From the NCBI GenBank assembly GCA_963708025.1, contig CAVPSB010000034.1, forward strand, positions 1-64,000: a stretch of 64,000 bases of DNA. The letters are read 5' to 3'. The translations under genes and the position numbers were made by a program. Shown piece by piece: positions 1-64,000 of this stretch. Within the stretch, counting starts at the first letter, position 1, and each line of letters begins with the position of its first letter. Source of the stretch: an uncultured Candidatus Rokubacteria bacterium (GTDB lineage: Bacteria > Methylomirabilota > Methylomirabilia > Rokubacteriales > DASRDR01). Under the pieces are notes generated by a model. The model saw only the letters and a list, made by a program, of their open reading frames with translations. It ran no database searches and was not told the DNA's origin.

Positions 1-1823
1 CCGTATGGCACGATGCTCAGGTTGCCGCGCTGGTGGCGAAGCTGCATGGACCGGATCCCGATCTTCTCGACCGTGCCCTTCGCGTCGCCGACGTCGATGT
101 ACTCCCCGAGCCGGAAGGCATCATCCATCAGGTAGAAAGCCCCCGAGATGACATCGCGCACGAGGGTCTGGGCCCCGAAGCCCACCGCGAGCCCCACGAC
201 GCCGGCCCCCGCCAGGAGCGGAGCGATCTGCACGCCGAACTCCGACAGGACGATCAGCGCCGTCATCACGCAGATGGTGGCGAACAGGGACCCCCGGAGG
301 AGCGGCAGGAGCGTGCGCAGGCGGGAGGCGCCCGTGTCGCCCGGCGTCCCCGGCTCGCTCACCGTGACGGGGCCCACCTCCGGCGCGAGCCGCCGGTCGA
401 TCTCGGTCTTCGCGAAGCGCCAGGCCAGGTACGCCAGGAGCAGCGTCACCGCGATGTCGATGAGGTCCCCTGCCAACCGCTCCCCCGTGCCCCGTGCGGT
501 CAGCGCGAAGAGATCGATCCCCCACAGTCTGGCGATGACAAGGAGCCCGCCGACGGTGACGGCGACGTGGACCCCCTGGCGGAGGACCGGCCCGTAGCTG
601 GCGTGGAGGGTCCGGGGCCCGGCCGCGCCACCCCGCGTCTGGTGGTCCACGAGCCAGCAGAGCGCCATGTCCACGAGGGGCGTAGCGACCACGACGACCA
701 CGCTGAGAATCCCCGTGTAGCTGTTGAGGTCGCGGCGGACGAGCTGCTCCACCGTCGCCACCGTCACGACGCCGACCGCGTACGCCGTCATGAGGGCGGG
801 CCAGAGGTCCGCCAGGATCCGGCGGAGGCGGCTTGTCCCCTCGCTCCGGATCTGCGCGGCGATGGCCGCCCGTTCCCGCCAGACGAGGGACAGGAAGACG
901 ACGAGGAAGAGCACGCGCGCGGCCGTCATGACGAGGATGACGGCGTCCGTCGAGTCTCCCCAGCGCGCGAGGAAGTCCCGCACGACCGAGGCGAGGCCGA
1001 AGATCAGAGCCAGCGTCAGCACGCCGCGGTGGAGGCGTAGGGCCGTCCCGTCATCGAACGGGAGGAGCCGGCGGCCCGAGGCGCCCGGCGCGAGCAGGAT
1101 CCCCGCGCCGAGGACCGCGAGCCGGATCTGAATCGTGGCCACCAGAATCGCGCCGATCAGCTCGCGGCTCGACTCGTGGCCCTGGTAGAAGACGAGGAAG
1201 ACCGCGACGGCCGCGGCGGCGAAGACGGCGAGCAGCAGGAGCTCGACCACGGCCCACATCAGGAGCCCGCCCGCCGCGGCGCCGAAGCCGACGGCCCGCT
1301 CCGCCACGAGAGCCCGGCGGGTATTTCCGAGCGCGCGACGGACCAGCCACTCGGCGGCGCTCCCCACCGCCAGCATCATCGCGAAGAACCCGGCCACGAG
1401 GAGGACCTGGTGACGGCGGCCGCCCTCCGAGAAGCGGCGGACGGCGACGCCCAGCGAGGCAGGGAGCCCGGGCGCCGCCGCGAGCACGGCGCCCAGGCGC
1501 TCCCGCACCAGGTGGACGTCGTCCTCGATCGTGATCCCGATACCGACACCGTCGGCCACCGCGCCGGCAGGCACCGCCGCCCGGTCGAGCCGGGCCAGGA
1601 GGAGCCCCCGGACCTCGTCGTCGGAGAGCCGCGCGACGAGCTCCCGGACGACTTCGCGGACCAGGGACTCTGGTAGAACAACCACTTCGGCCGGTTCGGC
1701 GGGCGACTTGGCCTCGACGAGGCCGGCGGAGACGAGCCCGGCGGCCAGGCCCACCGCCAGCGCGAGGCCGCGGCCCAGGCCGTTCCCCCAACACATCCCA
1801 GGATGTTCGGCGTCGCGGCCCAT
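1..1823 (-). CDS. Mechanosensitive ion channel (MscS family) protein with large membrane N-terminus, 3' end outside window
   Basis: Manual translation from ATG 1823 (GGAGGT SD upstream): MGRDAEHPG...GLALAVGLAAGLVSAGLVEAK...; near the window edge it reads GAQTLVRDVISGAFYLMDDAFRLGEYIDVGDAKGTVEKIGIRSMQLRHQRGNLSIVPY, the MscS core. Absent from the ORF track because it runs off the edge. Confidence 0.85.
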   Translation of the reverse strand, partial: MGRDAEHPGMCWGNGLGRGLALAVGLAAGLVSAGLVEAKSPAEPAEVVVLPESLVREVVRELVARLSDDEVRGLLLARLDRAAVPAGAVADGVGIGITIEDDVHLVRERLGAVLAAAPGLPASLGVAVRRFSEGGRRHQVLLVAGFFAMMLAVGSAAEWLVRRALGNTRRALVAERAVGFGAAAGGLLMWAVVELLLLAVFAAAAVAVFLVFYQGHESSRELIGAILVATIQIRLAVLGAGILLAPGASGRRLLPFDDGTALRLHRGVLTLALIFGLASVVRDFLARWGDSTDAVILVMTAARVLFLVVFLSLVWRERAAIAAQIRSEGTSRLRRILADLWPALMTAYAVGVVTVATVEQLVRRDLNSYTGILSVVVVVATPLVDMALCWLVDHQTRGGAAGPRTLHASYGPVLRQGVHVAVTVGGLLVIARLWGIDLFALTARGTGERLAGDLIDIAVTLLLAYLAWRFAKTEIDRRLAPEVGPVTVSEPGTPGDTGASRLRTLLPLLRGSLFATICVMTALIVLSEFGVQIAPLLAGAGVVGLAVGFGAQTLVRDVISGAFYLMDDAFRLGEYIDVGDAKGTVEKIGIRSMQLRHQRGNLSIVPY

Positions 1824-1850
1824 GGCGCCCACCTCCGCTCACCAGACCCG

Positions 1851-1976
1851 GGCGTTCCGAGGCGAGCCTACCATGGAGCGCCACGCGCCGCGGGGACCCC
1901 CTCGCGGCTCGATCCGCGGACCCCGATGTCGGTTGGCTTCTCTGATCGCGAGCATCGCTCGCGGCACCGAACGCCC
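1851..1976. repeat. Long imperfect intergenic hairpin
   Basis: Ends GGCGTTC/GAACGCC pair; internal GCGAGC-ATC-GCTCGC and GCCGCG-GGGACCCCCT-CGCGGC stems. Confidence 0.4.
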
Positions 1977-1985
1977 TTTCGAGGC

Positions 1986-2738
1986 TTACTGCGCGGTCCA
2001 GCCCCCGTCGATCACGAGCTCGCTGCCGGTGACGAACGACGACTCGTCGGAAGCCAGGTAGAGGACGCCCAGCGCGACCTCGATGGGCCGGCCGTAGCGA
2101 CCGAGGGGGATGCGCGAGACCATCAGGCGGTGCTGCTCGGGGTCGGCCCGCCGCCGCTCCGTCATCGGCGTCACGATGGGACCGGGGTGGACGGAGTTGG
2201 CGCGGATGCCCTCGTTCGCGTACTGGATGGCGGTCGCCTTGGTGAGGAGACGCACCGCGCCCTTGGAGGCCTGGTACTGAGGGCTGGAGCTGTCCATTCC
2301 GACCAGGCCGAGCTGGGATGAGATGTTCACGATGGAGCCGCCGCCGGCCCGGCGCATGGCGGCGATGACCGCGCGCGTCCCCAGGAAGACGCCGGTGGCA
2401 TTGACGGCCATCGTGCGCTCCCACTGCTCGAGCGTGGTGTCCTCGATGCGGCTCCCGCCGCCAATCCCGGCATTGTTGACGAGAACGTCGAGCCGGCCGT
2501 GAAGGCGCTCGGCCGTCGCCACCGCGGTCTCCCAGTCGGACTCGCTGGTGACGTCGAGGCGCACGAACGTGGCCTCCCCACCCGCGGCCCGGATCTGCTC
2601 CGCCACCGCCTTGCTCTCGGCTTCCAGCACGTCGCCGAGCACGACCTTCGCGCCCTCCTTCGCGAAGAGCCGCCCCTCCTCGGCGCCCATCCCCCGCGCC
2701 CCCCCGCTGATCAACGCCACCTTGCCGGCGAGTCTCAT
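1986..2738 (-). CDS. Short-chain dehydrogenase/reductase (classical SDR)
   Basis: SGGARGMG, NNAG, YQASK (YxxxK), NSVHPG, VIDGG motifs. Confidence 0.95.
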   Translation of the reverse strand: MRLAGKVALISGGARGMGAEEGRLFAKEGAKVVLGDVLEAESKAVAEQIRAAGGEATFVRLDVTSESDWETAVATAERLHGRLDVLVNNAGIGGGSRIEDTTLEQWERTMAVNATGVFLGTRAVIAAMRRAGGGSIVNISSQLGLVGMDSSSPQYQASKGAVRLLTKATAIQYANEGIRANSVHPGPIVTPMTERRRADPEQHRLMVSRIPLGRYGRPIEVALGVLYLASDESSFVTGSELVIDGGWTAQ

Positions 2739-2744
2739 GCATTC

Positions 2745-2794
2745 TCTCCTGCTGCGACCGAGGCCGCGCTTGTCAGCGGAAACGCATGTTCGCC
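2745..2794 (-). other. Degenerate/truncated attC-like site downstream of the toxin gene
   Basis: Minus strand GGCGAAC-ATGCG-TTTCCGCTGACAAGCGCG resembles the left half of an attC; CTGGCGAAC is complementary (8/9) to GTTTGCCAG at the upstream cassette boundary. The right half is not recognisable. Confidence 0.5.
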
Positions 2795-2802
2795 AGCGTT
2801 GT

Positions 2803-3150
2803 TCACGCGAGAGCGAGGAACGCAGCTTCCTCGTGCCTCACAAACGCTTCGATCTCGTCGCGACGCGTCCGAAGCAACTGGATAACGTCGTTGGTCGAGC
2901 AATTGCCCAGGCGAATCCAGATGACCTTCGGTGGTGGCCCATGCAGGACGCTGAGCCGATGGAACTCTTCGTCCTTGCTCACGATCACGAGTCCGTGGTC
3001 CCGCGCATGAGCCCAGATTGCCCGATCGGGGGCCGGCGCCAGATGCACGTCGCCCACGTGGACGGAACGGGGGTACAAGTCAGCGAGCGCCCCGACAAGG
3101 CGCGCCGCGAGATTCTCGTCGAAAAGTAACCGGGCGGGCTGCTCAGGCAG
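2803..3150 (-). CDS. DUF5615 family PIN-like toxin
   Basis: RLLFDENLARRLVGALADLYPRSVHV...DRAIWAHARDHGLVIVSKDEEF...PPKVIWIRLGNCST. The conserved LLFDENL lies upstream of the ORF-track start, so the start is probably the CTG at 3150 overlapping the antitoxin stop. Confidence 0.85.
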   Translation of the reverse strand: MPEQPARLLFDENLAARLVGALADLYPRSVHVGDVHLAPAPDRAIWAHARDHGLVIVSKDEEFHRLSVLHGPPPKVIWIRLGNCSTNDVIQLLRTRRDEIEAFVRHEEAAFLALA

Positions 3151-3370
3151 CCGGGATACTCATGACCCGGCGCTCGCGCTCGGCGGCGAACGCCAGGCAG
3201 GCGCGGATGTCCTCGCGCGTGAGCTGGGGGAAGTCCGAGAGGATCTCGTCCTCGCGCATGCCGGACGCAAGGTAGGACAGGACATCACCGACCGTGATGC
3301 GCGTTCCCCGCACGCACGGCTTGCCGAACCGAATCTCCGGGTCAATGGTGATCCGGCCTTGGTAATCCAT
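3143..3370 (-). CDS. DUF433 family antitoxin
   Basis: MDYQGRITIDPEIRFGKPCVRGTRITVGDVLSYLASGMREDEILSDFPQLTREDIRACLAFAA is the typical DUF433 sequence. Confidence 0.95.
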   Translation of the reverse strand: MDYQGRITIDPEIRFGKPCVRGTRITVGDVLSYLASGMREDEILSDFPQLTREDIRACLAFAAERERRVMSIPAA

Positions 3371-3377
3371 GTAGCAG

Positions 3378-3407
3378 ATGATAAACCCGCGGCTCAGTGC
3401 GAGGCAA
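3378..3407 (-). promoter_or_regulatory. Sigma70-type promoter of the TA pair, probably giving a leaderless mRNA
   Basis: TTGCCT-18 nt-TATCAT-7 nt-ATG(3370); no SD. Confidence 0.6.
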
Positions 3408-3433
3408 GGACCAGACGGTGCCACGACTTGTCT

Positions 3434-3491
3434 GGCAAACGCCCGGCATCCGCCACGGCAGCAGGCCGTCGGCGGGATGCTGGTGTTATAC
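3434..3491 (-). other. Integron attC recombination site (58 bp)
   Basis: Minus strand GTATAAC-ACCAG-CATCCCGC-CGACGGCCTGCTGCCGTG-GCGGATG-CCGGGC-GTTTGCC: R''/L''/L'/R' layout with 5- and 6-nt spacers and an extra base in L''. The upstream gene's TAA stop lies within R''. Confidence 0.75.
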
Positions 3492-3690
3492 CCCCGGTAT
3501 GACCGGCGCGAGAGCTTTGAGCGCTTCATTTACTGATCGGCCATCGGGAAACACGTCGAGGACCTCCGGATCGATGACAACGACGTTGGCCCCGTCGGCG
3601 TACCTGGCTGCGGTTACACCACGGACCGCCCGGGAAAAGGTACTCGGGCCGCAGGGTATCGCGATCGGCCGTTGTGGTGCGGTCTCTAAC
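3486..3690 (-). pseudogene. Frameshifted small antitoxin-like gene (resembles the partner genes of BrnT-type toxins)
   Basis: DRDTLRPEY, then a frame change near 3640, then FSRAVRGVTAARYADGANVVVIDPEVLDVFPDGRSVNEALKALAPVIPGV*. No intact start or cognate toxin is visible. Confidence 0.65.
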
Positions 3691-3906
3691 CCTTCGCTGC
3701 AGTGTAGTAGCGCCGTGGGACTCGGAATCGACTGAAGATATCAGCGTGGAGTGTCCACAATGACTACGACGATAGTCCATCAGTCTGGACTCGGCAATAC
3801 GCCATCTCGCGCCACGGAGTCGCAGAGGGCGGGCCCGCAGGACCGCGATGCCACCCGGGGCCCTGGGTCGAGCGAACTATGCTACGGTGAGCGAAGGGAG
3901 AAGAGC

Positions 3907-5619
3907 GTGGCACGGAAGACGGCGAGATCCCGACCCCGCCGCGCACCGACGGCGCCCCCGGCCGCACGGGCCGCCGGGGTCGGTCTCTTCGAGCGCGATC
4001 TCGACCGCGGACCGGCCAACTACGTCCCGCTGACCCCGCTGTCCTTCCTCGCGCGGGCGGCGGCGGTCTACCCCGGGAAGGCCGCGGTGATCCACGGGGA
4101 CCGCGCGTACACCTACGCCGACTTCTATGCCCGGTGCCGGCGTCTGGCCTCGGCCCTGACCCGGCGCGGGATCGGCCGGGGCGACACGGTCGCGGTCATG
4201 GCCCCCAACGTCCCCGCCATGCTCGAAGCGCACTACGGCGTGCCGATGGCCGGCGCCGTGCTGAACGCGCTCAACTACCGCCTCGACGCGCGCTCGATCG
4301 CCTTCACCCTCGAGCACGGGGAGGCGAAGCTCCTGATCACCGATACCGAGTTCTCGCCCACGATCGCGCCGGCGCTTGCGCTCCTCCGGCGGAGGATCCC
4401 GGTCGTCGACATCGACGACCCGGTCGGGGCCGGCGAGCGATCCGGCGCGCGGCTTGGCGAGACGGACTACGAGGCCCTCCTGGCCGAGGGCGACCCGGCC
4501 TTCGACTGGCAGGGCCCCGACGACGAGTGGCAGGCGATCTGCCTCCTGTACACCTCGGGGACGACCGGCAATCCCAAGGGCGTCGTCTACCACCACCGGG
4601 GCGCCTACCTCAACGCGCTCGGCAACGCGCTCGCCTTCGGGCTGTCGTCGCGGTCGGTCTACCTCTGGACGCTGCCCATGTTCCACTGCAGCGGCTGGAC
4701 CTACACGTGGGCCGTCACCGCGGTCGGCGGCACCCACGTCTGCCTGCGGCGGGTCGACCCGGCCCTGATCTTCCCGGCCATCGCGCGCCACGGCGTCACC
4801 CACCTCTGCGGCGCGCCCGTCGTCCTCACGACGCTGATCCACGCCCCGGAACCGGTGAAGGTGAGATTCGACCACGTGGTGGAGGTCGCTACCGGCGGCG
4901 CCGCCCCGCCGTCGGCCGTGATCGCGGCGATGGAGGCGATGGGGTTCCGGGTCACCCACCTCTACGGGCTGACCGAATCGTACGGCCCGGCCACCCTCTG
5001 CGCCTGGCAGGCCGGGTGGGACCGGCTGCCCCTGACGGAGCGCGCGGCCGTCATGGCCCGGCAGGGGGTGCGGTACCCGACGCTGGAGGACCTGGTCGTC
5101 GCCGATCCCGAGACGCTCCACCCGGTGCCCGCCGACGCCCGGACGGTGGGAGAAGTCCTGCTGCGGGGCAACACCGTCATGAAGGGCTACCTGAAGAACC
5201 CGGCGGCGACGGCCGAGGCGCTGCGGGACGGCTTCCTCCACACGGGCGACCTCGCCGTGCGGCACTCCGACGGCTACATCGAGATCAAGGACCGCTCGAA
5301 GGACATCATCATCTCCGGGGGCGAGAACATCTCGTCGCTCGAGGTGGAGGAGGTCCTCTACCGCCACCCGGCCGTCATGGAGGCGGCGGTGGTGGCGAAG
5401 CCCGACGAGCGGTGGGGGGAGACCCCCTGCGCGTTCGTCACCCCGAAGCCCGGCGCCGCCGCCGTGACGGCCGGGGAGATCATCGAGTGGTGCCGGGCCA
5501 ACCTGGCTCGCTACAAGGTGCCGAAGCACGTCGTCTTCGGGCCCTTGCCCAAGACCTCGACGGGCAAGATCCAGAAGTTCGTCCTCCGGGAGCGGGCCAA
5601 GGCCCCCGGCGTCGGGTGA
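3907..5619 (+). CDS. Acyl-CoA synthetase (AMP-binding, medium-chain/AAE-like)
   Basis: YTSGTTGNPKG, YGLTE, TGD, DRSKDIIISGGENISSLEVE, LPKTSTGKIQK; GTG start after a GGGAG SD. Confidence 0.95.
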   Translation: MARKTARSRPRRAPTAPPAARAAGVGLFERDLDRGPANYVPLTPLSFLARAAAVYPGKAAVIHGDRAYTYADFYARCRRLASALTRRGIGRGDTVAVMAPNVPAMLEAHYGVPMAGAVLNALNYRLDARSIAFTLEHGEAKLLITDTEFSPTIAPALALLRRRIPVVDIDDPVGAGERSGARLGETDYEALLAEGDPAFDWQGPDDEWQAICLLYTSGTTGNPKGVVYHHRGAYLNALGNALAFGLSSRSVYLWTLPMFHCSGWTYTWAVTAVGGTHVCLRRVDPALIFPAIARHGVTHLCGAPVVLTTLIHAPEPVKVRFDHVVEVATGGAAPPSAVIAAMEAMGFRVTHLYGLTESYGPATLCAWQAGWDRLPLTERAAVMARQGVRYPTLEDLVVADPETLHPVPADARTVGEVLLRGNTVMKGYLKNPAATAEALRDGFLHTGDLAVRHSDGYIEIKDRSKDIIISGGENISSLEVEEVLYRHPAVMEAAVVAKPDERWGETPCAFVTPKPGAAAVTAGEIIEWCRANLARYKVPKHVVFGPLPKTSTGKIQKFVLRERAKAPGVG

Positions 5620-5639
5620 CGTGTAAGTCCGCGTCCTGC

Positions 5640-5669
5640 TTGACAGCCCTCCGGCCGGTTCGCTACACT
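5640..5669 (+). promoter_or_regulatory. Sigma70-type promoter for the CoA-transferase/ABC operon
   Basis: TTGACA-18 nt-TACACT. Confidence 0.65.
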
Positions 5670-5786
5670 CGACTCACCTTCGTCTTCTGGCGCCGATTCC
5701 TGGGACACGACCTGGCTCCACCCAAGGTGACGCGTATCTCACCGCCCTGTCGGCGGACGGCGCTCCTGCGCCGCGGAGGCTGAGCT

Positions 5787-6767
5787 GTGTCCGCCATCGA
5801 GCTCCTGGCCTCCGGCGTCGGCGAGTACCGCCTCCACGACCCGGACGCGCTCCGCGCCTGGATGCGGGACCGGAAGCGCCGGGAGTTCGTCGACAAGACG
5901 ACCGCCGCCGCCGAGGCGGTGGGCCGCCTGGTCGAGGACGGCGACTACGTCTCCTTCGACTTCTCCTCCTACACGCGGGGCCCGCTGGCCCTGGTCCGCG
6001 AGATCATCCGCCAGCGCCGCCGCGACCTCTGGTATTGCGCGAAGTTCACGCTGATGGAGTCCACGCTCCTGGTCGCGGCCGGCGCGGTGTCGAAGATCGA
6101 CGTCGGGTTCATGGGGCTCGGGGACACGCTGAACAGGGCGGTCGAGCGGGGCGAGGTGCGGGTCTCGGAGTGGACGAACGGCACCCTGACCCTCCGCCAC
6201 CTGGCGGGGTCGATGGGGGTCCCCTTCCTGCCGACCCGGGCCCTGCTCGGCAGCGACACGCTCCGCTACTCGGGCGCCAAGGTGATCGCCGATCCGTTCA
6301 CCGGGAAGCCCATCGCGCTGGTGCCGGCGCTCAACCCGGACGTCGGCCTCGTGCACGTGCATCAGTCCGACGTCTACGGGAACGCCCGCTGCTTCGGGCC
6401 GGGGGTGCAGCCGCTGGAGACGGCGATGGCCTCGCGGAAGGTGATCATCTCCACCGACGAGATCATCGACCACGACGACATCCGCAAGAACCCGGGCCGG
6501 ACCACGATCCCGTACTACCTGGTGGACGCGGTCGTGTACGCGCCGTACGGCGCGTATCCGGGCGGCCTGCCCGGCGTCTACGAGATGGACTTCGAGCACT
6601 TCGGCGAGTACTTCGGCCTGGAGCGCCAGGGGCGGCTGGGGGAGTACCTGGAGAAGTACGTCTACTCCGTCGGCTCCCACGAGGAGATGCTGGAGCAGCG
6701 CGTCGGGCTCCGCCGGCTGTCCGAGCTGCGCCGCCGGGCCGTGATCAAGGAAGGGTACCAGCCGTGA
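5787..6767 (+). CDS. Family I CoA-transferase subunit A (glutaconate CoA-transferase-like)
   Basis: GVPFLPTRALLGSD, ALNPDVGLVHVHQSDVYGNA, TTIPYYLVDAVV..PYGAYP. Confidence 0.9.
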   Translation: MSAIELLASGVGEYRLHDPDALRAWMRDRKRREFVDKTTAAAEAVGRLVEDGDYVSFDFSSYTRGPLALVREIIRQRRRDLWYCAKFTLMESTLLVAAGAVSKIDVGFMGLGDTLNRAVERGEVRVSEWTNGTLTLRHLAGSMGVPFLPTRALLGSDTLRYSGAKVIADPFTGKPIALVPALNPDVGLVHVHQSDVYGNARCFGPGVQPLETAMASRKVIISTDEIIDHDDIRKNPGRTTIPYYLVDAVVYAPYGAYPGGLPGVYEMDFEHFGEYFGLERQGRLGEYLEKYVYSVGSHEEMLEQRVGLRRLSELRRRAVIKEGYQP

Positions 6768-6833
6768 GCGCGGTGGGCGGCGCAGGGGCCGAGCCGTGAG
6801 CGGAGTGATGAGAGCGGCGGGTGGGGAAGGGGT

Positions 6834-7634
6834 ATGAGCACGGTGGTGGGCTCCTTCACCGAGGCGGAGTTCATGATCGCCCAGTGCGCGCGCCTCCTGG
6901 AGGACCAGAAGACCGCGTTCATCGGCTTCGGGATGCCCCAGGTCGCGGCGATCCTGGCCCAGCGGATCCACGCGCCCCAGCTCGTCCAGGTCTTCGAGTT
7001 CGGCGCCATCGGCTCGACGCCGCTCACCCCCTTCGTCCGCAACACGATGGGCGGGCCGTCCAACTGCTACCGGTCGCTGGCCTGGACGAACATGAACACC
7101 ATTTTCGCCCAGGCCCAGCTCGGGCTCATCGACTACGGCGTCCTCGGCGCCACCCAGATCGACCTCTACGGGAACATCAACTCGACGATGCTGGGCGAGG
7201 ACTGGCATCACCCGAAGAAGCGCTTCCCGGGCGCGGGGGGCGCCAACGAGGTCGCGTCGTACTGCTGGCGGACGATCGTGATCATGCTGCACGAGCGCCG
7301 CCGGTTCGTGCCCCGGGTGGACTTCATCAGCTCGCCGGGGTTCCTCGACGGGAGCCCGGGCGCGCGGGAGCGGGCCGGGCTGCCGGCGGAGACCGGACCG
7401 TGGCGCGTGGTGACCTCCAAGGCGCTGTTCGGCTTCGACGAGTCGACCCGGAAGATGACGCTGCTCGGGGTGCTGGACGGCCTGACCGTGGACGCGGTGC
7501 TGGCCGACCTGGAGCTGGCCCCGCTGGTGGCCGAGCGGGTGGAGACCCTGCCGCCGCCCACCGAGCGGGAGCTCCGCATCCTGCGCGAGGAGATCGATCC
7601 CGCGCGCACGGTCATCGGGCGGGGGAAGGCCTGA
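6834..7634 (+). CDS. Family I CoA-transferase subunit B
   Basis: VFEFG (catalytic Glu position), LGATQIDLYGNINST, PGAGGANEVA, VDFISSPG. Confidence 0.9.
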   Translation: MSTVVGSFTEAEFMIAQCARLLEDQKTAFIGFGMPQVAAILAQRIHAPQLVQVFEFGAIGSTPLTPFVRNTMGGPSNCYRSLAWTNMNTIFAQAQLGLIDYGVLGATQIDLYGNINSTMLGEDWHHPKKRFPGAGGANEVASYCWRTIVIMLHERRRFVPRVDFISSPGFLDGSPGARERAGLPAETGPWRVVTSKALFGFDESTRKMTLLGVLDGLTVDAVLADLELAPLVAERVETLPPPTERELRILREEIDPARTVIGRGKA

Positions 7635-7650
7635 GGACGGCGGATCCCGG

Positions 7651-9609
7651 ATGACGGACCCCTACGCCCTCGATTCCCGGCTGGACACCTTCCCGAAGCT
7701 GATCGGCGCCAACGCCGAGCGCATGCCCGGCCAGGTCGCCATCCGGGAGAAGGACTTCGGCATCTGGCAGGCTTACACGTGGCGGGACTACCACGAGCAG
7801 ACCCGGCTCATCGCCCTCGGTCTGGCCGCCCTCGGCTTCCGCCGGGGCGACAAGGTCGCCATCGTGGGCGACAACCGGCCGCAGCTCTACTGGGCCGTCG
7901 CCGCCACTCAGGCCCTGGGCGGCGTCCCGGTGCCGCTCTACCAGGATTCGGTCGAGCGGGAGATGGCCTACATCGTCGCCCACGCCGAGGCGCGGTTCGC
8001 GATCGTCGAGGACCAGGAGCAGGTCGACAAGCTCCTGCACGTGCGGGCCGAGTGCCCACGACTCGAGCAGGTGATCTACGACGACTCCCGGGGCCTCCGC
8101 GCCTACATCGACCCCTGTCTCCGCAGCCTGGCCGAGGTCGAGGAGCTCGGGCGGAAGTTCGGCCGCGACAACGCTGCCTTCTTCGACGAGGCGGTGGCGG
8201 CCGGCGGCGCCGACGACGTCGCGATCATCTGCTATACGTCCGGGACCACCGGGACGCCCAAGGGGACGATGCTCTCCCACCGAGGTCTGATCCTGACCGC
8301 GCGCAACGCGGCGGCACGCGAGGGGCTGGGACCGGCCGACGACACCCTGGCCTACCTCCCCATGGCGTGGGTGGGCGACCACATCCTTTCCTATGCCCAG
8401 TCGGTCGTCACCGGGTTCACCGTGAACTGCCCGGAGAGCGCGGCCACCGTCCTCCAGGATCTCAAGGAGATCGCTCCCACCTACTTCTTCGCGCCGCCCC
8501 GGATCTGGGAGAACATCCTGACCAACGTGATGATCCGGATCGAGGACGCCGCCTGGCCGAAGCGCCGGCTCGTCCACGCCTGCCTGGAGCTCGCCCAGGG
8601 GATCGAGCGGCGCCGGCTGACCGGACAGCCGGTCCCGCTCTGGCGGCGGCTCCTGTACCCGCTCGGGCGCGTGCTCGTCTACGGCCCGCTCGCCGACAAT
8701 CTCGGCATGCGGCGGATCCGGGTCGCCTACACCGCCGGCGAGGCGATCGGCCCCGAGATCTTCGTCTTCTTCCGCTCGCTCGGCATCAACGTCAAGCAGC
8801 TCTACGGGATGACGGAGTCGAGCGCGCTCATCGCGATCCACAAGGACGGCGACGTCCGGCTGGACACGGTGGGCACGCCGCTGCCCGGCGTCGAGATCCG
8901 GGTCGCCGGCGACGGCGAGGTGCTCTTCCGGAGCCCCGGCGTCTTCCGCGGCTACTACAAGAACCCGGAGGCCACCGCCCAGGCGCTGGAGGACGGGTGG
9001 GTGCACACCGGCGATGCCGGCTTCCTCGACGGGGCCGGGCACCTCACCATCATCGATCGCGCCCGGGACGTGAGCCGACTGGCCGACGGCACCCTCTTCG
9101 CGCCGAAGTACCTGGAGAACAAGCTGAAGTTCTCGCCCTACGTGAAGGAGGCGGTCTGCATCGGCCAGGAGCGCCCGTACGTCACCGCGCTGGTCAACAT
9201 CGACCTGATCGCGGTCGGCAACTGGGCGGAGCGGCGCAACATCGCCTACACGAGCTACACCGACCTGTCACAGAAGCCCGAGGTCTCCGAGCTGATCGCC
9301 CGCGAGGTCCGCCGGGTCAACGCGAGCCTCGCCGAGGACCCCCGCCTCCGGGGCGCCCGGATCCGGCGCTTCCTGATCCTCCACAAGGAGCTGGACCCCG
9401 ACGACGAGGAGATCACCCGGACGCGCAAGGTGCGGCGGCGCTTCGTCGCGCAGAAGTACGCGCCGCTGATCGAGGCGCTCTACTCGGAGCGCGACCGAAC
9501 CGAGGTGGAGGCCCAGGTCACCTACGAGGACGGGCGGGTGGCGACGATCCGGGCCGACGTGCGGATCCGCGAGGTGGACGGGGCGGAGGCGGCGGTGGCA
9601 GCCCGGTGA
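7651..9609 (+). CDS. Long-chain acyl-CoA ligase, ABC-transporter-associated (copy 1)
   Basis: YTSGTTGTPKG, YGMTE, TGDAG, LHKELDPDDEEITRTRKVRR. Confidence 0.93.
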   Translation: MTDPYALDSRLDTFPKLIGANAERMPGQVAIREKDFGIWQAYTWRDYHEQTRLIALGLAALGFRRGDKVAIVGDNRPQLYWAVAATQALGGVPVPLYQDSVEREMAYIVAHAEARFAIVEDQEQVDKLLHVRAECPRLEQVIYDDSRGLRAYIDPCLRSLAEVEELGRKFGRDNAAFFDEAVAAGGADDVAIICYTSGTTGTPKGTMLSHRGLILTARNAAAREGLGPADDTLAYLPMAWVGDHILSYAQSVVTGFTVNCPESAATVLQDLKEIAPTYFFAPPRIWENILTNVMIRIEDAAWPKRRLVHACLELAQGIERRRLTGQPVPLWRRLLYPLGRVLVYGPLADNLGMRRIRVAYTAGEAIGPEIFVFFRSLGINVKQLYGMTESSALIAIHKDGDVRLDTVGTPLPGVEIRVAGDGEVLFRSPGVFRGYYKNPEATAQALEDGWVHTGDAGFLDGAGHLTIIDRARDVSRLADGTLFAPKYLENKLKFSPYVKEAVCIGQERPYVTALVNIDLIAVGNWAERRNIAYTSYTDLSQKPEVSELIAREVRRVNASLAEDPRLRGARIRRFLILHKELDPDDEEITRTRKVRRRFVAQKYAPLIEALYSERDRTEVEAQVTYEDGRVATIRADVRIREVDGAEAAVAAR

Positions 9610-9613
9610 GCGA

Positions 9614-9679
9614 GCGCGGGCCGATACCCGTCGCCGCGGGTCGTCCTCGGGCTACCGCGGCTCGGGTCTCGGCCCGCGC
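9614..9679 (+). repeat. Repeat family B, short copy
   Basis: GCGCGGGCCGA...GTCGTCCTCGG...GCTCGGGTCTCGGCCCGCGC shares its termini with the family B copies. Confidence 0.6.
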
Positions 9680-9716
9680 CCAGTGACGGCATTCCTGTGC
9701 CCAAGAGAGTAGGCCG

Positions 9717-10511
9717 ATGAGCGGCGACAACGGCGCGGTCCCGGGCGCGCTCCTCGAGGTCGAGGCGATCAGCGTCCGCTTCGGCGCCGTCCAGGCGCTG
9801 GCCGGCGTCAGCCTGGAGGTGCGGGAGCGCGAGATCCGGGCCATCATCGGGCCCAACGGCGCCGGCAAGACGACGCTGCTCAACGTCATCAGCGGCTTCT
9901 ACCACCCCTCCGAGGGCCGGATCCGCTTCGCCGGCCGGGACCGGACCCGGCTGCCGGCCCACGAGGTGGCCGGCCTCGGCATCGCCCGGACCTTCCAGAA
10001 CGTCGCTCTCTTCAAGGGCATGAGCGTGCTCGACAACATCATGACCGGGCGGCTCCTCAAGATGCGGGGGAACCTGCTGCTCGACGCCGTCTACTGGGGG
10101 CCGGCCCGACGGCAGGAGCTCGAGCACCGGGCCGCCGTCGAGCGGGTCATCGACTTCCTCGAGATCCAGGCCATCCGCAAGACACCGGCCGGCCGCCTGC
10201 CCTACGGGCTGCAGAAGCGGGTCGAGCTGGCCCGGGCGCTGGCCGCCGAGCCGCGCCTCCTGCTCCTCGACGAGCCGATGGCCGGCATGAACGTCGAGGA
10301 GAAGGAGGACATGTGCCGCTTCATCCTGGACGTGAACCAGGAGTTCGGCACGACCATCGCCCTGATCGAGCACGACATGAGCGTGGTCATGGACATCTGC
10401 GACCGGGTGGCCGTCCTCGACTACGGCCGGAAGATCGCCGACGGCGCCCCCGACGAGGTGCGCAAGGACCAGGCGGTGCTGGACGCCTACCTCGGGGTGC
10501 CCCACGAGTGA
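9717..10511 (+). CDS. Branched-chain amino acid-type ABC ATP-binding protein (LivG-like)
   Basis: GPNGAGKT, RTFQN, LPYGLQKRVELARALA, LLLLDEP, V..AYLG. Confidence 0.95.
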   Translation: MSGDNGAVPGALLEVEAISVRFGAVQALAGVSLEVREREIRAIIGPNGAGKTTLLNVISGFYHPSEGRIRFAGRDRTRLPAHEVAGLGIARTFQNVALFKGMSVLDNIMTGRLLKMRGNLLLDAVYWGPARRQELEHRAAVERVIDFLEIQAIRKTPAGRLPYGLQKRVELARALAAEPRLLLLDEPMAGMNVEEKEDMCRFILDVNQEFGTTIALIEHDMSVVMDICDRVAVLDYGRKIADGAPDEVRKDQAVLDAYLGVPHE

Positions 10512-10515
10512 TTTG

Positions 10516-11451
10516 ATGCACCTCCTCCACGAGGTCCTGCTCGCCCCGCTCCTGGACATGTGGAAGGCGCCGACCTTCTTCGGGGAGGTGCTGCTCGGGG
10601 GCCTCTTCGCCGGGCTCATGTACTCGCTGGTGGCGCTGGGCTTCGTGCTGATCTTCAAGGCGTCCGGGGTCTTCAACTTCGCGCAGGGGGTCATGGTCCT
10701 CTTCGCGGCGCTCACCCTGGTCGGGCTGATCGAGCGGGGTGTCCCGGTCGTGCTCGCGTTGCCGGCGACGGTGGCGGTCATGGTGGCGCTGGCGTTCGCG
10801 ATCGAGCGGCTGGTCCTCCGCCCGCTGGTGAACCAGGAGCACATCATCCTGTTCATGGCCACGATCGGGCTCACGTTCTTCCTGGAGGGCTTCGGCGAGC
10901 TCCTGTGGGGAAGCAACGTCAAGCGGCTCGACGTCGGCATCCCCGACGACTCGTTCAAGGTCGCCGGCATGCTGGTGAACAAGCTGGAGCTGACCGCGGC
11001 GCTGACGGCGGGAATCCTGGTCGCGGTGCTGGCGGTGTTCTTCCACGGCACCCGGATCGGCCGGGCCCTCCGGGCGGTCGCCGACGACCACGAGGCGGCG
11101 CTCTCCATCGGCATCCCCCTCAAGACCATCTGGACCATCGTCTGGTCGGTCTCGGGGATCGTGGCCATCGTGGCCGGCACGATGTGGGGGGCGAAGAGCG
11201 GCGTCCAGTTCAGCCTCTCGCTCATCGCGTTGAAGGCGCTGCCCGTGCTCATCCTGGGCGGGTTCACCTCGGTCCCCGGCGCCATCGTCGGCGGCCCCAT
11301 CATCGGGATCGGGGAGAAGGTGGCCGAGGTGTACTGGGGTCCGCTGGTGGGCGGCGCCATCGAGGGCTGGTTCGCCTACATGCTGGCCCTCGCGTTCCTC
11401 CTGTTCCGGCCGCAGGGGCTGTTCGGCGAGAAGATCATCGAGCGAGTGTAG
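10516..11451 (+). CDS. Liv-type ABC permease (LivH-like)
   Basis: YSLVALGFVLIFKASGVFNFAQG; RPQGLFGEKIIERV. Confidence 0.93.
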   Translation: MHLLHEVLLAPLLDMWKAPTFFGEVLLGGLFAGLMYSLVALGFVLIFKASGVFNFAQGVMVLFAALTLVGLIERGVPVVLALPATVAVMVALAFAIERLVLRPLVNQEHIILFMATIGLTFFLEGFGELLWGSNVKRLDVGIPDDSFKVAGMLVNKLELTAALTAGILVAVLAVFFHGTRIGRALRAVADDHEAALSIGIPLKTIWTIVWSVSGIVAIVAGTMWGAKSGVQFSLSLIALKALPVLILGGFTSVPGAIVGGPIIGIGEKVAEVYWGPLVGGAIEGWFAYMLALAFLLFRPQGLFGEKIIERV

Positions 11452-11670
11452 CCGTGCCGATAACCTTCGCCTTCTCCATCTCGGTCGTGACGCGCTCGGC
11501 CTGCGTCGATCGGACGGCCTTCGGCCTGGGGGCGTCCGTCCCGACCTACGGTCGTCCTCGGCCCGCGCCCATCCTCGGCGTACCAGGGCGTACGCCTCCG
11601 GTGGGCGCGGGCCTGCGTCGATCGGACGGCCTTCGGCCTGGGGGGGCTGCTCGGTTCTCGGCCCGGCTAC
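11449..11670 (+). repeat. Repeat family B copy carrying two M modules
   Basis: CATCTCGGTCG..GACGCGCTCGGCCT...ATCCTCGGCGTAC..GTACGCCTCCGGT...GCTGCTCGGTTCTCGGCCC; aligns with the copies at 15090, 22351 and 62122. Confidence 0.85.
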
Positions 11671-11683
11671 TCGCGGGTCACGC

Positions 11684-12760
11684 ATGATTTACCGCGAGGC
11701 GGGGCAGTTCAAGACGAGCTACGCGACCGACCAGGCGATCTTCCCGATCGCCCAGGACCGCTGGATCGTGCTGACCGCCGTGGCCGTCGCCTTCGTGGTC
11801 CCCCCGCTGATCGCCAGCGAGTACTGGCTGCAGGCCATCCTGATCCCGTTCCTGATCTACTCGCTGGCGGCGATCGGGCTGAACCTCCTCACCGGCTACG
11901 CCGGCCAGCTCTCGCTGGGCACCGGGGGCTTCATGGCGGTGGGGGCGTACAGCGCCTTCAAGCTCACCACCGCCTTCCCGGCGGTCAACGTCCTGGTGGT
12001 CTTCCTGCTGGCCGGCCTCATCGCCGCCGGCGTCGGCGTGCTGTTCGGCCTGCCCAGCCTCCGGATCAAGGGGTTCTACCTGGCGGTGGCGACGCTGGCC
12101 GCCCAGTTCTTCCTCACCTGGCTCTTCAACAAGGTCGCGTGGTTCGTCAACTACGCGCCGTCGGGCACGATCACCGCGCCGCCGCGGAGCCTCCTCGGCG
12201 TGATGCTCACGGGGCCGGCGGCGACCGCGCCCGTGCGGTACCTGGTCGCGCTGAGCTTCGTCACGGTCTTCGCGCTGGCCGCCAAGAACCTGGTGCGCGG
12301 CCGGGTCGGTCGCTCCTGGATGGCAATTCGCGACCGGGACATCGCCGCCGAGATCATCGGCATCCGGCCGCTGCGTACCAAGCTCGCCGCCTTCGCCATC
12401 AGCTCGTTCTACTGCGGGGTGGCCGGGGCGGAGTTCGTCTTCCTCTACCTGGGGAGCGCCGAGACGCTGGCCTTCGACGTCGGCCTGTCGTTCCTCGTGC
12501 TCTTCATGATCATCATCGGCGGCCTGGGCTCGATCCTCGGCTCGTTCCTCGGCGCCGCCTTCATCATCCTGCTCCCGATCCTCCTCACCCGGGCCCCCCA
12601 CCTGGTGGGCCTCGACCTGCCCGTCGCGCTCCAGAAGCACCTGGAGCTCATGGTCTTCGGCGGGCTGATCATCTTCTTCCTGATCGTCGAGCCGCAGGGC
12701 CTGGCGCGCCTGTGGCAGATCACGAAGGAGAAGCTGCGACTCTGGCCGTTCCCCCACTAA
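11684..12760 (+). CDS. Liv-type ABC permease (LivM-like)
   Basis: GLNLLTGYAGQLSLG, LRIKGFYLAVATLA, MIIIGGLGS. Confidence 0.93.
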   Translation: MIYREAGQFKTSYATDQAIFPIAQDRWIVLTAVAVAFVVPPLIASEYWLQAILIPFLIYSLAAIGLNLLTGYAGQLSLGTGGFMAVGAYSAFKLTTAFPAVNVLVVFLLAGLIAAGVGVLFGLPSLRIKGFYLAVATLAAQFFLTWLFNKVAWFVNYAPSGTITAPPRSLLGVMLTGPAATAPVRYLVALSFVTVFALAAKNLVRGRVGRSWMAIRDRDIAAEIIGIRPLRTKLAAFAISSFYCGVAGAEFVFLYLGSAETLAFDVGLSFLVLFMIIIGGLGSILGSFLGAAFIILLPILLTRAPHLVGLDLPVALQKHLELMVFGGLIIFFLIVEPQGLARLWQITKEKLRLWPFPH

Positions 12761-12780
12761 CGCGACACAAGGAGGCAACC

Positions 12781-14106
12781 ATGAGAGCACGACTGCTTCT
12801 GACCGGCCTGATGGTCATTCTGGCCGTCGTCGGCGGGCTGGCCGTCTCGGCCCCGGCCCAGGACAAATCGGTCTTCATCCCGTTGCTGGTGTACCGGACG
12901 GGACCGTTCGCTCCCAGCGGCGTCCCCATCGCCAACGGGTTCGCCGACTACTTCACGCTGGTGAACGAGCGGGACGGCGGGATCAACGGGGTGAAGCTCG
13001 TCTGGGAGGAGTGCGAGACCCAGTACGACACCAAGCAGGGCGTCGAGTGTTACGAGCGGCTCAAGAACAAGGGCGGCGGCGCCATCCTCGTCAACCCCTA
13101 CAGCACCGGCATCACCTACCAGCTCATCCCGAAAGCCCCGGTGGACAAGCTCGTCGTGTTCTCGATGGGCTACGGCATGAGCGCCTCGTCCGACGGCCGG
13201 TGGTTCCCCTGGGTGTTCAACTTCCCGACGAACTACTGGAGCCAGGCGTCGGCCGTCATCCGGTACATCGGACAGCAGGAGGGCGGGCTGGACAAGCTCA
13301 AGGGCAAGAAGATCGTTCACGTCTTCCACAACAGCCCCTACGGCAAGGAGGCGAACCCGACCCTCGAGACCCTTGCCCAGAAGTACGGCTTCGACCTGAC
13401 GCTGCTGCCGGTTGACAGCCCGGGACAGGAGCAGAAGGCGACGTGGCTCCAGGTGCGCCGGCTCAACCCCAACTGGATCTTCATGTCCGGGTGGGGCGTC
13501 ATGAACCAGGTGGCGGTCAAGGAGGCGGCGGGCATCGGCTTCCCGATGGACCACTTCATCGGCAACTGGTGGTCGGCGAGCGAGGCCGACGTGGTCCCGG
13601 CCGGTGACGGCGCCCGCGGTTACAAGGGCGCCACGTTCCACGCCCCCGGCGCCGGCTTCAAGGTGCACGACGACATCTTCAAGCACGTTTACGACAAGGG
13701 GAAGGGCGCCGGCGAGAAGGCCCGGGTCGGCGAGGCCCTCTACAATCGCGGGGTGGTCAACGCCATGTTCTCGATCGAGGCCCTCCGGACCGCGATGGCC
13801 AAGTTCGGCAACAAGCCCCTCACCGGCGAGCAGGTCCGGTGGGGCTTCGAGCACCTGAACCTCACCGACAAGCGGCTCGAGGAGCTGGGCATGAAGGGCT
13901 TCACCCACCCGGTGAAGGTGTCGTGCGAGGACCACGAGGCGAGCGGACCGGTCCTCGTCCAGCAGTGGGACGGCAAGAAGTGGAACCTCGTCTCCGAGTT
14001 CATCGCCCCGATGCGGGAAGTCGTCCGCCCGAAGCTCGAGGAGGCCGCCATCGAGGAGGCCAAGAAGCTCGGCTACCAGATGCGGGACTGCTCCAAGGAG
14101 GGCTGA
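12781..14106 (+). CDS. Liv-type ABC substrate-binding protein (copy 1)
   Basis: AGGAGG SD, signal peptide, YRTGPFA, GGINGVKL, type I periplasmic-binding pattern. Confidence 0.93.
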   Translation: MRARLLLTGLMVILAVVGGLAVSAPAQDKSVFIPLLVYRTGPFAPSGVPIANGFADYFTLVNERDGGINGVKLVWEECETQYDTKQGVECYERLKNKGGGAILVNPYSTGITYQLIPKAPVDKLVVFSMGYGMSASSDGRWFPWVFNFPTNYWSQASAVIRYIGQQEGGLDKLKGKKIVHVFHNSPYGKEANPTLETLAQKYGFDLTLLPVDSPGQEQKATWLQVRRLNPNWIFMSGWGVMNQVAVKEAAGIGFPMDHFIGNWWSASEADVVPAGDGARGYKGATFHAPGAGFKVHDDIFKHVYDKGKGAGEKARVGEALYNRGVVNAMFSIEALRTAMAKFGNKPLTGEQVRWGFEHLNLTDKRLEELGMKGFTHPVKVSCEDHEASGPVLVQQWDGKKWNLVSEFIAPMREVVRPKLEEAAIEEAKKLGYQMRDCSKEG

Positions 14107-14220
14107 GAGAGCGTGAGGGGAATGGGGCTTCCGGCTCCCCCCTCCCCCCAGTGGGTGGGGGAGGGGGGCCAAAGGCCGAAGGCCGTCGAAGGATCGGGTA
14201 GGCGGGAGGTCCCGAATTGA
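14104..14220 (+). repeat. Repeat family A copy 1
   Basis: TGAGAGAGCGTGA...CTCCCCCCTCCCCCC..GGGTGGGGGAGGGGGG-[M]-GGGTAGGCGGGAGGTCCCGAATTGA. Confidence 0.9.
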
Positions 14221-14261
14221 GTCAACCACCGGAGGGGGGCATCGCCCCCCTCCGGTTGACT
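14219..14261. repeat. GC-rich hairpin (family D-like)
   Basis: GAGTCAACC-ACCGGAGGGGGG...CCCCCCTCCGGTTGACTC. Confidence 0.6.
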
Positions 14262-14276
14262 CCCTCGGGAGAGGCC

Positions 14277-15092
14277 GTGAGCGACGGCGACAAGCCGATC
14301 CTGTCCGTCAACAACATCGAGGTCATCTACGACCACGTGATCCTCGTGCTCAAGGGCGTTTCCCTCCACGTCCCCGACGGCGGCATCGTCGCCCTGCTCG
14401 GCGCCAACGGGGCGGGGAAGACCACCACGCTCAAGGCGATCTCCGGCCTGCTGCGGACCGAGCGCGGGGAGGTGACCAAGGGTAGCATCGAGCTCCTCGG
14501 CCGGCTGATCCACCGGGACAGCCCCGACGGGATCGTCCGCCAGGGCATCGTGCAGGTGATGGAGGGGCGCCGGGTCTTCGAGCACCTCACGGTGGAGGAG
14601 AACCTGCTGACCGGCGCCTACACGCAGAAGAACGGCCACTCGATCCGCCGGGACCTGGAGCGGGTCTACGGCTACTTCCCCCGGCTCGCCGAGCGCCGGA
14701 GCGTGCGGGCCGGCTACACGTCGGGGGGCGAGCAGCAGATGCTCGCCATCGGCCGGGCTCTCATGGCCCACCCCCGGCTGATGCTCCTCGACGAGCCCTC
14801 CATGGGGCTCGCCCCGCGGCTGGTCGGGGAGATCTTCGAGATCGTCGCCCGGCTGAACCGGGAGGAGCACCTCACCGTCCTCCTGGCCGAGCAGAACGCC
14901 GCGATGGCGCTGCGATTCGCGGGGTACGCCTACGTGATGGAGAGCGGCCGGATCGTCCTGGACGGTGACGCCCGGACGATCAGCCAGAACGAGGACATCA
15001 AGGAGTTCTACCTGGGGCTGACCGGGGTGGGGCAGCGCAAGAGCTACCGAGATGTGAAGCACTACAGGCGCCGCAAGCGCTGGCTCTCGTAG
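14277..15092 (+). CDS. Liv-type ABC ATP-binding protein (LivF-like, copy 1)
   Basis: GANGAGKT, TSGGEQQMLAIGRALM, LLDEPSMGLAP, KEFYLG; start at GTG 14277 after the repeat. Confidence 0.93.
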   Translation: MSDGDKPILSVNNIEVIYDHVILVLKGVSLHVPDGGIVALLGANGAGKTTTLKAISGLLRTERGEVTKGSIELLGRLIHRDSPDGIVRQGIVQVMEGRRVFEHLTVEENLLTGAYTQKNGHSIRRDLERVYGYFPRLAERRSVRAGYTSGGEQQMLAIGRALMAHPRLMLLDEPSMGLAPRLVGEIFEIVARLNREEHLTVLLAEQNAAMALRFAGYAYVMESGRIVLDGDARTISQNEDIKEFYLGLTGVGQRKSYRDVKHYRRRKRWLS

Positions 15093-15315
15093 GGGGCAGG
15101 GCCGATGAGCTTCGCAACGTCCATCTCGGTCGGGACGCGCTCGGCCTACGCCGTTCGGACGGCCTTCCGCCTTTGGGCGTCCATCCCGACCTATGGTCGT
15201 CCTCGGTCGTCGCCCATCCTCGGCGTATGCGGCATACGCCTGCGGTCGGCGACTCCCTGCGTCCCTTGGACGGCCTTCGGCCTTTGGGCGCTGCTCGCTC
15301 CTCGGCCCTGCCCCC
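15090..15315 (+). repeat. Repeat family B copy carrying two M modules
   Basis: GGGGCAGGGCCGATGAGC...GCTGCTCGCTCCTCGGCCCTGCCCCC terminal stem with nested stems. Confidence 0.9.
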
Positions 15316-15368
15316 GAGAATGTGGACCCATCTGCGATGGCGTTGAAGCTCGAGTTTAGCGAAGCGGA

Positions 15369-16178
15369 TTGCTCGTGAGCGGTGAGGGGGTCGGGTTGCT
15401 GGAAGTCCAGGGGTTGTCGAAGCACTTCGGCGGTGTTCAGGCCGTGAGCGGTGTCGATCTCGTGATCGGGGAGCGCGATCTGCTCTCCGTCATCGGGCCG
15501 AACGGCGCCGGCAAGACCACCCTGCTCAACGCCGTCAGCGGCATCCTCCCGGCCGACGGAGGCCGGATCGTGTTCCGCGGCGAGGACATCACCCGGCTCC
15601 CGGCCCATGCGATCGCCCGGCGGGGGATCGCGCGGACGTTCCAGAACGTGGCGCTCTTCCGCGGCATGACCGTCATCGACAACCTGATGCTGGGCCGGCA
15701 CATCCACGTCCGCTCGAACCCGTTCGCGGCCGCACTCTACTGGGGGCCGGGCCGCCGCGAGGAGGTGCGCCACCGGGCGGTGGTCGAGGACGTCATCGAG
15801 TTCCTCGAGATCGAGGCGATCCGCAAGGCGATCGTCGGGAGCCTGCCGCTCGGCCTCCAGAAGCGGGTGGAGCTCGGCCGGGCCCTGGCCGTCCAGCCGC
15901 GACTCCTCCTGCTCGACGAGCCGATGGGCGGCATGAACGTCGAGGAGAAGGAGGACATGGCCCGGTTCGTCCTCGATGTCCACGACGAGTGGAGGATCTC
16001 GGTCGTCCTGATCGAGCACGACATGGGCGTGGTCATGGACATCTCGCAGCGGGTGGTCGTGCTGGACCTCGGCCAGAAGATCGCCGAGGGGACGCCCGAC
16101 GAGGTCCGGGCCCATCCCCGGGTGATCCGGGCCTATCTGGGGGCGAAGGGTGTGGCTTCCGCCGGAGCTGCCCGGTGA
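15369..16178 (+). CDS. Liv-type ABC ATP-binding protein (LivG-like, copy 2)
   Basis: GPNGAGKT, LPLGLQKRVELGRALA, DEPMGGMN; exact start uncertain. Confidence 0.92.
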   Translation: MLVSGEGVGLLEVQGLSKHFGGVQAVSGVDLVIGERDLLSVIGPNGAGKTTLLNAVSGILPADGGRIVFRGEDITRLPAHAIARRGIARTFQNVALFRGMTVIDNLMLGRHIHVRSNPFAAALYWGPGRREEVRHRAVVEDVIEFLEIEAIRKAIVGSLPLGLQKRVELGRALAVQPRLLLLDEPMGGMNVEEKEDMARFVLDVHDEWRISVVLIEHDMGVVMDISQRVVVLDLGQKIAEGTPDEVRAHPRVIRAYLGAKGVASAGAAR

Positions 16179-18109
16179 GCGACCCGCGATCGTCGTCGGG
16201 ATCCCCGGCGGGCGAGTCCGACACGCTGGTCAAGCGCTTCGTGGCGCTGGCTCGTGCCCACCCCGGGCGCCCCGCCATGCGGGAGCGGGAGAAGGGGATC
16301 TGGCGGCAGTACACGCGGGCGGAGGCGCTCGGCCACGTGCGCGCGCTCGCGCTCGGGCTCCACTCGCTGGGGCTGAGCCGCGGCGACAAGGTGGCGATCA
16401 TCAGCGACAACCGGCCGGAGGCATACTGGATGCTCTACGCGATCCAGGCGGTGGGGGCGGTGCCCGTCCCCGTCTACCAGGACGCGATCGCCCGGGAGGT
16501 CCAGTACGTCATCGACCACGCCGACGCCCGGTTCGTCCACGCCGAGGACCAGGAGCAGGTCGACAAGGTGCGGGAGGCGCGGGCCGGACTTTCCCGGGTC
16601 GAGCGGGTCTTCTACGACGATCCGAAAGGGCTCCGCGACTACGACGACGCGTGGCTCATGGCCCTGGCCGACCTCGAGCGGCGCGGCCGGGAGATCGACG
16701 CGGCGCGGCCCGGTCTGTTCGACGAGCTGCTGGCCGCCGGCCGGGCGGACGACGTCGCGATCATCTGCTACACGTCGGGGACCACCGGCGCCCCCAAGGG
16801 GGCGATGCTGACCCACGCGAACCTGATCGCCTCGGCCCGCCAGTTCCTGCAGCGCGAGCGGCTCGAGGAGGGGGACGAGCTGGTCTCCTACCTGCCGCTG
16901 GCCTGGATCGGGGAGCTCGCCTACTCGGTGGCGCTCGCCTGCCTGGCCGGCCTGACGATCAACTTCCCGGAGGAGCCGGAGACGGTTCTCGACAACATCC
17001 GGGAGATCGGCCCGCACCTCGTCCTGGCGCCGCCGCGCACGTGGGAGAACAGCTACTCCCAGATCCGCGTGCGGATCGACGACTCGACGTGGCTCAAGCG
17101 CCGGATCTTCGAGGCCTTCATGCCAGTCGGCGAGGAGGTGGCGCGGCGGAAGATGGAGCGGCGGCCGGTGCCGCTCGGACTCCGGCTCCGGTGGCTGCTC
17201 GGCGAGGTGTTCCTGTTCGCCCCGCTCCGGGACCAGCGGGGAGCCCGGCGGGCGCGCTACGCCTTCACCGGGGGCGCCCCGCTGGCGCCCGAGATCATCG
17301 GCTTCTACCGGGGCCTCGGGGTGAACGTCAAGCAGGTCTACGGCCAGACCGAGAACTGCGCGTTCTGCTGCGGCCAGCCCGACGACGCCGTGAAGCTCGG
17401 GACCGTCGGCGTCCCGTTCCCGGGAGTCGAGCTGCGGCTGACCGAGGAGGGCGAGATCTGCTCGCGGGGGCCCACGGTCTTCGCCGGTTACTACAAGAAC
17501 GAGGAGGCCACCCGTGCCGTGATCCGGGACGGCTGGCTGTACTCGGGGGACGCCGGCTTCCTCGATCCCGACGGCCAGCTCGTGGTGGTCGACCGGCTCA
17601 AGGACGTGACCCGGCTGGCCGACGGGACGACGCTCGCCCCCCAGTTCATCGAGAACAAGCTCAAGTTCAGCCCGTACGTCCGGGAGGCGGTGGTCGTCGG
17701 TCCTGACCGCCCGTTCGTGGCCGCGCTCGTCAACATCGACATGGAGACGGTCGGCAAGTGGGCCGAGCGACGCCAGCTCACCTACACGACCTACACCGAC
17801 CTCGCCCAGAAGCCGGAGGTCTACGACCTCGTCCAGCGCGAGGTCGAGCGGGTCAACCGGGACCTGCCGGCGGCCACCCGGATCCGGAGGTACGTGCTCC
17901 TCCACAAGGAGCTGGACCCGGACGACGAGGAGATCACCCGGACCCGGAAGCTCCGGCGGGGGGTGATCACGCGGAAGTACGGGCCGATCATCGAGGCCCT
18001 GTACGAGGAGGTGCCCCTGGTGGCGGTCACCGCCGAGGTGACCTACCAGGACGGCCGCAAGGCCGTGACCGAGACGAAGCTCGCCATCCGCACGGTCAAG
18101 GGGGACTGA
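16175..18109 (+). CDS. Long-chain acyl-CoA ligase, ABC-transporter-associated (copy 2)
   Basis: GTGA overlap start; YTSGTTGAPKG, YGQTE, LHKELDPDDEEITRTRKLRR; paralog of 7651-9609. Confidence 0.93.
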   Translation: MSDPRSSSGSPAGESDTLVKRFVALARAHPGRPAMREREKGIWRQYTRAEALGHVRALALGLHSLGLSRGDKVAIISDNRPEAYWMLYAIQAVGAVPVPVYQDAIAREVQYVIDHADARFVHAEDQEQVDKVREARAGLSRVERVFYDDPKGLRDYDDAWLMALADLERRGREIDAARPGLFDELLAAGRADDVAIICYTSGTTGAPKGAMLTHANLIASARQFLQRERLEEGDELVSYLPLAWIGELAYSVALACLAGLTINFPEEPETVLDNIREIGPHLVLAPPRTWENSYSQIRVRIDDSTWLKRRIFEAFMPVGEEVARRKMERRPVPLGLRLRWLLGEVFLFAPLRDQRGARRARYAFTGGAPLAPEIIGFYRGLGVNVKQVYGQTENCAFCCGQPDDAVKLGTVGVPFPGVELRLTEEGEICSRGPTVFAGYYKNEEATRAVIRDGWLYSGDAGFLDPDGQLVVVDRLKDVTRLADGTTLAPQFIENKLKFSPYVREAVVVGPDRPFVAALVNIDMETVGKWAERRQLTYTTYTDLAQKPEVYDLVQREVERVNRDLPAATRIRRYVLLHKELDPDDEEITRTRKLRRGVITRKYGPIIEALYEEVPLVAVTAEVTYQDGRKAVTETKLAIRTVKGD

Positions 18110-18227
18110 GAGTCGATGAGGGAGTCGATTTTTTCCGCACCCCCCTCCCCGGCCAGCCAAAGGCCGCAGGACATCCAACGGTGGGGGAGGGGGACCAGGG
18201 TGAGGAGGGCGGGAGGTCCCCAAATAG
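18107..18227 (+). repeat. Repeat family A copy 2 (diverged)
   Basis: TGAGAG...CCCCCCTCCCC-[M variant]-GTGGGGGAGGGGG...GGCGGGAGGTCCCCAAATAG-ATG. Confidence 0.8.
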
Positions 18228-19112
18228 ATGGAGTTCTTCTTCCAGCTCGTCCTCAACGGCCTGATGGTCGGCGCGCTCTACACGCTGATCGCGATGGGGT
18301 TCGTGCTCATCTACAAGGCGAGCGAGGTCATCAACTTCGCCCAGGGCGAGCAGGTCATGATCGGCGGCTACCTGGCCCTCATGATGCTGTCGTCCGTCCG
18401 GCTCCCCCTGCCGCTGGCCATCCTGGCCACCATGGGGGTGATGGCGCTGCTCGGCTTCGTCGTGGAGCGCGGGATCCTCCGGCCGCTGACCGGCTACCCG
18501 GTGGTGTCGGTCATCATGGCGACGATCGGGCTGGCCGCCATCTTCCGGGGCGTGGCGCCGCTGGTCTGGAGCGCCGAGGTGAGGGGGTTTCCGGCCATCG
18601 TCCCGGCGACCCCGATCCGGGTGCTGGGCGTCCCCCTGGCGCCGATCAACCTGGCCTCGGCCGGGCTGGCGTTCGTCTGCATGGCGGTGCTGGGCTACTT
18701 CTTCCAGCGGACGCGCTTCGGCGTCGCGATGCGCGCCGTTTCCGACGATCCGAAGGCGGCGGCCGCGATGGGGATCGACCTGCGGACGATCCTGGCCCTG
18801 GCCTGGGCGATTGCCGGCATGGTGTCCGCGCTGGGCGGCGTGATCTGGGGACGGATCCTGGGGGTGGACCCGTACCTCGCCATCGTGGGGCTCAAGGTGT
18901 TCCCCGTGGTCATCCTCGGGGGCCTGGACTCGATCATGGGGGCGGTCGTCGGCGGCTTCATCATGGGGGTGCTCGAGAACCTGGCCGCCGGGTACATCGA
19001 CCCCCTGGTGGGCGGCGGCGCCAAGGACGTCGTGCCGTTCGTCGTGCTGATCGTCGTCCTCATGGTCCGGCCGTACGGCCTCTTCGGCCGGGAGATCATC
19101 GAGCGTGTGTGA
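18228..19112 (+). CDS. Liv-type ABC permease (LivH-like, copy 2)
   Basis: YTLIAMGFVLIYKASEVINFAQGE; RPYGLFGREIIERV. Confidence 0.93.
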   Translation: MEFFFQLVLNGLMVGALYTLIAMGFVLIYKASEVINFAQGEQVMIGGYLALMMLSSVRLPLPLAILATMGVMALLGFVVERGILRPLTGYPVVSVIMATIGLAAIFRGVAPLVWSAEVRGFPAIVPATPIRVLGVPLAPINLASAGLAFVCMAVLGYFFQRTRFGVAMRAVSDDPKAAAAMGIDLRTILALAWAIAGMVSALGGVIWGRILGVDPYLAIVGLKVFPVVILGGLDSIMGAVVGGFIMGVLENLAAGYIDPLVGGGAKDVVPFVVLIVVLMVRPYGLFGREIIERV

Positions 19113-19134
19113 ACCGGGCCGGTAGTCTGGTTCG

Positions 19135-20199
19135 ATGCTAGCAAGGGAGTGCGGCGTCTTCCGGACCACCTACGCGGCCGACATGGCCGTCTACCAGCTC
19201 CCGCTCGCCCGCTTCGGCCTGGTCGGCCTCCTCATCGTCGTCTTCGGCGTCGTCCCGGCGCTGGCCACGGAGTACGCGCTCTCCGTCCTGAACCTGGTCG
19301 GCATCGCCTCCATCGGCGCCATCGGCCTCAACCTGCTGGTCGGGTTCGCCGGCCAGATCTCCCTCGGCCAGGGCGGCTTCATGGCCATCGGGGCGTACAC
19401 CGCTGCCCTCTTCGCCCTCCGCCTCGGCGCGCCGTTCTGGGTCGCCCTGCCGGCGGCCGGGCTGGTGACGGCCGCGGTCGGCTGCCTGTTCGGCATCCCG
19501 TCGCTCCGCGTCAAGGGGCTGTACCTCGCGATCGCCACGCTGGCCGCCCAGTTCATCATCGAGTGGAACCTGCTCCACTCCGGCTGGCTCACGGGGCAGG
19601 GGGCCCAGGGCGCCCTGGTCATCGAGCCGGCCGCCATCGGACCCTGGGTGCTCGAGACCGAGCGGCGCAAGTACTACCTCATCATGGTGGTGGCGCTGGT
19701 GGCCACGGTCGTCGCCCGCAACATCACCCGGACCTATCTCGGCCGGGCGTTCGTGGCCATCCGCGACCAGGACATCGCCGCCGAGACCATGGGCGTCGAC
19801 ATCTTCCGATACAAGCTCCTGGCCTTTGCCGTCTCGTCGTGCTACGCCGGCATCACCGGCGCCATGTGGGCCTACTACACCCAGGTGGTCAGCTACGAGC
19901 ACTTCCTGATCAGCACCTCGATCGACTACCTGGCGATGATCATCATCGGCGGCCTCGGCTCGGTGCCCGGATCGATCCTGGGGGCCGCCTTCATCACCCT
20001 GATGCCGGCCGGGATCCGGGACGGCCTGGAGTTCCTGAAGCGCCTGGGCCTCCCGGGGACCCTGGGCAACTTCTCGTATGCCCGGGAGATCATCTTCGGG
20101 CTCGTGATCGTGCTGTTCCTGATCTTCGAGCCCGAGGGGCTCTACCGGATCTGGCGGCGGGTCAAGGACTATTTTCGCCTCTGGCCCTTCGCGTACTGA
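19135..20199 (+). CDS. Liv-type ABC permease (LivM-like, copy 2)
   Basis: GLNLLVGFAGQISLG, LRVKGLYLAIATLA, FEPEGL. Confidence 0.93.
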   Translation: MLARECGVFRTTYAADMAVYQLPLARFGLVGLLIVVFGVVPALATEYALSVLNLVGIASIGAIGLNLLVGFAGQISLGQGGFMAIGAYTAALFALRLGAPFWVALPAAGLVTAAVGCLFGIPSLRVKGLYLAIATLAAQFIIEWNLLHSGWLTGQGAQGALVIEPAAIGPWVLETERRKYYLIMVVALVATVVARNITRTYLGRAFVAIRDQDIAAETMGVDIFRYKLLAFAVSSCYAGITGAMWAYYTQVVSYEHFLISTSIDYLAMIIIGGLGSVPGSILGAAFITLMPAGIRDGLEFLKRLGLPGTLGNFSYAREIIFGLVIVLFLIFEPEGLYRIWRRVKDYFRLWPFAY

Positions 20200-20244
20200 C
20201 GAGGCCGAGTGCAGCAACCTGACCGAACAGAGGAGGACAGCACG

Positions 20245-21453
20245 ATGAAGCGCTGGCTCGTGGGCTCCTGCCTGATCGTGGCCGTGCTCGCCCTGGGGGT
20301 GTCGGTGGCCGTCACCCAGGGCAAGGTCCTGAAGATCGGCAACTTCTGCGACCGGCTGGGCCCGACGCAGACGATCGGCGTCAAGTACTGCGTCGGCTTC
20401 CACGACTACATGGACCTGATCAACTCGCGCGGCGGTGTCGACGGCTGGAAGATCGAGCACAACGAGATCGAGCACGGCTACGCCGTGCCGAAGGCGGTCG
20501 ACGGGTACAACAAGTTCAAGTCCGAGGGGTACCTCGCCCTGGTGAGCTACGGGACCCCCATCACCGACGCGCTCAAGACCTTCGCCAACCGCGACAAGAT
20601 CAGCCTGCTCACGCCCGGGTTCGGGATCTCGGACGTCGAGGACCCTACCAAGTTCCCCTACGTGTTCGTCGGCGTGGCCGCCTACAAGGCGCAGGTGGCC
20701 GCCATCTACCAGTACATCAAGGAGGCGTGGAAGGAGAAGCGGGCGGCCAAGGTCGCCTACCTCTTCTACGACAACCCGGCCGGGCGCGATCCCATGGACT
20801 ACGTCCGGGAGCTGCCCAAGAAGCTCGGCAACATGGAGCTGGTCGGCGAGGTGGCCTGCTCGCCGCCCTGCGCCGAGGCCAGCTCCCAGATGCTGCAGCT
20901 GGCCCGGCTCAAGCCCGACTTCATCATCTCGCACCTGTTCGGAAAGGGGCCGACGCTGACCGTCCAGGAGAAAGCCAAGCATGACGACCTCAAGAACACC
21001 ACCATGATCAGCCTGGTGTGGGGCTTCAGCGAGGACGAGGTCAACGTCAACGGCCCCCTCGCCGAGGGCTACATGGGCGTGAACTTCGTGGTCATGCCCG
21101 AGGACCTGGCCAAGCTCCCCGTCCACAAGGATGTCGTGGACATGTACAAGAAGGCGGGGAAGGAGCCCCCGAAGGAGATGGGCTCGATCTACTACGTCCG
21201 CGGCATCATGAACGGGGCGCTCCTGGTCGAGGCCGCCAAGCACGCGATCAAGGCGGCCGGCGGCGGAGCGGTGACCGGGGAGCACTTCAAGAAAGGGATG
21301 GAGTCGATCAAGGACTTCACCGGCGAGGGGACGATGTCGCCGACGACCATCACGGCGTCGAACCACGCCGGCTCGCGGAAGGTCCGGCTCTACAAGGTGC
21401 AGGGCGGCAAGTTCGCGCTGGTGAAGGACTGGTTCGAGGGGCCGCATCTGTAG
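20245..21453 (+). CDS. Liv-type ABC substrate-binding protein (copy 2)
   Basis: AGGAGG SD, signal peptide MKRWLVG..., INSRGGVDGWKI. Confidence 0.9.
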   Translation: MKRWLVGSCLIVAVLALGVSVAVTQGKVLKIGNFCDRLGPTQTIGVKYCVGFHDYMDLINSRGGVDGWKIEHNEIEHGYAVPKAVDGYNKFKSEGYLALVSYGTPITDALKTFANRDKISLLTPGFGISDVEDPTKFPYVFVGVAAYKAQVAAIYQYIKEAWKEKRAAKVAYLFYDNPAGRDPMDYVRELPKKLGNMELVGEVACSPPCAEASSQMLQLARLKPDFIISHLFGKGPTLTVQEKAKHDDLKNTTMISLVWGFSEDEVNVNGPLAEGYMGVNFVVMPEDLAKLPVHKDVVDMYKKAGKEPPKEMGSIYYVRGIMNGALLVEAAKHAIKAAGGGAVTGEHFKKGMESIKDFTGEGTMSPTTITASNHAGSRKVRLYKVQGGKFALVKDWFEGPHL

Positions 21454-21455
21454 AA

Positions 21456-21551
21456 CCCCTCGTCCCTCTCGTCTCCGGGAGAGGGTCACGGTGAGGGCCG
21501 GCGTCCGACGGGGAACCCTCACCCGGCCCTCTCCCTGGAAGGGAGAGGGAG
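21456..21551. repeat. REP-like double hairpin (family C)
   Basis: CCCTCTC..GGGAGAGGGTCACGGTGAGGG...CCCTCACCCGGCCCTCTCCC.TGGAA.GGGAGAGGG, placed directly after the SBP stop. Confidence 0.75.
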
Positions 21552-21558
21552 CGGAAGC

Positions 21559-22350
<792 letters not shown>

Positions 22351-22353
<3 letters not shown>

Positions 22354-22668
22354 GGGCGGGGCCGATGAGCTTCGCAATGTTCGTCTCGGTCGGCGACATC
22401 CTCGGCGCTGCGGCATACGCCTCCGGTGGGCGACTCCTGCGTCCTAGCGCTGCTCGCTCCTCGGCCCGCCGCGCGAGCATCGACCGTACCCTTCCGGATC
22501 CGAAGGGGGCCGATGAGCGTCGCAACGTCCTCGGTCGGGACGGCGGCCTACGGCCTCGCGGCCGTCCCGACCTATGGCGTCCTCGGTCGTCGCCGATCCT
22601 CGGCCCGGAGTACGCCTCCGGTCGGCTCTCCCTGCGTCCTAGCGCTGCTCGGGTCTCGGCCCGGCGCC
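22351..22668 (+). repeat. Two tandem family B units lacking the M module
   Basis: Units ~22355-22470 and ~22504-22668, each GGGGCCGATGAGC...CTGCGTCCTAGCGCTGCTCG...TCGGCCC. Confidence 0.85.
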
Positions 22669-22682
22669 GGAAGCTGAGCGGC

Positions 22683-23186
22683 GTGGCTGAGCTGCGCATC
22701 GAGACGCGGGAGGATGGCTCGGTGGTGCTCACCGATACCACTGGCCGGCGGTGGGGTGTCGCGGCGGCGGGTGTCGTCGGCGGCGGGTGGCTGCTGGGGA
22801 GCCTGGCGACGGCCGGGCTGACCCTGGTCGCCGCCGTGGTCACGGGACCGATCGCCCTCATCGCCATCCTGGCCGGCGTCGCCGCCGCCCGGCATCGGGA
22901 CTGGATCGTCTTCGACCGCCAGGGGCGGGAGATCGTCTTCCGCCGCGGCCTCGTCGCGATGTTCCGGTCGGTCTCGGCGGTGCCGTTCGACGAGGTGGAG
23001 GCGATCCTCGTCGAGGAGCCGGAGACGACCGGCGGGCTCGCCGAGGTCTCCCTCCGCCGGGCCGGCGACTTCGTGTGGCCGATCGACGCCAGCGCTGATC
23101 CGGCGTACGTGCGGCGGCTGGCGGCTGCGCTCGCCGAGGTCGGCGGCTGGCCGGTGGTCCGGGAGCGGGAGGCGGTCCGTCGGTGA
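22683..23186 (+). CDS. Hypothetical membrane protein (two TM segments, soluble C-terminal domain)
   Basis: GTG start after the repeat; hydrophobic hairpin; GTGA overlap with the next gene. Confidence 0.7.
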   Translation: MAELRIETREDGSVVLTDTTGRRWGVAAAGVVGGGWLLGSLATAGLTLVAAVVTGPIALIAILAGVAAARHRDWIVFDRQGREIVFRRGLVAMFRSVSAVPFDEVEAILVEEPETTGGLAEVSLRRAGDFVWPIDASADPAYVRRLAAALAEVGGWPVVREREAVRR

Positions 23187-24232
23187 CGGAGCGGCTTCCG
23201 CTCCTTCCCACCTCGGTCGTCGGCAGCCACGCGCTGCCCGGCTGGCTGGTCCTCGGACGGGAGGCCGAGACGGCCGGCCGGCTGGGGCCGGCGGACCGCC
23301 GCGAGCTGATCGAGGACGCGACCCGCATCGCGCTGCTGGATCAGATCGAGGCCGGCGTCGACGTCCCGGCCAACGGCGAGATGGGCCGCGAGAACTTCAC
23401 CCTTGGCTTCTTCGGCCGGCTGGCCGGGCTCCGCGCCCTCCCGGCGCCCCGCCGGCTCGGGGTGCCGAGCTACGACGTCCATCCGCCGTACGAGGTGGTC
23501 GAGCAGGTGTCGGCGCCCGAGGGCCTCGGGCTCGCCGAGGAGTGGCGCATGACCCGGCGGCTCACCCAGCGGCCGCTCCGGGCGACATGCCCCGGCCCGT
23601 TCACGCTGGCCATCCCGCTCCGCCACGCCGGTGGTCCCTACCGGGATCGGGCGACCCTGCTGGCCGACCTGGCCGACGTCGTCAACGCCGAGCTGCGGGC
23701 CCTCGTCGACGCGGGCGCCGACTTCATCCAGGTGGACGAGCCGAACTTCGTCATGCTGCGCGGCGCCGACGCCCGGGAGCGGGTCGAGCTGTTCAACCGG
23801 ACCGTGGCCGGTGTGCTGGCGAAGATCGCGCTCCACGTCTGCTTCGGGAACCTCTACAACAGACCCTTCGCGACGCCGCGGGAGTACCGGCCGCTGTTCC
23901 CCGCGCTCCTCGACGCGCGCTGCCAGCAGCTCGTCTTCGAGTTCGCCAGCCGCGAGATGGCCGAGATCGAGTTGATGAAGGAGGTGGGCGACCGCGAGGT
24001 GGCCGTCGGCGTGATCGACGTGAAGGCCTACCGGGTCGAGACGCCGGAGGAGGTGGCCACCCGGATCCGGCGGGCGCTCGAGCACGTGCCCGTCGGGCGG
24101 CTGTGGATCGTTCCCGACTGCGGCTTCTGGGCGACCCCGCGACCCGCGGCGGTGGCGAAGCTCCGCGCCATGGTGGCCGGGACCCGCCTCGTCCGCGACG
24201 AGCTGGCCGCCGGGCCCGGGCTGGGAGGCTGA
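23183..24232 (+). CDS. Cobalamin-independent methionine synthase II family (MetE C-terminal-like, Zn)
   Basis: TSVVGS, IQVDEP, HVCFGN, FEFA, VPDCGF (His/Cys/Glu/Cys Zn ligands). Confidence 0.88.
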   Translation: MTERLPLLPTSVVGSHALPGWLVLGREAETAGRLGPADRRELIEDATRIALLDQIEAGVDVPANGEMGRENFTLGFFGRLAGLRALPAPRRLGVPSYDVHPPYEVVEQVSAPEGLGLAEEWRMTRRLTQRPLRATCPGPFTLAIPLRHAGGPYRDRATLLADLADVVNAELRALVDAGADFIQVDEPNFVMLRGADARERVELFNRTVAGVLAKIALHVCFGNLYNRPFATPREYRPLFPALLDARCQQLVFEFASREMAEIELMKEVGDREVAVGVIDVKAYRVETPEEVATRIRRALEHVPVGRLWIVPDCGFWATPRPAAVAKLRAMVAGTRLVRDELAAGPGLGG

Positions 24233-24999
24233 TGCCGGGCCGCCTGGCCGGCAAGGTCGCCATCGTCACCGGCGCCGGCTCGCGCGGGCCGGGGCTCGGC
24301 AACGGCAAGGCCACCGCGATCCTGTTCGCCCGCGAGGGCGCCCGGGTCCTCTGCGTGGACCTGGCGAAGGAGCGGGCCGAGGAGACGGCGGGGCTGATCC
24401 GGGCGGAGGGCGGGGTGGCGGAGCCCCTGGTCGCCGACGTCACCCGGGGCGACGACTGCCGGGCCATGGTGGCGGCGGCGGTCGAGCGCTGGGGCGGGCT
24501 GGACGTCCTCCACAACAACGTGGGCATCGAGTCCCGGAAAGACCTCCTCGATGTGACCGAGGAGGAGTGGGATCGGGTGCTGGCCGTCGACCTCAAGTCG
24601 ATGTTCCTGGCCACGCGGCACGCGGCGCCGGCGATGATCGACCGGGGCGGGGGAGCGGTCGTCTGCGTCTCGTCCGTCGCCGGCCTGCGGGGACACGGCC
24701 GCACGGCGTACGCGGCCGCCAAGGCGGGGGTGATCGGCTTCGTGCAGAGCGTCGCCGTCCAGCTGGGGCCGAAGGGCGTGCGCATCAACGCCATCGCCCC
24801 CGGCACCGTCTGGACGCCGATGGTCGAGTCGCTCGGTCCCGAGGCCCGGGAGCGCCGCCGGCGGGCGACGCCGCTCGGGACGGAGGGCACCGGCTGGGAC
24901 GTGGCGTGGGGCGCGGTCTACCTGGCGAGCGACGAGGCCCGGTGGGTGACGGGTCAGACGCTCGTCATCGACGGCGGCCTGACGGTGACGACGCGATGA
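24232..24999 (+). CDS. Short-chain dehydrogenase/reductase
   Basis: TGAGSRGPGLGNG, HNNVG, YAAAK, NAIAPG, VIDGG. Confidence 0.93.
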   Translation: MPGRLAGKVAIVTGAGSRGPGLGNGKATAILFAREGARVLCVDLAKERAEETAGLIRAEGGVAEPLVADVTRGDDCRAMVAAAVERWGGLDVLHNNVGIESRKDLLDVTEEEWDRVLAVDLKSMFLATRHAAPAMIDRGGGAVVCVSSVAGLRGHGRTAYAAAKAGVIGFVQSVAVQLGPKGVRINAIAPGTVWTPMVESLGPEARERRRRATPLGTEGTGWDVAWGAVYLASDEARWVTGQTLVIDGGLTVTTR

Positions 25000-25006
25000 G
25001 AACATC

Positions 25007-25090
25007 GGGGGGGTCTCGGAAGACCCCCCCGAGGCCCCCCCGCGGAGGCCGCGACTGTTCGACGGCCTTCGGCCTGTGGGCCGCGGCTCG
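25007..25090. repeat. Family D G/C hairpin followed by an M module
   Basis: CGGGGGGGTCTCGGAAGACCCCCCCG...TTCGACGGCCTTCGGCCTGTGGG. Confidence 0.7.
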
Positions 25091-25192
25091 AAGTGGAACG
25101 CCGCGACCGCGGGGCAGAGCCGGAGGGTTGCGAGAAACCGACGGGCGGCGGAAATCGATCCGCGGGCATCCAGAGGGCGAGGGGGGTTCAGC

Positions 25193-26143
25193 ATGGCGAT
25201 GACGTTCGGGATCCACGTGGGGCACCTCGGGGGACCGATGGCCGAGCTGTCGCGGCTCTGGCGCTTCGCCGACGAGCGCGGCTTCGACTGGTTCTCGGTC
25301 TCCGACCATTTCCAGGAGTCGCCGCCGCAGGGCGGCGACCTCGACTGCTTCGAGGCCGTCGCCACCATGGCCGCGGCGGCCGCCGGGACCCGCCACGTGC
25401 GCATCGGCTGCCTGGTCTATTGCGTGAGCTACCGGAACCCGGGTCTGCTGGCCAAGGCGCTCTGCACGGTCGACCATCTCTCGGGCGGGCGGGTGGAGTG
25501 CGGGATCGGCGCCGGCTGGCACGCGTTGGAGCACAAGGCGTTCGGGATCCCGTTCCCCTCGATCGGCGTCCGGGAGGACCAGCTCGAGGAGTACGCGCAG
25601 GTGCTCCGCCGGCTCTTCGACCAGAAGGTGGCGAGCTTCACCGGGCGCCACTACCGGCTGGACGAGGCCCGCTGCAACCCGAAGCCCCTCCAGCCCCATC
25701 TCCGGATCTGGATCGGCGGCCTGGGCGAGAAGCGGACGCTGCGGGCCGCCGCCCGCCACGCCGATGGCTGGAACGCTCCGTACATCGACCCGACGACCTG
25801 GAGCGCCAAGAACGCGATCCTGGACGAGTGGTGCCGGCGGGAAGGCCGGGACCCGAAGGCCGTCCACCGCACCGTCAACGTCGGCTTCTACGTCGGCGCC
25901 GACGCCCGGACGGCCGCCCGCCAGGAGGAGCTGCTGCACGCCCAGTGGGGACCGGACCTGGGCGGCCGCCGGGGGTTCCTGCGCGGGACGCCGGACCGGG
26001 CGCTCGACATGGCCGCCGCCTACCGCGACGCCGGCGTCGAGCGGCTCAACATCGCGCTCCGCCAGGGACCGTACGACTGGGACGCGCTCGCCGCCTATGC
26101 CGAGACGGTCCTCCCCGCCTTCGGCGCCGGTCGAATGCAGTGA
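25193..26143 (+). CDS. LLM-class flavin/F420-dependent oxidoreductase
   Basis: SDHF, YRNPGLLAK, HLSGGRVECGIGAGW, IWIGGLGEKRTLRAAARHADGWN. Confidence 0.9.
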   Translation: MAMTFGIHVGHLGGPMAELSRLWRFADERGFDWFSVSDHFQESPPQGGDLDCFEAVATMAAAAAGTRHVRIGCLVYCVSYRNPGLLAKALCTVDHLSGGRVECGIGAGWHALEHKAFGIPFPSIGVREDQLEEYAQVLRRLFDQKVASFTGRHYRLDEARCNPKPLQPHLRIWIGGLGEKRTLRAAARHADGWNAPYIDPTTWSAKNAILDEWCRREGRDPKAVHRTVNVGFYVGADARTAARQEELLHAQWGPDLGGRRGFLRGTPDRALDMAAAYRDAGVERLNIALRQGPYDWDALAAYAETVLPAFGAGRMQ

Positions 26144-26277
26144 GAGCGTGTGAAACCGTCGGTACCTCCGACTCCCCCCTCCCCCCGGCCACAGGCCGAA
26201 GGCCGTCCAACAATAGGGGAGGGGGGCAAAAGGCCGAAGGCGGTCGAAGGATCGGGTGGGCGGGAGGTCCCGATTGA
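26141..26277 (+). repeat. Repeat family A copy 3 (two M modules)
   Basis: TGAGAGCGTGTGA...CCCCCCTCCCCCC-[M]-GGGGAGGGGGG-[M]-GGGTGGGCGGGAGGTCCCGATTGA. Confidence 0.9.
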
Positions 26278-26286
26278 GGTGAGACC

Positions 26287-27561
26287 ATGACCCGGGAGAC
26301 GCGGCTCAAGGGCTACTACGACCGCAAGGGCGAGACCATGGGGCTCCGCGCCCGACGCCGCTATCAGGAGGCCTGGCTGCAGGGGCTGGTCGCCCACGCC
26401 TGGCGGAAGGCGCCGGGCGTGCGCCGCCGGATGGAGGCCGCCGGCCTCCGCCCCGCCGACCTCGGGACCCTCGAGGGTCTGGATCGTCTCCCGGTGATCC
26501 GGAAGGCGGCGATGCCCGACCTCCAGAAGGCCGACCCGCCGTTCGGCGGCTTCTGCACCGCGAAGGCCGAAGACCTCCAGTGGGTCTTCGTCTCGCCCGG
26601 TCCCATCTACGAGCCCTTCGAGCGCCGGGACCGGAGCCCCTGGCGCACCGAGGTCTCGTGCTTCGCCGGCGGCTTCCGGCCGGGCGACGTCGTGGTCAAC
26701 ACGTTCCTCTATCACCTCACGCCGGCCGCCCACCTGATCGACCGGGGCCTGGCCCTCCTCGGCTGCACCGTCGTCCCGACAGGGCCCGGCAACACCGACG
26801 TCCAGATCAAGACGATCCTCGACCTCCGCGCCACCGGTTACGTCGGCACGCCGTCCTTCCTGGTGACCCTCCTCAAGCACGCCGCCGAGCGCGGCGTCGG
26901 CAAGCTGCCGCTCGAGGTCGCCCACGTCGGGGCCGAGGCCCTGCCGGAGTCGCTCCGCCGCGCCTTCGAGCAGGAGCACGGCATCCTGACCCGCCAGTCT
27001 TTCGGCACCGCCGACCTCGGCATCGTCGCCTACGAGTGCCGGGAGGCCGCCGGCATGCACCTGTCGGAGGATGCCGTCTTCGAGATCTGCGACCCGCAGA
27101 CCGGCGCCCCGCTCCCGGCCGGCGAGGTCGGCGAGATCGTCTGCACGGTGAACCACCGGACCTACCCGATGATCCGCTTCGCGACCGGCGACCTCTCGGT
27201 GGTGACCGAGGCGCCGTGCCTCTGCGGCCGGACCTCGCCGCGGATGCTGGGCTGGCGGGGCCGGGCCGACGAGGTCACGAAGGTCCGGGGGATGTTCGTC
27301 CACCCGCGCCAGGGCGACGAGGTGGCCGCGCGGTTCCCGGGTGTGAGCCGCTACCAGGTGGTGGTGACCCGGCGCGAGCACCAGGACGAATTGACCTTTC
27401 ACGTCGAGCTGCGCCCGGACGCCGACCGGGTGGCGATCGAGAGCGGGCTTCCGGCCGCGGCCCGCGACGTCATAAAGCTGCGCGGCGAGGTGCGCGTCGT
27501 CCCACCCGGCACCATCCCGGACGGCGCCAAGAAGATCGACGACCAGCGCAAATGGGACTGA
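26287..27561 (+). CDS. Phenylacetate-CoA ligase (PaaK)-like adenylate-forming protein
   Basis: VSPGPIYEP, YVGTPSFL, FGTADLG, YPMIRFATGD, GRADEVTKVRGMFVHP. Confidence 0.85.
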   Translation: MTRETRLKGYYDRKGETMGLRARRRYQEAWLQGLVAHAWRKAPGVRRRMEAAGLRPADLGTLEGLDRLPVIRKAAMPDLQKADPPFGGFCTAKAEDLQWVFVSPGPIYEPFERRDRSPWRTEVSCFAGGFRPGDVVVNTFLYHLTPAAHLIDRGLALLGCTVVPTGPGNTDVQIKTILDLRATGYVGTPSFLVTLLKHAAERGVGKLPLEVAHVGAEALPESLRRAFEQEHGILTRQSFGTADLGIVAYECREAAGMHLSEDAVFEICDPQTGAPLPAGEVGEIVCTVNHRTYPMIRFATGDLSVVTEAPCLCGRTSPRMLGWRGRADEVTKVRGMFVHPRQGDEVAARFPGVSRYQVVVTRREHQDELTFHVELRPDADRVAIESGLPAAARDVIKLRGEVRVVPPGTIPDGAKKIDDQRKWD

Positions 27562-27599
27562 CACCAGGACTGACACCCGTTCACTCGATTGCGTACCGC

Positions 27600-27692
27600 G
27601 TCCCTCCGGCCCCCCCCTCCCCCGGCCACAGGCCGAAGGCCGTCCAACAGTGGGGGAGGGGGGGTTGGGGGGAGGGAGGGAGGTCTCAAATG
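27600..27692 (+). repeat. Repeat family A copy 4
   Basis: CCCCCCCTCCCCC-[M]-GTGGGGGAGGGGGGGTTGGGGGGAGGGAGGGAGGTCTCAAATG. Confidence 0.85.
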
Positions 27693-28628
27693 ACCCAGCC
27701 GCTCACGTTCTCGGGCATCATGCCCGCCAATCTGCTGCCGTTCACCGCCGACCTCGCCATCGACGAGCCGGCGTACCGGCGCCACCTGCGCTGGCTCGCT
27801 GACACGCGGGGCGTGACCGGCATCGTGGCCAACGGCCACGCGGCCGAGGTGTCCTCCCTTCTCCGGGACGAGCGGCGGCGGGCGCTGGCCATCGCGGTGG
27901 ACGAGGTGGCCAGCCGCTGCCCGGTCGTCGCCGGCGTCTACACGGACGGGACCCGGGAGGCGGTCGAGCTGGCGCGCGACGCGAAGGCCGAGGGCGCGGC
28001 GGGTGTCCTGGTCTTCCCGCCCACGCTGTTCATGTGGGGCGCCCAGCTCAAGCCCGAGATGGTGCTCCGCCACTTCTCGGAGATCGCGGCCGGGGCGGAC
28101 CTGCCGATCGTCGTTTTCGAGTACCCGCCGGCCTCGGGGATCGGCTACGCCCCCGAGACGCTGGCCCGGCTCGCCGAGATTCCCCGGGTGGCGGCGGTCA
28201 AGGACTGGTCGAACGACATCGTCGCCTACGAGCGGAACCTGCGCGCCCTGCGAGCGACCGGCCGACCGGTGGCCATGCTCTCCTCCTTCACGCTCTCGCT
28301 GATGGCGTCCTTCCTGCTCGGCGCGGACGGCGCGATCTCGGGGATGGGGAGCGTGACCGCCGATCTCCAGGTCGCGCTGTTCGAGGCCTGCCAGAAGGGA
28401 GACCTCGACGGGGCCCGGCGGATCAACGACCGGCTGGAGCCGTTGCTTCGCGTCTTCTACGCGCCGCCGTTCGTCAACATGCACAACCGGATGAAGGAAG
28501 CCCTCGTGCTCCTCGGCCGCCTGCCCGCCGCCCACGTGCGCTCGCCGCTCTGCCCGGTCGGGGACGCCGAGCGGGAGGCGATCCGCCGCGCGCTCCGGGC
28601 CGCCGGGATCGAGCCATCGACGCGCTGA
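27690..28628 (+). CDS. Dihydrodipicolinate synthase (class I aldolase) family protein, not canonical DapA
   Basis: LPFTADLAIDE, ANGHAAE in place of GTTGE, Schiff-base Lys in AAVKDWS. Confidence 0.88.
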   Translation: MTQPLTFSGIMPANLLPFTADLAIDEPAYRRHLRWLADTRGVTGIVANGHAAEVSSLLRDERRRALAIAVDEVASRCPVVAGVYTDGTREAVELARDAKAEGAAGVLVFPPTLFMWGAQLKPEMVLRHFSEIAAGADLPIVVFEYPPASGIGYAPETLARLAEIPRVAAVKDWSNDIVAYERNLRALRATGRPVAMLSSFTLSLMASFLLGADGAISGMGSVTADLQVALFEACQKGDLDGARRINDRLEPLLRVFYAPPFVNMHNRMKEALVLLGRLPAAHVRSPLCPVGDAEREAIRRALRAAGIEPSTR

Positions 28629-28678
28629 AACGCGGCGCAATACGTGGGAATCGCGGACGAAATCGCGGCACAAACTCC

Positions 28679-28708
28679 TTGACGGGCCGGGTCGCCGGCC
28701 ATCAGAAT
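28679..28708 (+). promoter_or_regulatory. Sigma70-type promoter heading the PKS/lipid cluster
   Basis: TTGACG-18 nt-CAGAAT, 9 nt before ATG 28718. Confidence 0.55.
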
Positions 28709-28717
28709 AAGGGCTCA

Positions 28718-29557
28718 ATGCTGCGCCTCGACCTGTCCGACGGGCGCGGACGACCCAGGACCCGCCGGCCGCGATCCTCCCGTCGGCTCGCTCCGGTGCT
28801 CCTCCTCGCTGCCCTGCTCCTGCCCGCGTGCGCGTCAGCCCCCCCGCTCGATTCTCCCGGCGCCATCCGGCCGGCCGGTGCCCCGGCCTTCGTCCTCGAG
28901 CGGGACGTCTTCGCGTTTCCGAACCTGGTCCGCGCGGCGTCCCCCGATCGGACGGTCGGCTTCGCCAACTACTGCCTGGTCATGGCCCGGGGGGCCACCC
29001 AGTTCTTCCGCTTCGCGCGCTTCGACCCCGCCGCCCCCCCTGCCACGGATGCCGAGTACACGCGGTTGACCGCCGAGGTGATGCGGGTCCCGGCCTGGCA
29101 CGACCCCTGGCCGGCTGATCGTCGCATCGTGATCCCGGGCTACCCGGACCTCCACGCGCTGTCCCGAACGCGCGAGTCGGCCGTCAAGGCGGCGTTCGAC
29201 TCGAGCCTCCTCAGCATGTTGCACTGGCGGACGTGGCGCGTGGCGCTCCCGCTGTCGGCGGGTCACCAGGCCCGGCTCGCGCGTGAGCTGAGGGACGAGG
29301 TCCAGGCGGGGCGGCCGGCGCCGCTCATGCTCAGCAGCTTTCCCGTCGAGGACTACCTGAACCATGCGGTGCTGGTCTACGACTACCGGCCGAGCGGCGG
29401 GGCCGTCGAGTTCCTCGCCTACGACCCCAACGACCCGCCGAATCCCCTCGGCCTCCACTTCGACCCGGCCTCCCGGGGCTTCTGGGTCGAGCCGTTGCCG
29501 TACGGCCCACCGGGACGCGTCCGGGTCTTCCGGATCTACGCGTCCCCGTTCCTGTAG
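28718..29557 (+). CDS. Hypothetical lipoprotein with a papain-like Cys-His-Asp triad
   Basis: Lipobox LLLPAC; NYCLVMA, NHAVLVY, AYDPN in the order typical of C39/papain-like folds. Confidence 0.65.
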   Translation: MLRLDLSDGRGRPRTRRPRSSRRLAPVLLLAALLLPACASAPPLDSPGAIRPAGAPAFVLERDVFAFPNLVRAASPDRTVGFANYCLVMARGATQFFRFARFDPAAPPATDAEYTRLTAEVMRVPAWHDPWPADRRIVIPGYPDLHALSRTRESAVKAAFDSSLLSMLHWRTWRVALPLSAGHQARLARELRDEVQAGRPAPLMLSSFPVEDYLNHAVLVYDYRPSGGAVEFLAYDPNDPPNPLGLHFDPASRGFWVEPLPYGPPGRVRVFRIYASPFL

Positions 29558-29598
29558 GTCGTGGCCCGCCGGCCGCGCACGCTCTCCGAGCGGACGGC

Positions 29599-30549
29599 AT
29601 GAGCCTCGTCACGCCTCCCTGGGCCGGCTCGCCGCCGCCGCCGCCGGCCACGCCGCCCCGCTGGTACGCGCACTCGTACAACCGGCCGGGCTACTACCGG
29701 CTGGCGCTGGCGGCGGCGCCCCGGCTGCCCCGGCCGCTGCGCCGGTGGGTGGCGACGGGCGCCGTGCGACTGCTCAGGCGCAGGTTCGCCGCCGAGCGGG
29801 CGGCGGTGGGGCGCAACCTGGCCCGGGTTCACCCCGGGCGCGACGCCGCGTGGCTCGAGGGGAGCGTGCGGCGGGTGTTCGAGAATTTCGGCGTCTGCTT
29901 CGCCGACCTCCTGGCGCTCAACCATGGTCCGGCCGGCCGGCTGTGGGGTCACGTCGCCGGCACCCACGGCCAGGAGCACGCCGACCGGGCGCTCGCCGGG
30001 GGCGGAGGCGCCATCTTCATCACGGCCCACCTCGGCAACTGGCAGCTCGCCGGCCGCCTCCTCGGGACGTTCGGCCGGCGGGTGCACGTCGTCATGGCGC
30101 CCGAGCAGGATCCCGGCGTGGCGGCGCTGGTTCACGGGAGCGGCGAGACGGTCCGCTTCGTGCGCCGGGAGAGCCCGCTCGTCTCGGTGGGGCTGGTGTC
30201 CGCCCTGAGGCGTGGCGACGTCGTGGCCTTCCAGGTGGACCGGGCCACCGGGGAGCGCGGCGATTGCGCGGTCCCCTTCTTCGGGGCCCCGGTCCCGTTC
30301 CCGCTCGGGCCCTTCGTCATGGCCGCCGCCGCCTCCGTCCCGATCGTTCCCGCGTTCTGCATCCTCGAGCCCGGCGGGAACTACCGGCTCTACGTGGAGC
30401 CGATGCTGGAGGTGGCGCGCGGCGAGGAAATGCGCGGTCTCGGCTGCGCGGTGGCGCTGCTCGAGCGCTACGTGGCGACGTACACCGACCAGTGGTTCAA
30501 CTTCTTCGACGTGTGGGGTGAGACGGATGGGCCGGGCGCGCACGATTGA
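29599..30549 (+). CDS. Lysophospholipid/LpxL-like acyltransferase
   Basis: ITAHLGNW, ALRRGDVVAFQVDR, VPFFG..FPLGPF, QWFNFFDVW. Confidence 0.88.
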   Translation: MSLVTPPWAGSPPPPPATPPRWYAHSYNRPGYYRLALAAAPRLPRPLRRWVATGAVRLLRRRFAAERAAVGRNLARVHPGRDAAWLEGSVRRVFENFGVCFADLLALNHGPAGRLWGHVAGTHGQEHADRALAGGGGAIFITAHLGNWQLAGRLLGTFGRRVHVVMAPEQDPGVAALVHGSGETVRFVRRESPLVSVGLVSALRRGDVVAFQVDRATGERGDCAVPFFGAPVPFPLGPFVMAAAASVPIVPAFCILEPGGNYRLYVEPMLEVARGEEMRGLGCAVALLERYVATYTDQWFNFFDVWGETDGPGAHD

Positions 30550-31783
30550 GCCGATCGCGGTGACCGGCGCCGGCGTCATCAGCCCGATCGGCCAGGATCT
30601 CGACGCCTTCTGGGCCGGACTCGTCACCGGCACCAGCGGGATCGCCGAGATCGAGCGCTTCCCCGTGCGCGATCTGCGGGTGACCCGGGGCGGCGAGGTC
30701 AAGAAGCTCCCGCGCTGGCCTTCGGGCGAGGGGCGGCCGCCGGTCTGCCGCACCTCCCGCTTCCTGATCCACGCCGCCCACGAAGCGCTGGCGCACGCGG
30801 GTCTGGCGCGGGCGCGGCCCGAGCCATTTCGCCTGGCGGTGGTGGTCGGCACGGCGCTCGGCGGCATCGACGACGCGGGGCGGGCGCTCGCCGGGCATGG
30901 CGGTGTGCGGGCGCTGCTGGGCTCCCACTACGACGGACCGACCTGGAACCTCGCCCGCTGGCTCCGGGCCGAGGGCCCGGTGCTCACCGTCTCCACGGCA
31001 TGCGCCTCGGGGGCGAGCAGCCTCGGCATCGCCGCCGACCTCCTGCGCGCGGGCCGGGCCGACGTCGCCGTGGCAGGCGGGGCCGACGTCCTGTGCCGCT
31101 TCGTCCAGCGTGGCTTCAACGTGCTGCGGTCCCTGACGCGCGACGAGGTTCGGCCCTTCGACCGGCGCCGCAGCGGGATTCTCCTGGGCGAGGGCGCGGG
31201 GATCGTCGTGCTCGAGCGCCCGGCGGACGCGGCGACCCGCGGGCGGCTGCCGCTCGGCTTCCTCCTCGGCCACGCGAGCGTGGCCGACGGTGCCCACATC
31301 ACGGCGCCGGACCCCGAGGGCCGCGGTCTCGCGCTCGCCATCCGGGCTGCGCTGGCCGAAGCCGGGCTCGAGCCGGCGGCGGTGGATTTCGTGAGCACGC
31401 ACGGCACCGGGACCCCGGCCAACGACCGGGTGGAGACCGACGTGCTCGAACGGGTGCTCGGGCGGCGGGCGGCCGAGGTGCCCGTCAACTCGATCAAGGC
31501 CCACCTGGGGCACACCATGGGCGCGGCGGCCACGCTGGAGGCCATCATGTGCCTGCTGGCCGCGCGGCACGGCCAGATCCCGCCCACCCTGAACTACGGG
31601 GAGCCGGATCCGCAGTGCCACCTCGACTGCGTCCCGAACGAGGCGCGGCGGCATCGGCCCCGCGTGAGCCTCTCGACCTCGCTCGGCTTCGGGGGCTGTA
31701 ATGCGGCGCTAGTCCTACAGGGGGGGGAGTCCCAACCACTCCCCCCCCTGGACCCCCCCCACCTGGGGGTCGCTCGGCCATGA
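30527..31783 (+). CDS. Beta-ketoacyl-ACP synthase (active KS 1, FabF-like)
   Basis: TACASG, HGTGT, SIKAHLGHT, SLGFGG (Cys-His-His triad intact). Confidence 0.92.
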   Translation: MGRARTIEPIAVTGAGVISPIGQDLDAFWAGLVTGTSGIAEIERFPVRDLRVTRGGEVKKLPRWPSGEGRPPVCRTSRFLIHAAHEALAHAGLARARPEPFRLAVVVGTALGGIDDAGRALAGHGGVRALLGSHYDGPTWNLARWLRAEGPVLTVSTACASGASSLGIAADLLRAGRADVAVAGGADVLCRFVQRGFNVLRSLTRDEVRPFDRRRSGILLGEGAGIVVLERPADAATRGRLPLGFLLGHASVADGAHITAPDPEGRGLALAIRAALAEAGLEPAAVDFVSTHGTGTPANDRVETDVLERVLGRRAAEVPVNSIKAHLGHTMGAAATLEAIMCLLAARHGQIPPTLNYGEPDPQCHLDCVPNEARRHRPRVSLSTSLGFGGCNAALVLQGGESQPLPPLDPPHLGVARP

Positions 31784-31882
31784 CGGCGCCGTCGCCTGGA
31801 CCCCTCGGGACGTCCGTCCCTCCTGGTGGTCCCCCCCCTGGACCCCCCCGACCTTCGTCAGGGGGGGGTCGCTCGGCCATGA
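31720..31882. repeat. Family D G/C hairpins with a tandem duplication across the KS1 stop and next start
   Basis: CCCCCCCTGGACCCCCCC...GGGGGTCGCTCGGCCATGACG occurs twice (~31741-31785 and ~31831-31885). Confidence 0.75.
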
Positions 31883-32820
31883 CGACTATGACGGCCACGC
31901 GGCTGCCCGCGCCCCGCATCCGCGGGATCGGGCTGCTGACCGGCTGGGGCGAGGGCGTGAACGGACTGCCGCCCGAGCGCCCGGCCCCGCCGCCGGCGCT
32001 CCTGACCGTGCCGACCCCGAACCTGGCTGGCGAGCGCTTCCGGCGCGCCACCCGCCAGTGTCTCCTGGCGGCGGCGGGGGTCCGTGCCGCGCTGCAGGAC
32101 GCCGGTCTCGCCGAGGGCACGCTCGCCGGCGAGCGCACCGGCGTGCTGTACGTGACCGCGACCGCGTACGCGGGCGCCAACCGGGCGTTCCTCGAGGACG
32201 AGGGCTCGACGACCCTCCACTTCCCGTACACCGCACCGAGCGCGGTGCCGGGCGAGGTGACCATCGAGTTCGGCATCCGCGGCCCCTACGTCAACCTGAC
32301 GGGCGGGGGGCCTGCGGCGCTCCACGCGCTCTGGTATGCTGCGCGGTGGCTGACGGAGGGGGACGCCGATCGGGTGCTGGTCCTCGGCGTGGAGGCGGTG
32401 CACGAGGTCTGGGATCTCCTCGGGCGCGCCCGCCGGCTCTACGACCCGCCGATCGTCGAGAGCGCGGCGTGCCTGCTCCTGGAGCCGGGGTCCGGTCCCG
32501 AGCTGGCGTGGGCGTCCGCGACCATCTGGCGCCAGCGGCCAGACGAGGCCGTGGCCGCCGTGCTCGACGCCGTGGCTGCGGGCCGGGCGCCGCGGCTGAT
32601 CGCCGCCGGGGGGGCGCGCCGCGCGGGTCGGGCCGAGCGGGCGGCGCTCGCCAGTCGCGGGTGGGCCGGGATGGTGGTGAGCCCGCCCGGGGAAGCGCTG
32701 GCGTGCGGGCCGCTCTTCGGCCTCGCGCAGGCGCGGGCGCGCAGGGAGGTCGGGCCGGTCCTGCTGACGACCGGATGGCGCAACGACTACGGGGCCATGC
32801 TCTGGCCGATGGACGCGTGA
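31879..32820 (+). CDS. Ketosynthase-like chain-length factor (truncated, no catalytic Cys)
   Basis: IRGIGLLTGWG, FPYTAPSAVPGEVTIEFGIRGPYVNL, GGGPAAL at the catalytic Cys position; start 31879 or 31888. Confidence 0.75.
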   Translation: MTTMTATRLPAPRIRGIGLLTGWGEGVNGLPPERPAPPPALLTVPTPNLAGERFRRATRQCLLAAAGVRAALQDAGLAEGTLAGERTGVLYVTATAYAGANRAFLEDEGSTTLHFPYTAPSAVPGEVTIEFGIRGPYVNLTGGGPAALHALWYAARWLTEGDADRVLVLGVEAVHEVWDLLGRARRLYDPPIVESAACLLLEPGSGPELAWASATIWRQRPDEAVAAVLDAVAAGRAPRLIAAGGARRAGRAERAALASRGWAGMVVSPPGEALACGPLFGLAQARARREVGPVLLTTGWRNDYGAMLWPMDA

Positions 32821-32954
32821 GCGCGCTGCGACAATTCACTCCGCCGGTCCACCCCTCCCCCCAGCCAAAGGCTGAAGGCCGTCGAAGGGTGGGGGAAGGG
32901 GGCCAAAGGCTGAAGGCCGTCGAAGAATTGGGTGGGAGGGAGGTCCCGAACTGA
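32818..32954 (+). repeat. Repeat family A copy 5 (two M modules)
   Basis: CCCCTCCCCCC-[CAAAGGCTGAAGGCCGTCGAA]-GGGGGAAGGGGG-[same]-GGGTGGGAGGGAGGTCCCGAACTGA. Confidence 0.88.
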
Positions 32955-32956
32955 GG

Positions 32957-33235
32957 ATGGACGAGCGCGCGATCCTGGACGAGCTACGCGACCTCATCGT
33001 CAAGCGGCTCCGGTTCGACCCCAAGGTCATCGCCGCCGTGTCTCCCGAGACGCCGCTGCCCAAGGGGATCGAGGGAGCCCTCGGCCTCGACTCACTCGAC
33101 TTCATCGAGCTGTCGATCGCCCTCGAGGAGCGCTTCGGCGTGGTCGTGCAAGAAGGCGAGGCCGTCGAGGCGCACTTCGCGACGCTCGGCGCGCTGGCTC
33201 GGTTCGTGGCGGCGTCGCAGAGCCCCCCGGCGTGA
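32957..33235 (+). CDS. Acyl carrier protein
   Basis: LGLDSLDFIELSIALEERFG phosphopantetheine motif. Confidence 0.93.
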   Translation: MDERAILDELRDLIVKRLRFDPKVIAAVSPETPLPKGIEGALGLDSLDFIELSIALEERFGVVVQEGEAVEAHFATLGALARFVAASQSPPA

Positions 33236-33290
33236 GCGACCCGATACCACCGCCGCGATCGCCCACGGCATCCGACGGCGGGGCCGGCGT

Positions 33291-34508
33291 GTGAGCGAGG
33301 TTCTGATCACGGGACTCGGCGTCGCCAGCCCCTACGGGCTCGGGCGCCGCGCGTTCTGGGACGGCCTCGCCGCCGGCCGCTGCGGCATCGGCCCCATCAC
33401 GCTGTTCGCCACCGACGGCTTCCGGTCCCGCATCGCCGCCGAGGTGCCGGGCGACGTCCGCGTTCCGCGCGCCTCGGGCCGGCGATCCCGCGCCGATCGC
33501 CTCGCCATCGCGGCCGCCGACGAGGCGATCGCCGATGCCGGGCTCGACCGCGCGGCTCTCCGTCCCGCCGCCGTCGTCGTCGGGGGCATCGGCGGCGGAA
33601 TGCTGGAGGCCGAGGCGTGGTACTGGCAGCTCCAGCGGGAGGGGATCGACGACCCGCGCCAGCGCCGCGCCTTGCGCGCGATCCTGCCCACCGCCCACGC
33701 CGAGCTGCTGGCCCACCGCTACGGCACCACCGGTCCCAAGGAGACCGTCGTCCTCGCCTGCAGCTCCGGCGGGGCCGCCCTCGGGCTCGCGGCCGACCTG
33801 GTCCGGGCCGGCGTGACGCCGCTGGCGCTGGCCGGCGGGGTGGACGCCCTCACCCGCATCTGCTTCATGGGGTTCAACGCGCTGAAGCTGCTCGACCCCG
33901 AGCCCTGCCGGCCGTTCGCCCGCGACCGCCGGGGCATGTCGCTCGGAGAAGGCGCGGGCTTCGTCGTCCTCGAGGACGCCGCCCACGCGGCCCGACGGGG
34001 CGCCGTCCCGTACGCCGCGCTGGCGGGCTACGGCCTCACCACGGACGCCTACCACCTGACCGCGCCGCACCCCGACGCCGAGGGGAGCGTGCGGGCGATG
34101 GTGGAAGCCCTCGAGCAGGCGCGCGTCCCGGCCGGCGCCGTGGGCTACGTCAACGCCCACGGCACCGGGACCGTGCAGAACGACCGGGCCGAGGCCCTCG
34201 CCCTGCGGAAGGTCTTCGGGGCGGACGGACTCCTCGTGAGCGCGAACAAGTCGCTGATCGGCCACACGATGGCCGCGGCGGGCGCGCTGGAAGCCATCGC
34301 CACGGTCCTGACCCTCGTCCACGGGCTGGTGCCGCCGACCGCGCACCTCGCCGAGCCCGATCCGGAGATCCCGTTCGACTGCGTGCCGAACGTCGCCCGG
34401 CCGGCGCGGCTCTCGTGGGCCATGTCCAACTCCTTCGGCTTCGGCGGCCAGAACGTGAGCCTGCTCTTCCATCGAGCGCCGGATGGTCGGGGTCCCGATG
34501 ACGACTGA
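33291..34508 (+). CDS. Beta-ketoacyl-ACP synthase (active KS 2)
   Basis: LACSSG, NAHGTGT, KSLIGHT, SNSFGFGG. Confidence 0.93.
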   Translation: MSEVLITGLGVASPYGLGRRAFWDGLAAGRCGIGPITLFATDGFRSRIAAEVPGDVRVPRASGRRSRADRLAIAAADEAIADAGLDRAALRPAAVVVGGIGGGMLEAEAWYWQLQREGIDDPRQRRALRAILPTAHAELLAHRYGTTGPKETVVLACSSGGAALGLAADLVRAGVTPLALAGGVDALTRICFMGFNALKLLDPEPCRPFARDRRGMSLGEGAGFVVLEDAAHAARRGAVPYAALAGYGLTTDAYHLTAPHPDAEGSVRAMVEALEQARVPAGAVGYVNAHGTGTVQNDRAEALALRKVFGADGLLVSANKSLIGHTMAAAGALEAIATVLTLVHGLVPPTAHLAEPDPEIPFDCVPNVARPARLSWAMSNSFGFGGQNVSLLFHRAPDGRGPDDD

Positions 34509-35736
34509 GCGGGTGCCACGGGTGGCGGTGACCGGCGTCGGCACCGTGAGCGCTCTCGGCCTCGGTGGCGCGGCCATGCTCACCGCGGCGCTGGCCCGGG
34601 GCGAATCTGGCCTCCGGGCCATCCAGGCGTTCCCCACCGGGGACTCGCCGAGCCGCCTCGCCGGCGAGGTCGGCGACCTCACCCCGCACCTCGGTCCCGA
34701 AGAGGTCCGGCGCCTCGCCCGCGCGAGCCAGCTGGTCGTGGTCGCTTGCCGGCTCGCCCTCGCGGACGCCGGCCTCGAGCCGGGGGCGCTTTCGGGGCTG
34801 GGCCTGGTCCTCGGCTCCGAGTACGGCGACTTCCGGTCCTCGGAGGCCTTCGCCCTCGGCTACCTGCGGCGCGGCCCGCTGGGGCTCTCCCCCGTCATCT
34901 TTCCCAATACCGTGATGAACGCGATGGCCGCCAACGCCGCGATCGCGGTCTCGGCCCAGGGCCCGATGCTGACGGTGAACCAAGCCGGCATCGCGGGCGA
35001 GCTGGCGGTGGCCCGGGCGGTCGGGCTCATCACGAGCCAGCGGGCCTCGGCGGTGCTGGCGGGAGGTGTGGACGAGCTGTGCCCCACCCTCCATCGGGAG
35101 CTGGCGCGGCTCCAGGTGATGTCGCCCCGCGACGGCGGCCCGGAGGGCTGCTGGCCGTTCGACCGGCGCGCCAACGGGACGGTGGCGGGAGAAGGCGCGA
35201 CCATGCTCCTGCTGGAGGACGAGGCCGGCGCCCGCGCTCGCGGCGCCTGCGTGCACGCCCTGGTGGCGGGCGTCGCCTGGGGGAACCTTCCGGCGCGGCC
35301 TCACGGACTGCCGCCGCGGCGACGGCGGGAGCCGGCGGTCATCCACCGCGCGCTGGCCGCGGCGCGCGTCGGGGCGGCGGAGGTGGGCGCGGCCTACCTG
35401 ACGGGGACGGGCGATCCCGAGCAGGACGCCTGCGAGCTGGACCTGATCGGCGCCGTCTTCGACCCGATGCGCGGGAACGCGCTGCCGCTCACGACGCTGA
35501 CGCCGCTGGCCGGCGAGCACGCCGGGCTCGGCGGGCTCCGCGTCGCCGCGGCGGCCGTGACGACGATCGGCGAGGGCCGGCTGCCCGGGCTGCCCGATCT
35601 GGCGGCGCCGGTGCGCGCGGGATTCGCGTTCGCGACCGGGCCGGCCGGCCGGGTCCCGGCCGGCCGGGTGGTGCTCGTGCACGGCCTCGCGCGAGGCGGC
35701 GGTCACGCCGCCCTCGTGCTCGCCGCCGCGGCGTGA
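34498..35736 (+). CDS. Ketosynthase-like chain-length factor (full length, catalytically dead)
   Basis: FPNTVMNA, NQAGIAG (no Cys), YLTGTG (no His), CWPFDRRANG..GEGA. Confidence 0.85.
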   Translation: MTTERVPRVAVTGVGTVSALGLGGAAMLTAALARGESGLRAIQAFPTGDSPSRLAGEVGDLTPHLGPEEVRRLARASQLVVVACRLALADAGLEPGALSGLGLVLGSEYGDFRSSEAFALGYLRRGPLGLSPVIFPNTVMNAMAANAAIAVSAQGPMLTVNQAGIAGELAVARAVGLITSQRASAVLAGGVDELCPTLHRELARLQVMSPRDGGPEGCWPFDRRANGTVAGEGATMLLLEDEAGARARGACVHALVAGVAWGNLPARPHGLPPRRRREPAVIHRALAAARVGAAEVGAAYLTGTGDPEQDACELDLIGAVFDPMRGNALPLTTLTPLAGEHAGLGGLRVAAAAVTTIGEGRLPGLPDLAAPVRAGFAFATGPAGRVPAGRVVLVHGLARGGGHAALVLAAAA

Positions 35737-35741
35737 GGACC

Positions 35742-36494
35742 ATGCGGCTCGCCGCCGTCATCCCGGCGTTCAACGAGGCGGCGACGATCACGGCCGTCGT
35801 GGCGGGGGTCCGCGCCGCCTGCCCCACCGCGGCCGTTCTCGTGGTGGACGACGCTTCGACCGACGAGACCCCGGCCCGGGCTGCCGCCGCCGGCGCCAGC
35901 GCGGTGCTCCGGACGTCCCCCCGGGGCGGCAAGGGCGCGGCCCTGCGGGTGGGGTTCGCCGCCGCGCTCGCCGAGGGCGCGGAGCTGGTCGCCACGCTCG
36001 ACGCCGACGGCCAGCACGACCCGGCCGACCTGCCGCGTCTGCTCGCCGCCTGGCGCTCGGCGCCCGACGGCCTGATCATGGGCGATCGGCTCGCGCCGGG
36101 GTCCGGGGATCGGATCCCGGGCCTGCGTCTCGGCGCGATCCGCGCCGCCGACGTGGTTCTACGCTGGCTGGCGCGGACGGCGATCCGCGACAGCCAGTGC
36201 GGCTTCCGGGTCTACCCCGCCACGCTCCTCCGGGCGCTGCCGCTCTACCGGGAGGGGTTCGTCCTCGAGACCGAGGCTCTCCTCGGCGCGGCCCGCCTGG
36301 GGTACCGGCTCGTGTCGGTGCCCGTGCGCGCGATCTACCCCCCGGACCGGGCCAGCCGCTTCCGGGCGCTGGCCGACGGGACGCGGATCGGCTGGTATCT
36401 CGCGGGTGAAGTGACGCGTGAGCTGCCGGGTCGCTCCGTCACCGACGCGAGCCGCCGTCGGCTTCGCCAGCCGGCGGTCGCGCCGCCGGCGTAG
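35742..36494 (+). CDS. Glycosyltransferase family 2 (DPM-synthase-like)
   Basis: IPAFNEA, VVDDAS, GKGAAL, DADGQHDP, DSQCGFRVY. Confidence 0.92.
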   Translation: MRLAAVIPAFNEAATITAVVAGVRAACPTAAVLVVDDASTDETPARAAAAGASAVLRTSPRGGKGAALRVGFAAALAEGAELVATLDADGQHDPADLPRLLAAWRSAPDGLIMGDRLAPGSGDRIPGLRLGAIRAADVVLRWLARTAIRDSQCGFRVYPATLLRALPLYREGFVLETEALLGAARLGYRLVSVPVRAIYPPDRASRFRALADGTRIGWYLAGEVTRELPGRSVTDASRRRLRQPAVAPPA

Positions 36495-36506
36495 GAGGAG
36501 CAGAGC

Positions 36507-37790
36507 GTGGCCGACGGCATTGCTCCGCGCTACGACGTGCTGGTGGTCGGGGGCGGCCCCGCGGGCTCCACCGCCGCGACCGTGCTGGCCCGCGCGGGGC
36601 TCGCCGTCGCCTGCTTCGAGCGCGAGCGCTTCCCGCGCTTCCACATCGGGGAGTCGCTGCTGCCGGCCTCGGTCCCGCTGTTCGACCGGCTCGGGCTCAC
36701 GCCGCGCATGGAGGCGGCCGGCTTCATCCGGAAGAATGGTGCGGCGTTCATCGACGAGGCGGATGGGCGCCAGATCGTCCTCTTCTTCCGGCGAGGCCCG
36801 CGCTGGGCCGATCACGCCTACAACGTCCCGCGCGCCGACTTCGACCGGCTGCTCCTCGACCACGCCGCCAAGGAGGGCGCGGCGGTCTTCGAGGGAGCCG
36901 AGGTCGAGCGGCTCGCCATCGAGCCGGACCGGGTGCGCTGCGAGGTGCGGACCGACGACGGGGGGCGCTACCCGGTGGAGGCGGCGTTCCTGGTGGACGC
37001 CACCGGGCGCGACAGTCTGCTGGCGCGCCAGATGGGGCGCCGGGAGCCGCTTCCCAGCCTCGGGAAGGCCGCCCTCTTCGCCCACTATCGCGGTGGCGAG
37101 CGCTGGCCGGGGCGCACCGAGGGCCACATCCGGATCTACCTCTTCGAGCACGGCTGGTTCTGGTGGATCCCGTTCGCGGACGACCTGACCAGCATCGGCT
37201 GCGTCCTCCACCAGAAGGTGATGCAGGCGCGCCAGGTGCCGATCGAGGAGCTCTTCGCCGACATGATCGCGGCGGCACCGAGCGTGGCGGCCGGGCTGGC
37301 CCGCGCCACCCGCGTCACCTCCGTCTACAGCACCGCCAACTTCTCCTACCGGACGACGCCCCTGGTGGGCGACCGCTTCGTCGTCGTGGGAGACGCCGTC
37401 ACCTTCGTGGACCCGATCTTCTCCACCGGCGTCCTCGTCGCGATGCAGTCGGCGGAGCTGGCCGCCGGGGTGATCGCCGACGAGGTCCGGTCCGGCGATT
37501 TCCGCGCCGCCCGCTTCGCCCGCTACCGCCGGCGCGTCCAGCGGGGCACCGAGCTGTTCTTCCGCCTGATCGACCGCTACTACGAGCCGGCGTTCATGGA
37601 CGTCCTCCTGGCCCCGAGCCCGCCGCCGATCCTCCGGGACGCCGTGCTGACCGTGCTGGCGGGCGGCGCCTTCCTGCGGCGACCGCTCTGGCTCCGGCTC
37701 CGGCTGGCCGCCGTCACCCTGAACACCTGGATCGAGCGGCGCCGCCGGCTGCGGCGCGGGCTGCCGGTCGAGTCGCGCCTCACGTGGTGA
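36507..37790 (+). CDS. Flavin-dependent halogenase-like oxidoreductase
   Basis: GGGPAG, RFHIGESLLP, FIRKNG, WFWWIP (WxWxIP), FSY, GDAVTFVDPIFSTGV. Confidence 0.8.
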   Translation: MADGIAPRYDVLVVGGGPAGSTAATVLARAGLAVACFERERFPRFHIGESLLPASVPLFDRLGLTPRMEAAGFIRKNGAAFIDEADGRQIVLFFRRGPRWADHAYNVPRADFDRLLLDHAAKEGAAVFEGAEVERLAIEPDRVRCEVRTDDGGRYPVEAAFLVDATGRDSLLARQMGRREPLPSLGKAALFAHYRGGERWPGRTEGHIRIYLFEHGWFWWIPFADDLTSIGCVLHQKVMQARQVPIEELFADMIAAAPSVAAGLARATRVTSVYSTANFSYRTTPLVGDRFVVVGDAVTFVDPIFSTGVLVAMQSAELAAGVIADEVRSGDFRAARFARYRRRVQRGTELFFRLIDRYYEPAFMDVLLAPSPPPILRDAVLTVLAGGAFLRRPLWLRLRLAAVTLNTWIERRRRLRRGLPVESRLTW

Positions 37791-38977
37791 CGGCGATCCG
37801 CCGGCTCTGGCCGCGCGGCTACGCGTTCGCCATCGCCGGCATCGCCATCGGCGTCGCCGGGCTGGTCGCCCTCGGCGCCCTCGCCGAGCGGATCAGCCGC
37901 TTCATCGAGGGCGGCCACCGCTTCGTCGTCGGCCAGATCTCGGTCGCCGGGGCAGGGATCGGCACCGGGGCCGGCTTCACCGCCGGGGGCTTGATGCCGA
38001 GGCGCACGCTCGAGGCGCTCGCGCGGGTGCCGGGGGTGGCGGTGGTCCAGGCCCAGGTCATGGTGCCGGTGGACCCGGCCACTTCCCAGCTCTTCAGCGT
38101 GAACCAGGAAGTGATCCTCGGCCTCGACCTCGCGGTGCCGATCCCGAACCGGAGCTACCCCACCTTGCCGGTCGCCCGCGGCCGGTTCCTCCGCGCCGGG
38201 GATCGGGGCGCGGTCGTCGTCGGGGCCGACTTCGCCGCCACCCGCCGGCTCGGCCTGGCCGATCGCGTGCGGCTCCACGGACGGGACTTCCAGGTGACCG
38301 GCGTCCTCGAGCGGATGCTCACCGCCCCGGACCGGTTCGCGATCGTGTCGCTGGAGGATGCCCGCGACCTCTGGCTCGCCCTGGATCCGACGCTCCGGGC
38401 CCTCTTCGCGGCCGGCGGCGCGCTCTCGCGTGACGACCTCAACACGGGGGCGGCCGTCGGCTGGGCCGACGGCGTGGACCCGAACGCGCTGGCCGCCCGG
38501 ATCCGCCGGGAGGTGCCCGGCGTCAACGTCGCCCCGCCGGCCGAGGTCGCGCGCCAGCTCGAGGCCTCGACCACGTTCTTCACCTGGCTCCTGGCCGGGG
38601 TCGGCGGGATCGGCCTGCTGATCGGTGGGCTGTCGCTCTCGAACACGGTGGCCGCCTCGACCTTCGAGCGCATCCGGGACTTCGGGATCAAGCAGGCGCT
38701 GGGGGCGAGCGACGGCCAGCTCTTCGGGGAGGTGCTGCGGGAGAGCCTGGTGGTCAGCCTCTCGGGCGGCGTGGCCGGCACCGCCCTGGCGTGGCTCGGC
38801 GGCGCCGTCGTCAACACCCGGGCCGCCCACGCCGGCCAGCAGCTCTTCCTCTTCTCGGGCCGGCTCCTCGGCTTCGCCGTCGTGTTCGCGGCCGGTCTGG
38901 GAGCGATCGCCGGGGCCTACGCGACCGCGCGGATCCTCCGGGTGCCGCCGGCCGAAGCGATCCGTCGGGGCGCGTGA
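37787..38977 (+). CDS. MacB/FtsX-type ABC permease
   Basis: N-terminal TM, periplasmic domain, SNTVAASTFERIRDFGIKQALGA, PPAEAIR. Confidence 0.88.
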   Translation: MTAIRRLWPRGYAFAIAGIAIGVAGLVALGALAERISRFIEGGHRFVVGQISVAGAGIGTGAGFTAGGLMPRRTLEALARVPGVAVVQAQVMVPVDPATSQLFSVNQEVILGLDLAVPIPNRSYPTLPVARGRFLRAGDRGAVVVGADFAATRRLGLADRVRLHGRDFQVTGVLERMLTAPDRFAIVSLEDARDLWLALDPTLRALFAAGGALSRDDLNTGAAVGWADGVDPNALAARIRREVPGVNVAPPAEVARQLEASTTFFTWLLAGVGGIGLLIGGLSLSNTVAASTFERIRDFGIKQALGASDGQLFGEVLRESLVVSLSGGVAGTALAWLGGAVVNTRAAHAGQQLFLFSGRLLGFAVVFAAGLGAIAGAYATARILRVPPAEAIRRGA

Positions 38978-40464
38978 TGCCGGAGCCGGTGGACCTCATC
39001 GTCGTCGGCGGGGGAAACGCCGCCCTGTGCGCCGCGCTGGCCGCGCGGGAGCAGGGAGCGCGCGTCCTGCTCCTCGAGAAGGCGCCGGAGGCCGAGCGTG
39101 GGGGGAACTCGCTCTTCACCGGGGGCGGCTTCCGGTTCGCCCACCGGGGCCTCGAGGACCTCCGGCGGGACGTCCTCGTCGACCTGACCGAGAGCGAGGC
39201 CCAGGCGGTCGAGGTGCCGCCGTACCCGGAGGACGCCTTCTACGACGACCTCATGCGGCTGACCGAGAACTGCGCCAACCCGGATCTCGCGGACCTGCTC
39301 GTCCGCCGCTCGCGCCCGACCATCGTCTGGATGCGCACGCAGGGGATCCGCTGGATCCTGATGTTCAACCGCCAGTCGTACCGGGTCGGCGATCGCCACC
39401 GCTTCTGGGGCGGGCTCCACGTCGAGGCCGTCGGCGGCGGGCACGGGCTCGTCCAGGCGCTGTACGACCGCGCGGCGCGCGCCGGGGTCGAGGTGCGCTA
39501 CGGGACCGGCGCCCGCCGGCTCCTGGTCGACCGGCGAGGCGCCGTCACCGGGGTCGTCGCGCGCGGGCCGGAGGGCTTCGACGAGCTGCCGGCGCGGGCG
39601 GTGGTGCTCGCGTGCGGGGGCTTCGAGGCGAACCCCGAGTGGCGAACGCGCTACCTCGGCCCCGGCTGGGAGCTGGCCCGCGTGCGCGGCACCCGGCACA
39701 ACGTGGGCGACGGCATCCGCATGGCGCTCGAGATCGGCGCCCAGCCCTACGGGCACTGGTCGTCCTGCCACGCCGTCGCCTGGGACCTGAACGCCCCCGA
39801 GTTCGGCGACCGCAAGGTGCTCGACCTCTTCCAGAAGCACTCCTACCCGCTCGGGCTCATCGTCAACGTGCGCGGCGACCGGTTCGTGGACGAGGGCGCC
39901 GACCTCCGCAACTACACCTACGCCAAGTACGGGCGGGCCATCCTCGGCCAGCCGCTCCGTACCGCCTGGCAGCTCTTCGACCAGAAGGTGGTGGCGCTCC
40001 TCCGCGAGGAGTACCGGATCCGCGAGGTGACGAAGGTCGAGGCGGGCACGCTCGAGGAGCTGGCCCGCCGCTGCGAGATCGACGAGGCCGGGCTCGTCCG
40101 GACGGTGCGCGAGTACAACGCGGCGGTGCAGGACGCGCCGGCGTTCAACCCGGCGATCCTCGACGGCAAGGGGACGCGCGGCGTCACGCCGCCCAAGTCG
40201 AACTGGGCCCAGCGGCTCGACAGCCCGCCCTTCCTCGCCTACGGGGTGACGTGCGGGATCACCTTCACGTTCGGCGGCCTCCGCGTCGACGCGCAGGCGG
40301 CGGTGCTCGACACCGAGGACCGCCCGATCCCCGGGCTCTACGCCGCCGGGGAGCTGGTCGGCGGCCTCTTCTACCACAATTATCCAGGCGGGTCCGGCCT
40401 CATGGCGGGGTCGACCTTCGGCAAGCTGGCGGGGGAGCACGCAGGCCTCTTCGCCCGGAGCTGA
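38977..40464 (+). CDS. tcuA: FAD-dependent tricarballylate dehydrogenase-like protein
   Basis: VVGGGNAALCAAL, RGGNS, LACGGFEAN, RGTRHNVGDG, GITFTFGG, GLFYHNYPGGSGL. Confidence 0.82.
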   Translation: MPEPVDLIVVGGGNAALCAALAAREQGARVLLLEKAPEAERGGNSLFTGGGFRFAHRGLEDLRRDVLVDLTESEAQAVEVPPYPEDAFYDDLMRLTENCANPDLADLLVRRSRPTIVWMRTQGIRWILMFNRQSYRVGDRHRFWGGLHVEAVGGGHGLVQALYDRAARAGVEVRYGTGARRLLVDRRGAVTGVVARGPEGFDELPARAVVLACGGFEANPEWRTRYLGPGWELARVRGTRHNVGDGIRMALEIGAQPYGHWSSCHAVAWDLNAPEFGDRKVLDLFQKHSYPLGLIVNVRGDRFVDEGADLRNYTYAKYGRAILGQPLRTAWQLFDQKVVALLREEYRIREVTKVEAGTLEELARRCEIDEAGLVRTVREYNAAVQDAPAFNPAILDGKGTRGVTPPKSNWAQRLDSPPFLAYGVTCGITFTFGGLRVDAQAAVLDTEDRPIPGLYAAGELVGGLFYHNYPGGSGLMAGSTFGKLAGEHAGLFARS

Positions 40465-40578
40465 GGGCGTGTGAAGGAATGGGTTCCTCCGACTCCCCCC
40501 TCCCCCCGGTGGGTGGGGGAGGGGGCCAAAGGCCGAAGGCCGTCGAACGGTCGGGGTAGGCGGGAGGTCACCAAATAA
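40462..40578 (+). repeat. Repeat family A copy 6
   Basis: TGAGGGCGTGTGAAGGAATGGG...CCCCCCTCCCCCCGGTGGGTGGGGGAGGGGG-[M]-GGGTAGGCGGGAGGTCACCAAATAA. Confidence 0.9.
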
Positions 40579-40580
40579 CC

Positions 40581-41255
40581 GTGCTGCGCGGCGTCGGGCT
40601 CCGCAAGACGTTTCGGGGTCCCGACGGCCGGGCGATCGAGGTGCTGCGCGGCGTCGACTTGAGCCTCGCCCCCGGCGAGCAGGTCGCCGTCGTCGGCCGC
40701 TCGGGGTCGGGCAAGTCCACGCTGCTGAACCTCCTCGGGTGCCTGGACCGGGCCGACGGGGGCGAGCTGTGGTTCGGGGATCAGGAGCTGACTCGGGCCG
40801 GCCGGCGGTCGCTGACCCGCTTCCGGGGCCGGCAGCTCGGGTTCGTCTTCCAGTCGTTTCACCTGATCGCGTCGCTGACGGCCTGGGAGAACGTGCTGCT
40901 GGCGGCCCGCTACCTTCGCCGCGACGGCGGCGAGGCCGCCCGCGCCGCCGCCGCTCTCTTCGAGCGCCTCGGGATCGCGCACCGGCGGGATCACTATCCG
41001 GCCGCGCTCTCCGGGGGCGAGCAGCAGCGGGTGGCGTTCTGCCGGGCGGTGCTCAACGACCCGGCGGTGATCCTCGCCGACGAGCCGACCGGGAACCTCG
41101 ACGAGGACAACGCCCGCGTCATCCTGGACGAGCTGCGCGCACGGGCCCGCGCCGGCGGCGCCGTCCTCCTGGTCACCCACAGCGCCGAGCTGGCCCGCAC
41201 CGCCGACCGCGTCCTCCACCTCACCGACGGCCGCCTCGATTCCAACTCGGCATGA
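40581..41255 (+). CDS. ABC ATP-binding protein (LolD/MacB-like)
   Basis: GRSGSGKST, GFVFQSFHL, LSGGEQQRVA, ADEPTGNLD. Confidence 0.93.
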   Translation: MLRGVGLRKTFRGPDGRAIEVLRGVDLSLAPGEQVAVVGRSGSGKSTLLNLLGCLDRADGGELWFGDQELTRAGRRSLTRFRGRQLGFVFQSFHLIASLTAWENVLLAARYLRRDGGEAARAAAALFERLGIAHRRDHYPAALSGGEQQRVAFCRAVLNDPAVILADEPTGNLDEDNARVILDELRARARAGGAVLLVTHSAELARTADRVLHLTDGRLDSNSA

Positions 41256-42854
41256 AGAAGAAGTCGGGCACCGGGCGGCGGCGTGTTCAGCCCGCAGACC
41301 TCCTCGTCCTCGGCGAGGCCGAGCTCGCCCGTCTCCTCGCCGATCAGCTCGGCAGCCTCCCGTCCCACCGGCAGGCGCAGTGGATCCGGCAGCACCTGCC
41401 CGCCGGGCGAGACCAGCCCGCTTCGAAGACCCTCCTGGCGGAGGTCGAGCAATTCTGCGAGCAGTCGCGATCCGGGGCCTTCATCTCGTGGGTGGACGAG
41501 AACGAGTGGACCGACCTCGACGACGAGGGGGAGGATGCGGGCGAGTTCCAGGAGTGGGTCGAGCTGTTCACCGAGCTGATGAAAGAGACGATGAAGCTCA
41601 CGGCGTCCGGCCGGCACGGGGACGCCGTCAAGGCCTACGAGATGCTGCTCGGCCTCCTGAAGGATGCCGGGGAGACGACGGACATCCTCGGCAACCACGG
41701 GGCCCCCGAGGACTCGGTGGAGCTCGACTTCGCCAAGGTGATCGAGGCCTACACGCGCAGCCTCGTGGCCACTCGATCGGACGTGGAGGAGGTCATCGCG
41801 GAAGCGCTCCGCGTCGCCGTGAAGTACGGGTACCGCGGCGGCTTCCTGGGCCTCGCCCGAGCGCTGGACAGCAGGGGACGGGAGCGCCTCCGGGCGCGAC
41901 TGTCGGCGTCGGCGGAGGCGGCCCTGAAGACGGCCGGGCGAGACTCTCCGCCCGCGGTGGAAGGCCTGATCGCGCTGGCCCGGGTGGCGAGGAACGAGCC
42001 CCAAGTCCTGGCTCTCAAGGAGCGGTTCGCGTCCCGGAATGCCGTCTACCTCCAGGAGGCGCTCGCTCACCACCAGAAGAAGAAGGACTGGACCGCCGTG
42101 GCCCGGCTCGCCGAGATCGGCGTGCGGGAGTTCGGCAACCATGGCGAGTTCGCCAAGGCGCTCGTCCGGGCCCGCGAGGCCCTCGGGGATCGGACGGCCG
42201 GCCAGGAGGCCCGGATCGAGCACTTCCTGAGCGAGCCCGGCGCCGCGGCGTTCGCGGAGCTGAAGCGACGGTCCGAAGCCCTCGGCAACTGGACGGTGGT
42301 CCTCGATCGCCTCCTCCGCGCCGTGGCACCGCCGAGCCCGACCCGATGGGATGGGACCGGCCTTCGCAGTCGATTGCTCCTGGCCGAAGGCCGCGAGCGC
42401 GAGGCGCTCGACGGGATGGCGGGACGCCGGCGTCCCATGGACATCGATGAGCTGAAGCTCGTCGCCAAGTACGCGGTCGCCCGGTCGTCGGAGGGCTCGG
42501 ACCTCGCCCGGCTCCCGAAGCTCGGCGAGCTTCAGCGACGCCTGAAACGCGACAAGGAGGAGCCGTACGACTGGCTTCGGCTGATCCTCCAGAGCCCGGC
42601 GGCGTCGAGTCGCGCTGAGTACGCGACCCTCGCCGCCGTCACGTACCGGCACCTCGTGGACCTCCACCTCGACTCCGGCAAACCCTCGCGGGCGGCGCCG
42701 GCGGCCCACTACTGCGCCATCGTCGTCGAGCTGTCCCGGCTGGTGAACGAGCCCCGACTGTGGACTCGATCTGCTACGCCATCTCCGGGAGCGCCACGCG
42801 AGGAAGCGCCTCATCTGGACGAGACTGAAGGCGGAGGCGTGCCCAATCGAGTGA
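41252..42854 (+). CDS. Hypothetical all-helical protein; probable +1 frameshift near 42767
   Basis: ATGA overlap start. After 42767 the alternative frame gives a plausible end, DLLRHLRERHARKRLIWTRLKAEACPIE*; the uncorrected ORF ends at 42928. Confidence 0.65.
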
Positions 42855-43145
42855 CGGGGTCTGGAGGGATCGACGCCCCGCTCCCGCCGCAGCCTCTGGC
42901 GCGTTTCCTCGACTGTCTCGGGGCGTAGAGGTGGCACTTCCCGGGCACCACCGCGACCAGGAGCCGGCGCCTCTCGTCGCAGCTTCACCGCGAGGAGACG
43001 CCTCTCGGTACCGTGATCGCAATCGCATCACCACGTTCAGCGGCCTCGGGCGCGTCCGAGACACCGGTCGATTCTGAGTGGCCTCGGGCGGGTACCGTCT
43101 GGTACGCTTCGAGAAGCTGTCGGCCGAGGGAGGGGCACCCGGAGG

Positions 43146-44402
43146 ATGGCGGACGTGACGAAGGCGGTCGTCCTGGCGGCATCGCCGGACGGCCTGACGA
43201 TGGTGGCCGGGCTGCCGCTGGCGATGCGTGCGGTGCTGGCGCTCGAGGCGGCGGGCTTCACCGGGATCGGGATCGCCGCGGGAGAGCAGGCGCCGGCGCT
43301 CCGCCAGTGGCTCGACCGCCGGGGCCTGGGCGACCGGGTGGCCTGGCTGGCGACGCCGGACGAGGTGGAGGCGTGGGCCGGGGCCGATCCGGTCCTGGTG
43401 CTGGCCGGCGCGGTCCTCTTCGACGGGGCCGTGCTGGCCCCGCTCGGCGAAGCCGTCCGCGCCGGCGAGCGGCGGGTGATCCGGGCGGCCGCGCCGTCTG
43501 GCAGACTGCGGCTGGCGGTGTGTCCGGGGACGCTGCTGCCCGCGCTCCTCGGCGAGCTCGACGGCGGGCGGCGATCCCTGACCGAGGCGCTCGCCCGGGT
43601 CGGCGGCCTCGACGGGCCGGCCGTGCCGCTCGGCGACGGCCTGTACGCTCCGCTCGATGCCGCGCACCCGCCGGCCGCGCTTCAGGCCGCGCTCTTCACC
43701 GATCTCGCCCGGCGGACCGCGGCGAAGGACAGCTACCTGGCGGCCCTCATCGACCGGCGCCTGTCGCGCCCGGTCACCGGCCTGCTCCTCCGCCTGCCGA
43801 TCACCCCGTCCCAGATCACCGTCGCCAGCATCGTGCTCGGGCTCCTGGGCGCCGCCGGTCTCGGGACCGTCTCGTACGCCGGGCGGCTCGGCGGGGTGCT
43901 GGCCCTCGTCGGGTCGATCGTGCTGGACTGCGTGGACGGCGAGGTGGCCCGCGCGCGCTTCCAGCAGAGCGCCGCTGGCGCGCGCCTCGACGTGATCGGG
44001 GACTACGTGGTCAACTTCGCGGCGTTCCTCGGCCTGGCCATCGGGCTGGCCCGGCAGGGGCTGCCACCGGGTGGGGGCTGGGCGATCCTGGCGCTCGTGG
44101 CCGGCGTGGCGACGGCGATGGGGACCATGCACCGGCTCTTCGTCCGCCCCGCGCTCGCCCAGGGCGGCGACCTCCACTGGGCCGGGGACGGGGAGGGCTT
44201 CCAGGCCACCCGGGTGGCGGCGTTCGTGGAGAAGATCGCCAGCCGCGACTACACCTACCTCCTCCTCGTCTGCGCGCTGCTCGGTCACCTCGAGTGGTTC
44301 CTCTACGCGTCGGCGGTCGGCGCCTGGGCGTTCGTGGCCGGAGTCCTGGGGTACGCCTGGTATCTCCGACCGGCGCCGCAACGGCCGGCGGTCTCCCAGT
44401 GA
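43146..44402 (+). CDS. CDP-alcohol phosphatidyltransferase fused to a degenerate nucleotidyltransferase-like domain
   Basis: KAVVLAA...VAGLPLA N-terminus; ITPSQIT, LDCVDGEVARARFQQSAAGARLD signature. Confidence 0.85.
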   Translation: MADVTKAVVLAASPDGLTMVAGLPLAMRAVLALEAAGFTGIGIAAGEQAPALRQWLDRRGLGDRVAWLATPDEVEAWAGADPVLVLAGAVLFDGAVLAPLGEAVRAGERRVIRAAAPSGRLRLAVCPGTLLPALLGELDGGRRSLTEALARVGGLDGPAVPLGDGLYAPLDAAHPPAALQAALFTDLARRTAAKDSYLAALIDRRLSRPVTGLLLRLPITPSQITVASIVLGLLGAAGLGTVSYAGRLGGVLALVGSIVLDCVDGEVARARFQQSAAGARLDVIGDYVVNFAAFLGLAIGLARQGLPPGGGWAILALVAGVATAMGTMHRLFVRPALAQGGDLHWAGDGEGFQATRVAAFVEKIASRDYTYLLLVCALLGHLEWFLYASAVGAWAFVAGVLGYAWYLRPAPQRPAVSQ

Positions 44403-45412
44403 GCTACCTTCGGCGGCACTGGATCGAGCTGGGCTGTCTCGGGGTGGGCCTCGTCGTTCTCGGCGTGACCCTCTGGCAGATCGGCGTCCACACCCTGGTC
44501 CACGACCTGCGGGCCCTCGGCTGGGGGCTCGTCGCCGTCCTGCTCATCGAGACCCTGAGCGTGCTCTTCAACACCTGGGGCTGGGGCCTGGCCTTTCCCG
44601 CCGGCGAGCGCGCGGTCAGCGGGCGGCGGCTCCTGGCGGCGCGGCTGGCCGGGGACGGGGTGAACTACCTCACGCCGTCGGGCACCGTCGGGGGCGAGTT
44701 CCTCCGCATTCGCCTCCTCGGCGGCGCCGTGCCCCTCGGCGTCCGCTGGGCCTCGGTCGGTGTCGCCAAGCTGGCCCAGGCGGTCGCCCAGGCCGTGTTC
44801 GTCCTCCTCGGCCTCGCCCTGGTGCTGCCCCACCTGACCCACGTGAGCCACGAGGTGGCGTGGATCGCGGGGGGAGGAGCGGCGCTCCTGGTGTCGCTCG
44901 GGCTCGCGGGGCTCCTCGGGCGCGGCCTGTGGGCGACCGTCGAGGGGCTCGCGGGACGCCTCGGGCTGGCCCGCCGGGTGCCGGAGGGCTGGGCGGGACC
45001 GGGCCGGGAGCTGGACGCGGCCGTCGCCCGCCTGGGTCACCGCCGGCTGACCGGGTCGCTGGCCTGCTTCGTGGCAGGCTGGGCGGTGGGTGCCGTCGAG
45101 ATCTACGCCATCCTCGCCTGGCTGGGCGGGCCGGTGGACTGGTCGACGGCCCTGGCGGTGGAGACCGGGTCGGTCATCATCGATGGTATCCTCTTCTTCG
45201 TGCCTGCCAAGGTGGGGACCCAGGAGGGGGGGAAGGTGCTGCTCTTCGCCGCCCTCGGCTTGAGCCCGGCCCGCGGCCTGACCGTGGGCGTGGTCCGCCG
45301 GATCCGCGAGCTGACCTATGCCGGGCTCGGCCTGGCGGCGCTCGGCGTCCTGACGGCCCGCGGGCAGCCTCGCCTCCATTCCGCCCTCATGCATCCATCG
45401 GAGCCCTCATGA
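44399..45412 (+). CDS. Flippase-like (LPG synthase TM / HpnL-like) membrane protein
   Basis: RLAGDGVNYLTPSGTVGGE, FFVPAKVGTQEGG, VRRIREL. Confidence 0.8.
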   Translation: MSYLRRHWIELGCLGVGLVVLGVTLWQIGVHTLVHDLRALGWGLVAVLLIETLSVLFNTWGWGLAFPAGERAVSGRRLLAARLAGDGVNYLTPSGTVGGEFLRIRLLGGAVPLGVRWASVGVAKLAQAVAQAVFVLLGLALVLPHLTHVSHEVAWIAGGGAALLVSLGLAGLLGRGLWATVEGLAGRLGLARRVPEGWAGPGRELDAAVARLGHRRLTGSLACFVAGWAVGAVEIYAILAWLGGPVDWSTALAVETGSVIIDGILFFVPAKVGTQEGGKVLLFAALGLSPARGLTVGVVRRIRELTYAGLGLAALGVLTARGQPRLHSALMHPSEPS

Positions 45413-46893
45413 GCGTCGCCGGCCAGTCCGCCCTCCGCACGCTGTTCCTCCATCCGCCCTCGTTCGAGGGCTTCGACGGCGGCGCCGGCTCGCGCTATCA
45501 GGCGCGCCGGGAGATCCGCTCGTTCTGGTATCCGACGTGGCTGGCCCAGCCGGCGGCCATGGTGCCGGGCAGCCGGCTGATCGACGCGCCGCCCGACGAG
45601 CTGACCGTGGAGCAGGTGGCCCCGCTGGCCCCGCAGTACGACCTGGCCGTGCTGCACACGAGCACGCCGTCCTTCGGGAACGACGCCCGGGTCGCGGAGC
45701 GGCTCAAGGCCGAGAACCCGCGACTGATGATCGGGATGGTGGGTGCCCACGTCGGCGTGCTGCCCCAGCAGTCGCTCAAGGCGGCGCCGGCGGTGGACTG
45801 GGTCGGGGTCGGCGAGTTCGACTACGCGTGCGCGGAGGTCGCAGCCGGCAGCCCGCTGCCGAAGGTGTGCGGCATCGCGTATCGCGAGGGCGACCGGATC
45901 AAGTTCACCCCGCCGCGGCCGACGATCGAGGACATGGACGCGCTGCCGTTCGTGGTGGACGTCTACGAGCGCGACCTGACGATCGAGCACTACTTCATCG
46001 GCTACCTCCTGCATCCCTACGTCTCGCTCTACACCGGCCGGGGCTGTCGGTCCAAGTGCACCTTCTGCCTCTGGCCCCAGACGGTCGGGGGCCACCGCTA
46101 TCGCGTCCGCAGCCCGGAGAACGTCGAGGCGGAGATGGCGCGGGCCAAGGCGCACTTCCCCCAGGTGAAGGAGTTCTTCTTCGACGACGACACGTTCACC
46201 GACGACCTGCCGCGGGCCGAGGACATCGCCCGGCGGCTCGGCCGGCTCGGGTTGACGTGGTCGTGCAACGCCAAGGCCAACGTGCCGCGGAAGACCCTCG
46301 AGGTGATGCGGGACAACGGCCTCCGGCTCCTGCTCGTGGGGTACGAGTCGGGCAACCAGCAGATCCTCAACAACATCAAGAAGGGCATCCGGCTCGACAT
46401 CGCCCGGCGGTTCACCCGGGACGCCAAGGAGCTGGGCATCGTCATCCACGGCACGTTCATCCTCGGGCTCCCGGGGGAGACGCCGGAGACGATCCGCGAG
46501 ACGGTCCGCTACGCCTGCGAGATCGAGCCGGACACCATCCAGGTCTCCCTGGCCGCGCCGTACCCGGGGACCGAGCTGTACCGCCAGGCCCAGGAGCAGG
46601 GCTGGCTGGCGGCGCAGAGCGGGGAGCTGGTGGACACTCACGGCGTCCAGGTGGCCGCGCTCAACTACCCCGGGCTCTCCCAGACCGAGATCTTCACCTC
46701 CGTCGAGGAGTTCTACCGGCGCTTCTACTTCCGGCCACGGAAGATCGTCTCCATGGTCGGGGGCATGCTCCGCGATCCCGCCGTCATGCGGCGGCGGCTC
46801 CGGGAGGGCGTCGAGTTCTTCCGGTTCATGCGGGAGCGCAAGTCCCAGACCCGGGAGATGGCGGCTGCCGCTGGCTCCAGCACCACCGCCTGA
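45409..46893 (+). CDS. hpnJ: Hopanoid biosynthesis-associated radical SAM protein
   Basis: PPSFEGFDGGAGSRYQARREIRSFWYPTWLAQPAA N-terminus; CRSKCTFC motif. Confidence 0.93.
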   Translation: MSVAGQSALRTLFLHPPSFEGFDGGAGSRYQARREIRSFWYPTWLAQPAAMVPGSRLIDAPPDELTVEQVAPLAPQYDLAVLHTSTPSFGNDARVAERLKAENPRLMIGMVGAHVGVLPQQSLKAAPAVDWVGVGEFDYACAEVAAGSPLPKVCGIAYREGDRIKFTPPRPTIEDMDALPFVVDVYERDLTIEHYFIGYLLHPYVSLYTGRGCRSKCTFCLWPQTVGGHRYRVRSPENVEAEMARAKAHFPQVKEFFFDDDTFTDDLPRAEDIARRLGRLGLTWSCNAKANVPRKTLEVMRDNGLRLLLVGYESGNQQILNNIKKGIRLDIARRFTRDAKELGIVIHGTFILGLPGETPETIRETVRYACEIEPDTIQVSLAAPYPGTELYRQAQEQGWLAAQSGELVDTHGVQVAALNYPGLSQTEIFTSVEEFYRRFYFRPRKIVSMVGGMLRDPAVMRRRLREGVEFFRFMRERKSQTREMAAAAGSSTTA

Positions 46894-47021
46894 TCCTGGA
46901 TCGCCTGGTCGCAAACTAGCCACTTTCCCCGCCTCGGCTTCTCGGCCCGCCCCGGCGCCATTCGAAGAAAAACACTGGGATTGCCCTGACTTGAGGCTGA
47001 TGGCGAGCCGGCCCTCGGCGC

Positions 47022-47037
47022 TGGTACGCGACGTGCT
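47022..47037 (+). promoter_or_regulatory. Sigma54 (-24/-12) promoter
   Basis: TGGTACGCGACGTGCT = GG-N10-GC, ~24 nt before the GTG at 47061. Confidence 0.55.
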
Positions 47038-47060
47038 CTTCATGCGGCCGGGAGGGCAGC

Positions 47061-47306
47061 GTGAGACACGTGACGAGCCCGTCGCAGAAGCCGAGAGTCG
47101 AGACGCCCGAGCCAGGTCCTGGACGGGCGCGCCCCGTGCTCCGCGTGATCCAGGGCGGGGTGACCCGCCGCCGGCGTCTCGAGCCGCCCGGCACCCCGCG
47201 GCCGGCGTCCGATCCCGTGGCCGAGGCCGAGGAGGCCCCGCTCCGTCTCGAGGAGCTCCCGATCTACCTGCGCTCGATCCCGGCCTGGTTGCCGCGCCTC
47301 TGGTAG
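47061..47306 (+). CDS. Small hypothetical protein (81 aa)
   Basis: GGGAGG SD, LRVIQGG motif, C-terminal ELPIYLRSIPAWLPRLW. Confidence 0.6.
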   Translation: MRHVTSPSQKPRVETPEPGPGRARPVLRVIQGGVTRRRRLEPPGTPRPASDPVAEAEEAPLRLEELPIYLRSIPAWLPRLW

Positions 47307-47343
47307 CCGACCTCCGGTAGTCGCCCCGCCCTGGCGGGTGCCC

Positions 47344-47373
47344 TTGACGCTTCCGCCCGGGCGCCCGTACCTT
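47344..47373 (+). promoter_or_regulatory. Sigma70-type promoter, probably leaderless
   Basis: TTGACG-18 nt-TACCTT-7 nt-GTG(47381); no SD. Confidence 0.6.
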
Positions 47374-47380
47374 CCAACCC

Positions 47381-48196
47381 GTGGAGTACCGGCTCGTCGT
47401 CGCCGACCTCGACGGCACCCTGCGCTCGCGCGCCCTGGGCATCACGCCGGGGACGCTCGCCGCGGTCGCCGAGGCCCGGGCGCGCGGTGTCCGCGTCTGC
47501 GTCGCCACCGGCCGGATGTGGACCTCGGCCGCGCCCTGGATGAGGCGGCTGGGCGTCGATCCGCCCGCCATCCTGTACAACGGCGGCCAGGTCCTCGACT
47601 TCGCCACGTCCCGCGTCCTCTACGAGCGGCGGCTGCCGGCCGCCCTGGCCCGCGAGGCCCTCGCGCTTCTCCGGGAGGAGCCGGCCGCGCAGATCCACCT
47701 CTACCTGGACGGCCGGGTCTACGTGGAGCGGCCCGATCCGCTCACCGACGCCTACGCCGCCGACGACGGGGTCACCGTGGACCTCGTGCCGGCCCTCGAG
47801 CCGCTCCTGGTCGCCGATCCCTACAAGCTGCTCGTCATCGGGGAGCCGGCGCGCGTGGAGGCGCTGGGGCGGTCCGTGCGCGAGTCGGGCCTGCCCGTCC
47901 ACGCCGTGCAGTCGGAGCCCCAGTACCTGGAGATCCTGCCACCCGGCGTCTCCAAGGGCGCGGCCCTCGCCGCCATGCTGGACGCGGTCGGCATCCCGGC
48001 CGAGGCGGTCGTCGCGATCGGCGACAACTGGAACGACCTGGAGATGATCGAGGCCGCCGGGCTCGGGGTGGCGATGGGGCACGCGCCGGCCGGGGTCCGG
48101 GCCCGCGCGGACCACGTGGTCGGCACCAGCGAGGAGGACGGCTTCCGCGAGGCCATCGAGCGCTTCGTCCTGGGTCGGTCCCCGGGACCGCCTTGA
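47381..48196 (+). CDS. Cof-type HAD-IIB family hydrolase
   Basis: DLDGTL, ATGR, SKG, IGDNWNDLEM. Confidence 0.93.
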   Translation: MEYRLVVADLDGTLRSRALGITPGTLAAVAEARARGVRVCVATGRMWTSAAPWMRRLGVDPPAILYNGGQVLDFATSRVLYERRLPAALAREALALLREEPAAQIHLYLDGRVYVERPDPLTDAYAADDGVTVDLVPALEPLLVADPYKLLVIGEPARVEALGRSVRESGLPVHAVQSEPQYLEILPPGVSKGAALAAMLDAVGIPAEAVVAIGDNWNDLEMIEAAGLGVAMGHAPAGVRARADHVVGTSEEDGFREAIERFVLGRSPGPP

Positions 48197-48236
48197 TTGC
48201 GGCTCGACGAGGACGCCGTGGCGACATTCCGTGCCA

Positions 48237-48334
48237 CAGTTCGGGACCTCCCGCCCACCCCCCCCCAGCCCCCCTCCCCCACCCACCGGGGGGGAGGGGG
48301 GAGCCGGAGAATCCCATTCCCTCACACGCTCTCA
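48237..48334 (-). repeat. Repeat family A copy 7 (no M module, minus orientation)
   Basis: Minus strand TGAGAGCGTGTGAGGGAATGGG...CCCCCCTCCCCCCGGTGGGTGGGGGAGGGGGCTGGGGGGGGTGGGCGGGAGGTCCCGAACTG begins at the M24 gene's stop. Confidence 0.9.
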
Positions 48335-49516
48335 GAGGGTGGCCAGGTCGCACGAGAACCGCGTGAGGGCTTCGCAGCCGTCCGCCGTGACCAGGCAGAG
48401 GTCGCCGAGCGCCGCGAAGCCGACCCGCGGGTCCATGACGTTGGGGTGGAGCTCGAGCACCATGCCCGGCTCGAAGACCAGGCGCGGGGGCCGCGGACCC
48501 TTCACGGCGGCGTAGGGCTGCGGGAAGAAGTCGCTGATGGGCCGCTCCGAGTAGTCGAGGCCGATGCCGTGAGCGGGCCGGAACGTGAGCCCGCCGTACC
48601 CGGGGAAGGCCCGGCCCAGGGTCTTCCCGAGATGACGGGCGAGCGCCGCGACCTCGCGGCCCGGCCGGATCTCCGCGCGGGCGCCCTCGAGCACCTCCCG
48701 CATGCGGCGGTGGTTCTCCCGCACGGCCTCGGGCGGCTGGCCCCGCATGCCCATCCGGATCGCGTGGCCCCAGTACCCCTGGTACTGCAGGTAAAGACCC
48801 GAGATGATCTGGTCCCCCGCCGCGAACCGCCGCCAGCTCTCCTCCGGCATGTACCGCTGGCGGTCGGGGACCGGGCCCGTCGTGATCCAGCACGTCGCGA
48901 ACTCGGCCCCGCCGAGCTTGGCCGCCAGCTCCATCCGCGCGCGCACCTGGTAAATCCAGCGGTCGCGGCTGGCCTCGCGGAAGAGCACCTGGAACATGCG
49001 GTCCGCGAGCGCCGCCGCCCGCCGCAGCGACGCGATCTCTTCGGGGCCCTTGACCAGGCGGAGGCGATGCAGGAGGCCGTCCGCCTCGACCGCCCGGAAC
49101 GGCGCCCCGTCGAGGAGCGCGCCGGCGACCGGGGCCGGCATCTCGGCCCGGCCGACGATCCCCACGCGGGCCCGGCGGGCGCTCGCGTCCGAGGAGCTGA
49201 CGGGCCGCGCGCCCGTACCGGATCGGGTCCTCGCGCCGCACGTCGGCGAGGCCCGACAGCTCGCGGGCCTTGGCCACGGCGTCGAGCGTCGACGGCGTAC
49301 AGCGTGGGCGGCCCCGTCGGCCGGCAGGACGAGCGTCGAGGGAGCGAAGCGGTCCGTGAAGCCGCACAGGTAACGCAGGTGGCCGTGGGTGCCCGTCGCG
49401 ACCCCGAAGATGGAGGGGTTCCCGTACACGACGAGCGCGGCGAGGTCTCGCTCGTGCATGGCCGCCACGAGTCGGGCGCGGCGGTCGGCGAGGAGCGCGG
49501 GCGAGGGCAGCTTCAT
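48332..49516 (-). CDS. M24/creatinase-fold protein with degenerate metal site; local frame disruption 49190-49315
   Basis: RRARLVAAM..LRYLCGF N-domain, LRLVKGPEEI, HGIGL, FEPGMVLELHP. Confidence 0.8.
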   Translation of the reverse strand: MKLPSPALLADRRARLVAAMHERDLAALVVYGNPSIFGVATGTHGHLRYLCGFTDRFAPSTLVLPADGAAHAVRRRRSTPWPRPASCRASPTCGARTRSGTGARPVSSSDASARRARVGIVGRAEMPAPVAGALLDGAPFRAVEADGLLHRLRLVKGPEEIASLRRAAALADRMFQVLFREASRDRWIYQVRARMELAAKLGGAEFATCWITTGPVPDRQRYMPEESWRRFAAGDQIISGLYLQYQGYWGHAIRMGMRGQPPEAVRENHRRMREVLEGARAEIRPGREVAALARHLGKTLGRAFPGYGGLTFRPAHGIGLDYSERPISDFFPQPYAAVKGPRPPRLVFEPGMVLELHPNVMDPRVGFAALGDLCLVTADGCEALTRFSCDLATL

Positions 49517-49548
49517 GGGTGTCCTCCGGCGCGGGGCGGCGCGCGCCC

Positions 49549-50826
49549 TCAGCGGGTTGCCATCAGCAGGTCGGGGAGGAACGTCACCAGCGACGGGACG
49601 AACGTGATCGTGGCCAGCACCAGGATCAGGGCCACGAGGAACGGCCAGACCTCGCGGACGAACTCGTCCATCCGGATGCCCGCGATCCCGGAGGTGACGT
49701 ACATCACCATGCCGACCGGCGGGGTGATGAGCCCGATCATGAGGTTCAGGACCATGACGACCCCGAAGTGGATGGGGTCGATCCCGTATTGAAGGATCAG
49801 CGGGGCGAGGATGGGCGTCATGATGAAGATGATCGGCGGGGAATCCATGAGGCAGCCGAGGATCAGGAGAAAGACGTTCAGGATGACGAGGAGCCAGATC
49901 GGGCTGGTGGTGATCGACAGGAAGAAGGCCGCCAGCGCCTGGGGAAGCTTCTCCATCGCCGCCACCCAGCCGCTCAGCGACGAGGCGGCCAGGATGAGCC
50001 CGACGGCGGCGGTGGTCGACGCGACCTCGACGAGCACCTGCCAGAGCTTGCCGAGCGTCAGCTCGCCATACAGGATCCCGAGCCCGAGCGCGTAGGCGAC
50101 GGCGATCACCGCCGCCTCGGTGGGGGTGAAGAACCCGAAGAGGATGCCCCCGAGGATGATGACCGGCGTGAACAGCGGCAGCAGGCCGTCGCGCAGCGCC
50201 CGGCCCAGGCGGGGGAGCGAGAAGGTCGCCTGGCGGCCGTACCCGCGGCGCCGCGAGATGAGGTAGGCGGCCACCATCAGGTAGAGGCCCATGATGGTGC
50301 CCGGGATGACGCCTCCCAGAAAGAGGCGGCCGGTGGAGACCTCGGAGATGCTGGCGTAGAGGACCATCGGGATGCTGGGTGGGATGATCGGACCGATGGT
50401 CGCCGCCGCTCCGACGACCGCCGCCGCGAAGTCGCGCGGGTAGCCGCTCCGGGTCATGGCGGGAATGAGGATGGTCCCGGTCCCGGAGGCGTCGGCCACG
50501 GCGGATCCGGACATGCCGGCCATGATCATGTTGGCGACGATGACCACGTGGGCCAGGCCCCCGCGGATGTGGCCGACCATGGCCCCCGCCAGCTCGATCA
50601 GCCGCCGGGTGACGCCGCCGTTGTTCATGAGCGAGCCGGCCAGCAGGAAGAACGGCACCGCAAGGATCGGGAAGTTGTCGAGCCCGCCGATCATCCGCTG
50701 GGCCACCGCCACCAGCGGGAAGCCCTTGAGCAGGAAGATGGAGAGGCTGGCCAGACCGATGGCGAAGGCCACCGGCATGCCGAGCCCGAAGAGGACGAAG
50801 AGGGCGACCAGGAAGACGACGACCAT
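49549..50826 (-). CDS. dctM: TRAP transporter large permease
   Basis: AVPFFLLAG, SGSAVAD, IIPPSIP, FTPTEA, ITPPVG. Confidence 0.93.
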   Translation of the reverse strand: MVVVFLVALFVLFGLGMPVAFAIGLASLSIFLLKGFPLVAVAQRMIGGLDNFPILAVPFFLLAGSLMNNGGVTRRLIELAGAMVGHIRGGLAHVVIVANMIMAGMSGSAVADASGTGTILIPAMTRSGYPRDFAAAVVGAAATIGPIIPPSIPMVLYASISEVSTGRLFLGGVIPGTIMGLYLMVAAYLISRRRGYGRQATFSLPRLGRALRDGLLPLFTPVIILGGILFGFFTPTEAAVIAVAYALGLGILYGELTLGKLWQVLVEVASTTAAVGLILAASSLSGWVAAMEKLPQALAAFFLSITTSPIWLLVILNVFLLILGCLMDSPPIIFIMTPILAPLILQYGIDPIHFGVVMVLNLMIGLITPPVGMVMYVTSGIAGIRMDEFVREVWPFLVALILVLATITFVPSLVTFLPDLLMATR

Positions 50827-51353
50827 CAGCCGTCGAGCCGCGTGCGCCAGGCCACGGGTCGGTCCTCGCCGCGGGCCAGAGCCCGGCAGTCCCCGAGCAG
50901 GAGGAGGCCGACCTGCAGCGCCATGAGGGCGGCGCTCAGCGGCAGCACCGCGTGGACGACGCTCATCGGGAGCCCGAGCGCGGCCGAGAACTGGTTCCCG
51001 GTCCGGGCGACCAGGTCGAGGCCCGCATCGACCATGACGCCCAGGAAGCCGAGGGCGAGCAGCCGGACCAGCACGGCGACGAGCAGGGCGGCACGTCCCG
51101 AGAGGAGCCGGGCCAGCACGTCGATCAGGATGTGCTCGCCGCGGTCGAGTGCGACCGGGCTGGCCAGGAAGACCAGCCAGATGAACAGGAAGCGCTCGGC
51201 TTCCTCGGCCCAGGTGATCGTTCCGCCGAAGGCGCCGAGCTCGCGCACCGCGATGGCCAGGAGGAGCACCAGGACGAGGCCGACCAGGGCGACGACCGAC
51301 AGCACGCGCACGACGGCCACCAGACCGCCGATCGTGCGGGCCAGGGTGCCCAT
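50826..51353 (-). CDS. dctQ: TRAP transporter small permease
   Basis: WAEEAERFLFIWLVFL, GEHILID; four TM segments. Confidence 0.9.
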   Translation of the reverse strand: MGTLARTIGGLVAVVRVLSVVALVGLVLVLLLAIAVRELGAFGGTITWAEEAERFLFIWLVFLASPVALDRGEHILIDVLARLLSGRAALLVAVLVRLLALGFLGVMVDAGLDLVARTGNQFSAALGLPMSVVHAVLPLSAALMALQVGLLLLGDCRALARGEDRPVAWRTRLDG

Positions 51354-51385
51354 GGAGATCGGCGCTCAGGCGCCGGGCTGGGCGC

Positions 51386-52360
51386 TCACTTGGTGTCCAG
51401 GATCGTGCGGATCCACTCCTTCGGGAACTTGCCCCCGAGCTGGTCCCAGACCGGCGTGGTCGCCTTCCGGAACGACTCGGGATCGCTCGGCGTGTTCACG
51501 AGCATGCCCTTCCCCTTGAGGAACTCGACGATCTTCTCGTCCTCGGCCCGCACCCAGCTGCGCTCGTAGGCCGAAGCCTCGCGGCCGGCCTCCATCACCG
51601 CGGCCTGGACGTCGCGGGGCAGCGCGTCGAGGCTGCGCGGGCTGCCCACGATCCACGTCACCGACATCATGTGGCCGGTGAGCGAGAGGTACTTCTGCAC
51701 CTCGAAGAACTTCTGGGCGCGGATGGTGGACGGCGGGTTCTCCTGGCCGTCCGCGACGCCCTGCTGGAGCGCCAGGTAGACCTCGGTCAGCGTGATCGGG
51801 ACCGGCGTCGCGCCGAGCGCCCGCGTCATCAGCGTCCACTGCGCGACCTCCGGCACCCGGAGCTTCAGGCCCCGGGCGTCGGCCGCCGTGTTGAGCGGCC
51901 GCTTGCTGTTCGTCATGTGCCGGAAGCCGAGCACGTTGACGCCGACCAGCCGGAAGCCCTTGCCGGTCATGCGGGTGGCCAGCTCCCGGCCGATGGGTCC
52001 GTCCAGCACCGCGAAGGTGTGCTCCCAGCTCCGGAAGAGGAAGGGCAGGTCGGTGACCGCGATCTCGGGGACCCACTGGTTGAGAGCGGCGCCGGTGGCC
52101 GCTAGATCCAGCGTGCCCAGTTGTACGGACTCGGTGAGGGCCCGCTCGTTGCCGAGCTGCCCGCCGGGGTAGATCTCGACCTTTACGCGCCCCTGCGTGC
52201 GCTGGCCCACCAGCTCGGCGAACTTCTCGCCCCAGAGCTGCCAGGTGTGCGTCTCGCCGCCCGCGTGCCCGTACTTGAGCGTGATGGGCTGGCCTTGCGC
52301 CGAGGCGTGGAGCGGGAGCAGCGCGAGCGCTGACGCGACGATCGCGAGGATGATCCGCAT
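51386..52360 (-). CDS. dctP: TRAP transporter substrate-binding protein
   Basis: Signal peptide, YPGGQLG, DLPFLF, GLKLRVP, EVYLALQQGVADGQENP. Confidence 0.93.
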   Translation of the reverse strand: MRIILAIVASALALLPLHASAQGQPITLKYGHAGGETHTWQLWGEKFAELVGQRTQGRVKVEIYPGGQLGNERALTESVQLGTLDLAATGAALNQWVPEIAVTDLPFLFRSWEHTFAVLDGPIGRELATRMTGKGFRLVGVNVLGFRHMTNSKRPLNTAADARGLKLRVPEVAQWTLMTRALGATPVPITLTEVYLALQQGVADGQENPPSTIRAQKFFEVQKYLSLTGHMMSVTWIVGSPRSLDALPRDVQAAVMEAGREASAYERSWVRAEDEKIVEFLKGKGMLVNTPSDPESFRKATTPVWDQLGGKFPKEWIRTILDTK

Positions 52361-52497
52361 GTGGCGCCTCCTCCGTGCCGGCGGGCGGGGACGGGTCGAT
52401 CAGGGGGCCCCGAACGGCCATATATGGGCAGAGAGCCCGGGCGAAGTCAAGCCGAGGGCGGGAGATCCGCTCCCAGCGCCCGCCGAGCAAATGTGGG

Positions 52498-52526
52498 TTG
52501 ATTGCATCGCTCGCGTGGCATACAGT
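52498..52526 (+). promoter_or_regulatory. Sigma70-type promoter for the ABC operon
   Basis: TTGATT-17 nt-TACAGT in the divergent intergenic region. Confidence 0.55.
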
Positions 52527-52592
52527 TGGTCAGCTTCCGAGCGTCGGTCCCGCAACACTCACGAGATATCCGCGCGACAAGGAGGTCCGCCG

Positions 52593-53732
52593 ATGAGACG
52601 ACCTGTCTCTCTGACCATGATCGGGCTGGCGACGCTGCTGGTCGTCGGCTGGGTCGGCTGGGCCGCCGCCCAGGTCACCCTCAACGTGGTGACGGCCGGT
52701 GACACCAACATGCACGATCTCCAGCGCAACGTCTTCGGCCCCGAGTTCGAGAAGCGCAACCCGGGCGTGAAGATCAACGCGGTCGGCAGCGGCCCCGGCG
52801 AGGCCGGGAGCCGCGTCATCGTGACGAAGGTCAAGGCCCAGAAAGACGCCAACGTCGCCAAGTGGGACGTCGACGTGGCGGTGGTGCACCAGATCGTGAT
52901 GTCCGAGCTGATCCAGCAGGACCTGGTGGCCAAGTACGCCCCCGAGATCACGACGTATCCCCTGATGACGGCGGCCGACGGCAAGAACGCCCTCGGCTTC
53001 AACGTCGAGGGGTTCGTCATGCCGATGTTCCACAGCCAGGTGGTCCTGGCCTACAACCCCGAGATGGTGAAGACCCCGCCCGGCACCTTCGACGAGCTGG
53101 TGGCCTGGATCAAGGCCAACCCGAAGAAGTTCGGGTACAACGGCGTGAAGGGCGGGATGAGCGGGGTCGCCTTCACCACCGGCTGGGTGTACTGGAAGGC
53201 CGGCCAGGGCGACAAGTACGTCAAGGGCCCCTACGACAAGGCGGCCGAGGAGAAGTGGGCGGCGGCGATCAAGGAGCTGAAGAGCCTCCCGGTGACGCTG
53301 ACCACCGGCAACAACGACACCCTCGACCGGCTGAACCGGGGCGAGATCGCCATGGGGCCGGTGTGGGTCGACATGCTGATCGACCTCAAGAACCAGGGCC
53401 GGATGGACCCGAAGATCCGGATGAAGCTCATCTCCCCGGGCTTCCCCGGCCAGCCGATGTACCTGGTGGTGCCGAAGAACGCCGCCAACTACGCCGTGGC
53501 CAAGAAGTACGTGGAGTTCATCACCTCGCCCGAGATGCAGGCCAAGGTCATCGTCGAGCGGAACGGCTGGTACCCGGGGATCGACGGCAAGCACGTCCTG
53601 CCGCACGTCTCGGACAAGGCCAAGGCCCTCCTGTTCGAGGACGTGCCTCCCGACTCGCTGATGAAGTTCGGGCTGTCGTTCCCGCTGAGCTCGTACTTCA
53701 AGGACCTGATGACCACCTACGAGGAGAACTGA
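52593..53732 (+). CDS. ABC extracellular solute-binding protein (PotD/YnjB-like)
   Basis: AAGGAGG SD, signal peptide, LAYNP..PPGTFDELVAWIKANP, LNRGEI. Confidence 0.88.
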   Translation: MRRPVSLTMIGLATLLVVGWVGWAAAQVTLNVVTAGDTNMHDLQRNVFGPEFEKRNPGVKINAVGSGPGEAGSRVIVTKVKAQKDANVAKWDVDVAVVHQIVMSELIQQDLVAKYAPEITTYPLMTAADGKNALGFNVEGFVMPMFHSQVVLAYNPEMVKTPPGTFDELVAWIKANPKKFGYNGVKGGMSGVAFTTGWVYWKAGQGDKYVKGPYDKAAEEKWAAAIKELKSLPVTLTTGNNDTLDRLNRGEIAMGPVWVDMLIDLKNQGRMDPKIRMKLISPGFPGQPMYLVVPKNAANYAVAKKYVEFITSPEMQAKVIVERNGWYPGIDGKHVLPHVSDKAKALLFEDVPPDSLMKFGLSFPLSSYFKDLMTTYEEN

Positions 53733-53744
53733 CCCGCTGTCCGA

Positions 53745-53781
53745 TCCCCTCCCCCTCCCCCGGCGGGGAGGGGGAGGGGGC
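53745..53781. repeat. C/G hairpin after the SBP gene (family C/A-like)
   Basis: CCCCTCCCCCTCCCC-GGC-GGGGAGGGGGAGGGG. Confidence 0.65.
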
Positions 53782-53783
53782 CC

Positions 53784-54605
53784 ATGCGCCGAGCCTACCG
53801 CCTGCTGAGTCTCGCATTCGCCGCGCCGCCGCTGGCCATCGTCGCCTGGCTCTTCTTCATCCCGTTCCTCTCCTCGGCCCACCTCTCCTTCCAGCACGAG
53901 GGCGCGTGGTCGCTCCGCAACTACTACCTGGTCTGGCGCCTCTACAAGGGCGACGTCCTCTACACGCTCGGGATCTCGCTGGTCAGCCTCGTCCTCGTCA
54001 TCGGCTTCGCCGTCCTTCTCTGCGGCTACCTCCGCATCGTGGGCCACCGCCCGGTCGAGTTCCTGTTCAAGATCCCGCTCTTCGTGCCGTTCGTGGTGGT
54101 CGGCCACGGGATGCGCGTCCTGCTGGCCCCGCGTGGCACGCTCAACTCGGCCCTGGCCCAGTTCGGCCTGATCGACCTGGCCGATCCCCCGTCGATCGCC
54201 TTCACCTGGCTCGGGATCGTGGTCTCCCTGGTCTGGAAGAACCTGGCCCTGGCCGTCCTCCTCGTCCTGGGGGCGTACCGCTCGATCGACGAGAGCTTCC
54301 TGGAGGCGGCGCGGAACGTGGGGGCCTCCACGTTCCGCCAGATCAAGGACATCCTGCTGCCGATGGCGGCGCCCTCCCTGGTGGTCGCCTCGGCGTTCAT
54401 GTTCACCTCGATGCTGGCCTCCTTCTCGATTCCCCTCATGATCGGCGCCGGCGAGCCGCCCCAGATGCTCATGGTCGACCTCTACTACCGGATCAACTAC
54501 CAGGACGACCTGGGGACGGCCAACGCCCTCGGCATGGTGTCCTACCTCCTCGCCATGGCGGTGGCGGGGTACTACCTGCGGACCATCACCGTGAAGACGC
54601 TATGA
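53784..54605 (+). CDS. ABC permease (PotB-like)
   Basis: EAARNVGA (EAA motif), multiple TM segments. Confidence 0.9.
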   Translation: MRRAYRLLSLAFAAPPLAIVAWLFFIPFLSSAHLSFQHEGAWSLRNYYLVWRLYKGDVLYTLGISLVSLVLVIGFAVLLCGYLRIVGHRPVEFLFKIPLFVPFVVVGHGMRVLLAPRGTLNSALAQFGLIDLADPPSIAFTWLGIVVSLVWKNLALAVLLVLGAYRSIDESFLEAARNVGASTFRQIKDILLPMAAPSLVVASAFMFTSMLASFSIPLMIGAGEPPQMLMVDLYYRINYQDDLGTANALGMVSYLLAMAVAGYYLRTITVKTL

Positions 54606-55429
54606 CGGCGCCAGCGGTCCCGGGCCGGCGGAGCATCGCGCGGGCGAGCCTGCGGGCGGCGGCGGGCGCGGCGGCGGCCGTCGTCATCGTCGCGCCCCTC
54701 TCGAGCCTGGTCATCTGGTCGTTCACCCGCAGGTGGTTCTGGCCCCATCCGTTCCCGCAGGAGTGGGGGCTCTTCTACTGGCAGAAGGTGCTGGAGGGCG
54801 ACCTGTTCCGCGCGCTCCAGTCGGGGGTGATCATCGCGGTGATCGTCACCGTCCTGACCCTCGTCCTGACGGTGCCGCTTGCCTACCTCCTGGCCCGGTA
54901 CCCGATCCCGGCCAAGCCCCTCATCCTGATGGTCTTCCTGCTCCCCCACGCCTTCCCGCAGCTTCCCGTCTTCGTGAACGCGACCACGCTTCTCTACCGG
55001 GCGAACCTGGCGGGCAAGCTGTCGGGCGTGGTGCTGATCCACATGGTGGGCGCCCTCGTCTACGCGGTGTGGACGATGACCGCGGTCTTCAAGTCGATCC
55101 CCGAGAGCCTGGAGGAGGCCGCCTGGAACCTCGGCGCCTCGCGCTTCAAGAGCTTCTTCTCGGTGGCCCTGCCGCTGGCCACCCCCGGGCTCGTCGCCAG
55201 CACGCTCCTGGTCTTCCTCTATTCGCTGGACGAGTTCACCGGCACCTTGCTGGTCGGGAGCCCCTTCGTCCTGACGCTCCCCGTCTACATGTACCGGACC
55301 TCGGTGGGCTACGAGCTGCAGGTGGCCTCGATCGCGGCCCTCATCCTGATGATCCCCGGCATCCTCCTCCTGGTCGTCCTGGAGCGCTACCTCAAGTCGG
55401 AATATCTCTCGATGTTCGGGAGGCTGTAG
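54602..55429 (+). CDS. ABC permease (PotC-like)
   Basis: LEEAAWNLGAS, SLDEF, TLPVYMY. Confidence 0.9.
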   Translation: MTAPAVPGRRSIARASLRAAAGAAAAVVIVAPLSSLVIWSFTRRWFWPHPFPQEWGLFYWQKVLEGDLFRALQSGVIIAVIVTVLTLVLTVPLAYLLARYPIPAKPLILMVFLLPHAFPQLPVFVNATTLLYRANLAGKLSGVVLIHMVGALVYAVWTMTAVFKSIPESLEEAAWNLGASRFKSFFSVALPLATPGLVASTLLVFLYSLDEFTGTLLVGSPFVLTLPVYMYRTSVGYELQVASIAALILMIPGILLLVVLERYLKSEYLSMFGRL

Positions 55430-55430
55430 G

Positions 55431-55494
55431 TGGGGTCAGGCCTTTCATTCTCGACATTCCGGCCAGATTGTGTGGAAAGAAAGGCCTGACCCCA
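55431..55494. repeat. 64-bp element with perfect 16-bp terminal inverted repeats (REP/MITE-like)
   Basis: TGGGGTCAGGCCTTTC ... GAAAGGCCTGACCCCA. Confidence 0.8.
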
Positions 55495-56540
55495 TGGAGG
55501 TCCGCGTCGAGGAGCTGGTCAAGCGATATGGTCGGGTGACGGCCCTTGGCGGCGTCACCATCGCCTTCCCGAGCGGCGGGCTCACCGCCATCCTCGGCCC
55601 GTCGGGCTGCGGGAAGACGACGCTCCTCCGCAGCCTGGCCGGCTTCGTCCCTGTTGACGGCGGCCGCATCCTCTTCGGCAAGGACGACGTGACCGTCGTG
55701 TCGCCGCAGGCCCGCGGCACCGCCATGGTGTTCCAGAACTACGCCCTCTGGCCCCACATGACGATCTTCGACAACGTGGCCTACGGCCTGCGGCTCCGGG
55801 GTCGCCCCGACGCCGAGGTCCGGAGCCGGGTGACGAAGGTGCTCGACCTGGTGGAGATCGGCCAGCTCGAGGGCGTGATGCGCCGGAAGCCGGCCGAGCT
55901 GTCGGGTGGTCAGCAGCAGCGGGTGGCCCTGGCCCGGGCCCTGGTGGTCGAGCCGCGGGTGCTGCTCATGGACGAGCCGCTCTCCAACCTGGACGCCAAG
56001 GTCCGCCAGCGGCTGCGCGTGGAGGTCCGCCGCCTCCAGAAGGCGGTGGGGATCACCGCCATCTACGTGACGCACGACCAGGAGGAGGCACTGGCGATCG
56101 CCGACACGGTGATCCTGATGAACGCGGGCCAGGTGGTGCAGCAGGGGAGTCCCCAGGAGATCTACTTCCGGCCCGGGAGCGCGTTCGCCGCGGAATTCCT
56201 CGGCGTCTCGAACCAGCTCCGGGGGACGGCGACGGACGGGGCGCTCGCCATCGGCGCCCAGCGCCTTCCCTACGCGGGGCCGGTTCGCGGCCCGGCCATC
56301 CTGGTCTTCAAGGCGAGCGACGCCGTGCTGGTGCGCGGTGGGGACGGCCCGGCCGGGGCCGAGCCCCTGCTCCGTGGCGTCCTGGAGGAGCGGCTCTTCC
56401 TGGGCGCGGTCTACCGTCACTACGTGCGGGTCGAGGGGGAAACCCTGATGGTGGACGCCGCCGAGCCGATCGAGCCGGGCCCCCTCGCCGTCCGGATTCC
56501 CGCCGGCAAGCTCCAGGTCTACGCGGCGCCCTCCGGATAG
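55494..56540 (+). CDS. ABC ATP-binding protein (PotA/MalK-like)
   Basis: GPSGCGKT, VFQNYALWPH, LSGGQQQR, DEPLSNLD. Confidence 0.93.
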   Translation: MEVRVEELVKRYGRVTALGGVTIAFPSGGLTAILGPSGCGKTTLLRSLAGFVPVDGGRILFGKDDVTVVSPQARGTAMVFQNYALWPHMTIFDNVAYGLRLRGRPDAEVRSRVTKVLDLVEIGQLEGVMRRKPAELSGGQQQRVALARALVVEPRVLLMDEPLSNLDAKVRQRLRVEVRRLQKAVGITAIYVTHDQEEALAIADTVILMNAGQVVQQGSPQEIYFRPGSAFAAEFLGVSNQLRGTATDGALAIGAQRLPYAGPVRGPAILVFKASDAVLVRGGDGPAGAEPLLRGVLEERLFLGAVYRHYVRVEGETLMVDAAEPIEPGPLAVRIPAGKLQVYAAPSG

Positions 56541-56596
56541 GCTATAGTTCCGTTACGTTTCCGTTACGCCACCCCCGACGGCAAGGAGGCCGACTG

Positions 56597-57625
56597 ATGC
56601 ATGTCCGCGCGACGCTTGGCGTTCTGGCCGCCCTCTGGCTGATCCTCGGCCCGGCCCCCGTCGAGGCCCAGGGGCAGCTCAACCTCTACTGCACCCCGCA
56701 GGAGGAGTGGTGCCGGGCGATGGTCACCGCCTTCGAGAAGGCGACCGGCATCAAGGTCAACATGACCCGGAAGAGCTCCGGGGAGTTCTACGCCCAGGTC
56801 AAGGCCGAGGCGGCCAACCCCAAGGGCGACATCTGGTGGGGCGGCACCGGCGACCCGCACCTCCAGGCGGCCGAGGAGGGGCTCACGCTCGAGTACAAGT
56901 CCCCGAAGCTCGCCGAGCTGCACGACTGGGCGGCGCGCCAGGCCGAGCAGTCCAAGTACCGGACGGTCGGCGTCTACGCCGGCGCCCTGGGCTTCGGCTA
57001 CAACACGAAGCTCCTGAGCCAGAAGGGCGGGCCGGAGCCCAAGTGCTGGAAGGACCTCCTCGACGCGCGCTACAAGGACGAGGTCCAGGTGGCCGACCCC
57101 AACTCCTCGGGGACCGCCTACACCCTGCTTGCCACCGTGATCCAGATCATGGGCGAGGACCAGGGGTTCGACTACCTGAAGAAGCTCCACAAGAACGTGA
57201 ACCAGTACACCAAGTCCGGGGCGGCCCCCGCCAAGGCGATGGCGCTCGGCGAGACCCTCGTCGGGATCACGTTCATGCACGACATCGTGACGTACGCGGT
57301 GCAGGGCGACCCGGTCAAGGTCGTCGCGCCCTGCGAGGGCACGGGCTACGAGATCGGCTCGATGAGCCTGATCAAGGGCGCCCAGAACCTCGAGAACGCG
57401 AAGAAGTGGTACGACTGGGCGCTGACCCCCGAGGCGCAGGCGCTCGGCGGCCAGGCCAAGGCCTACCAGGTCCCCTCCAACAAGAAGGCTGTCGCGCCGC
57501 CCCAGGCGCCCAAGTTCTCCGAGATCAAGCTGATCAACTACGACTTCGCCAAGTACGGCTCGTCGGCCGAGCGCAAGCGACTCCTCCAGAAGTGGGACAA
57601 GGACGTGAAGGCGCTCCCGAAGTAG
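56597..57625 (+). CDS. AfuA-like ABC substrate-binding protein (Fe3+/sugar-phosphate family)
   Basis: RKSSGE, WWGGTGDPH, PNSSGTAY, YTKSG, PCEGTGYEIG. Confidence 0.88.
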   Translation: MHVRATLGVLAALWLILGPAPVEAQGQLNLYCTPQEEWCRAMVTAFEKATGIKVNMTRKSSGEFYAQVKAEAANPKGDIWWGGTGDPHLQAAEEGLTLEYKSPKLAELHDWAARQAEQSKYRTVGVYAGALGFGYNTKLLSQKGGPEPKCWKDLLDARYKDEVQVADPNSSGTAYTLLATVIQIMGEDQGFDYLKKLHKNVNQYTKSGAAPAKAMALGETLVGITFMHDIVTYAVQGDPVKVVAPCEGTGYEIGSMSLIKGAQNLENAKKWYDWALTPEAQALGGQAKAYQVPSNKKAVAPPQAPKFSEIKLINYDFAKYGSSAERKRLLQKWDKDVKALPK

Positions 57626-57718
57626 GCCGCGTATGGGCGTAGCACCGGCAAGCGGGGGTGGGTGCCCGGGCCGAGGTACTGACCGGACAATCCCGCCTCG
57701 CTTGCCGGAGCCGGGCCC

Positions 57719-59917
57719 GTGACGCGAGCCGCCCGCTGGTGGGTCGCTCTCGGCTGGCTCGGCTTCGCCGTCCTGCCCTGGTACGGCCTACCCCGCGGCC
57801 TCCTCGACCCGGGCTGGCTCCGGGCCTACCCGGACCCGACGACGGCGCCCGCGCTCGTGCTGGGCCTCGCTCACGGGCGCGCCTGGCTCCTCCCGCTGGC
57901 GCTGCCCCTCGCCCTGCCGCTCCTGATCTGGCGGCGCCCGCGGGAAGACCCCCGGGTCGGCGCGACGCTCCTCGCCGCCGGTGCCGTCGGGCTCGCCTGG
58001 ATGGCCGCCCAGGGCTTCGCCATCGGGCTCCGGGGATGGTCGGTGGGCTGGCTCGCCGCGCTGTTCGGCGGGGCCGGGCCCCAGCAACCGGCCATGGGCT
58101 ACGGCGCCGGACTGGTCGGGGTCGCGCTCCTGATGCTCCTCTGCCACGGCTTCGCGGCCCGGGGCTACTTCCGGGGCGACGCGTTCCTCACCGGGGCGGT
58201 CGGCCTCATCGTCGCCATGATCACGCTCTTCGTCTTCTACCCCGTCGTCAGCGTGCTCCTGAGCGCGGTCCGCGACGACGCCGGGGCATTCTCCCCGGGC
58301 GCTTTCCTCGACAAGCTCGTCGACCGCTCGGTCTGGGGGCTCGACTGCCTGATCGGACCGCTCCGCTGTGGCGTCGCGTGGAACACGCTCTTCCTGGCGA
58401 TTCTCGTGGGCGCGGTCACGACCCTGCTCGGCCTGGCCTTCGCGCTGGTGGCCACCCGGACGGCGTTCCCGCTCAAGGGGCTCTTCCGCGCGCTGACCGT
58501 GCTCCCCATCATCACGCCGCCGTTCGTGATCGGGCTCGCCTTGATCCTTCTCTTCGGGCGCTCGGGAGCCGTGACCACCTTCCTGGCCGACGCCTTCGGG
58601 ATCCCGCGCACGCGCTGGCTCTACGGCCTCCCGGGGGTGTTCCTGGCCCAGGTGCTGGCCTTCACCCCGATCGCCTTCCTGGTCCTGATCGGGGTGGTGC
58701 AGGGGATCAGCCCCTCGCTGGAGGAGGCCGCCCAGACGCTCCGGGCGAGGAGCTGGACGACCTTCCGCACCGTCTCCTGGCCGCTCATGCGGCCGGGCCT
58801 CGCCAACGCGTTCCTCCTGGGCTTCGTCGAGAGCATGGCCGACTTCGGGAATCCGCTGGTGCTGTCCGGCAACTACGAGGTGCTCTCCGTCAAGGTCTTC
58901 TTCGCCGTGGTGGGGGCGGCCCACGACCAGGGCCGGGCCGCCGTGCTCGCCATCGTCCTCCTCGCGTTCACGCTGGCCGCCTTCTACGCCCAGCACCGCT
59001 GGCTCGGCCGGAAGGCGTACACCACGGTGACCGGCAAGGGCGACGCCGGCCTCCCGGCGGCCCTGCCGCCCTGGCTGACCCGGCTCTGCTACGCGGTGAC
59101 GCTGCCCTGGACGCTGTTCACGCTGGCGATCTACGCGGTGATCGTCGTCGGCGGGTTCGTCCGCTCCATGGGACGCGACTACTCCCTGACCCTCCAGCAC
59201 TACGCGACCGGCTTCGCGGTGGAGGCGACGGAGCGCGGGCTCCACTTCACGGGGGCCGCCTGGAACTCCTTCTGGACCACGCTCCAGATCTCCGCGATCT
59301 CGGCGCCGCTCACGGCGGCGATCGGGCTCCTGACCGCCTACCTCCTGGCCCGCCAGTCGTTCGCCGGCAAGCGCGCGTTCGAGTTCGGGACCATGCTGAG
59401 CTTCGCCATCCCGGGCACGGTGATCGGGGTGAGCTACATCCTGGCCTTCAACGTGCCGCCGGTGGAGCTGACCGGGACCGGGATCATCCTGGTGATCTGC
59501 TTCGTGTTCCGCAACATGCCGGTCGGCGTCCGCTCCGGGCTCGCCACCCTGAGCCAGATCGACCGGAGCCTCGACGAGGCGTCGCTCACCCTGGGCGCCC
59601 GCTCGCTCACCACGGTCCGCCGGGTGGTGCTGCCGCTGCTCCGCCCGGCCATGGTCGCGGCGCTGGTCTACAGCTTCGTCCGCGCCATGACCGCGGTGAG
59701 CGCGGTGATCTTCCTGGTGAGCGCCCAGTACAACCTGGCCACCGCCTACATCGTCGGGCGGGTGGAGGCGGGCGAGTTCGGCCTGGCGATCGCGTACTCC
59801 ACGGTGCTGATCGTGGTCATGCTGCTGGCCATTCTCCTGATCCAGCTCCTCGTCGGCGAGCGCCGCCTCGGCCGCCGCGCGGTGGGGGAGCTGTCACTCC
59901 AGCCGGGAGCCGGATAG
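57719..59917 (+). CDS. AfuB/FbpB-like fused ABC permease
   Basis: LPIITPPF; two EAA motifs (LEEAAQTL, LDEASLTL). Confidence 0.9.
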   Translation: MTRAARWWVALGWLGFAVLPWYGLPRGLLDPGWLRAYPDPTTAPALVLGLAHGRAWLLPLALPLALPLLIWRRPREDPRVGATLLAAGAVGLAWMAAQGFAIGLRGWSVGWLAALFGGAGPQQPAMGYGAGLVGVALLMLLCHGFAARGYFRGDAFLTGAVGLIVAMITLFVFYPVVSVLLSAVRDDAGAFSPGAFLDKLVDRSVWGLDCLIGPLRCGVAWNTLFLAILVGAVTTLLGLAFALVATRTAFPLKGLFRALTVLPIITPPFVIGLALILLFGRSGAVTTFLADAFGIPRTRWLYGLPGVFLAQVLAFTPIAFLVLIGVVQGISPSLEEAAQTLRARSWTTFRTVSWPLMRPGLANAFLLGFVESMADFGNPLVLSGNYEVLSVKVFFAVVGAAHDQGRAAVLAIVLLAFTLAAFYAQHRWLGRKAYTTVTGKGDAGLPAALPPWLTRLCYAVTLPWTLFTLAIYAVIVVGGFVRSMGRDYSLTLQHYATGFAVEATERGLHFTGAAWNSFWTTLQISAISAPLTAAIGLLTAYLLARQSFAGKRAFEFGTMLSFAIPGTVIGVSYILAFNVPPVELTGTGIILVICFVFRNMPVGVRSGLATLSQIDRSLDEASLTLGARSLTTVRRVVLPLLRPAMVAALVYSFVRAMTAVSAVIFLVSAQYNLATAYIVGRVEAGEFGLAIAYSTVLIVVMLLAILLIQLLVGERRLGRRAVGELSLQPGAG

Positions 59918-59931
59918 GATAGGGAGGGATC

Positions 59932-61008
59932 ATGGCCCAGCCCGGCGACCGCGCCGCCGCCTCGGTGGAGTTCCGGCGGGTCACCAAGCGCTACGGCGCG
60001 GTGGTGGCCGTCAACGCCGTCTCCTTCACGATCGAGCCCGGCATGCTCGTCACCCTGCTCGGTCCCTCCGGCTGCGGGAAGACCACGACCCTCCGCCTGA
60101 TCGCCGGGCTGGAGATCGCCAGCGAGGGGCAGGTCCTGATCGGCGGCCGGGACGTGACCCGGCTCTCCGCCGCCGACCGGGACGTCAGCATGGTCTTCCA
60201 GTCCTACGCGCTCTTCCCGCACATGACCGTGCTGGAGAACGTGGCCTACGGCCCCATCGTCGCCGGCACCCGCAAGCCCCAGGCGCACGCCCTGGCCCGG
60301 GAGAAGCTCGCGCTCATCGGGCTGGAAGGCTTCGACCACCGGCTCCCCTCCGAGCTGTCGGGCGGCCAGCAGCAGCGGGTGGCGGTGGCCCGGGCGCTGG
60401 TGCTGGAGCCGCTGGTGCTCCTGTTCGACGAGCCGCTCTCGAACCTGGACGCCAAGCTCCGCCGCCGGGTGCGCGACGAGATCCGGGAGCTCCAGCAGAA
60501 GCTGAACCTGACCGTGGCCTACGTCACCCACGACCAGCAGGAGGCGCTGGCCGTCTCGGACCGGATCATCGTGATGGCCAACGCCACCATCGCCCAGACC
60601 GGGACGCCCCGCGACCTCTACGAGGCGCCGGCGAACCTCTTCGTCGCCGACTTCGTGGGCGACGCCAACCTGGTGGGCGCCGAGCTGGTCGCCCTGGACG
60701 GTGAGCTGGCCCGCGTGCGGATCGGGGACGTCGAGCGGCGCCTCCCCCCTGGCGGCGCGGCCCCGGGACCCGTGAAGGTCTCCATCCGACCGGAGTCGCT
60801 CCTGCTCGCCACCGAGCCGCCGGGCCGGCCAGCGATCAAGGGGTCGGTGGCCAAGTCGGCGTACCTCGGCACCCACATGGAGTACACCGTGGCCACGGCG
60901 CTCGGCGACCTGTTCGTCGTCGACCGCGCCGTGACGCGCCCCGTCCCGGTCGGCAGCCCGGTCTGGCTGGAGCTGGCCGACCACGGGGTGACCGTCGTTC
61001 CCGGCTGA
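59932..61008 (+). CDS. AfuC/FbpC-like ABC ATP-binding protein
   Basis: GPSGCGKT, LSGGQQQR, C-terminal TOBE-like region. Confidence 0.93.
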   Translation: MAQPGDRAAASVEFRRVTKRYGAVVAVNAVSFTIEPGMLVTLLGPSGCGKTTTLRLIAGLEIASEGQVLIGGRDVTRLSAADRDVSMVFQSYALFPHMTVLENVAYGPIVAGTRKPQAHALAREKLALIGLEGFDHRLPSELSGGQQQRVAVARALVLEPLVLLFDEPLSNLDAKLRRRVRDEIRELQQKLNLTVAYVTHDQQEALAVSDRIIVMANATIAQTGTPRDLYEAPANLFVADFVGDANLVGAELVALDGELARVRIGDVERRLPPGGAAPGPVKVSIRPESLLLATEPPGRPAIKGSVAKSAYLGTHMEYTVATALGDLFVVDRAVTRPVPVGSPVWLELADHGVTVVPG

Positions 61009-61019
61009 CCGCCCGACCC

Positions 61020-61349
61020 ATGATATCGAGGCACTGGAAGGGTGTTGCGAGGCCGGGACAGGCCGAGCGATACATCGCTCACCTCGAGGGCGACACGTTT
61101 CCCGGCCTCTCCCGAATCCCCGGCTTGGTCAGCGCCTCGATCCTGAGGCGAGAGGTCGATGCCGGCACCGAGTTCGAGGTCATCACCGTGTGGGAGTCTT
61201 GGCAGGCGATCCGGGCCTTCGCGGGTGAGACGGCCGAGACGGCCGTCGTGCCGCCACTCGTCCAGGCCATGATGGTGGACTACGATCGGCACGTGGTGCA
61301 CTACGAGATCGCCGGGACCTACGCGCCGCCCCGGCCGGTCCAGGGCTGA
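61020..61349 (+). CDS. Antibiotic biosynthesis monooxygenase-like (dimeric alpha-beta barrel) protein
   Basis: MISRHWKG...EFEVITVWESWQAIRAFAG..AVVP...VVHYE. Confidence 0.8.
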   Translation: MISRHWKGVARPGQAERYIAHLEGDTFPGLSRIPGLVSASILRREVDAGTEFEVITVWESWQAIRAFAGETAETAVVPPLVQAMMVDYDRHVVHYEIAGTYAPPRPVQG

Positions 61350-61368
61350 GCCAGCCAGCATCCGGGTC

Positions 61369-62124
61369 ATGCGACTCGAGGGTCGGTCGGCGATCGTGAC
61401 GGGCGCGGCCAGCGGCCTGGGCCGCGGCATCGCTCGCGCGCTGGCGGCGGAGGGCGCCCGGGTCGCGATCCTCGACGTCGACGAGCCGGGCGCGGCGCAG
61501 ACGGTGGAGCTGATCCGGGATGCCGGGGGCGCCGCGGTGGCCCACCGGACCGACGTGACCCGGCGCGCCGACGTCGAGAGCGCCGTCAACGACGTCCTGA
61601 TGCGCTGGGGTGCGGTGAACGTCCTCGTCAACAACGCAGGGTGGGACCGCCCGATGCCGTTCCTGGAGACCGACGAGGCCTTCTGGGACCGGATCCTCGC
61701 CCTGAACCTCAAGGCGCACTTCCACCTGGCCCAGGTGGTGCTGCCGCACATGATCGGCCAGGGCGGCGGGAAGGTCGTGGCGATCGCCTCGGACGCCGGG
61801 CGCGTCGGGTCGTCCGGCGAGGCCGTCTACTCGGCGGCCAAGGGCGGGGTCATCGCGTTCACCAAGACGCTCGCCCGCGAGATGGCCCGCCACCGGATCA
61901 ACGTGAACTGCGTCTGCCCGGGGCCCTCGGAGACGCCGCTCTTCCAGAGCGAGTTCAGCGCCGGGAAGCCGGGGCTGGCCGACGCGCTGAAGAAGGCCAT
62001 TCCCTGGGGCCGCCTCGGCACGCCGGAGGACGTGGCCGGCGCCGTCGTCTTCCTCGCCTCCGACGAGGCCGACTTCATCACGGGCCAGACCCTCTCCGTC
62101 TCCGGCGGCCTGACCATGGTGTAG
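61369..62124 (+). CDS. SDR, BadH-like (hydroxyacyl-CoA dehydrogenase)
   Basis: NNAGWD, SDAGRVGSSGEAVYSAAKGG, VCPGPSETPL, SVSGGLTM. Confidence 0.88.
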   Translation: MRLEGRSAIVTGAASGLGRGIARALAAEGARVAILDVDEPGAAQTVELIRDAGGAAVAHRTDVTRRADVESAVNDVLMRWGAVNVLVNNAGWDRPMPFLETDEAFWDRILALNLKAHFHLAQVVLPHMIGQGGGKVVAIASDAGRVGSSGEAVYSAAKGGVIAFTKTLAREMARHRINVNCVCPGPSETPLFQSEFSAGKPGLADALKKAIPWGRLGTPEDVAGAVVFLASDEADFITGQTLSVSGGLTMV

Positions 62125-62270
62125 CGGGCGGGGCCGATGAGCGTCGCATCGCGTCGTCCTCGGTCGTCGCCGATCCTCGGCGTACTAGGAGTACGCCTGC
62201 GATCGGCGACTCCCTGCGTCTGTCGGACGGCCTTCGGCCTGTGGGCGCTGCTCGCTCCTCGGCCCCGCTG
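62122..62270 (+). repeat. Repeat family B copy with one M module
   Basis: GCGGGGCCGATGAGC...ATCCTCGGCGTACTAGGAGTACGCCTGCGATC...[M]...GCTCGCTCCTCGGCCCCGC. Confidence 0.88.
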
Positions 62271-62416
62271 GCGACTCCGCTGGCATGAGTCTTGACGCGT
62301 CAAGGAGCCTCGAAGTCGTCACCCCCTTCACCCCTCGCGTGATTTGCGTGCGTCCACGAGCGCTGAATCCGGTAGCCGGCCCCGGGACGGTCGTCTGGTC
62401 GCGGGCTGACCGGGGG

Positions 62417-64000
<1,584 letters not shown>

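Follow-up and report, generated by a model that had tools for sequence, protein, structure and literature searches.

The window analysed here, a stretch of 64,000 nt from an uncultured soil bacterium of the order Rokubacteriales, contains a short GGCC-GAA-GGCC hairpin that recurs inside unrelated intergenic repeats, some copies of which carry it while others lack it. What kind of unit is it, and how does it enter and leave its hosts? We suggest, with a probability of about 45%, that this unit (module M) is an optional sub-module, comparable to boxB and REP sequences, of mosaic intergenic repeats in one Rokubacteriales lineage, and that it is not an autonomous transposon and spreads passively with its carriers.

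Module M is a unit of 21 nt

The gap between the flanking carrier sequences measures 3, 24 or 45 nt with zero, one or two modules at slot B1, 7, 28 or 48-49 nt at slot B3 and 4, 25 or 46 nt at slot A2. With zero or one module it is 3 or 24 nt at slots B2 and C and 7 or 28 nt at slot A1. Thus, filling adds 21 nt at six slots of three unrelated host families, and double filling adds 42 nt. Tandem arrays of M have the same 21-nt period, and arrays of 10-nt half-units are also present. Module M is therefore a discrete self-folding unit of exactly 21 nt, CCAMAGGCCGAAGGCCGTCSR, and the size of 22-24 nt given in the earlier note is corrected by the gap lengths and the array period.

The centre of M is a C-GAA-G triloop on a GGCC stem of 4 bp, with a predicted stability as DNA of only -3.4 kcal/mol in the nearest-neighbour model, and the predicted folds place M at hairpin apices or junctions. 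Its length equals 7 codons, and all six reading frames through it are free of stop codons. Conservation of the core is 97-99%, and the G-N-A loop is kept in 237 of the 247 carrier-anchored copies; the carrier arms are conserved to the same degree, and M variants are specific to slots.

Copies in the window

For the core motif GGCCGAAGGCC, 0.17 occurrences are expected in the window but 10 are present, a number that none of 100 shuffled sequences attains. A fuzzy search with the 22-mer CCANAGGCCGAAGGCCGTCNNA, allowing up to 3 substitutions, recovered every one of the 14 copies claimed previously (14/14). One extra exact core, at 42382, is intragenic, is without the flanks and does not represent a module.

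Three elements of family B carry M. The MITE-like element at 11452..11683 (minus strand), with terminal inverted repeats, occupies the spacer of two branched-chain amino-acid permease genes, antisense to both, and has one M copy (CCCCAGGCCGAAGGCCGTCCGA) in a B3-type slot (11510..11531, minus strand) and another in a B1-type slot (11622..11643, minus strand). The element at 15093..15345 (minus strand) includes an optional 54-nt segment and is predicted to adopt a multi-branch fold closed by its terminal inverted repeats; M fills its slots B3 (15155..15176, minus strand, one stem substitution) and B1 (15266..15287, minus strand). In the third element M is found in slot B1 (62223..62244, minus strand) with B2 empty.

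Family A elements combine a C-rich/G-rich hairpin with a tail bearing a Shine-Dalgarno sequence, as in the element at 14107..14276 (plus strand), which is located after a stop codon and ahead of the following start codon and has M in slot A2 (14169..14190, plus strand) with A1 empty. Both slots are filled in the element at 26144..26286 (plus strand), A1 at 26189..26210 and A2, with two substitutions, at 26227..26248 (both plus strand). Elsewhere, M occupies slot A1 with A2 empty at 27626..27647 (plus strand), where it is the apical mini-hairpin of the predicted fold, and slot A2 with A1 empty at 40526..40547 (plus strand). GGCT stem variants are present in A1 at 32865..32886 and A2 at 32903..32924 (both plus strand), and a degenerate M with three substitutions lies in slot A1 at 18157..18178 (plus strand). 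Finally, M forms the tip of the hairpin (25058..25079, minus strand) of a family C element at 25000..25192 (minus strand), which is missing at the orthologous junction in the relatives L119 and L091.

Genome-wide distribution

The whole genome holds 620 copies of M, of which 327, 192, 68 and 33 have 0, 1, 2 and 3 substitutions, respectively, and 591 are intergenic. Among all GGCC-NNN-GGCC forms the GAA/TTC loop is the commonest (634 versus 333 for the next). The earlier observation that M lies only inside other repeats extends to the genome, as at least one repeated flank (a 45-nt flank found at least 3 times elsewhere) accompanies 590/620 copies and two such flanks 390/620; of the remaining 30, most represent divergent copies of these hosts or chance matches with 3 mismatches. 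The opposite orientation of M in families A and B is likewise confirmed, M being sense in A and antisense in B and C, with carriers strongly oriented relative to genes and partner M copies on the same strand in 172 cases versus 2. M-less copies make up about half or more at every slot, and the filled and empty pair CTGCGTC-[module]-GCGCTG and CTGCGTC-CTA-GCGCTG was found as described before.

Slot state is almost unlinked to the carrier

For 131 family B carriers, occupancy was mapped on a tree built from the 112 nt outside the slots. Slot B1 requires 35 changes versus 43.0 +/- 2.9 for shuffled labels, slot B2 35 versus 36.9 +/- 2.3, and the optional segment 26 versus 39.5 +/- 2.5, all these counts being inflated by the poor resolution of the 112-nt tree. 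Identical carrier sequences have differing slot states, every slot combination is found, and slot state shows no association with any of 21 variable columns of the carrier (0/21, |phi| at most 0.21). Slot state is thus almost unlinked to both carrier phylogeny and carrier SNPs. In copies without the optional segment B1 and B2 are both empty in 38 cases and both filled in 22, with B1 alone filled in 12 and B2 alone in 12.

The junctions are more complex than a clean indel. In most slots 1-5 nt directly 3' of M also change between the filled and empty states: TAG versus ATG or AAG at B1, GAG versus AAC at B2 and TTC versus ACA at C. Only a subset of A1 copies has the appearance of a clean 21-nt insertion, and no target-site duplication was seen at the M junctions. 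Deletions by recombination between two M copies have left chimeras in which a left arm and M are joined to the right part of slot B3 (C10:147761, C33:18323 and C15:291279) or to that of slot B2 (C13:687861).

Empty slots are ancestral

Family B is present in three sister genera (g2, g3 and g6) that hold 0-1 M 15-mers. None of the 30 family B copies fetched from them contains M, and in 25/30 a 3-nt filler is seen at the B1 junction (judged by eye on printed rows). Where these copies are long enough, their B2 (GAG) and B3 (GAGGCCG) fillers equal those of empty copies here. Other nested hairpin modules fill the central loop of family B in sister genera. For family A, the metagenome contig L119, with flanking genes of 86-91% nucleotide identity to the window, has an orthologue of the element at 26144..26286 with both slots empty; in the more distant L091 the element is entirely absent. 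Since M-less sister genera share the empty fillers and the family A orthologue is empty, comparison of these sequences indicates that the empty state is the ancestral one.

This bears on the scenario that the earlier note had set against its own reading, namely one ancestral gain of M with the present empty sites arising by deletion. The positive association of B1 with B2 and the weak tree signal of B1 are what it would predict. However, it fails, because slots are filled in all combinations with hardly any linkage to the host tree or to host SNPs. The empty fillers shared with M-less genera, the empty orthologue in a close relative, the spread of M over six or more slots belonging to three unrelated families, and fillers that are not derivable from filled sites by deletion make it highly improbable.

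M is confined to this genome and to a single sister genus in Rokubacteriales, where the exact 15-mer is found in 14/15 independently assembled genomes at 7-68 copies each (reversed control pattern, 0-1 per genome); it was also found in the unrelated metagenome contig L093. An adapter, chimera or other assembly artefact, the second objection considered earlier, is refuted by these 14 other assemblies and by L093, and the fixed positions of M within structured repeats between intact genes leave it practically no weight.

Sister-genus copies of M follow stop codons directly, on the sense strand, and M is also added there at stop/start overlaps between genes. Occupancy changes in situ: at one gene junction 6/14 genomes are without M and 8/14 have arrays, a single copy, or M with a tail. 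Such placement, together with the intergenic position of most copies, the gene-oriented carriers and the conserved core and G-N-A loop, is what would be seen if M were a selected cis-acting signal (a target of a DNA- or RNA-binding protein, a hairpin for RNA processing or stabilisation, or a spacer stabilising long palindromes) that carriers merely deliver; the GGCC-N3-GGCC dyad could bind a dimer. We consider this doubtful. As M is sense in family A and antisense in B and C, a single strand-specific RNA role is impossible for all copies, and about half or more of the copies at each slot, as well as orthologous sites in close relatives, do without M. The carrier arms are conserved like M, so that its conservation may reflect youth only, and Rfam has no match to M.

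Search for a mobilising enzyme

The earlier note proposed looking for co-distributed HUH/RAYT or reverse-transcriptase genes. Neither was found in this genome (99.67% complete, contamination given as 8.18%), with no Y1_Tnp, RVT_1 or TnpB-type matches. None of the 7 IS110 copies in it is flanked by M halves, i.e. they are not associated with M, and M is absent within about 1.5 kb of each of 6 Y1 loci in the sister genus. A dedicated enzyme that Pfam models do not recognise may nevertheless exist.

Such a dedicated activity, for example a loop-nicking nuclease with templated synthesis or a novel recombinase, might write M into single-stranded hairpin loops and perhaps remove it, which would make M a second-level parasite of its carriers. 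It would account for the precise size of the unit and its constant position in each of six or more non-homologous slots, always at loops or junctions of the predicted folds, for slot states that are in equilibrium with SNPs lying as near as about 12-30 nt and close to random with respect to the carrier tree, for tandem arrays and confinement to two genera, and for the other modules nested in family B loops of sister genera. We nevertheless regard it as unlikely, given that the genome with the most copies lacks the usual enzymes, that sister-genus Y1 genes are not M-flanked and IS110 is unassociated, and that junctions are not clean and show no target-site duplication. Moreover, slot-specific variants are what one expects if M is inherited along with its carrier and not newly inserted on each occasion. 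To our knowledge, 21 nt is also shorter than any element moved by a transposase.

The proposal of a second-level unit thus stands in that M is discrete, optional and added to older hairpin repeats; selfishness or a role as a protein-binding tag found no support.

Proposed mechanism

We return to M as a passively spread sub-module and suggest the following sequence of events. M would have joined single-stranded spots that were ancestrally empty, at the tips of hairpins or where helices meet, in six or more slots of at least three unrelated carriers, and the bulk of the approximately 620 copies would have arisen through multiplication of the carriers. M may be tolerated everywhere because it folds alone, spans a whole number of codons (7) and is free of stop codons in all six frames.

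The filled or empty state of a given slot would then flip often, independently of the rest of the carrier. We infer that these flips most likely result from repair or recombination in short patches at hairpin tips, for which other copies supply the template, and that M itself is neutral. Replication slippage probably contributes, with tandem 21-nt arrays and 10-nt half-units as its traces. Recombination of two M copies would delete or join carrier segments and so produce mosaics.

Several observations weigh against this mechanism. Homologous repair leaves the entry of M into a new, non-homologous slot unexplained, and in most slots a clean indel does not account for the whole difference between the filled and empty states. 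With ordinary gene-conversion tracts of at least 50 bp, slot state would be expected to correlate with SNPs at distances of about 12-30 nt, and no such link is seen; either the tracts would have to be very short, or M is gained and lost by a process specific to it. Neutrality is assumed; the 97-99% core conservation fits youth but also selection.

Comparison with known systems

The earlier note did not recognise M as a described element. This holds for its sequence, which we did not find in the published literature, but not for its kind. The comparisons below follow the cited sections of each source.

At the level of the hairpin, d(GCGAAGC)-type mini-hairpin DNA has a G-N-A triloop closed by a C:G pair (PMC13037366, PMC3201870), as M has C-GAA-G on its GGCC stem with loop variants that keep G-N-A. 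Those sections deal with synthetic or phage-origin oligonucleotides and do not mention a genome-wide repeat built on the motif.

E. coli-type REP/BIME and REPINs are, like M, high-copy intergenic hairpins, mosaic with other motifs and found between co-directional or convergent genes (PMC3333891, PMC3116915). However, their partners are inverted and those of M lie on the same strand, their systems include a RAYT that this genome lacks, and the M stem is much shorter. Mycobacterial MIRUs resemble the sister-genus M inserts, being intercistronic within operons, in variable-number tandem arrays, with open frames that overlap the neighbouring genes at their ends and with orthologous sites empty or filled (PMC3184786). 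Unlike M, they measure 40-100 bp, are present at 40-50 copies per genome and do not lie within other repeats (PMC3184786).

The dRS3 repeat is known as an integration target of a phage and of an IS110-type enzyme, whereas the IS110 copies here are not next to M. In the Neisseria intergenic mosaic elements dRS3, a CGTC-1 REP, flanks other repeats (PMC3733652), whereas M lies within the loops of its hosts. Closer to M are REPs nested in palindromes, namely GTAG-23 of T. roseum, GTAG-15 of A. variabilis and CGTC-1 of H. neapolitanus, which likewise place a small palindromic repeat in the middle of a longer one; T. roseum has hundreds of empty 'target' palindromes alongside filled ones (PMC3733652). 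These REPs have stems of 6-13 bp, a GTAG or CGTC head and are often dimers (PMC3733652), whereas the stem of M is only 4 bp long and M lacks both a canonical tag and inverted partners. Their association is mentioned there in passing, and the sections cited do not report unit-exact indels or occupancy of several families (PMC3733652).

The boxB module is about twice as long as M and belongs to the BOX elements. In Streptococcus pneumoniae and S. suis it is, like M, an optional internal module of a composite intergenic repeat, present in zero, one or several tandem copies (PMC3049150). BOX elements have terminal inverted repeats, target duplications and a proposed IS partner, which M lacks, and boxB stays at a single position between boxA and boxC, whereas M occupies hairpin tips in at least six slots of at least three unrelated carriers. 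In S. suis one boxB is common to two different pairs of flanking modules, BOX reading frames are open on both strands, and the boxB fold, predicted to be independent of the rest, was read as permitting its absence or multiplication (PMC3049150). Pneumococcal and S. suis boxB and the nested REPs are precedents for M, which differs from them in having no known enzyme and in its smaller size.

Definition of the hairpin module

The core of the module M, GGCCGAAGGCC, occurs 10 times in the window against 0.17 expected, at a G+C content of 70-76%. A further core match, at 42382, is intragenic, has no conserved flanks and is taken as chance. Genome-wide, copies are defined by a fuzzy search for CCANAGGCCGAAGGCCGTCNNA with at most 3 substitutions, which recovered, on the implied strands, all 14 sites claimed in the earlier note and yielded 620 copies in the source genome (8.17 Mb, 49 contigs, 71% G+C). 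GAA/TTC is by far the commonest loop among the GGCC-NNN-GGCC forms of this genome (634 against 333 for the next). In the position profile around 633 core sites conservation spans -5 to about +16 and falls steeply outside. According to a crude home-made gene caller, 591 of the 620 copies are intergenic, and most of the 29 ‘coding’ copies are close to an ORF end (its first or last 10%), the caller having over-extended the ORF across the repeat. M is present in 36 of 49 contigs and in 31 of the 32 longer than 50 kb, where its density is 2-17 per 100 kb. The M-free contigs are C30 (111 kb) and 12 shorter ones; some of these may come from another organism, because the contamination of the assembly is given as 8.18%. 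Adjacent copies share the strand: 172 same-strand pairs are no more than 130 nt apart, and just 2 pairs on opposite strands are counted within 300 nt.

The exact unit is evident from the slots, the fixed positions at which M is present (filled) or absent (empty) in its carrier repeats, families A, B and C. Only copies anchored by carrier flanks are counted, as unique loci. Loci with 0, 1 and 2 modules number 89, 76 and 5 at slot B1 (modal gaps of 3, 24 and 45 nt), 120, 57 and 0 at B2 (3 and 24 nt), 62, 46 and 3 at B3 (7, 28 and 48-49 nt), 305, 129 and 1 at A1 (7 and 28 nt), 105, 67 and 7 at A2 (4, 25 and 46 nt), and 85, 34 and 0 at slot C (3 and 24 nt). The coexistence of filled and empty sites, described in the earlier note, is borne out at six slots; the size of 22-24 nt given there has to be corrected, since the step between slot states is always 21. 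The phase is set by tandem doublets, CCAMAGGCCGAAGGCCGTCSR (copy C18:429430), and the unit is also readable as two AAGGCCG heptamers. Read directly from the sequence, it contains no stop codon in six frames.

In most slots the 1-5 nt located 3′ of M differ between filled and empty copies (TAG vs ATG/AAG, GAG vs AAC, TTC vs ACA). A clean insertion is seen only in some A1 copies, where GG/TGGGT becomes GG-M-TGGGT. No target-site duplication is seen at the six slots and M has no terminal repeats beyond its 4-bp stem, so that it lacks both marks of a MITE; terminal inverted repeats are present in carrier family B, unlike in M.

The predicted fold of M is a triloop of GAA (or TTC) on a GGCC stem of 4 bp, at -3.4 (GAA strand) and -3.5 kcal/mol (TTC strand) as DNA and about -6 kcal/mol as RNA, in a nearest-neighbour model that has no special term for this loop. 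In the predicted folds of all three families it forms a separate apical or junction branch. Of 247 copies anchored by carrier flanks, 226 have C-GAA-G and 237 a G-N-A loop with a closing C:G pair. A G-N-A triloop motif closed by C:G is termed a ‘mini-hairpin’ (PMC13037366, PMC3201870), and M has this C-GNA-G triloop on a C:G pair; M may also share the extraordinary thermal and nuclease stability that marks such mini-hairpins. Compensatory changes are not visible among the copies because the stem hardly varies.

Carrier repeats and their setting

The 16-nt flanks of M fall into 87 context groups, the ten largest of which hold 460 copies. Three main carriers were defined from consensus sequences and alignments; the rarer contexts are variants or chimeras of these. 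At least one flank is repeated three or more times elsewhere in 590 of 620 copies, and therefore the early impression that M occurs only inside other repeats holds for this genome. In the window the genes form ordinary operons (branched-chain amino-acid ABC transporters and fatty-acid synthesis among them), and the repeats occupy the spacers between cistrons.

Family A is a hairpin with a C-rich and a G-rich arm, CCCCCCTCCCCCC ... GGGGGAGGGGGG; its loop holds slot A1, and slot A2 comes right after the G arm. The tail GGATCGGGTGGGCGGGAGGTCCCGAA follows the hairpin and adjoins the next start codon. The family lies on the sense strand of neighbouring genes, 47-54 of 63-66 copies being sense between co-directional genes, and its elements in the window are located at 14107-14276, 18110-18227, 26144-26286, 27562-27689, 32821-32956 and 40465-40580. 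There are about 435 family A loci in the genome, and at C2:216086-216612 six hairpins spaced by ~100 nt form a tandem array of the carrier itself. The element begins at or beside the upstream stop codon (TGAGAGCGTGTGAAGGAATGGG...) and has at its 3′ end GGGAGG, which resembles a Shine-Dalgarno site, together with a stop codon in one frame or another and the start codon of the following gene. By sequence, family A elements look like mobile intercistronic spacers that supply their own ribosome-binding site. They are essentially specific to the source genome, with 247 pattern hits there, 8 in G010 (a genome of the M-carrying sister genus g5), 1 in G001 (of an M-less sister genus) and 0 in 18 others.

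Family B is MITE-like and closed by terminal inverted repeats (GGGGGCGGGGCCGAGGAGC...). Slots B1 and B2 flank its central hairpin, and slot B3 is carried by an optional segment of 54 nt (our own count on the alignment). It is mostly antisense to the neighbouring genes and its right end adjoins a stop codon. Each of its indels (21, 21, 21 and 54 nt, counted visually in the alignment) is divisible by 3, and it contains some open frames. Coding by family B was considered and set aside: open frames are expected at 71% GC, stops fall in various frames among the copies, and the element is antisense to its operon. Family C, likewise antisense, is the hairpin GAGCCGCGGC-x-GTCGCGGCCTC with runs of G and of C after it.

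Distribution across relatives

The 15-mer AGGCCGAAGGCCGTC occurs 501 times in the source genome. In g5, 14 of 15 genomes have 7-68 occurrences each; the five remaining genera of the family have 0-1, as have 20 genomes of the order, and the reversed-pattern control gives 0-1 everywhere. Those relatives that bear a name are MAGs of Candidatus Rokuibacteriota/Methylomirabilota. The family B terminal repeat is enriched in M-less genera, with 55 hits against 5 for the control in G002 and 34 against 10 in G005. None of the 30 family B copies fetched from G001, G002 and G005 contains M. By our own reading, slot B1 is occupied by a 3-nt filler (TAG, CAG, AAG or GGG) in 25 of 30, and the copies that are long enough have GAG at B2 and GAGGCCG at B3, the fillers of the empty copies in the source genome. 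The empty slot is therefore the ancestral state and M a derived addition.

In the M-less genera the loop of the family B central hairpin holds other hairpin modules, for example of ~60 nt in six G002 copies (L035, L041, L044, L047, L056 and L059); the further loci are L031 and L046 in G001 and L033 and L039 in G005. Nested additions to this carrier are thus a general habit across the bacterial family.

Among 80 metagenome loci related to one window gene, a single one has an M-like 15-mer (at most 1 substitution), and no strain-level relative for that gene was found among them. Contigs of four soil runs from four studies, compared with 11000-30999, are short and end at repeats. One contig over 27132-28054 shows 26 gap letters and two cease aligning at about 25000, in tables that carry no indel positions. 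Summed contig depth is 10-50 times higher at 15002-15668 and 21672-22338 (ABC-transporter ATPase genes) than elsewhere, because conserved ATPase motifs of many organisms pile up there; it is not a property of the repeats. A metagenome contig of a 76%-identical relative, L093, contains an M-like unit at about 4655-4760, in the spacer that follows the orthologue of the window gene at 26287-27561. Its G-rich arm precedes the C-rich arm, the reverse of the window family A hairpin at 27600-27670.

Changes of slot state

In family B every combination of slot states is seen. For 131 family B carriers a maximum-likelihood tree was built from 112 nt, with slots and optional segment removed; it is short and weakly resolved. 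On this tree the B1 state changes 35 times (43.0 +/- 2.9 with shuffled labels), the B2 state also 35 times (36.9 +/- 2.3), and the optional segment, as internal control, 26 times (39.5 +/- 2.5). Five identical carriers show three different state combinations, and slots B1 and B2 show no association with any of 21 variable carrier columns (|phi| at most 0.21). The check by host-repeat tree that had been advised earlier therefore speaks, within the resolution of so short an alignment, for a slot state that changed often and independently of the carrier. Conservation is 97-99% in the M core and the same in the carrier arms, and M variants are partly slot-specific. In some chimeras a single M links a left arm to what lies right of slot B3 or B2, which shows M-M recombination.

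Two metagenome contigs are syntenic with 23-27.5 kb of the window, L119 at 86-91% nucleotide identity and L091 at about 80%. The family C element is absent from both, and the SDR and luciferase-like genes are there 16 nt apart (our own count on the alignment). The family A element upstream of 26287 is missing from L091; in L119 it is present with both slots empty, against both filled in the window.

In g5 one junction, where GTGA is shared by the end of one gene and the start of a GTPase gene, was compared in 14 genomes, the frames of L062, L068 and L073 being read by eye. M is absent in 6 of the 14 loci. In 3 of 14 it is in frame as (PQAEGRP)n at the protein N-terminus, with 4, about 5 and 1 units, and 5 of 14 have half-units plus M, or a degenerate M, followed by a tail of ~30 nt ending at or just before a GTGAGC start. 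Heptapeptide M arrays are located at the N-terminus of a conserved GTPase-like protein in L061, L065 and L066 and are absent from its orthologues in six other genomes.

At nine g5 loci (L002, L008, L009, L014, L017, L018, L025, L026 and L029) M and a tail of ~30 nt lie between an [AG]TGA(GC) upstream stop and a constant GTGAGC start. Such inserts represent either a TGAGC target duplication or an element that supplies its own start codon. Inserts of differing length (16-37 codons) still finish on a stop/start overlap. A mini-ORF from [AG]TGA to [AG]TGA is found in 9 of 14 contexts of g5, and of the other contexts 2 end on TAG and 3 continue in frame; about half would be expected by chance, an estimate made without a proper null. 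In the source genome the reading frames across M inserts vary.

Enzymes looked for

The co-distributed HUH/RAYT or reverse-transcriptase gene envisaged in the earlier note did not come to light. Y1_Tnp (RAYT/IS200, PF01797) gives no match in the source genome, which is 99.67% complete, and the control is positive in 6 of 14 named genomes. The domain is found in 9 of 15 genomes of g5 and in none of the 5 other genera of the family. The Y1-transposase-like gene of g5 is single-copy, encodes ~313 aa with a long C-terminal extension and is located at L195 1459-2400 (G010) and at 5 further loci. No M-like 15-mer lies within about 1.5 kb of the Y1_Tnp loci of g5 (0/6). With no Y1_Tnp in the source genome and no M near those of g5, RAYT is rejected as the mover of M; ‘writing’ of M by a reverse transcriptase is rejected likewise, there being no RVT_1 match in the source genome.

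TnpB-type proteins are absent from this genome too, and DDE_Tnp_1 has 5 matches and rve 3 over the cut-off. IS110 has 6 over the cut-off. Among the 7 IS110 matches examined, none is flanked by M halves, by which IS110 targeting of M is discarded, and one has M within 3 kb. The most repeated long sequence, an element of ~1.56 kb (C2:141254-142812 and about 7 further copies on C13, C14, C15, C19, C28 and C37), has no link to M and is dismissed as its partner. By eye its product resembles the HNH/DUF222 ‘13E12-type’ repeat proteins of actinobacteria.

Proposed origin and spread of M

The analysis shows M to be a discrete optional module, specific to its lineage, that was added to older carriers where they are single-stranded. 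Its state has switched in place many times and irrespective of the carrier, and it is without a recognisable enzyme of its own. We suggest that M multiplied through the amplification of its carriers. Short-patch repair or recombination at hairpin tips would alter its state, and slippage may add to the changes. Repair or recombination together with slippage would explain the arrays, the chimeras and the in-place flips, but not the first entry into a new slot, and it would require very short tracts, given the absent linkage of slot state to carrier. An unrecognised M-specific activity is the alternative, and we regard it as improbable. Slightly more doubtful still is its fullest form: such an activity would write the 21-nt hairpin precisely into stop/start overlaps and into the single-stranded loops of other hairpin repeats that are themselves mobile, and would also take it out, which would make M the smallest mobile unit known from bacteria. 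If true, M would be a parasite of parasites in a genome without HUH transposase, reverse transcriptase or TnpB. M provides a quantitative handle on whether sequence can be transferred between repeats by short-patch repair at hairpin tips.

The spread of very small bacterial repeats has long been an open problem (Di Nocera et al.). M is an unusually clean case of it, with an exact 21-nt unit, filled and empty copies by hundreds per slot at six slots, empty outgroups, in-place change at orthologous copies and a genome without the usual enzymes. A length divisible by three and freedom from stop codons suit the intercistronic setting, and M shows how repeats in operon spacers can stay harmless, being stop-free, a multiple of three and self-folding. 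M and its carriers also disrupt assemblies and mislead gene callers in high-GC Rokubacteriales, as with the 29 copies swallowed by extended ORFs in our crude calls.

Comparison with known repeat systems

M fits the REP-type description of a short (20-40 bp) high-copy intergenic palindrome (21 bp, 620 copies, 591 intergenic), though its stem is of 4 bp. REPs have an unpaired GTAG or CGTC head, a stem of 6-13 bp and a CCA-type tail at the opposite end (PMC3733652). In M, CCA-MA-GGCC-GAA-GGCC-GTC, the CGTC shares bases with the 3′ stem arm and CCA stands at the 5′ end, so that the order of tag and tail is mirrored; with the stem also too short, M is rejected as a CGTC-tagged REP. REP units stand mostly in inverted pairs, as in REPINs and BIMEs, whereas M neighbours are same-strand, and a REP-flanked RAYT gene accompanies REPs in their genome, in contrast to the source genome, which has no RAYT. 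M departs from REPs in three of these four respects and is therefore not filed as a REP/RAYT member.

The Neisseria dRS3 repeat serves an IS110-type enzyme as an integration site. M differs from dRS3/NIME in that none of the 7 IS110 matches has M halves at its flanks, and resembles the Neisseria mosaics in being a short repeat interleaved with several other repeat families. MIRU lie within operons and have an open frame overlapping the stop and start codons of the neighbours (PMC3184786). The g5 inserts may behave in a MIRU-like way, which the stop-free, multiple-of-three M would fit.

In the window no Rfam family reaches the gathering score, and 11400-15400 has no match at E up to 1. Literature hits to the M 11-mer were only chance or primer text, and no description of these repeats was found in the literature searched. 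The earlier impression that M is not a described element holds, as far as these searches reach, for its sequence and its repeats; it does not hold for its kind, which is known from boxB and from REPs nested in palindromes.

boxB is optional, tandem and self-folding and, in S. suis, common to two kinds of flanks (PMC3049150). M likewise is optional at fixed internal positions, with 0, 1 or 2 copies per slot and up to 4-5 in g5, and as one module it has different flanking modules, being present in families A, B, C and further contexts. The likeness is one of architecture (optional, tandem-variable, several flank types); sequence homology to boxB or BOX would not be expected, the organisms and base composition being very different. 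REPs nested in palindromes, with hundreds of empty targets, are reported in PMC3733652. Together, boxB and these nested REPs are the nearest described counterparts of M, which is accordingly filed as a variant of the same kind.
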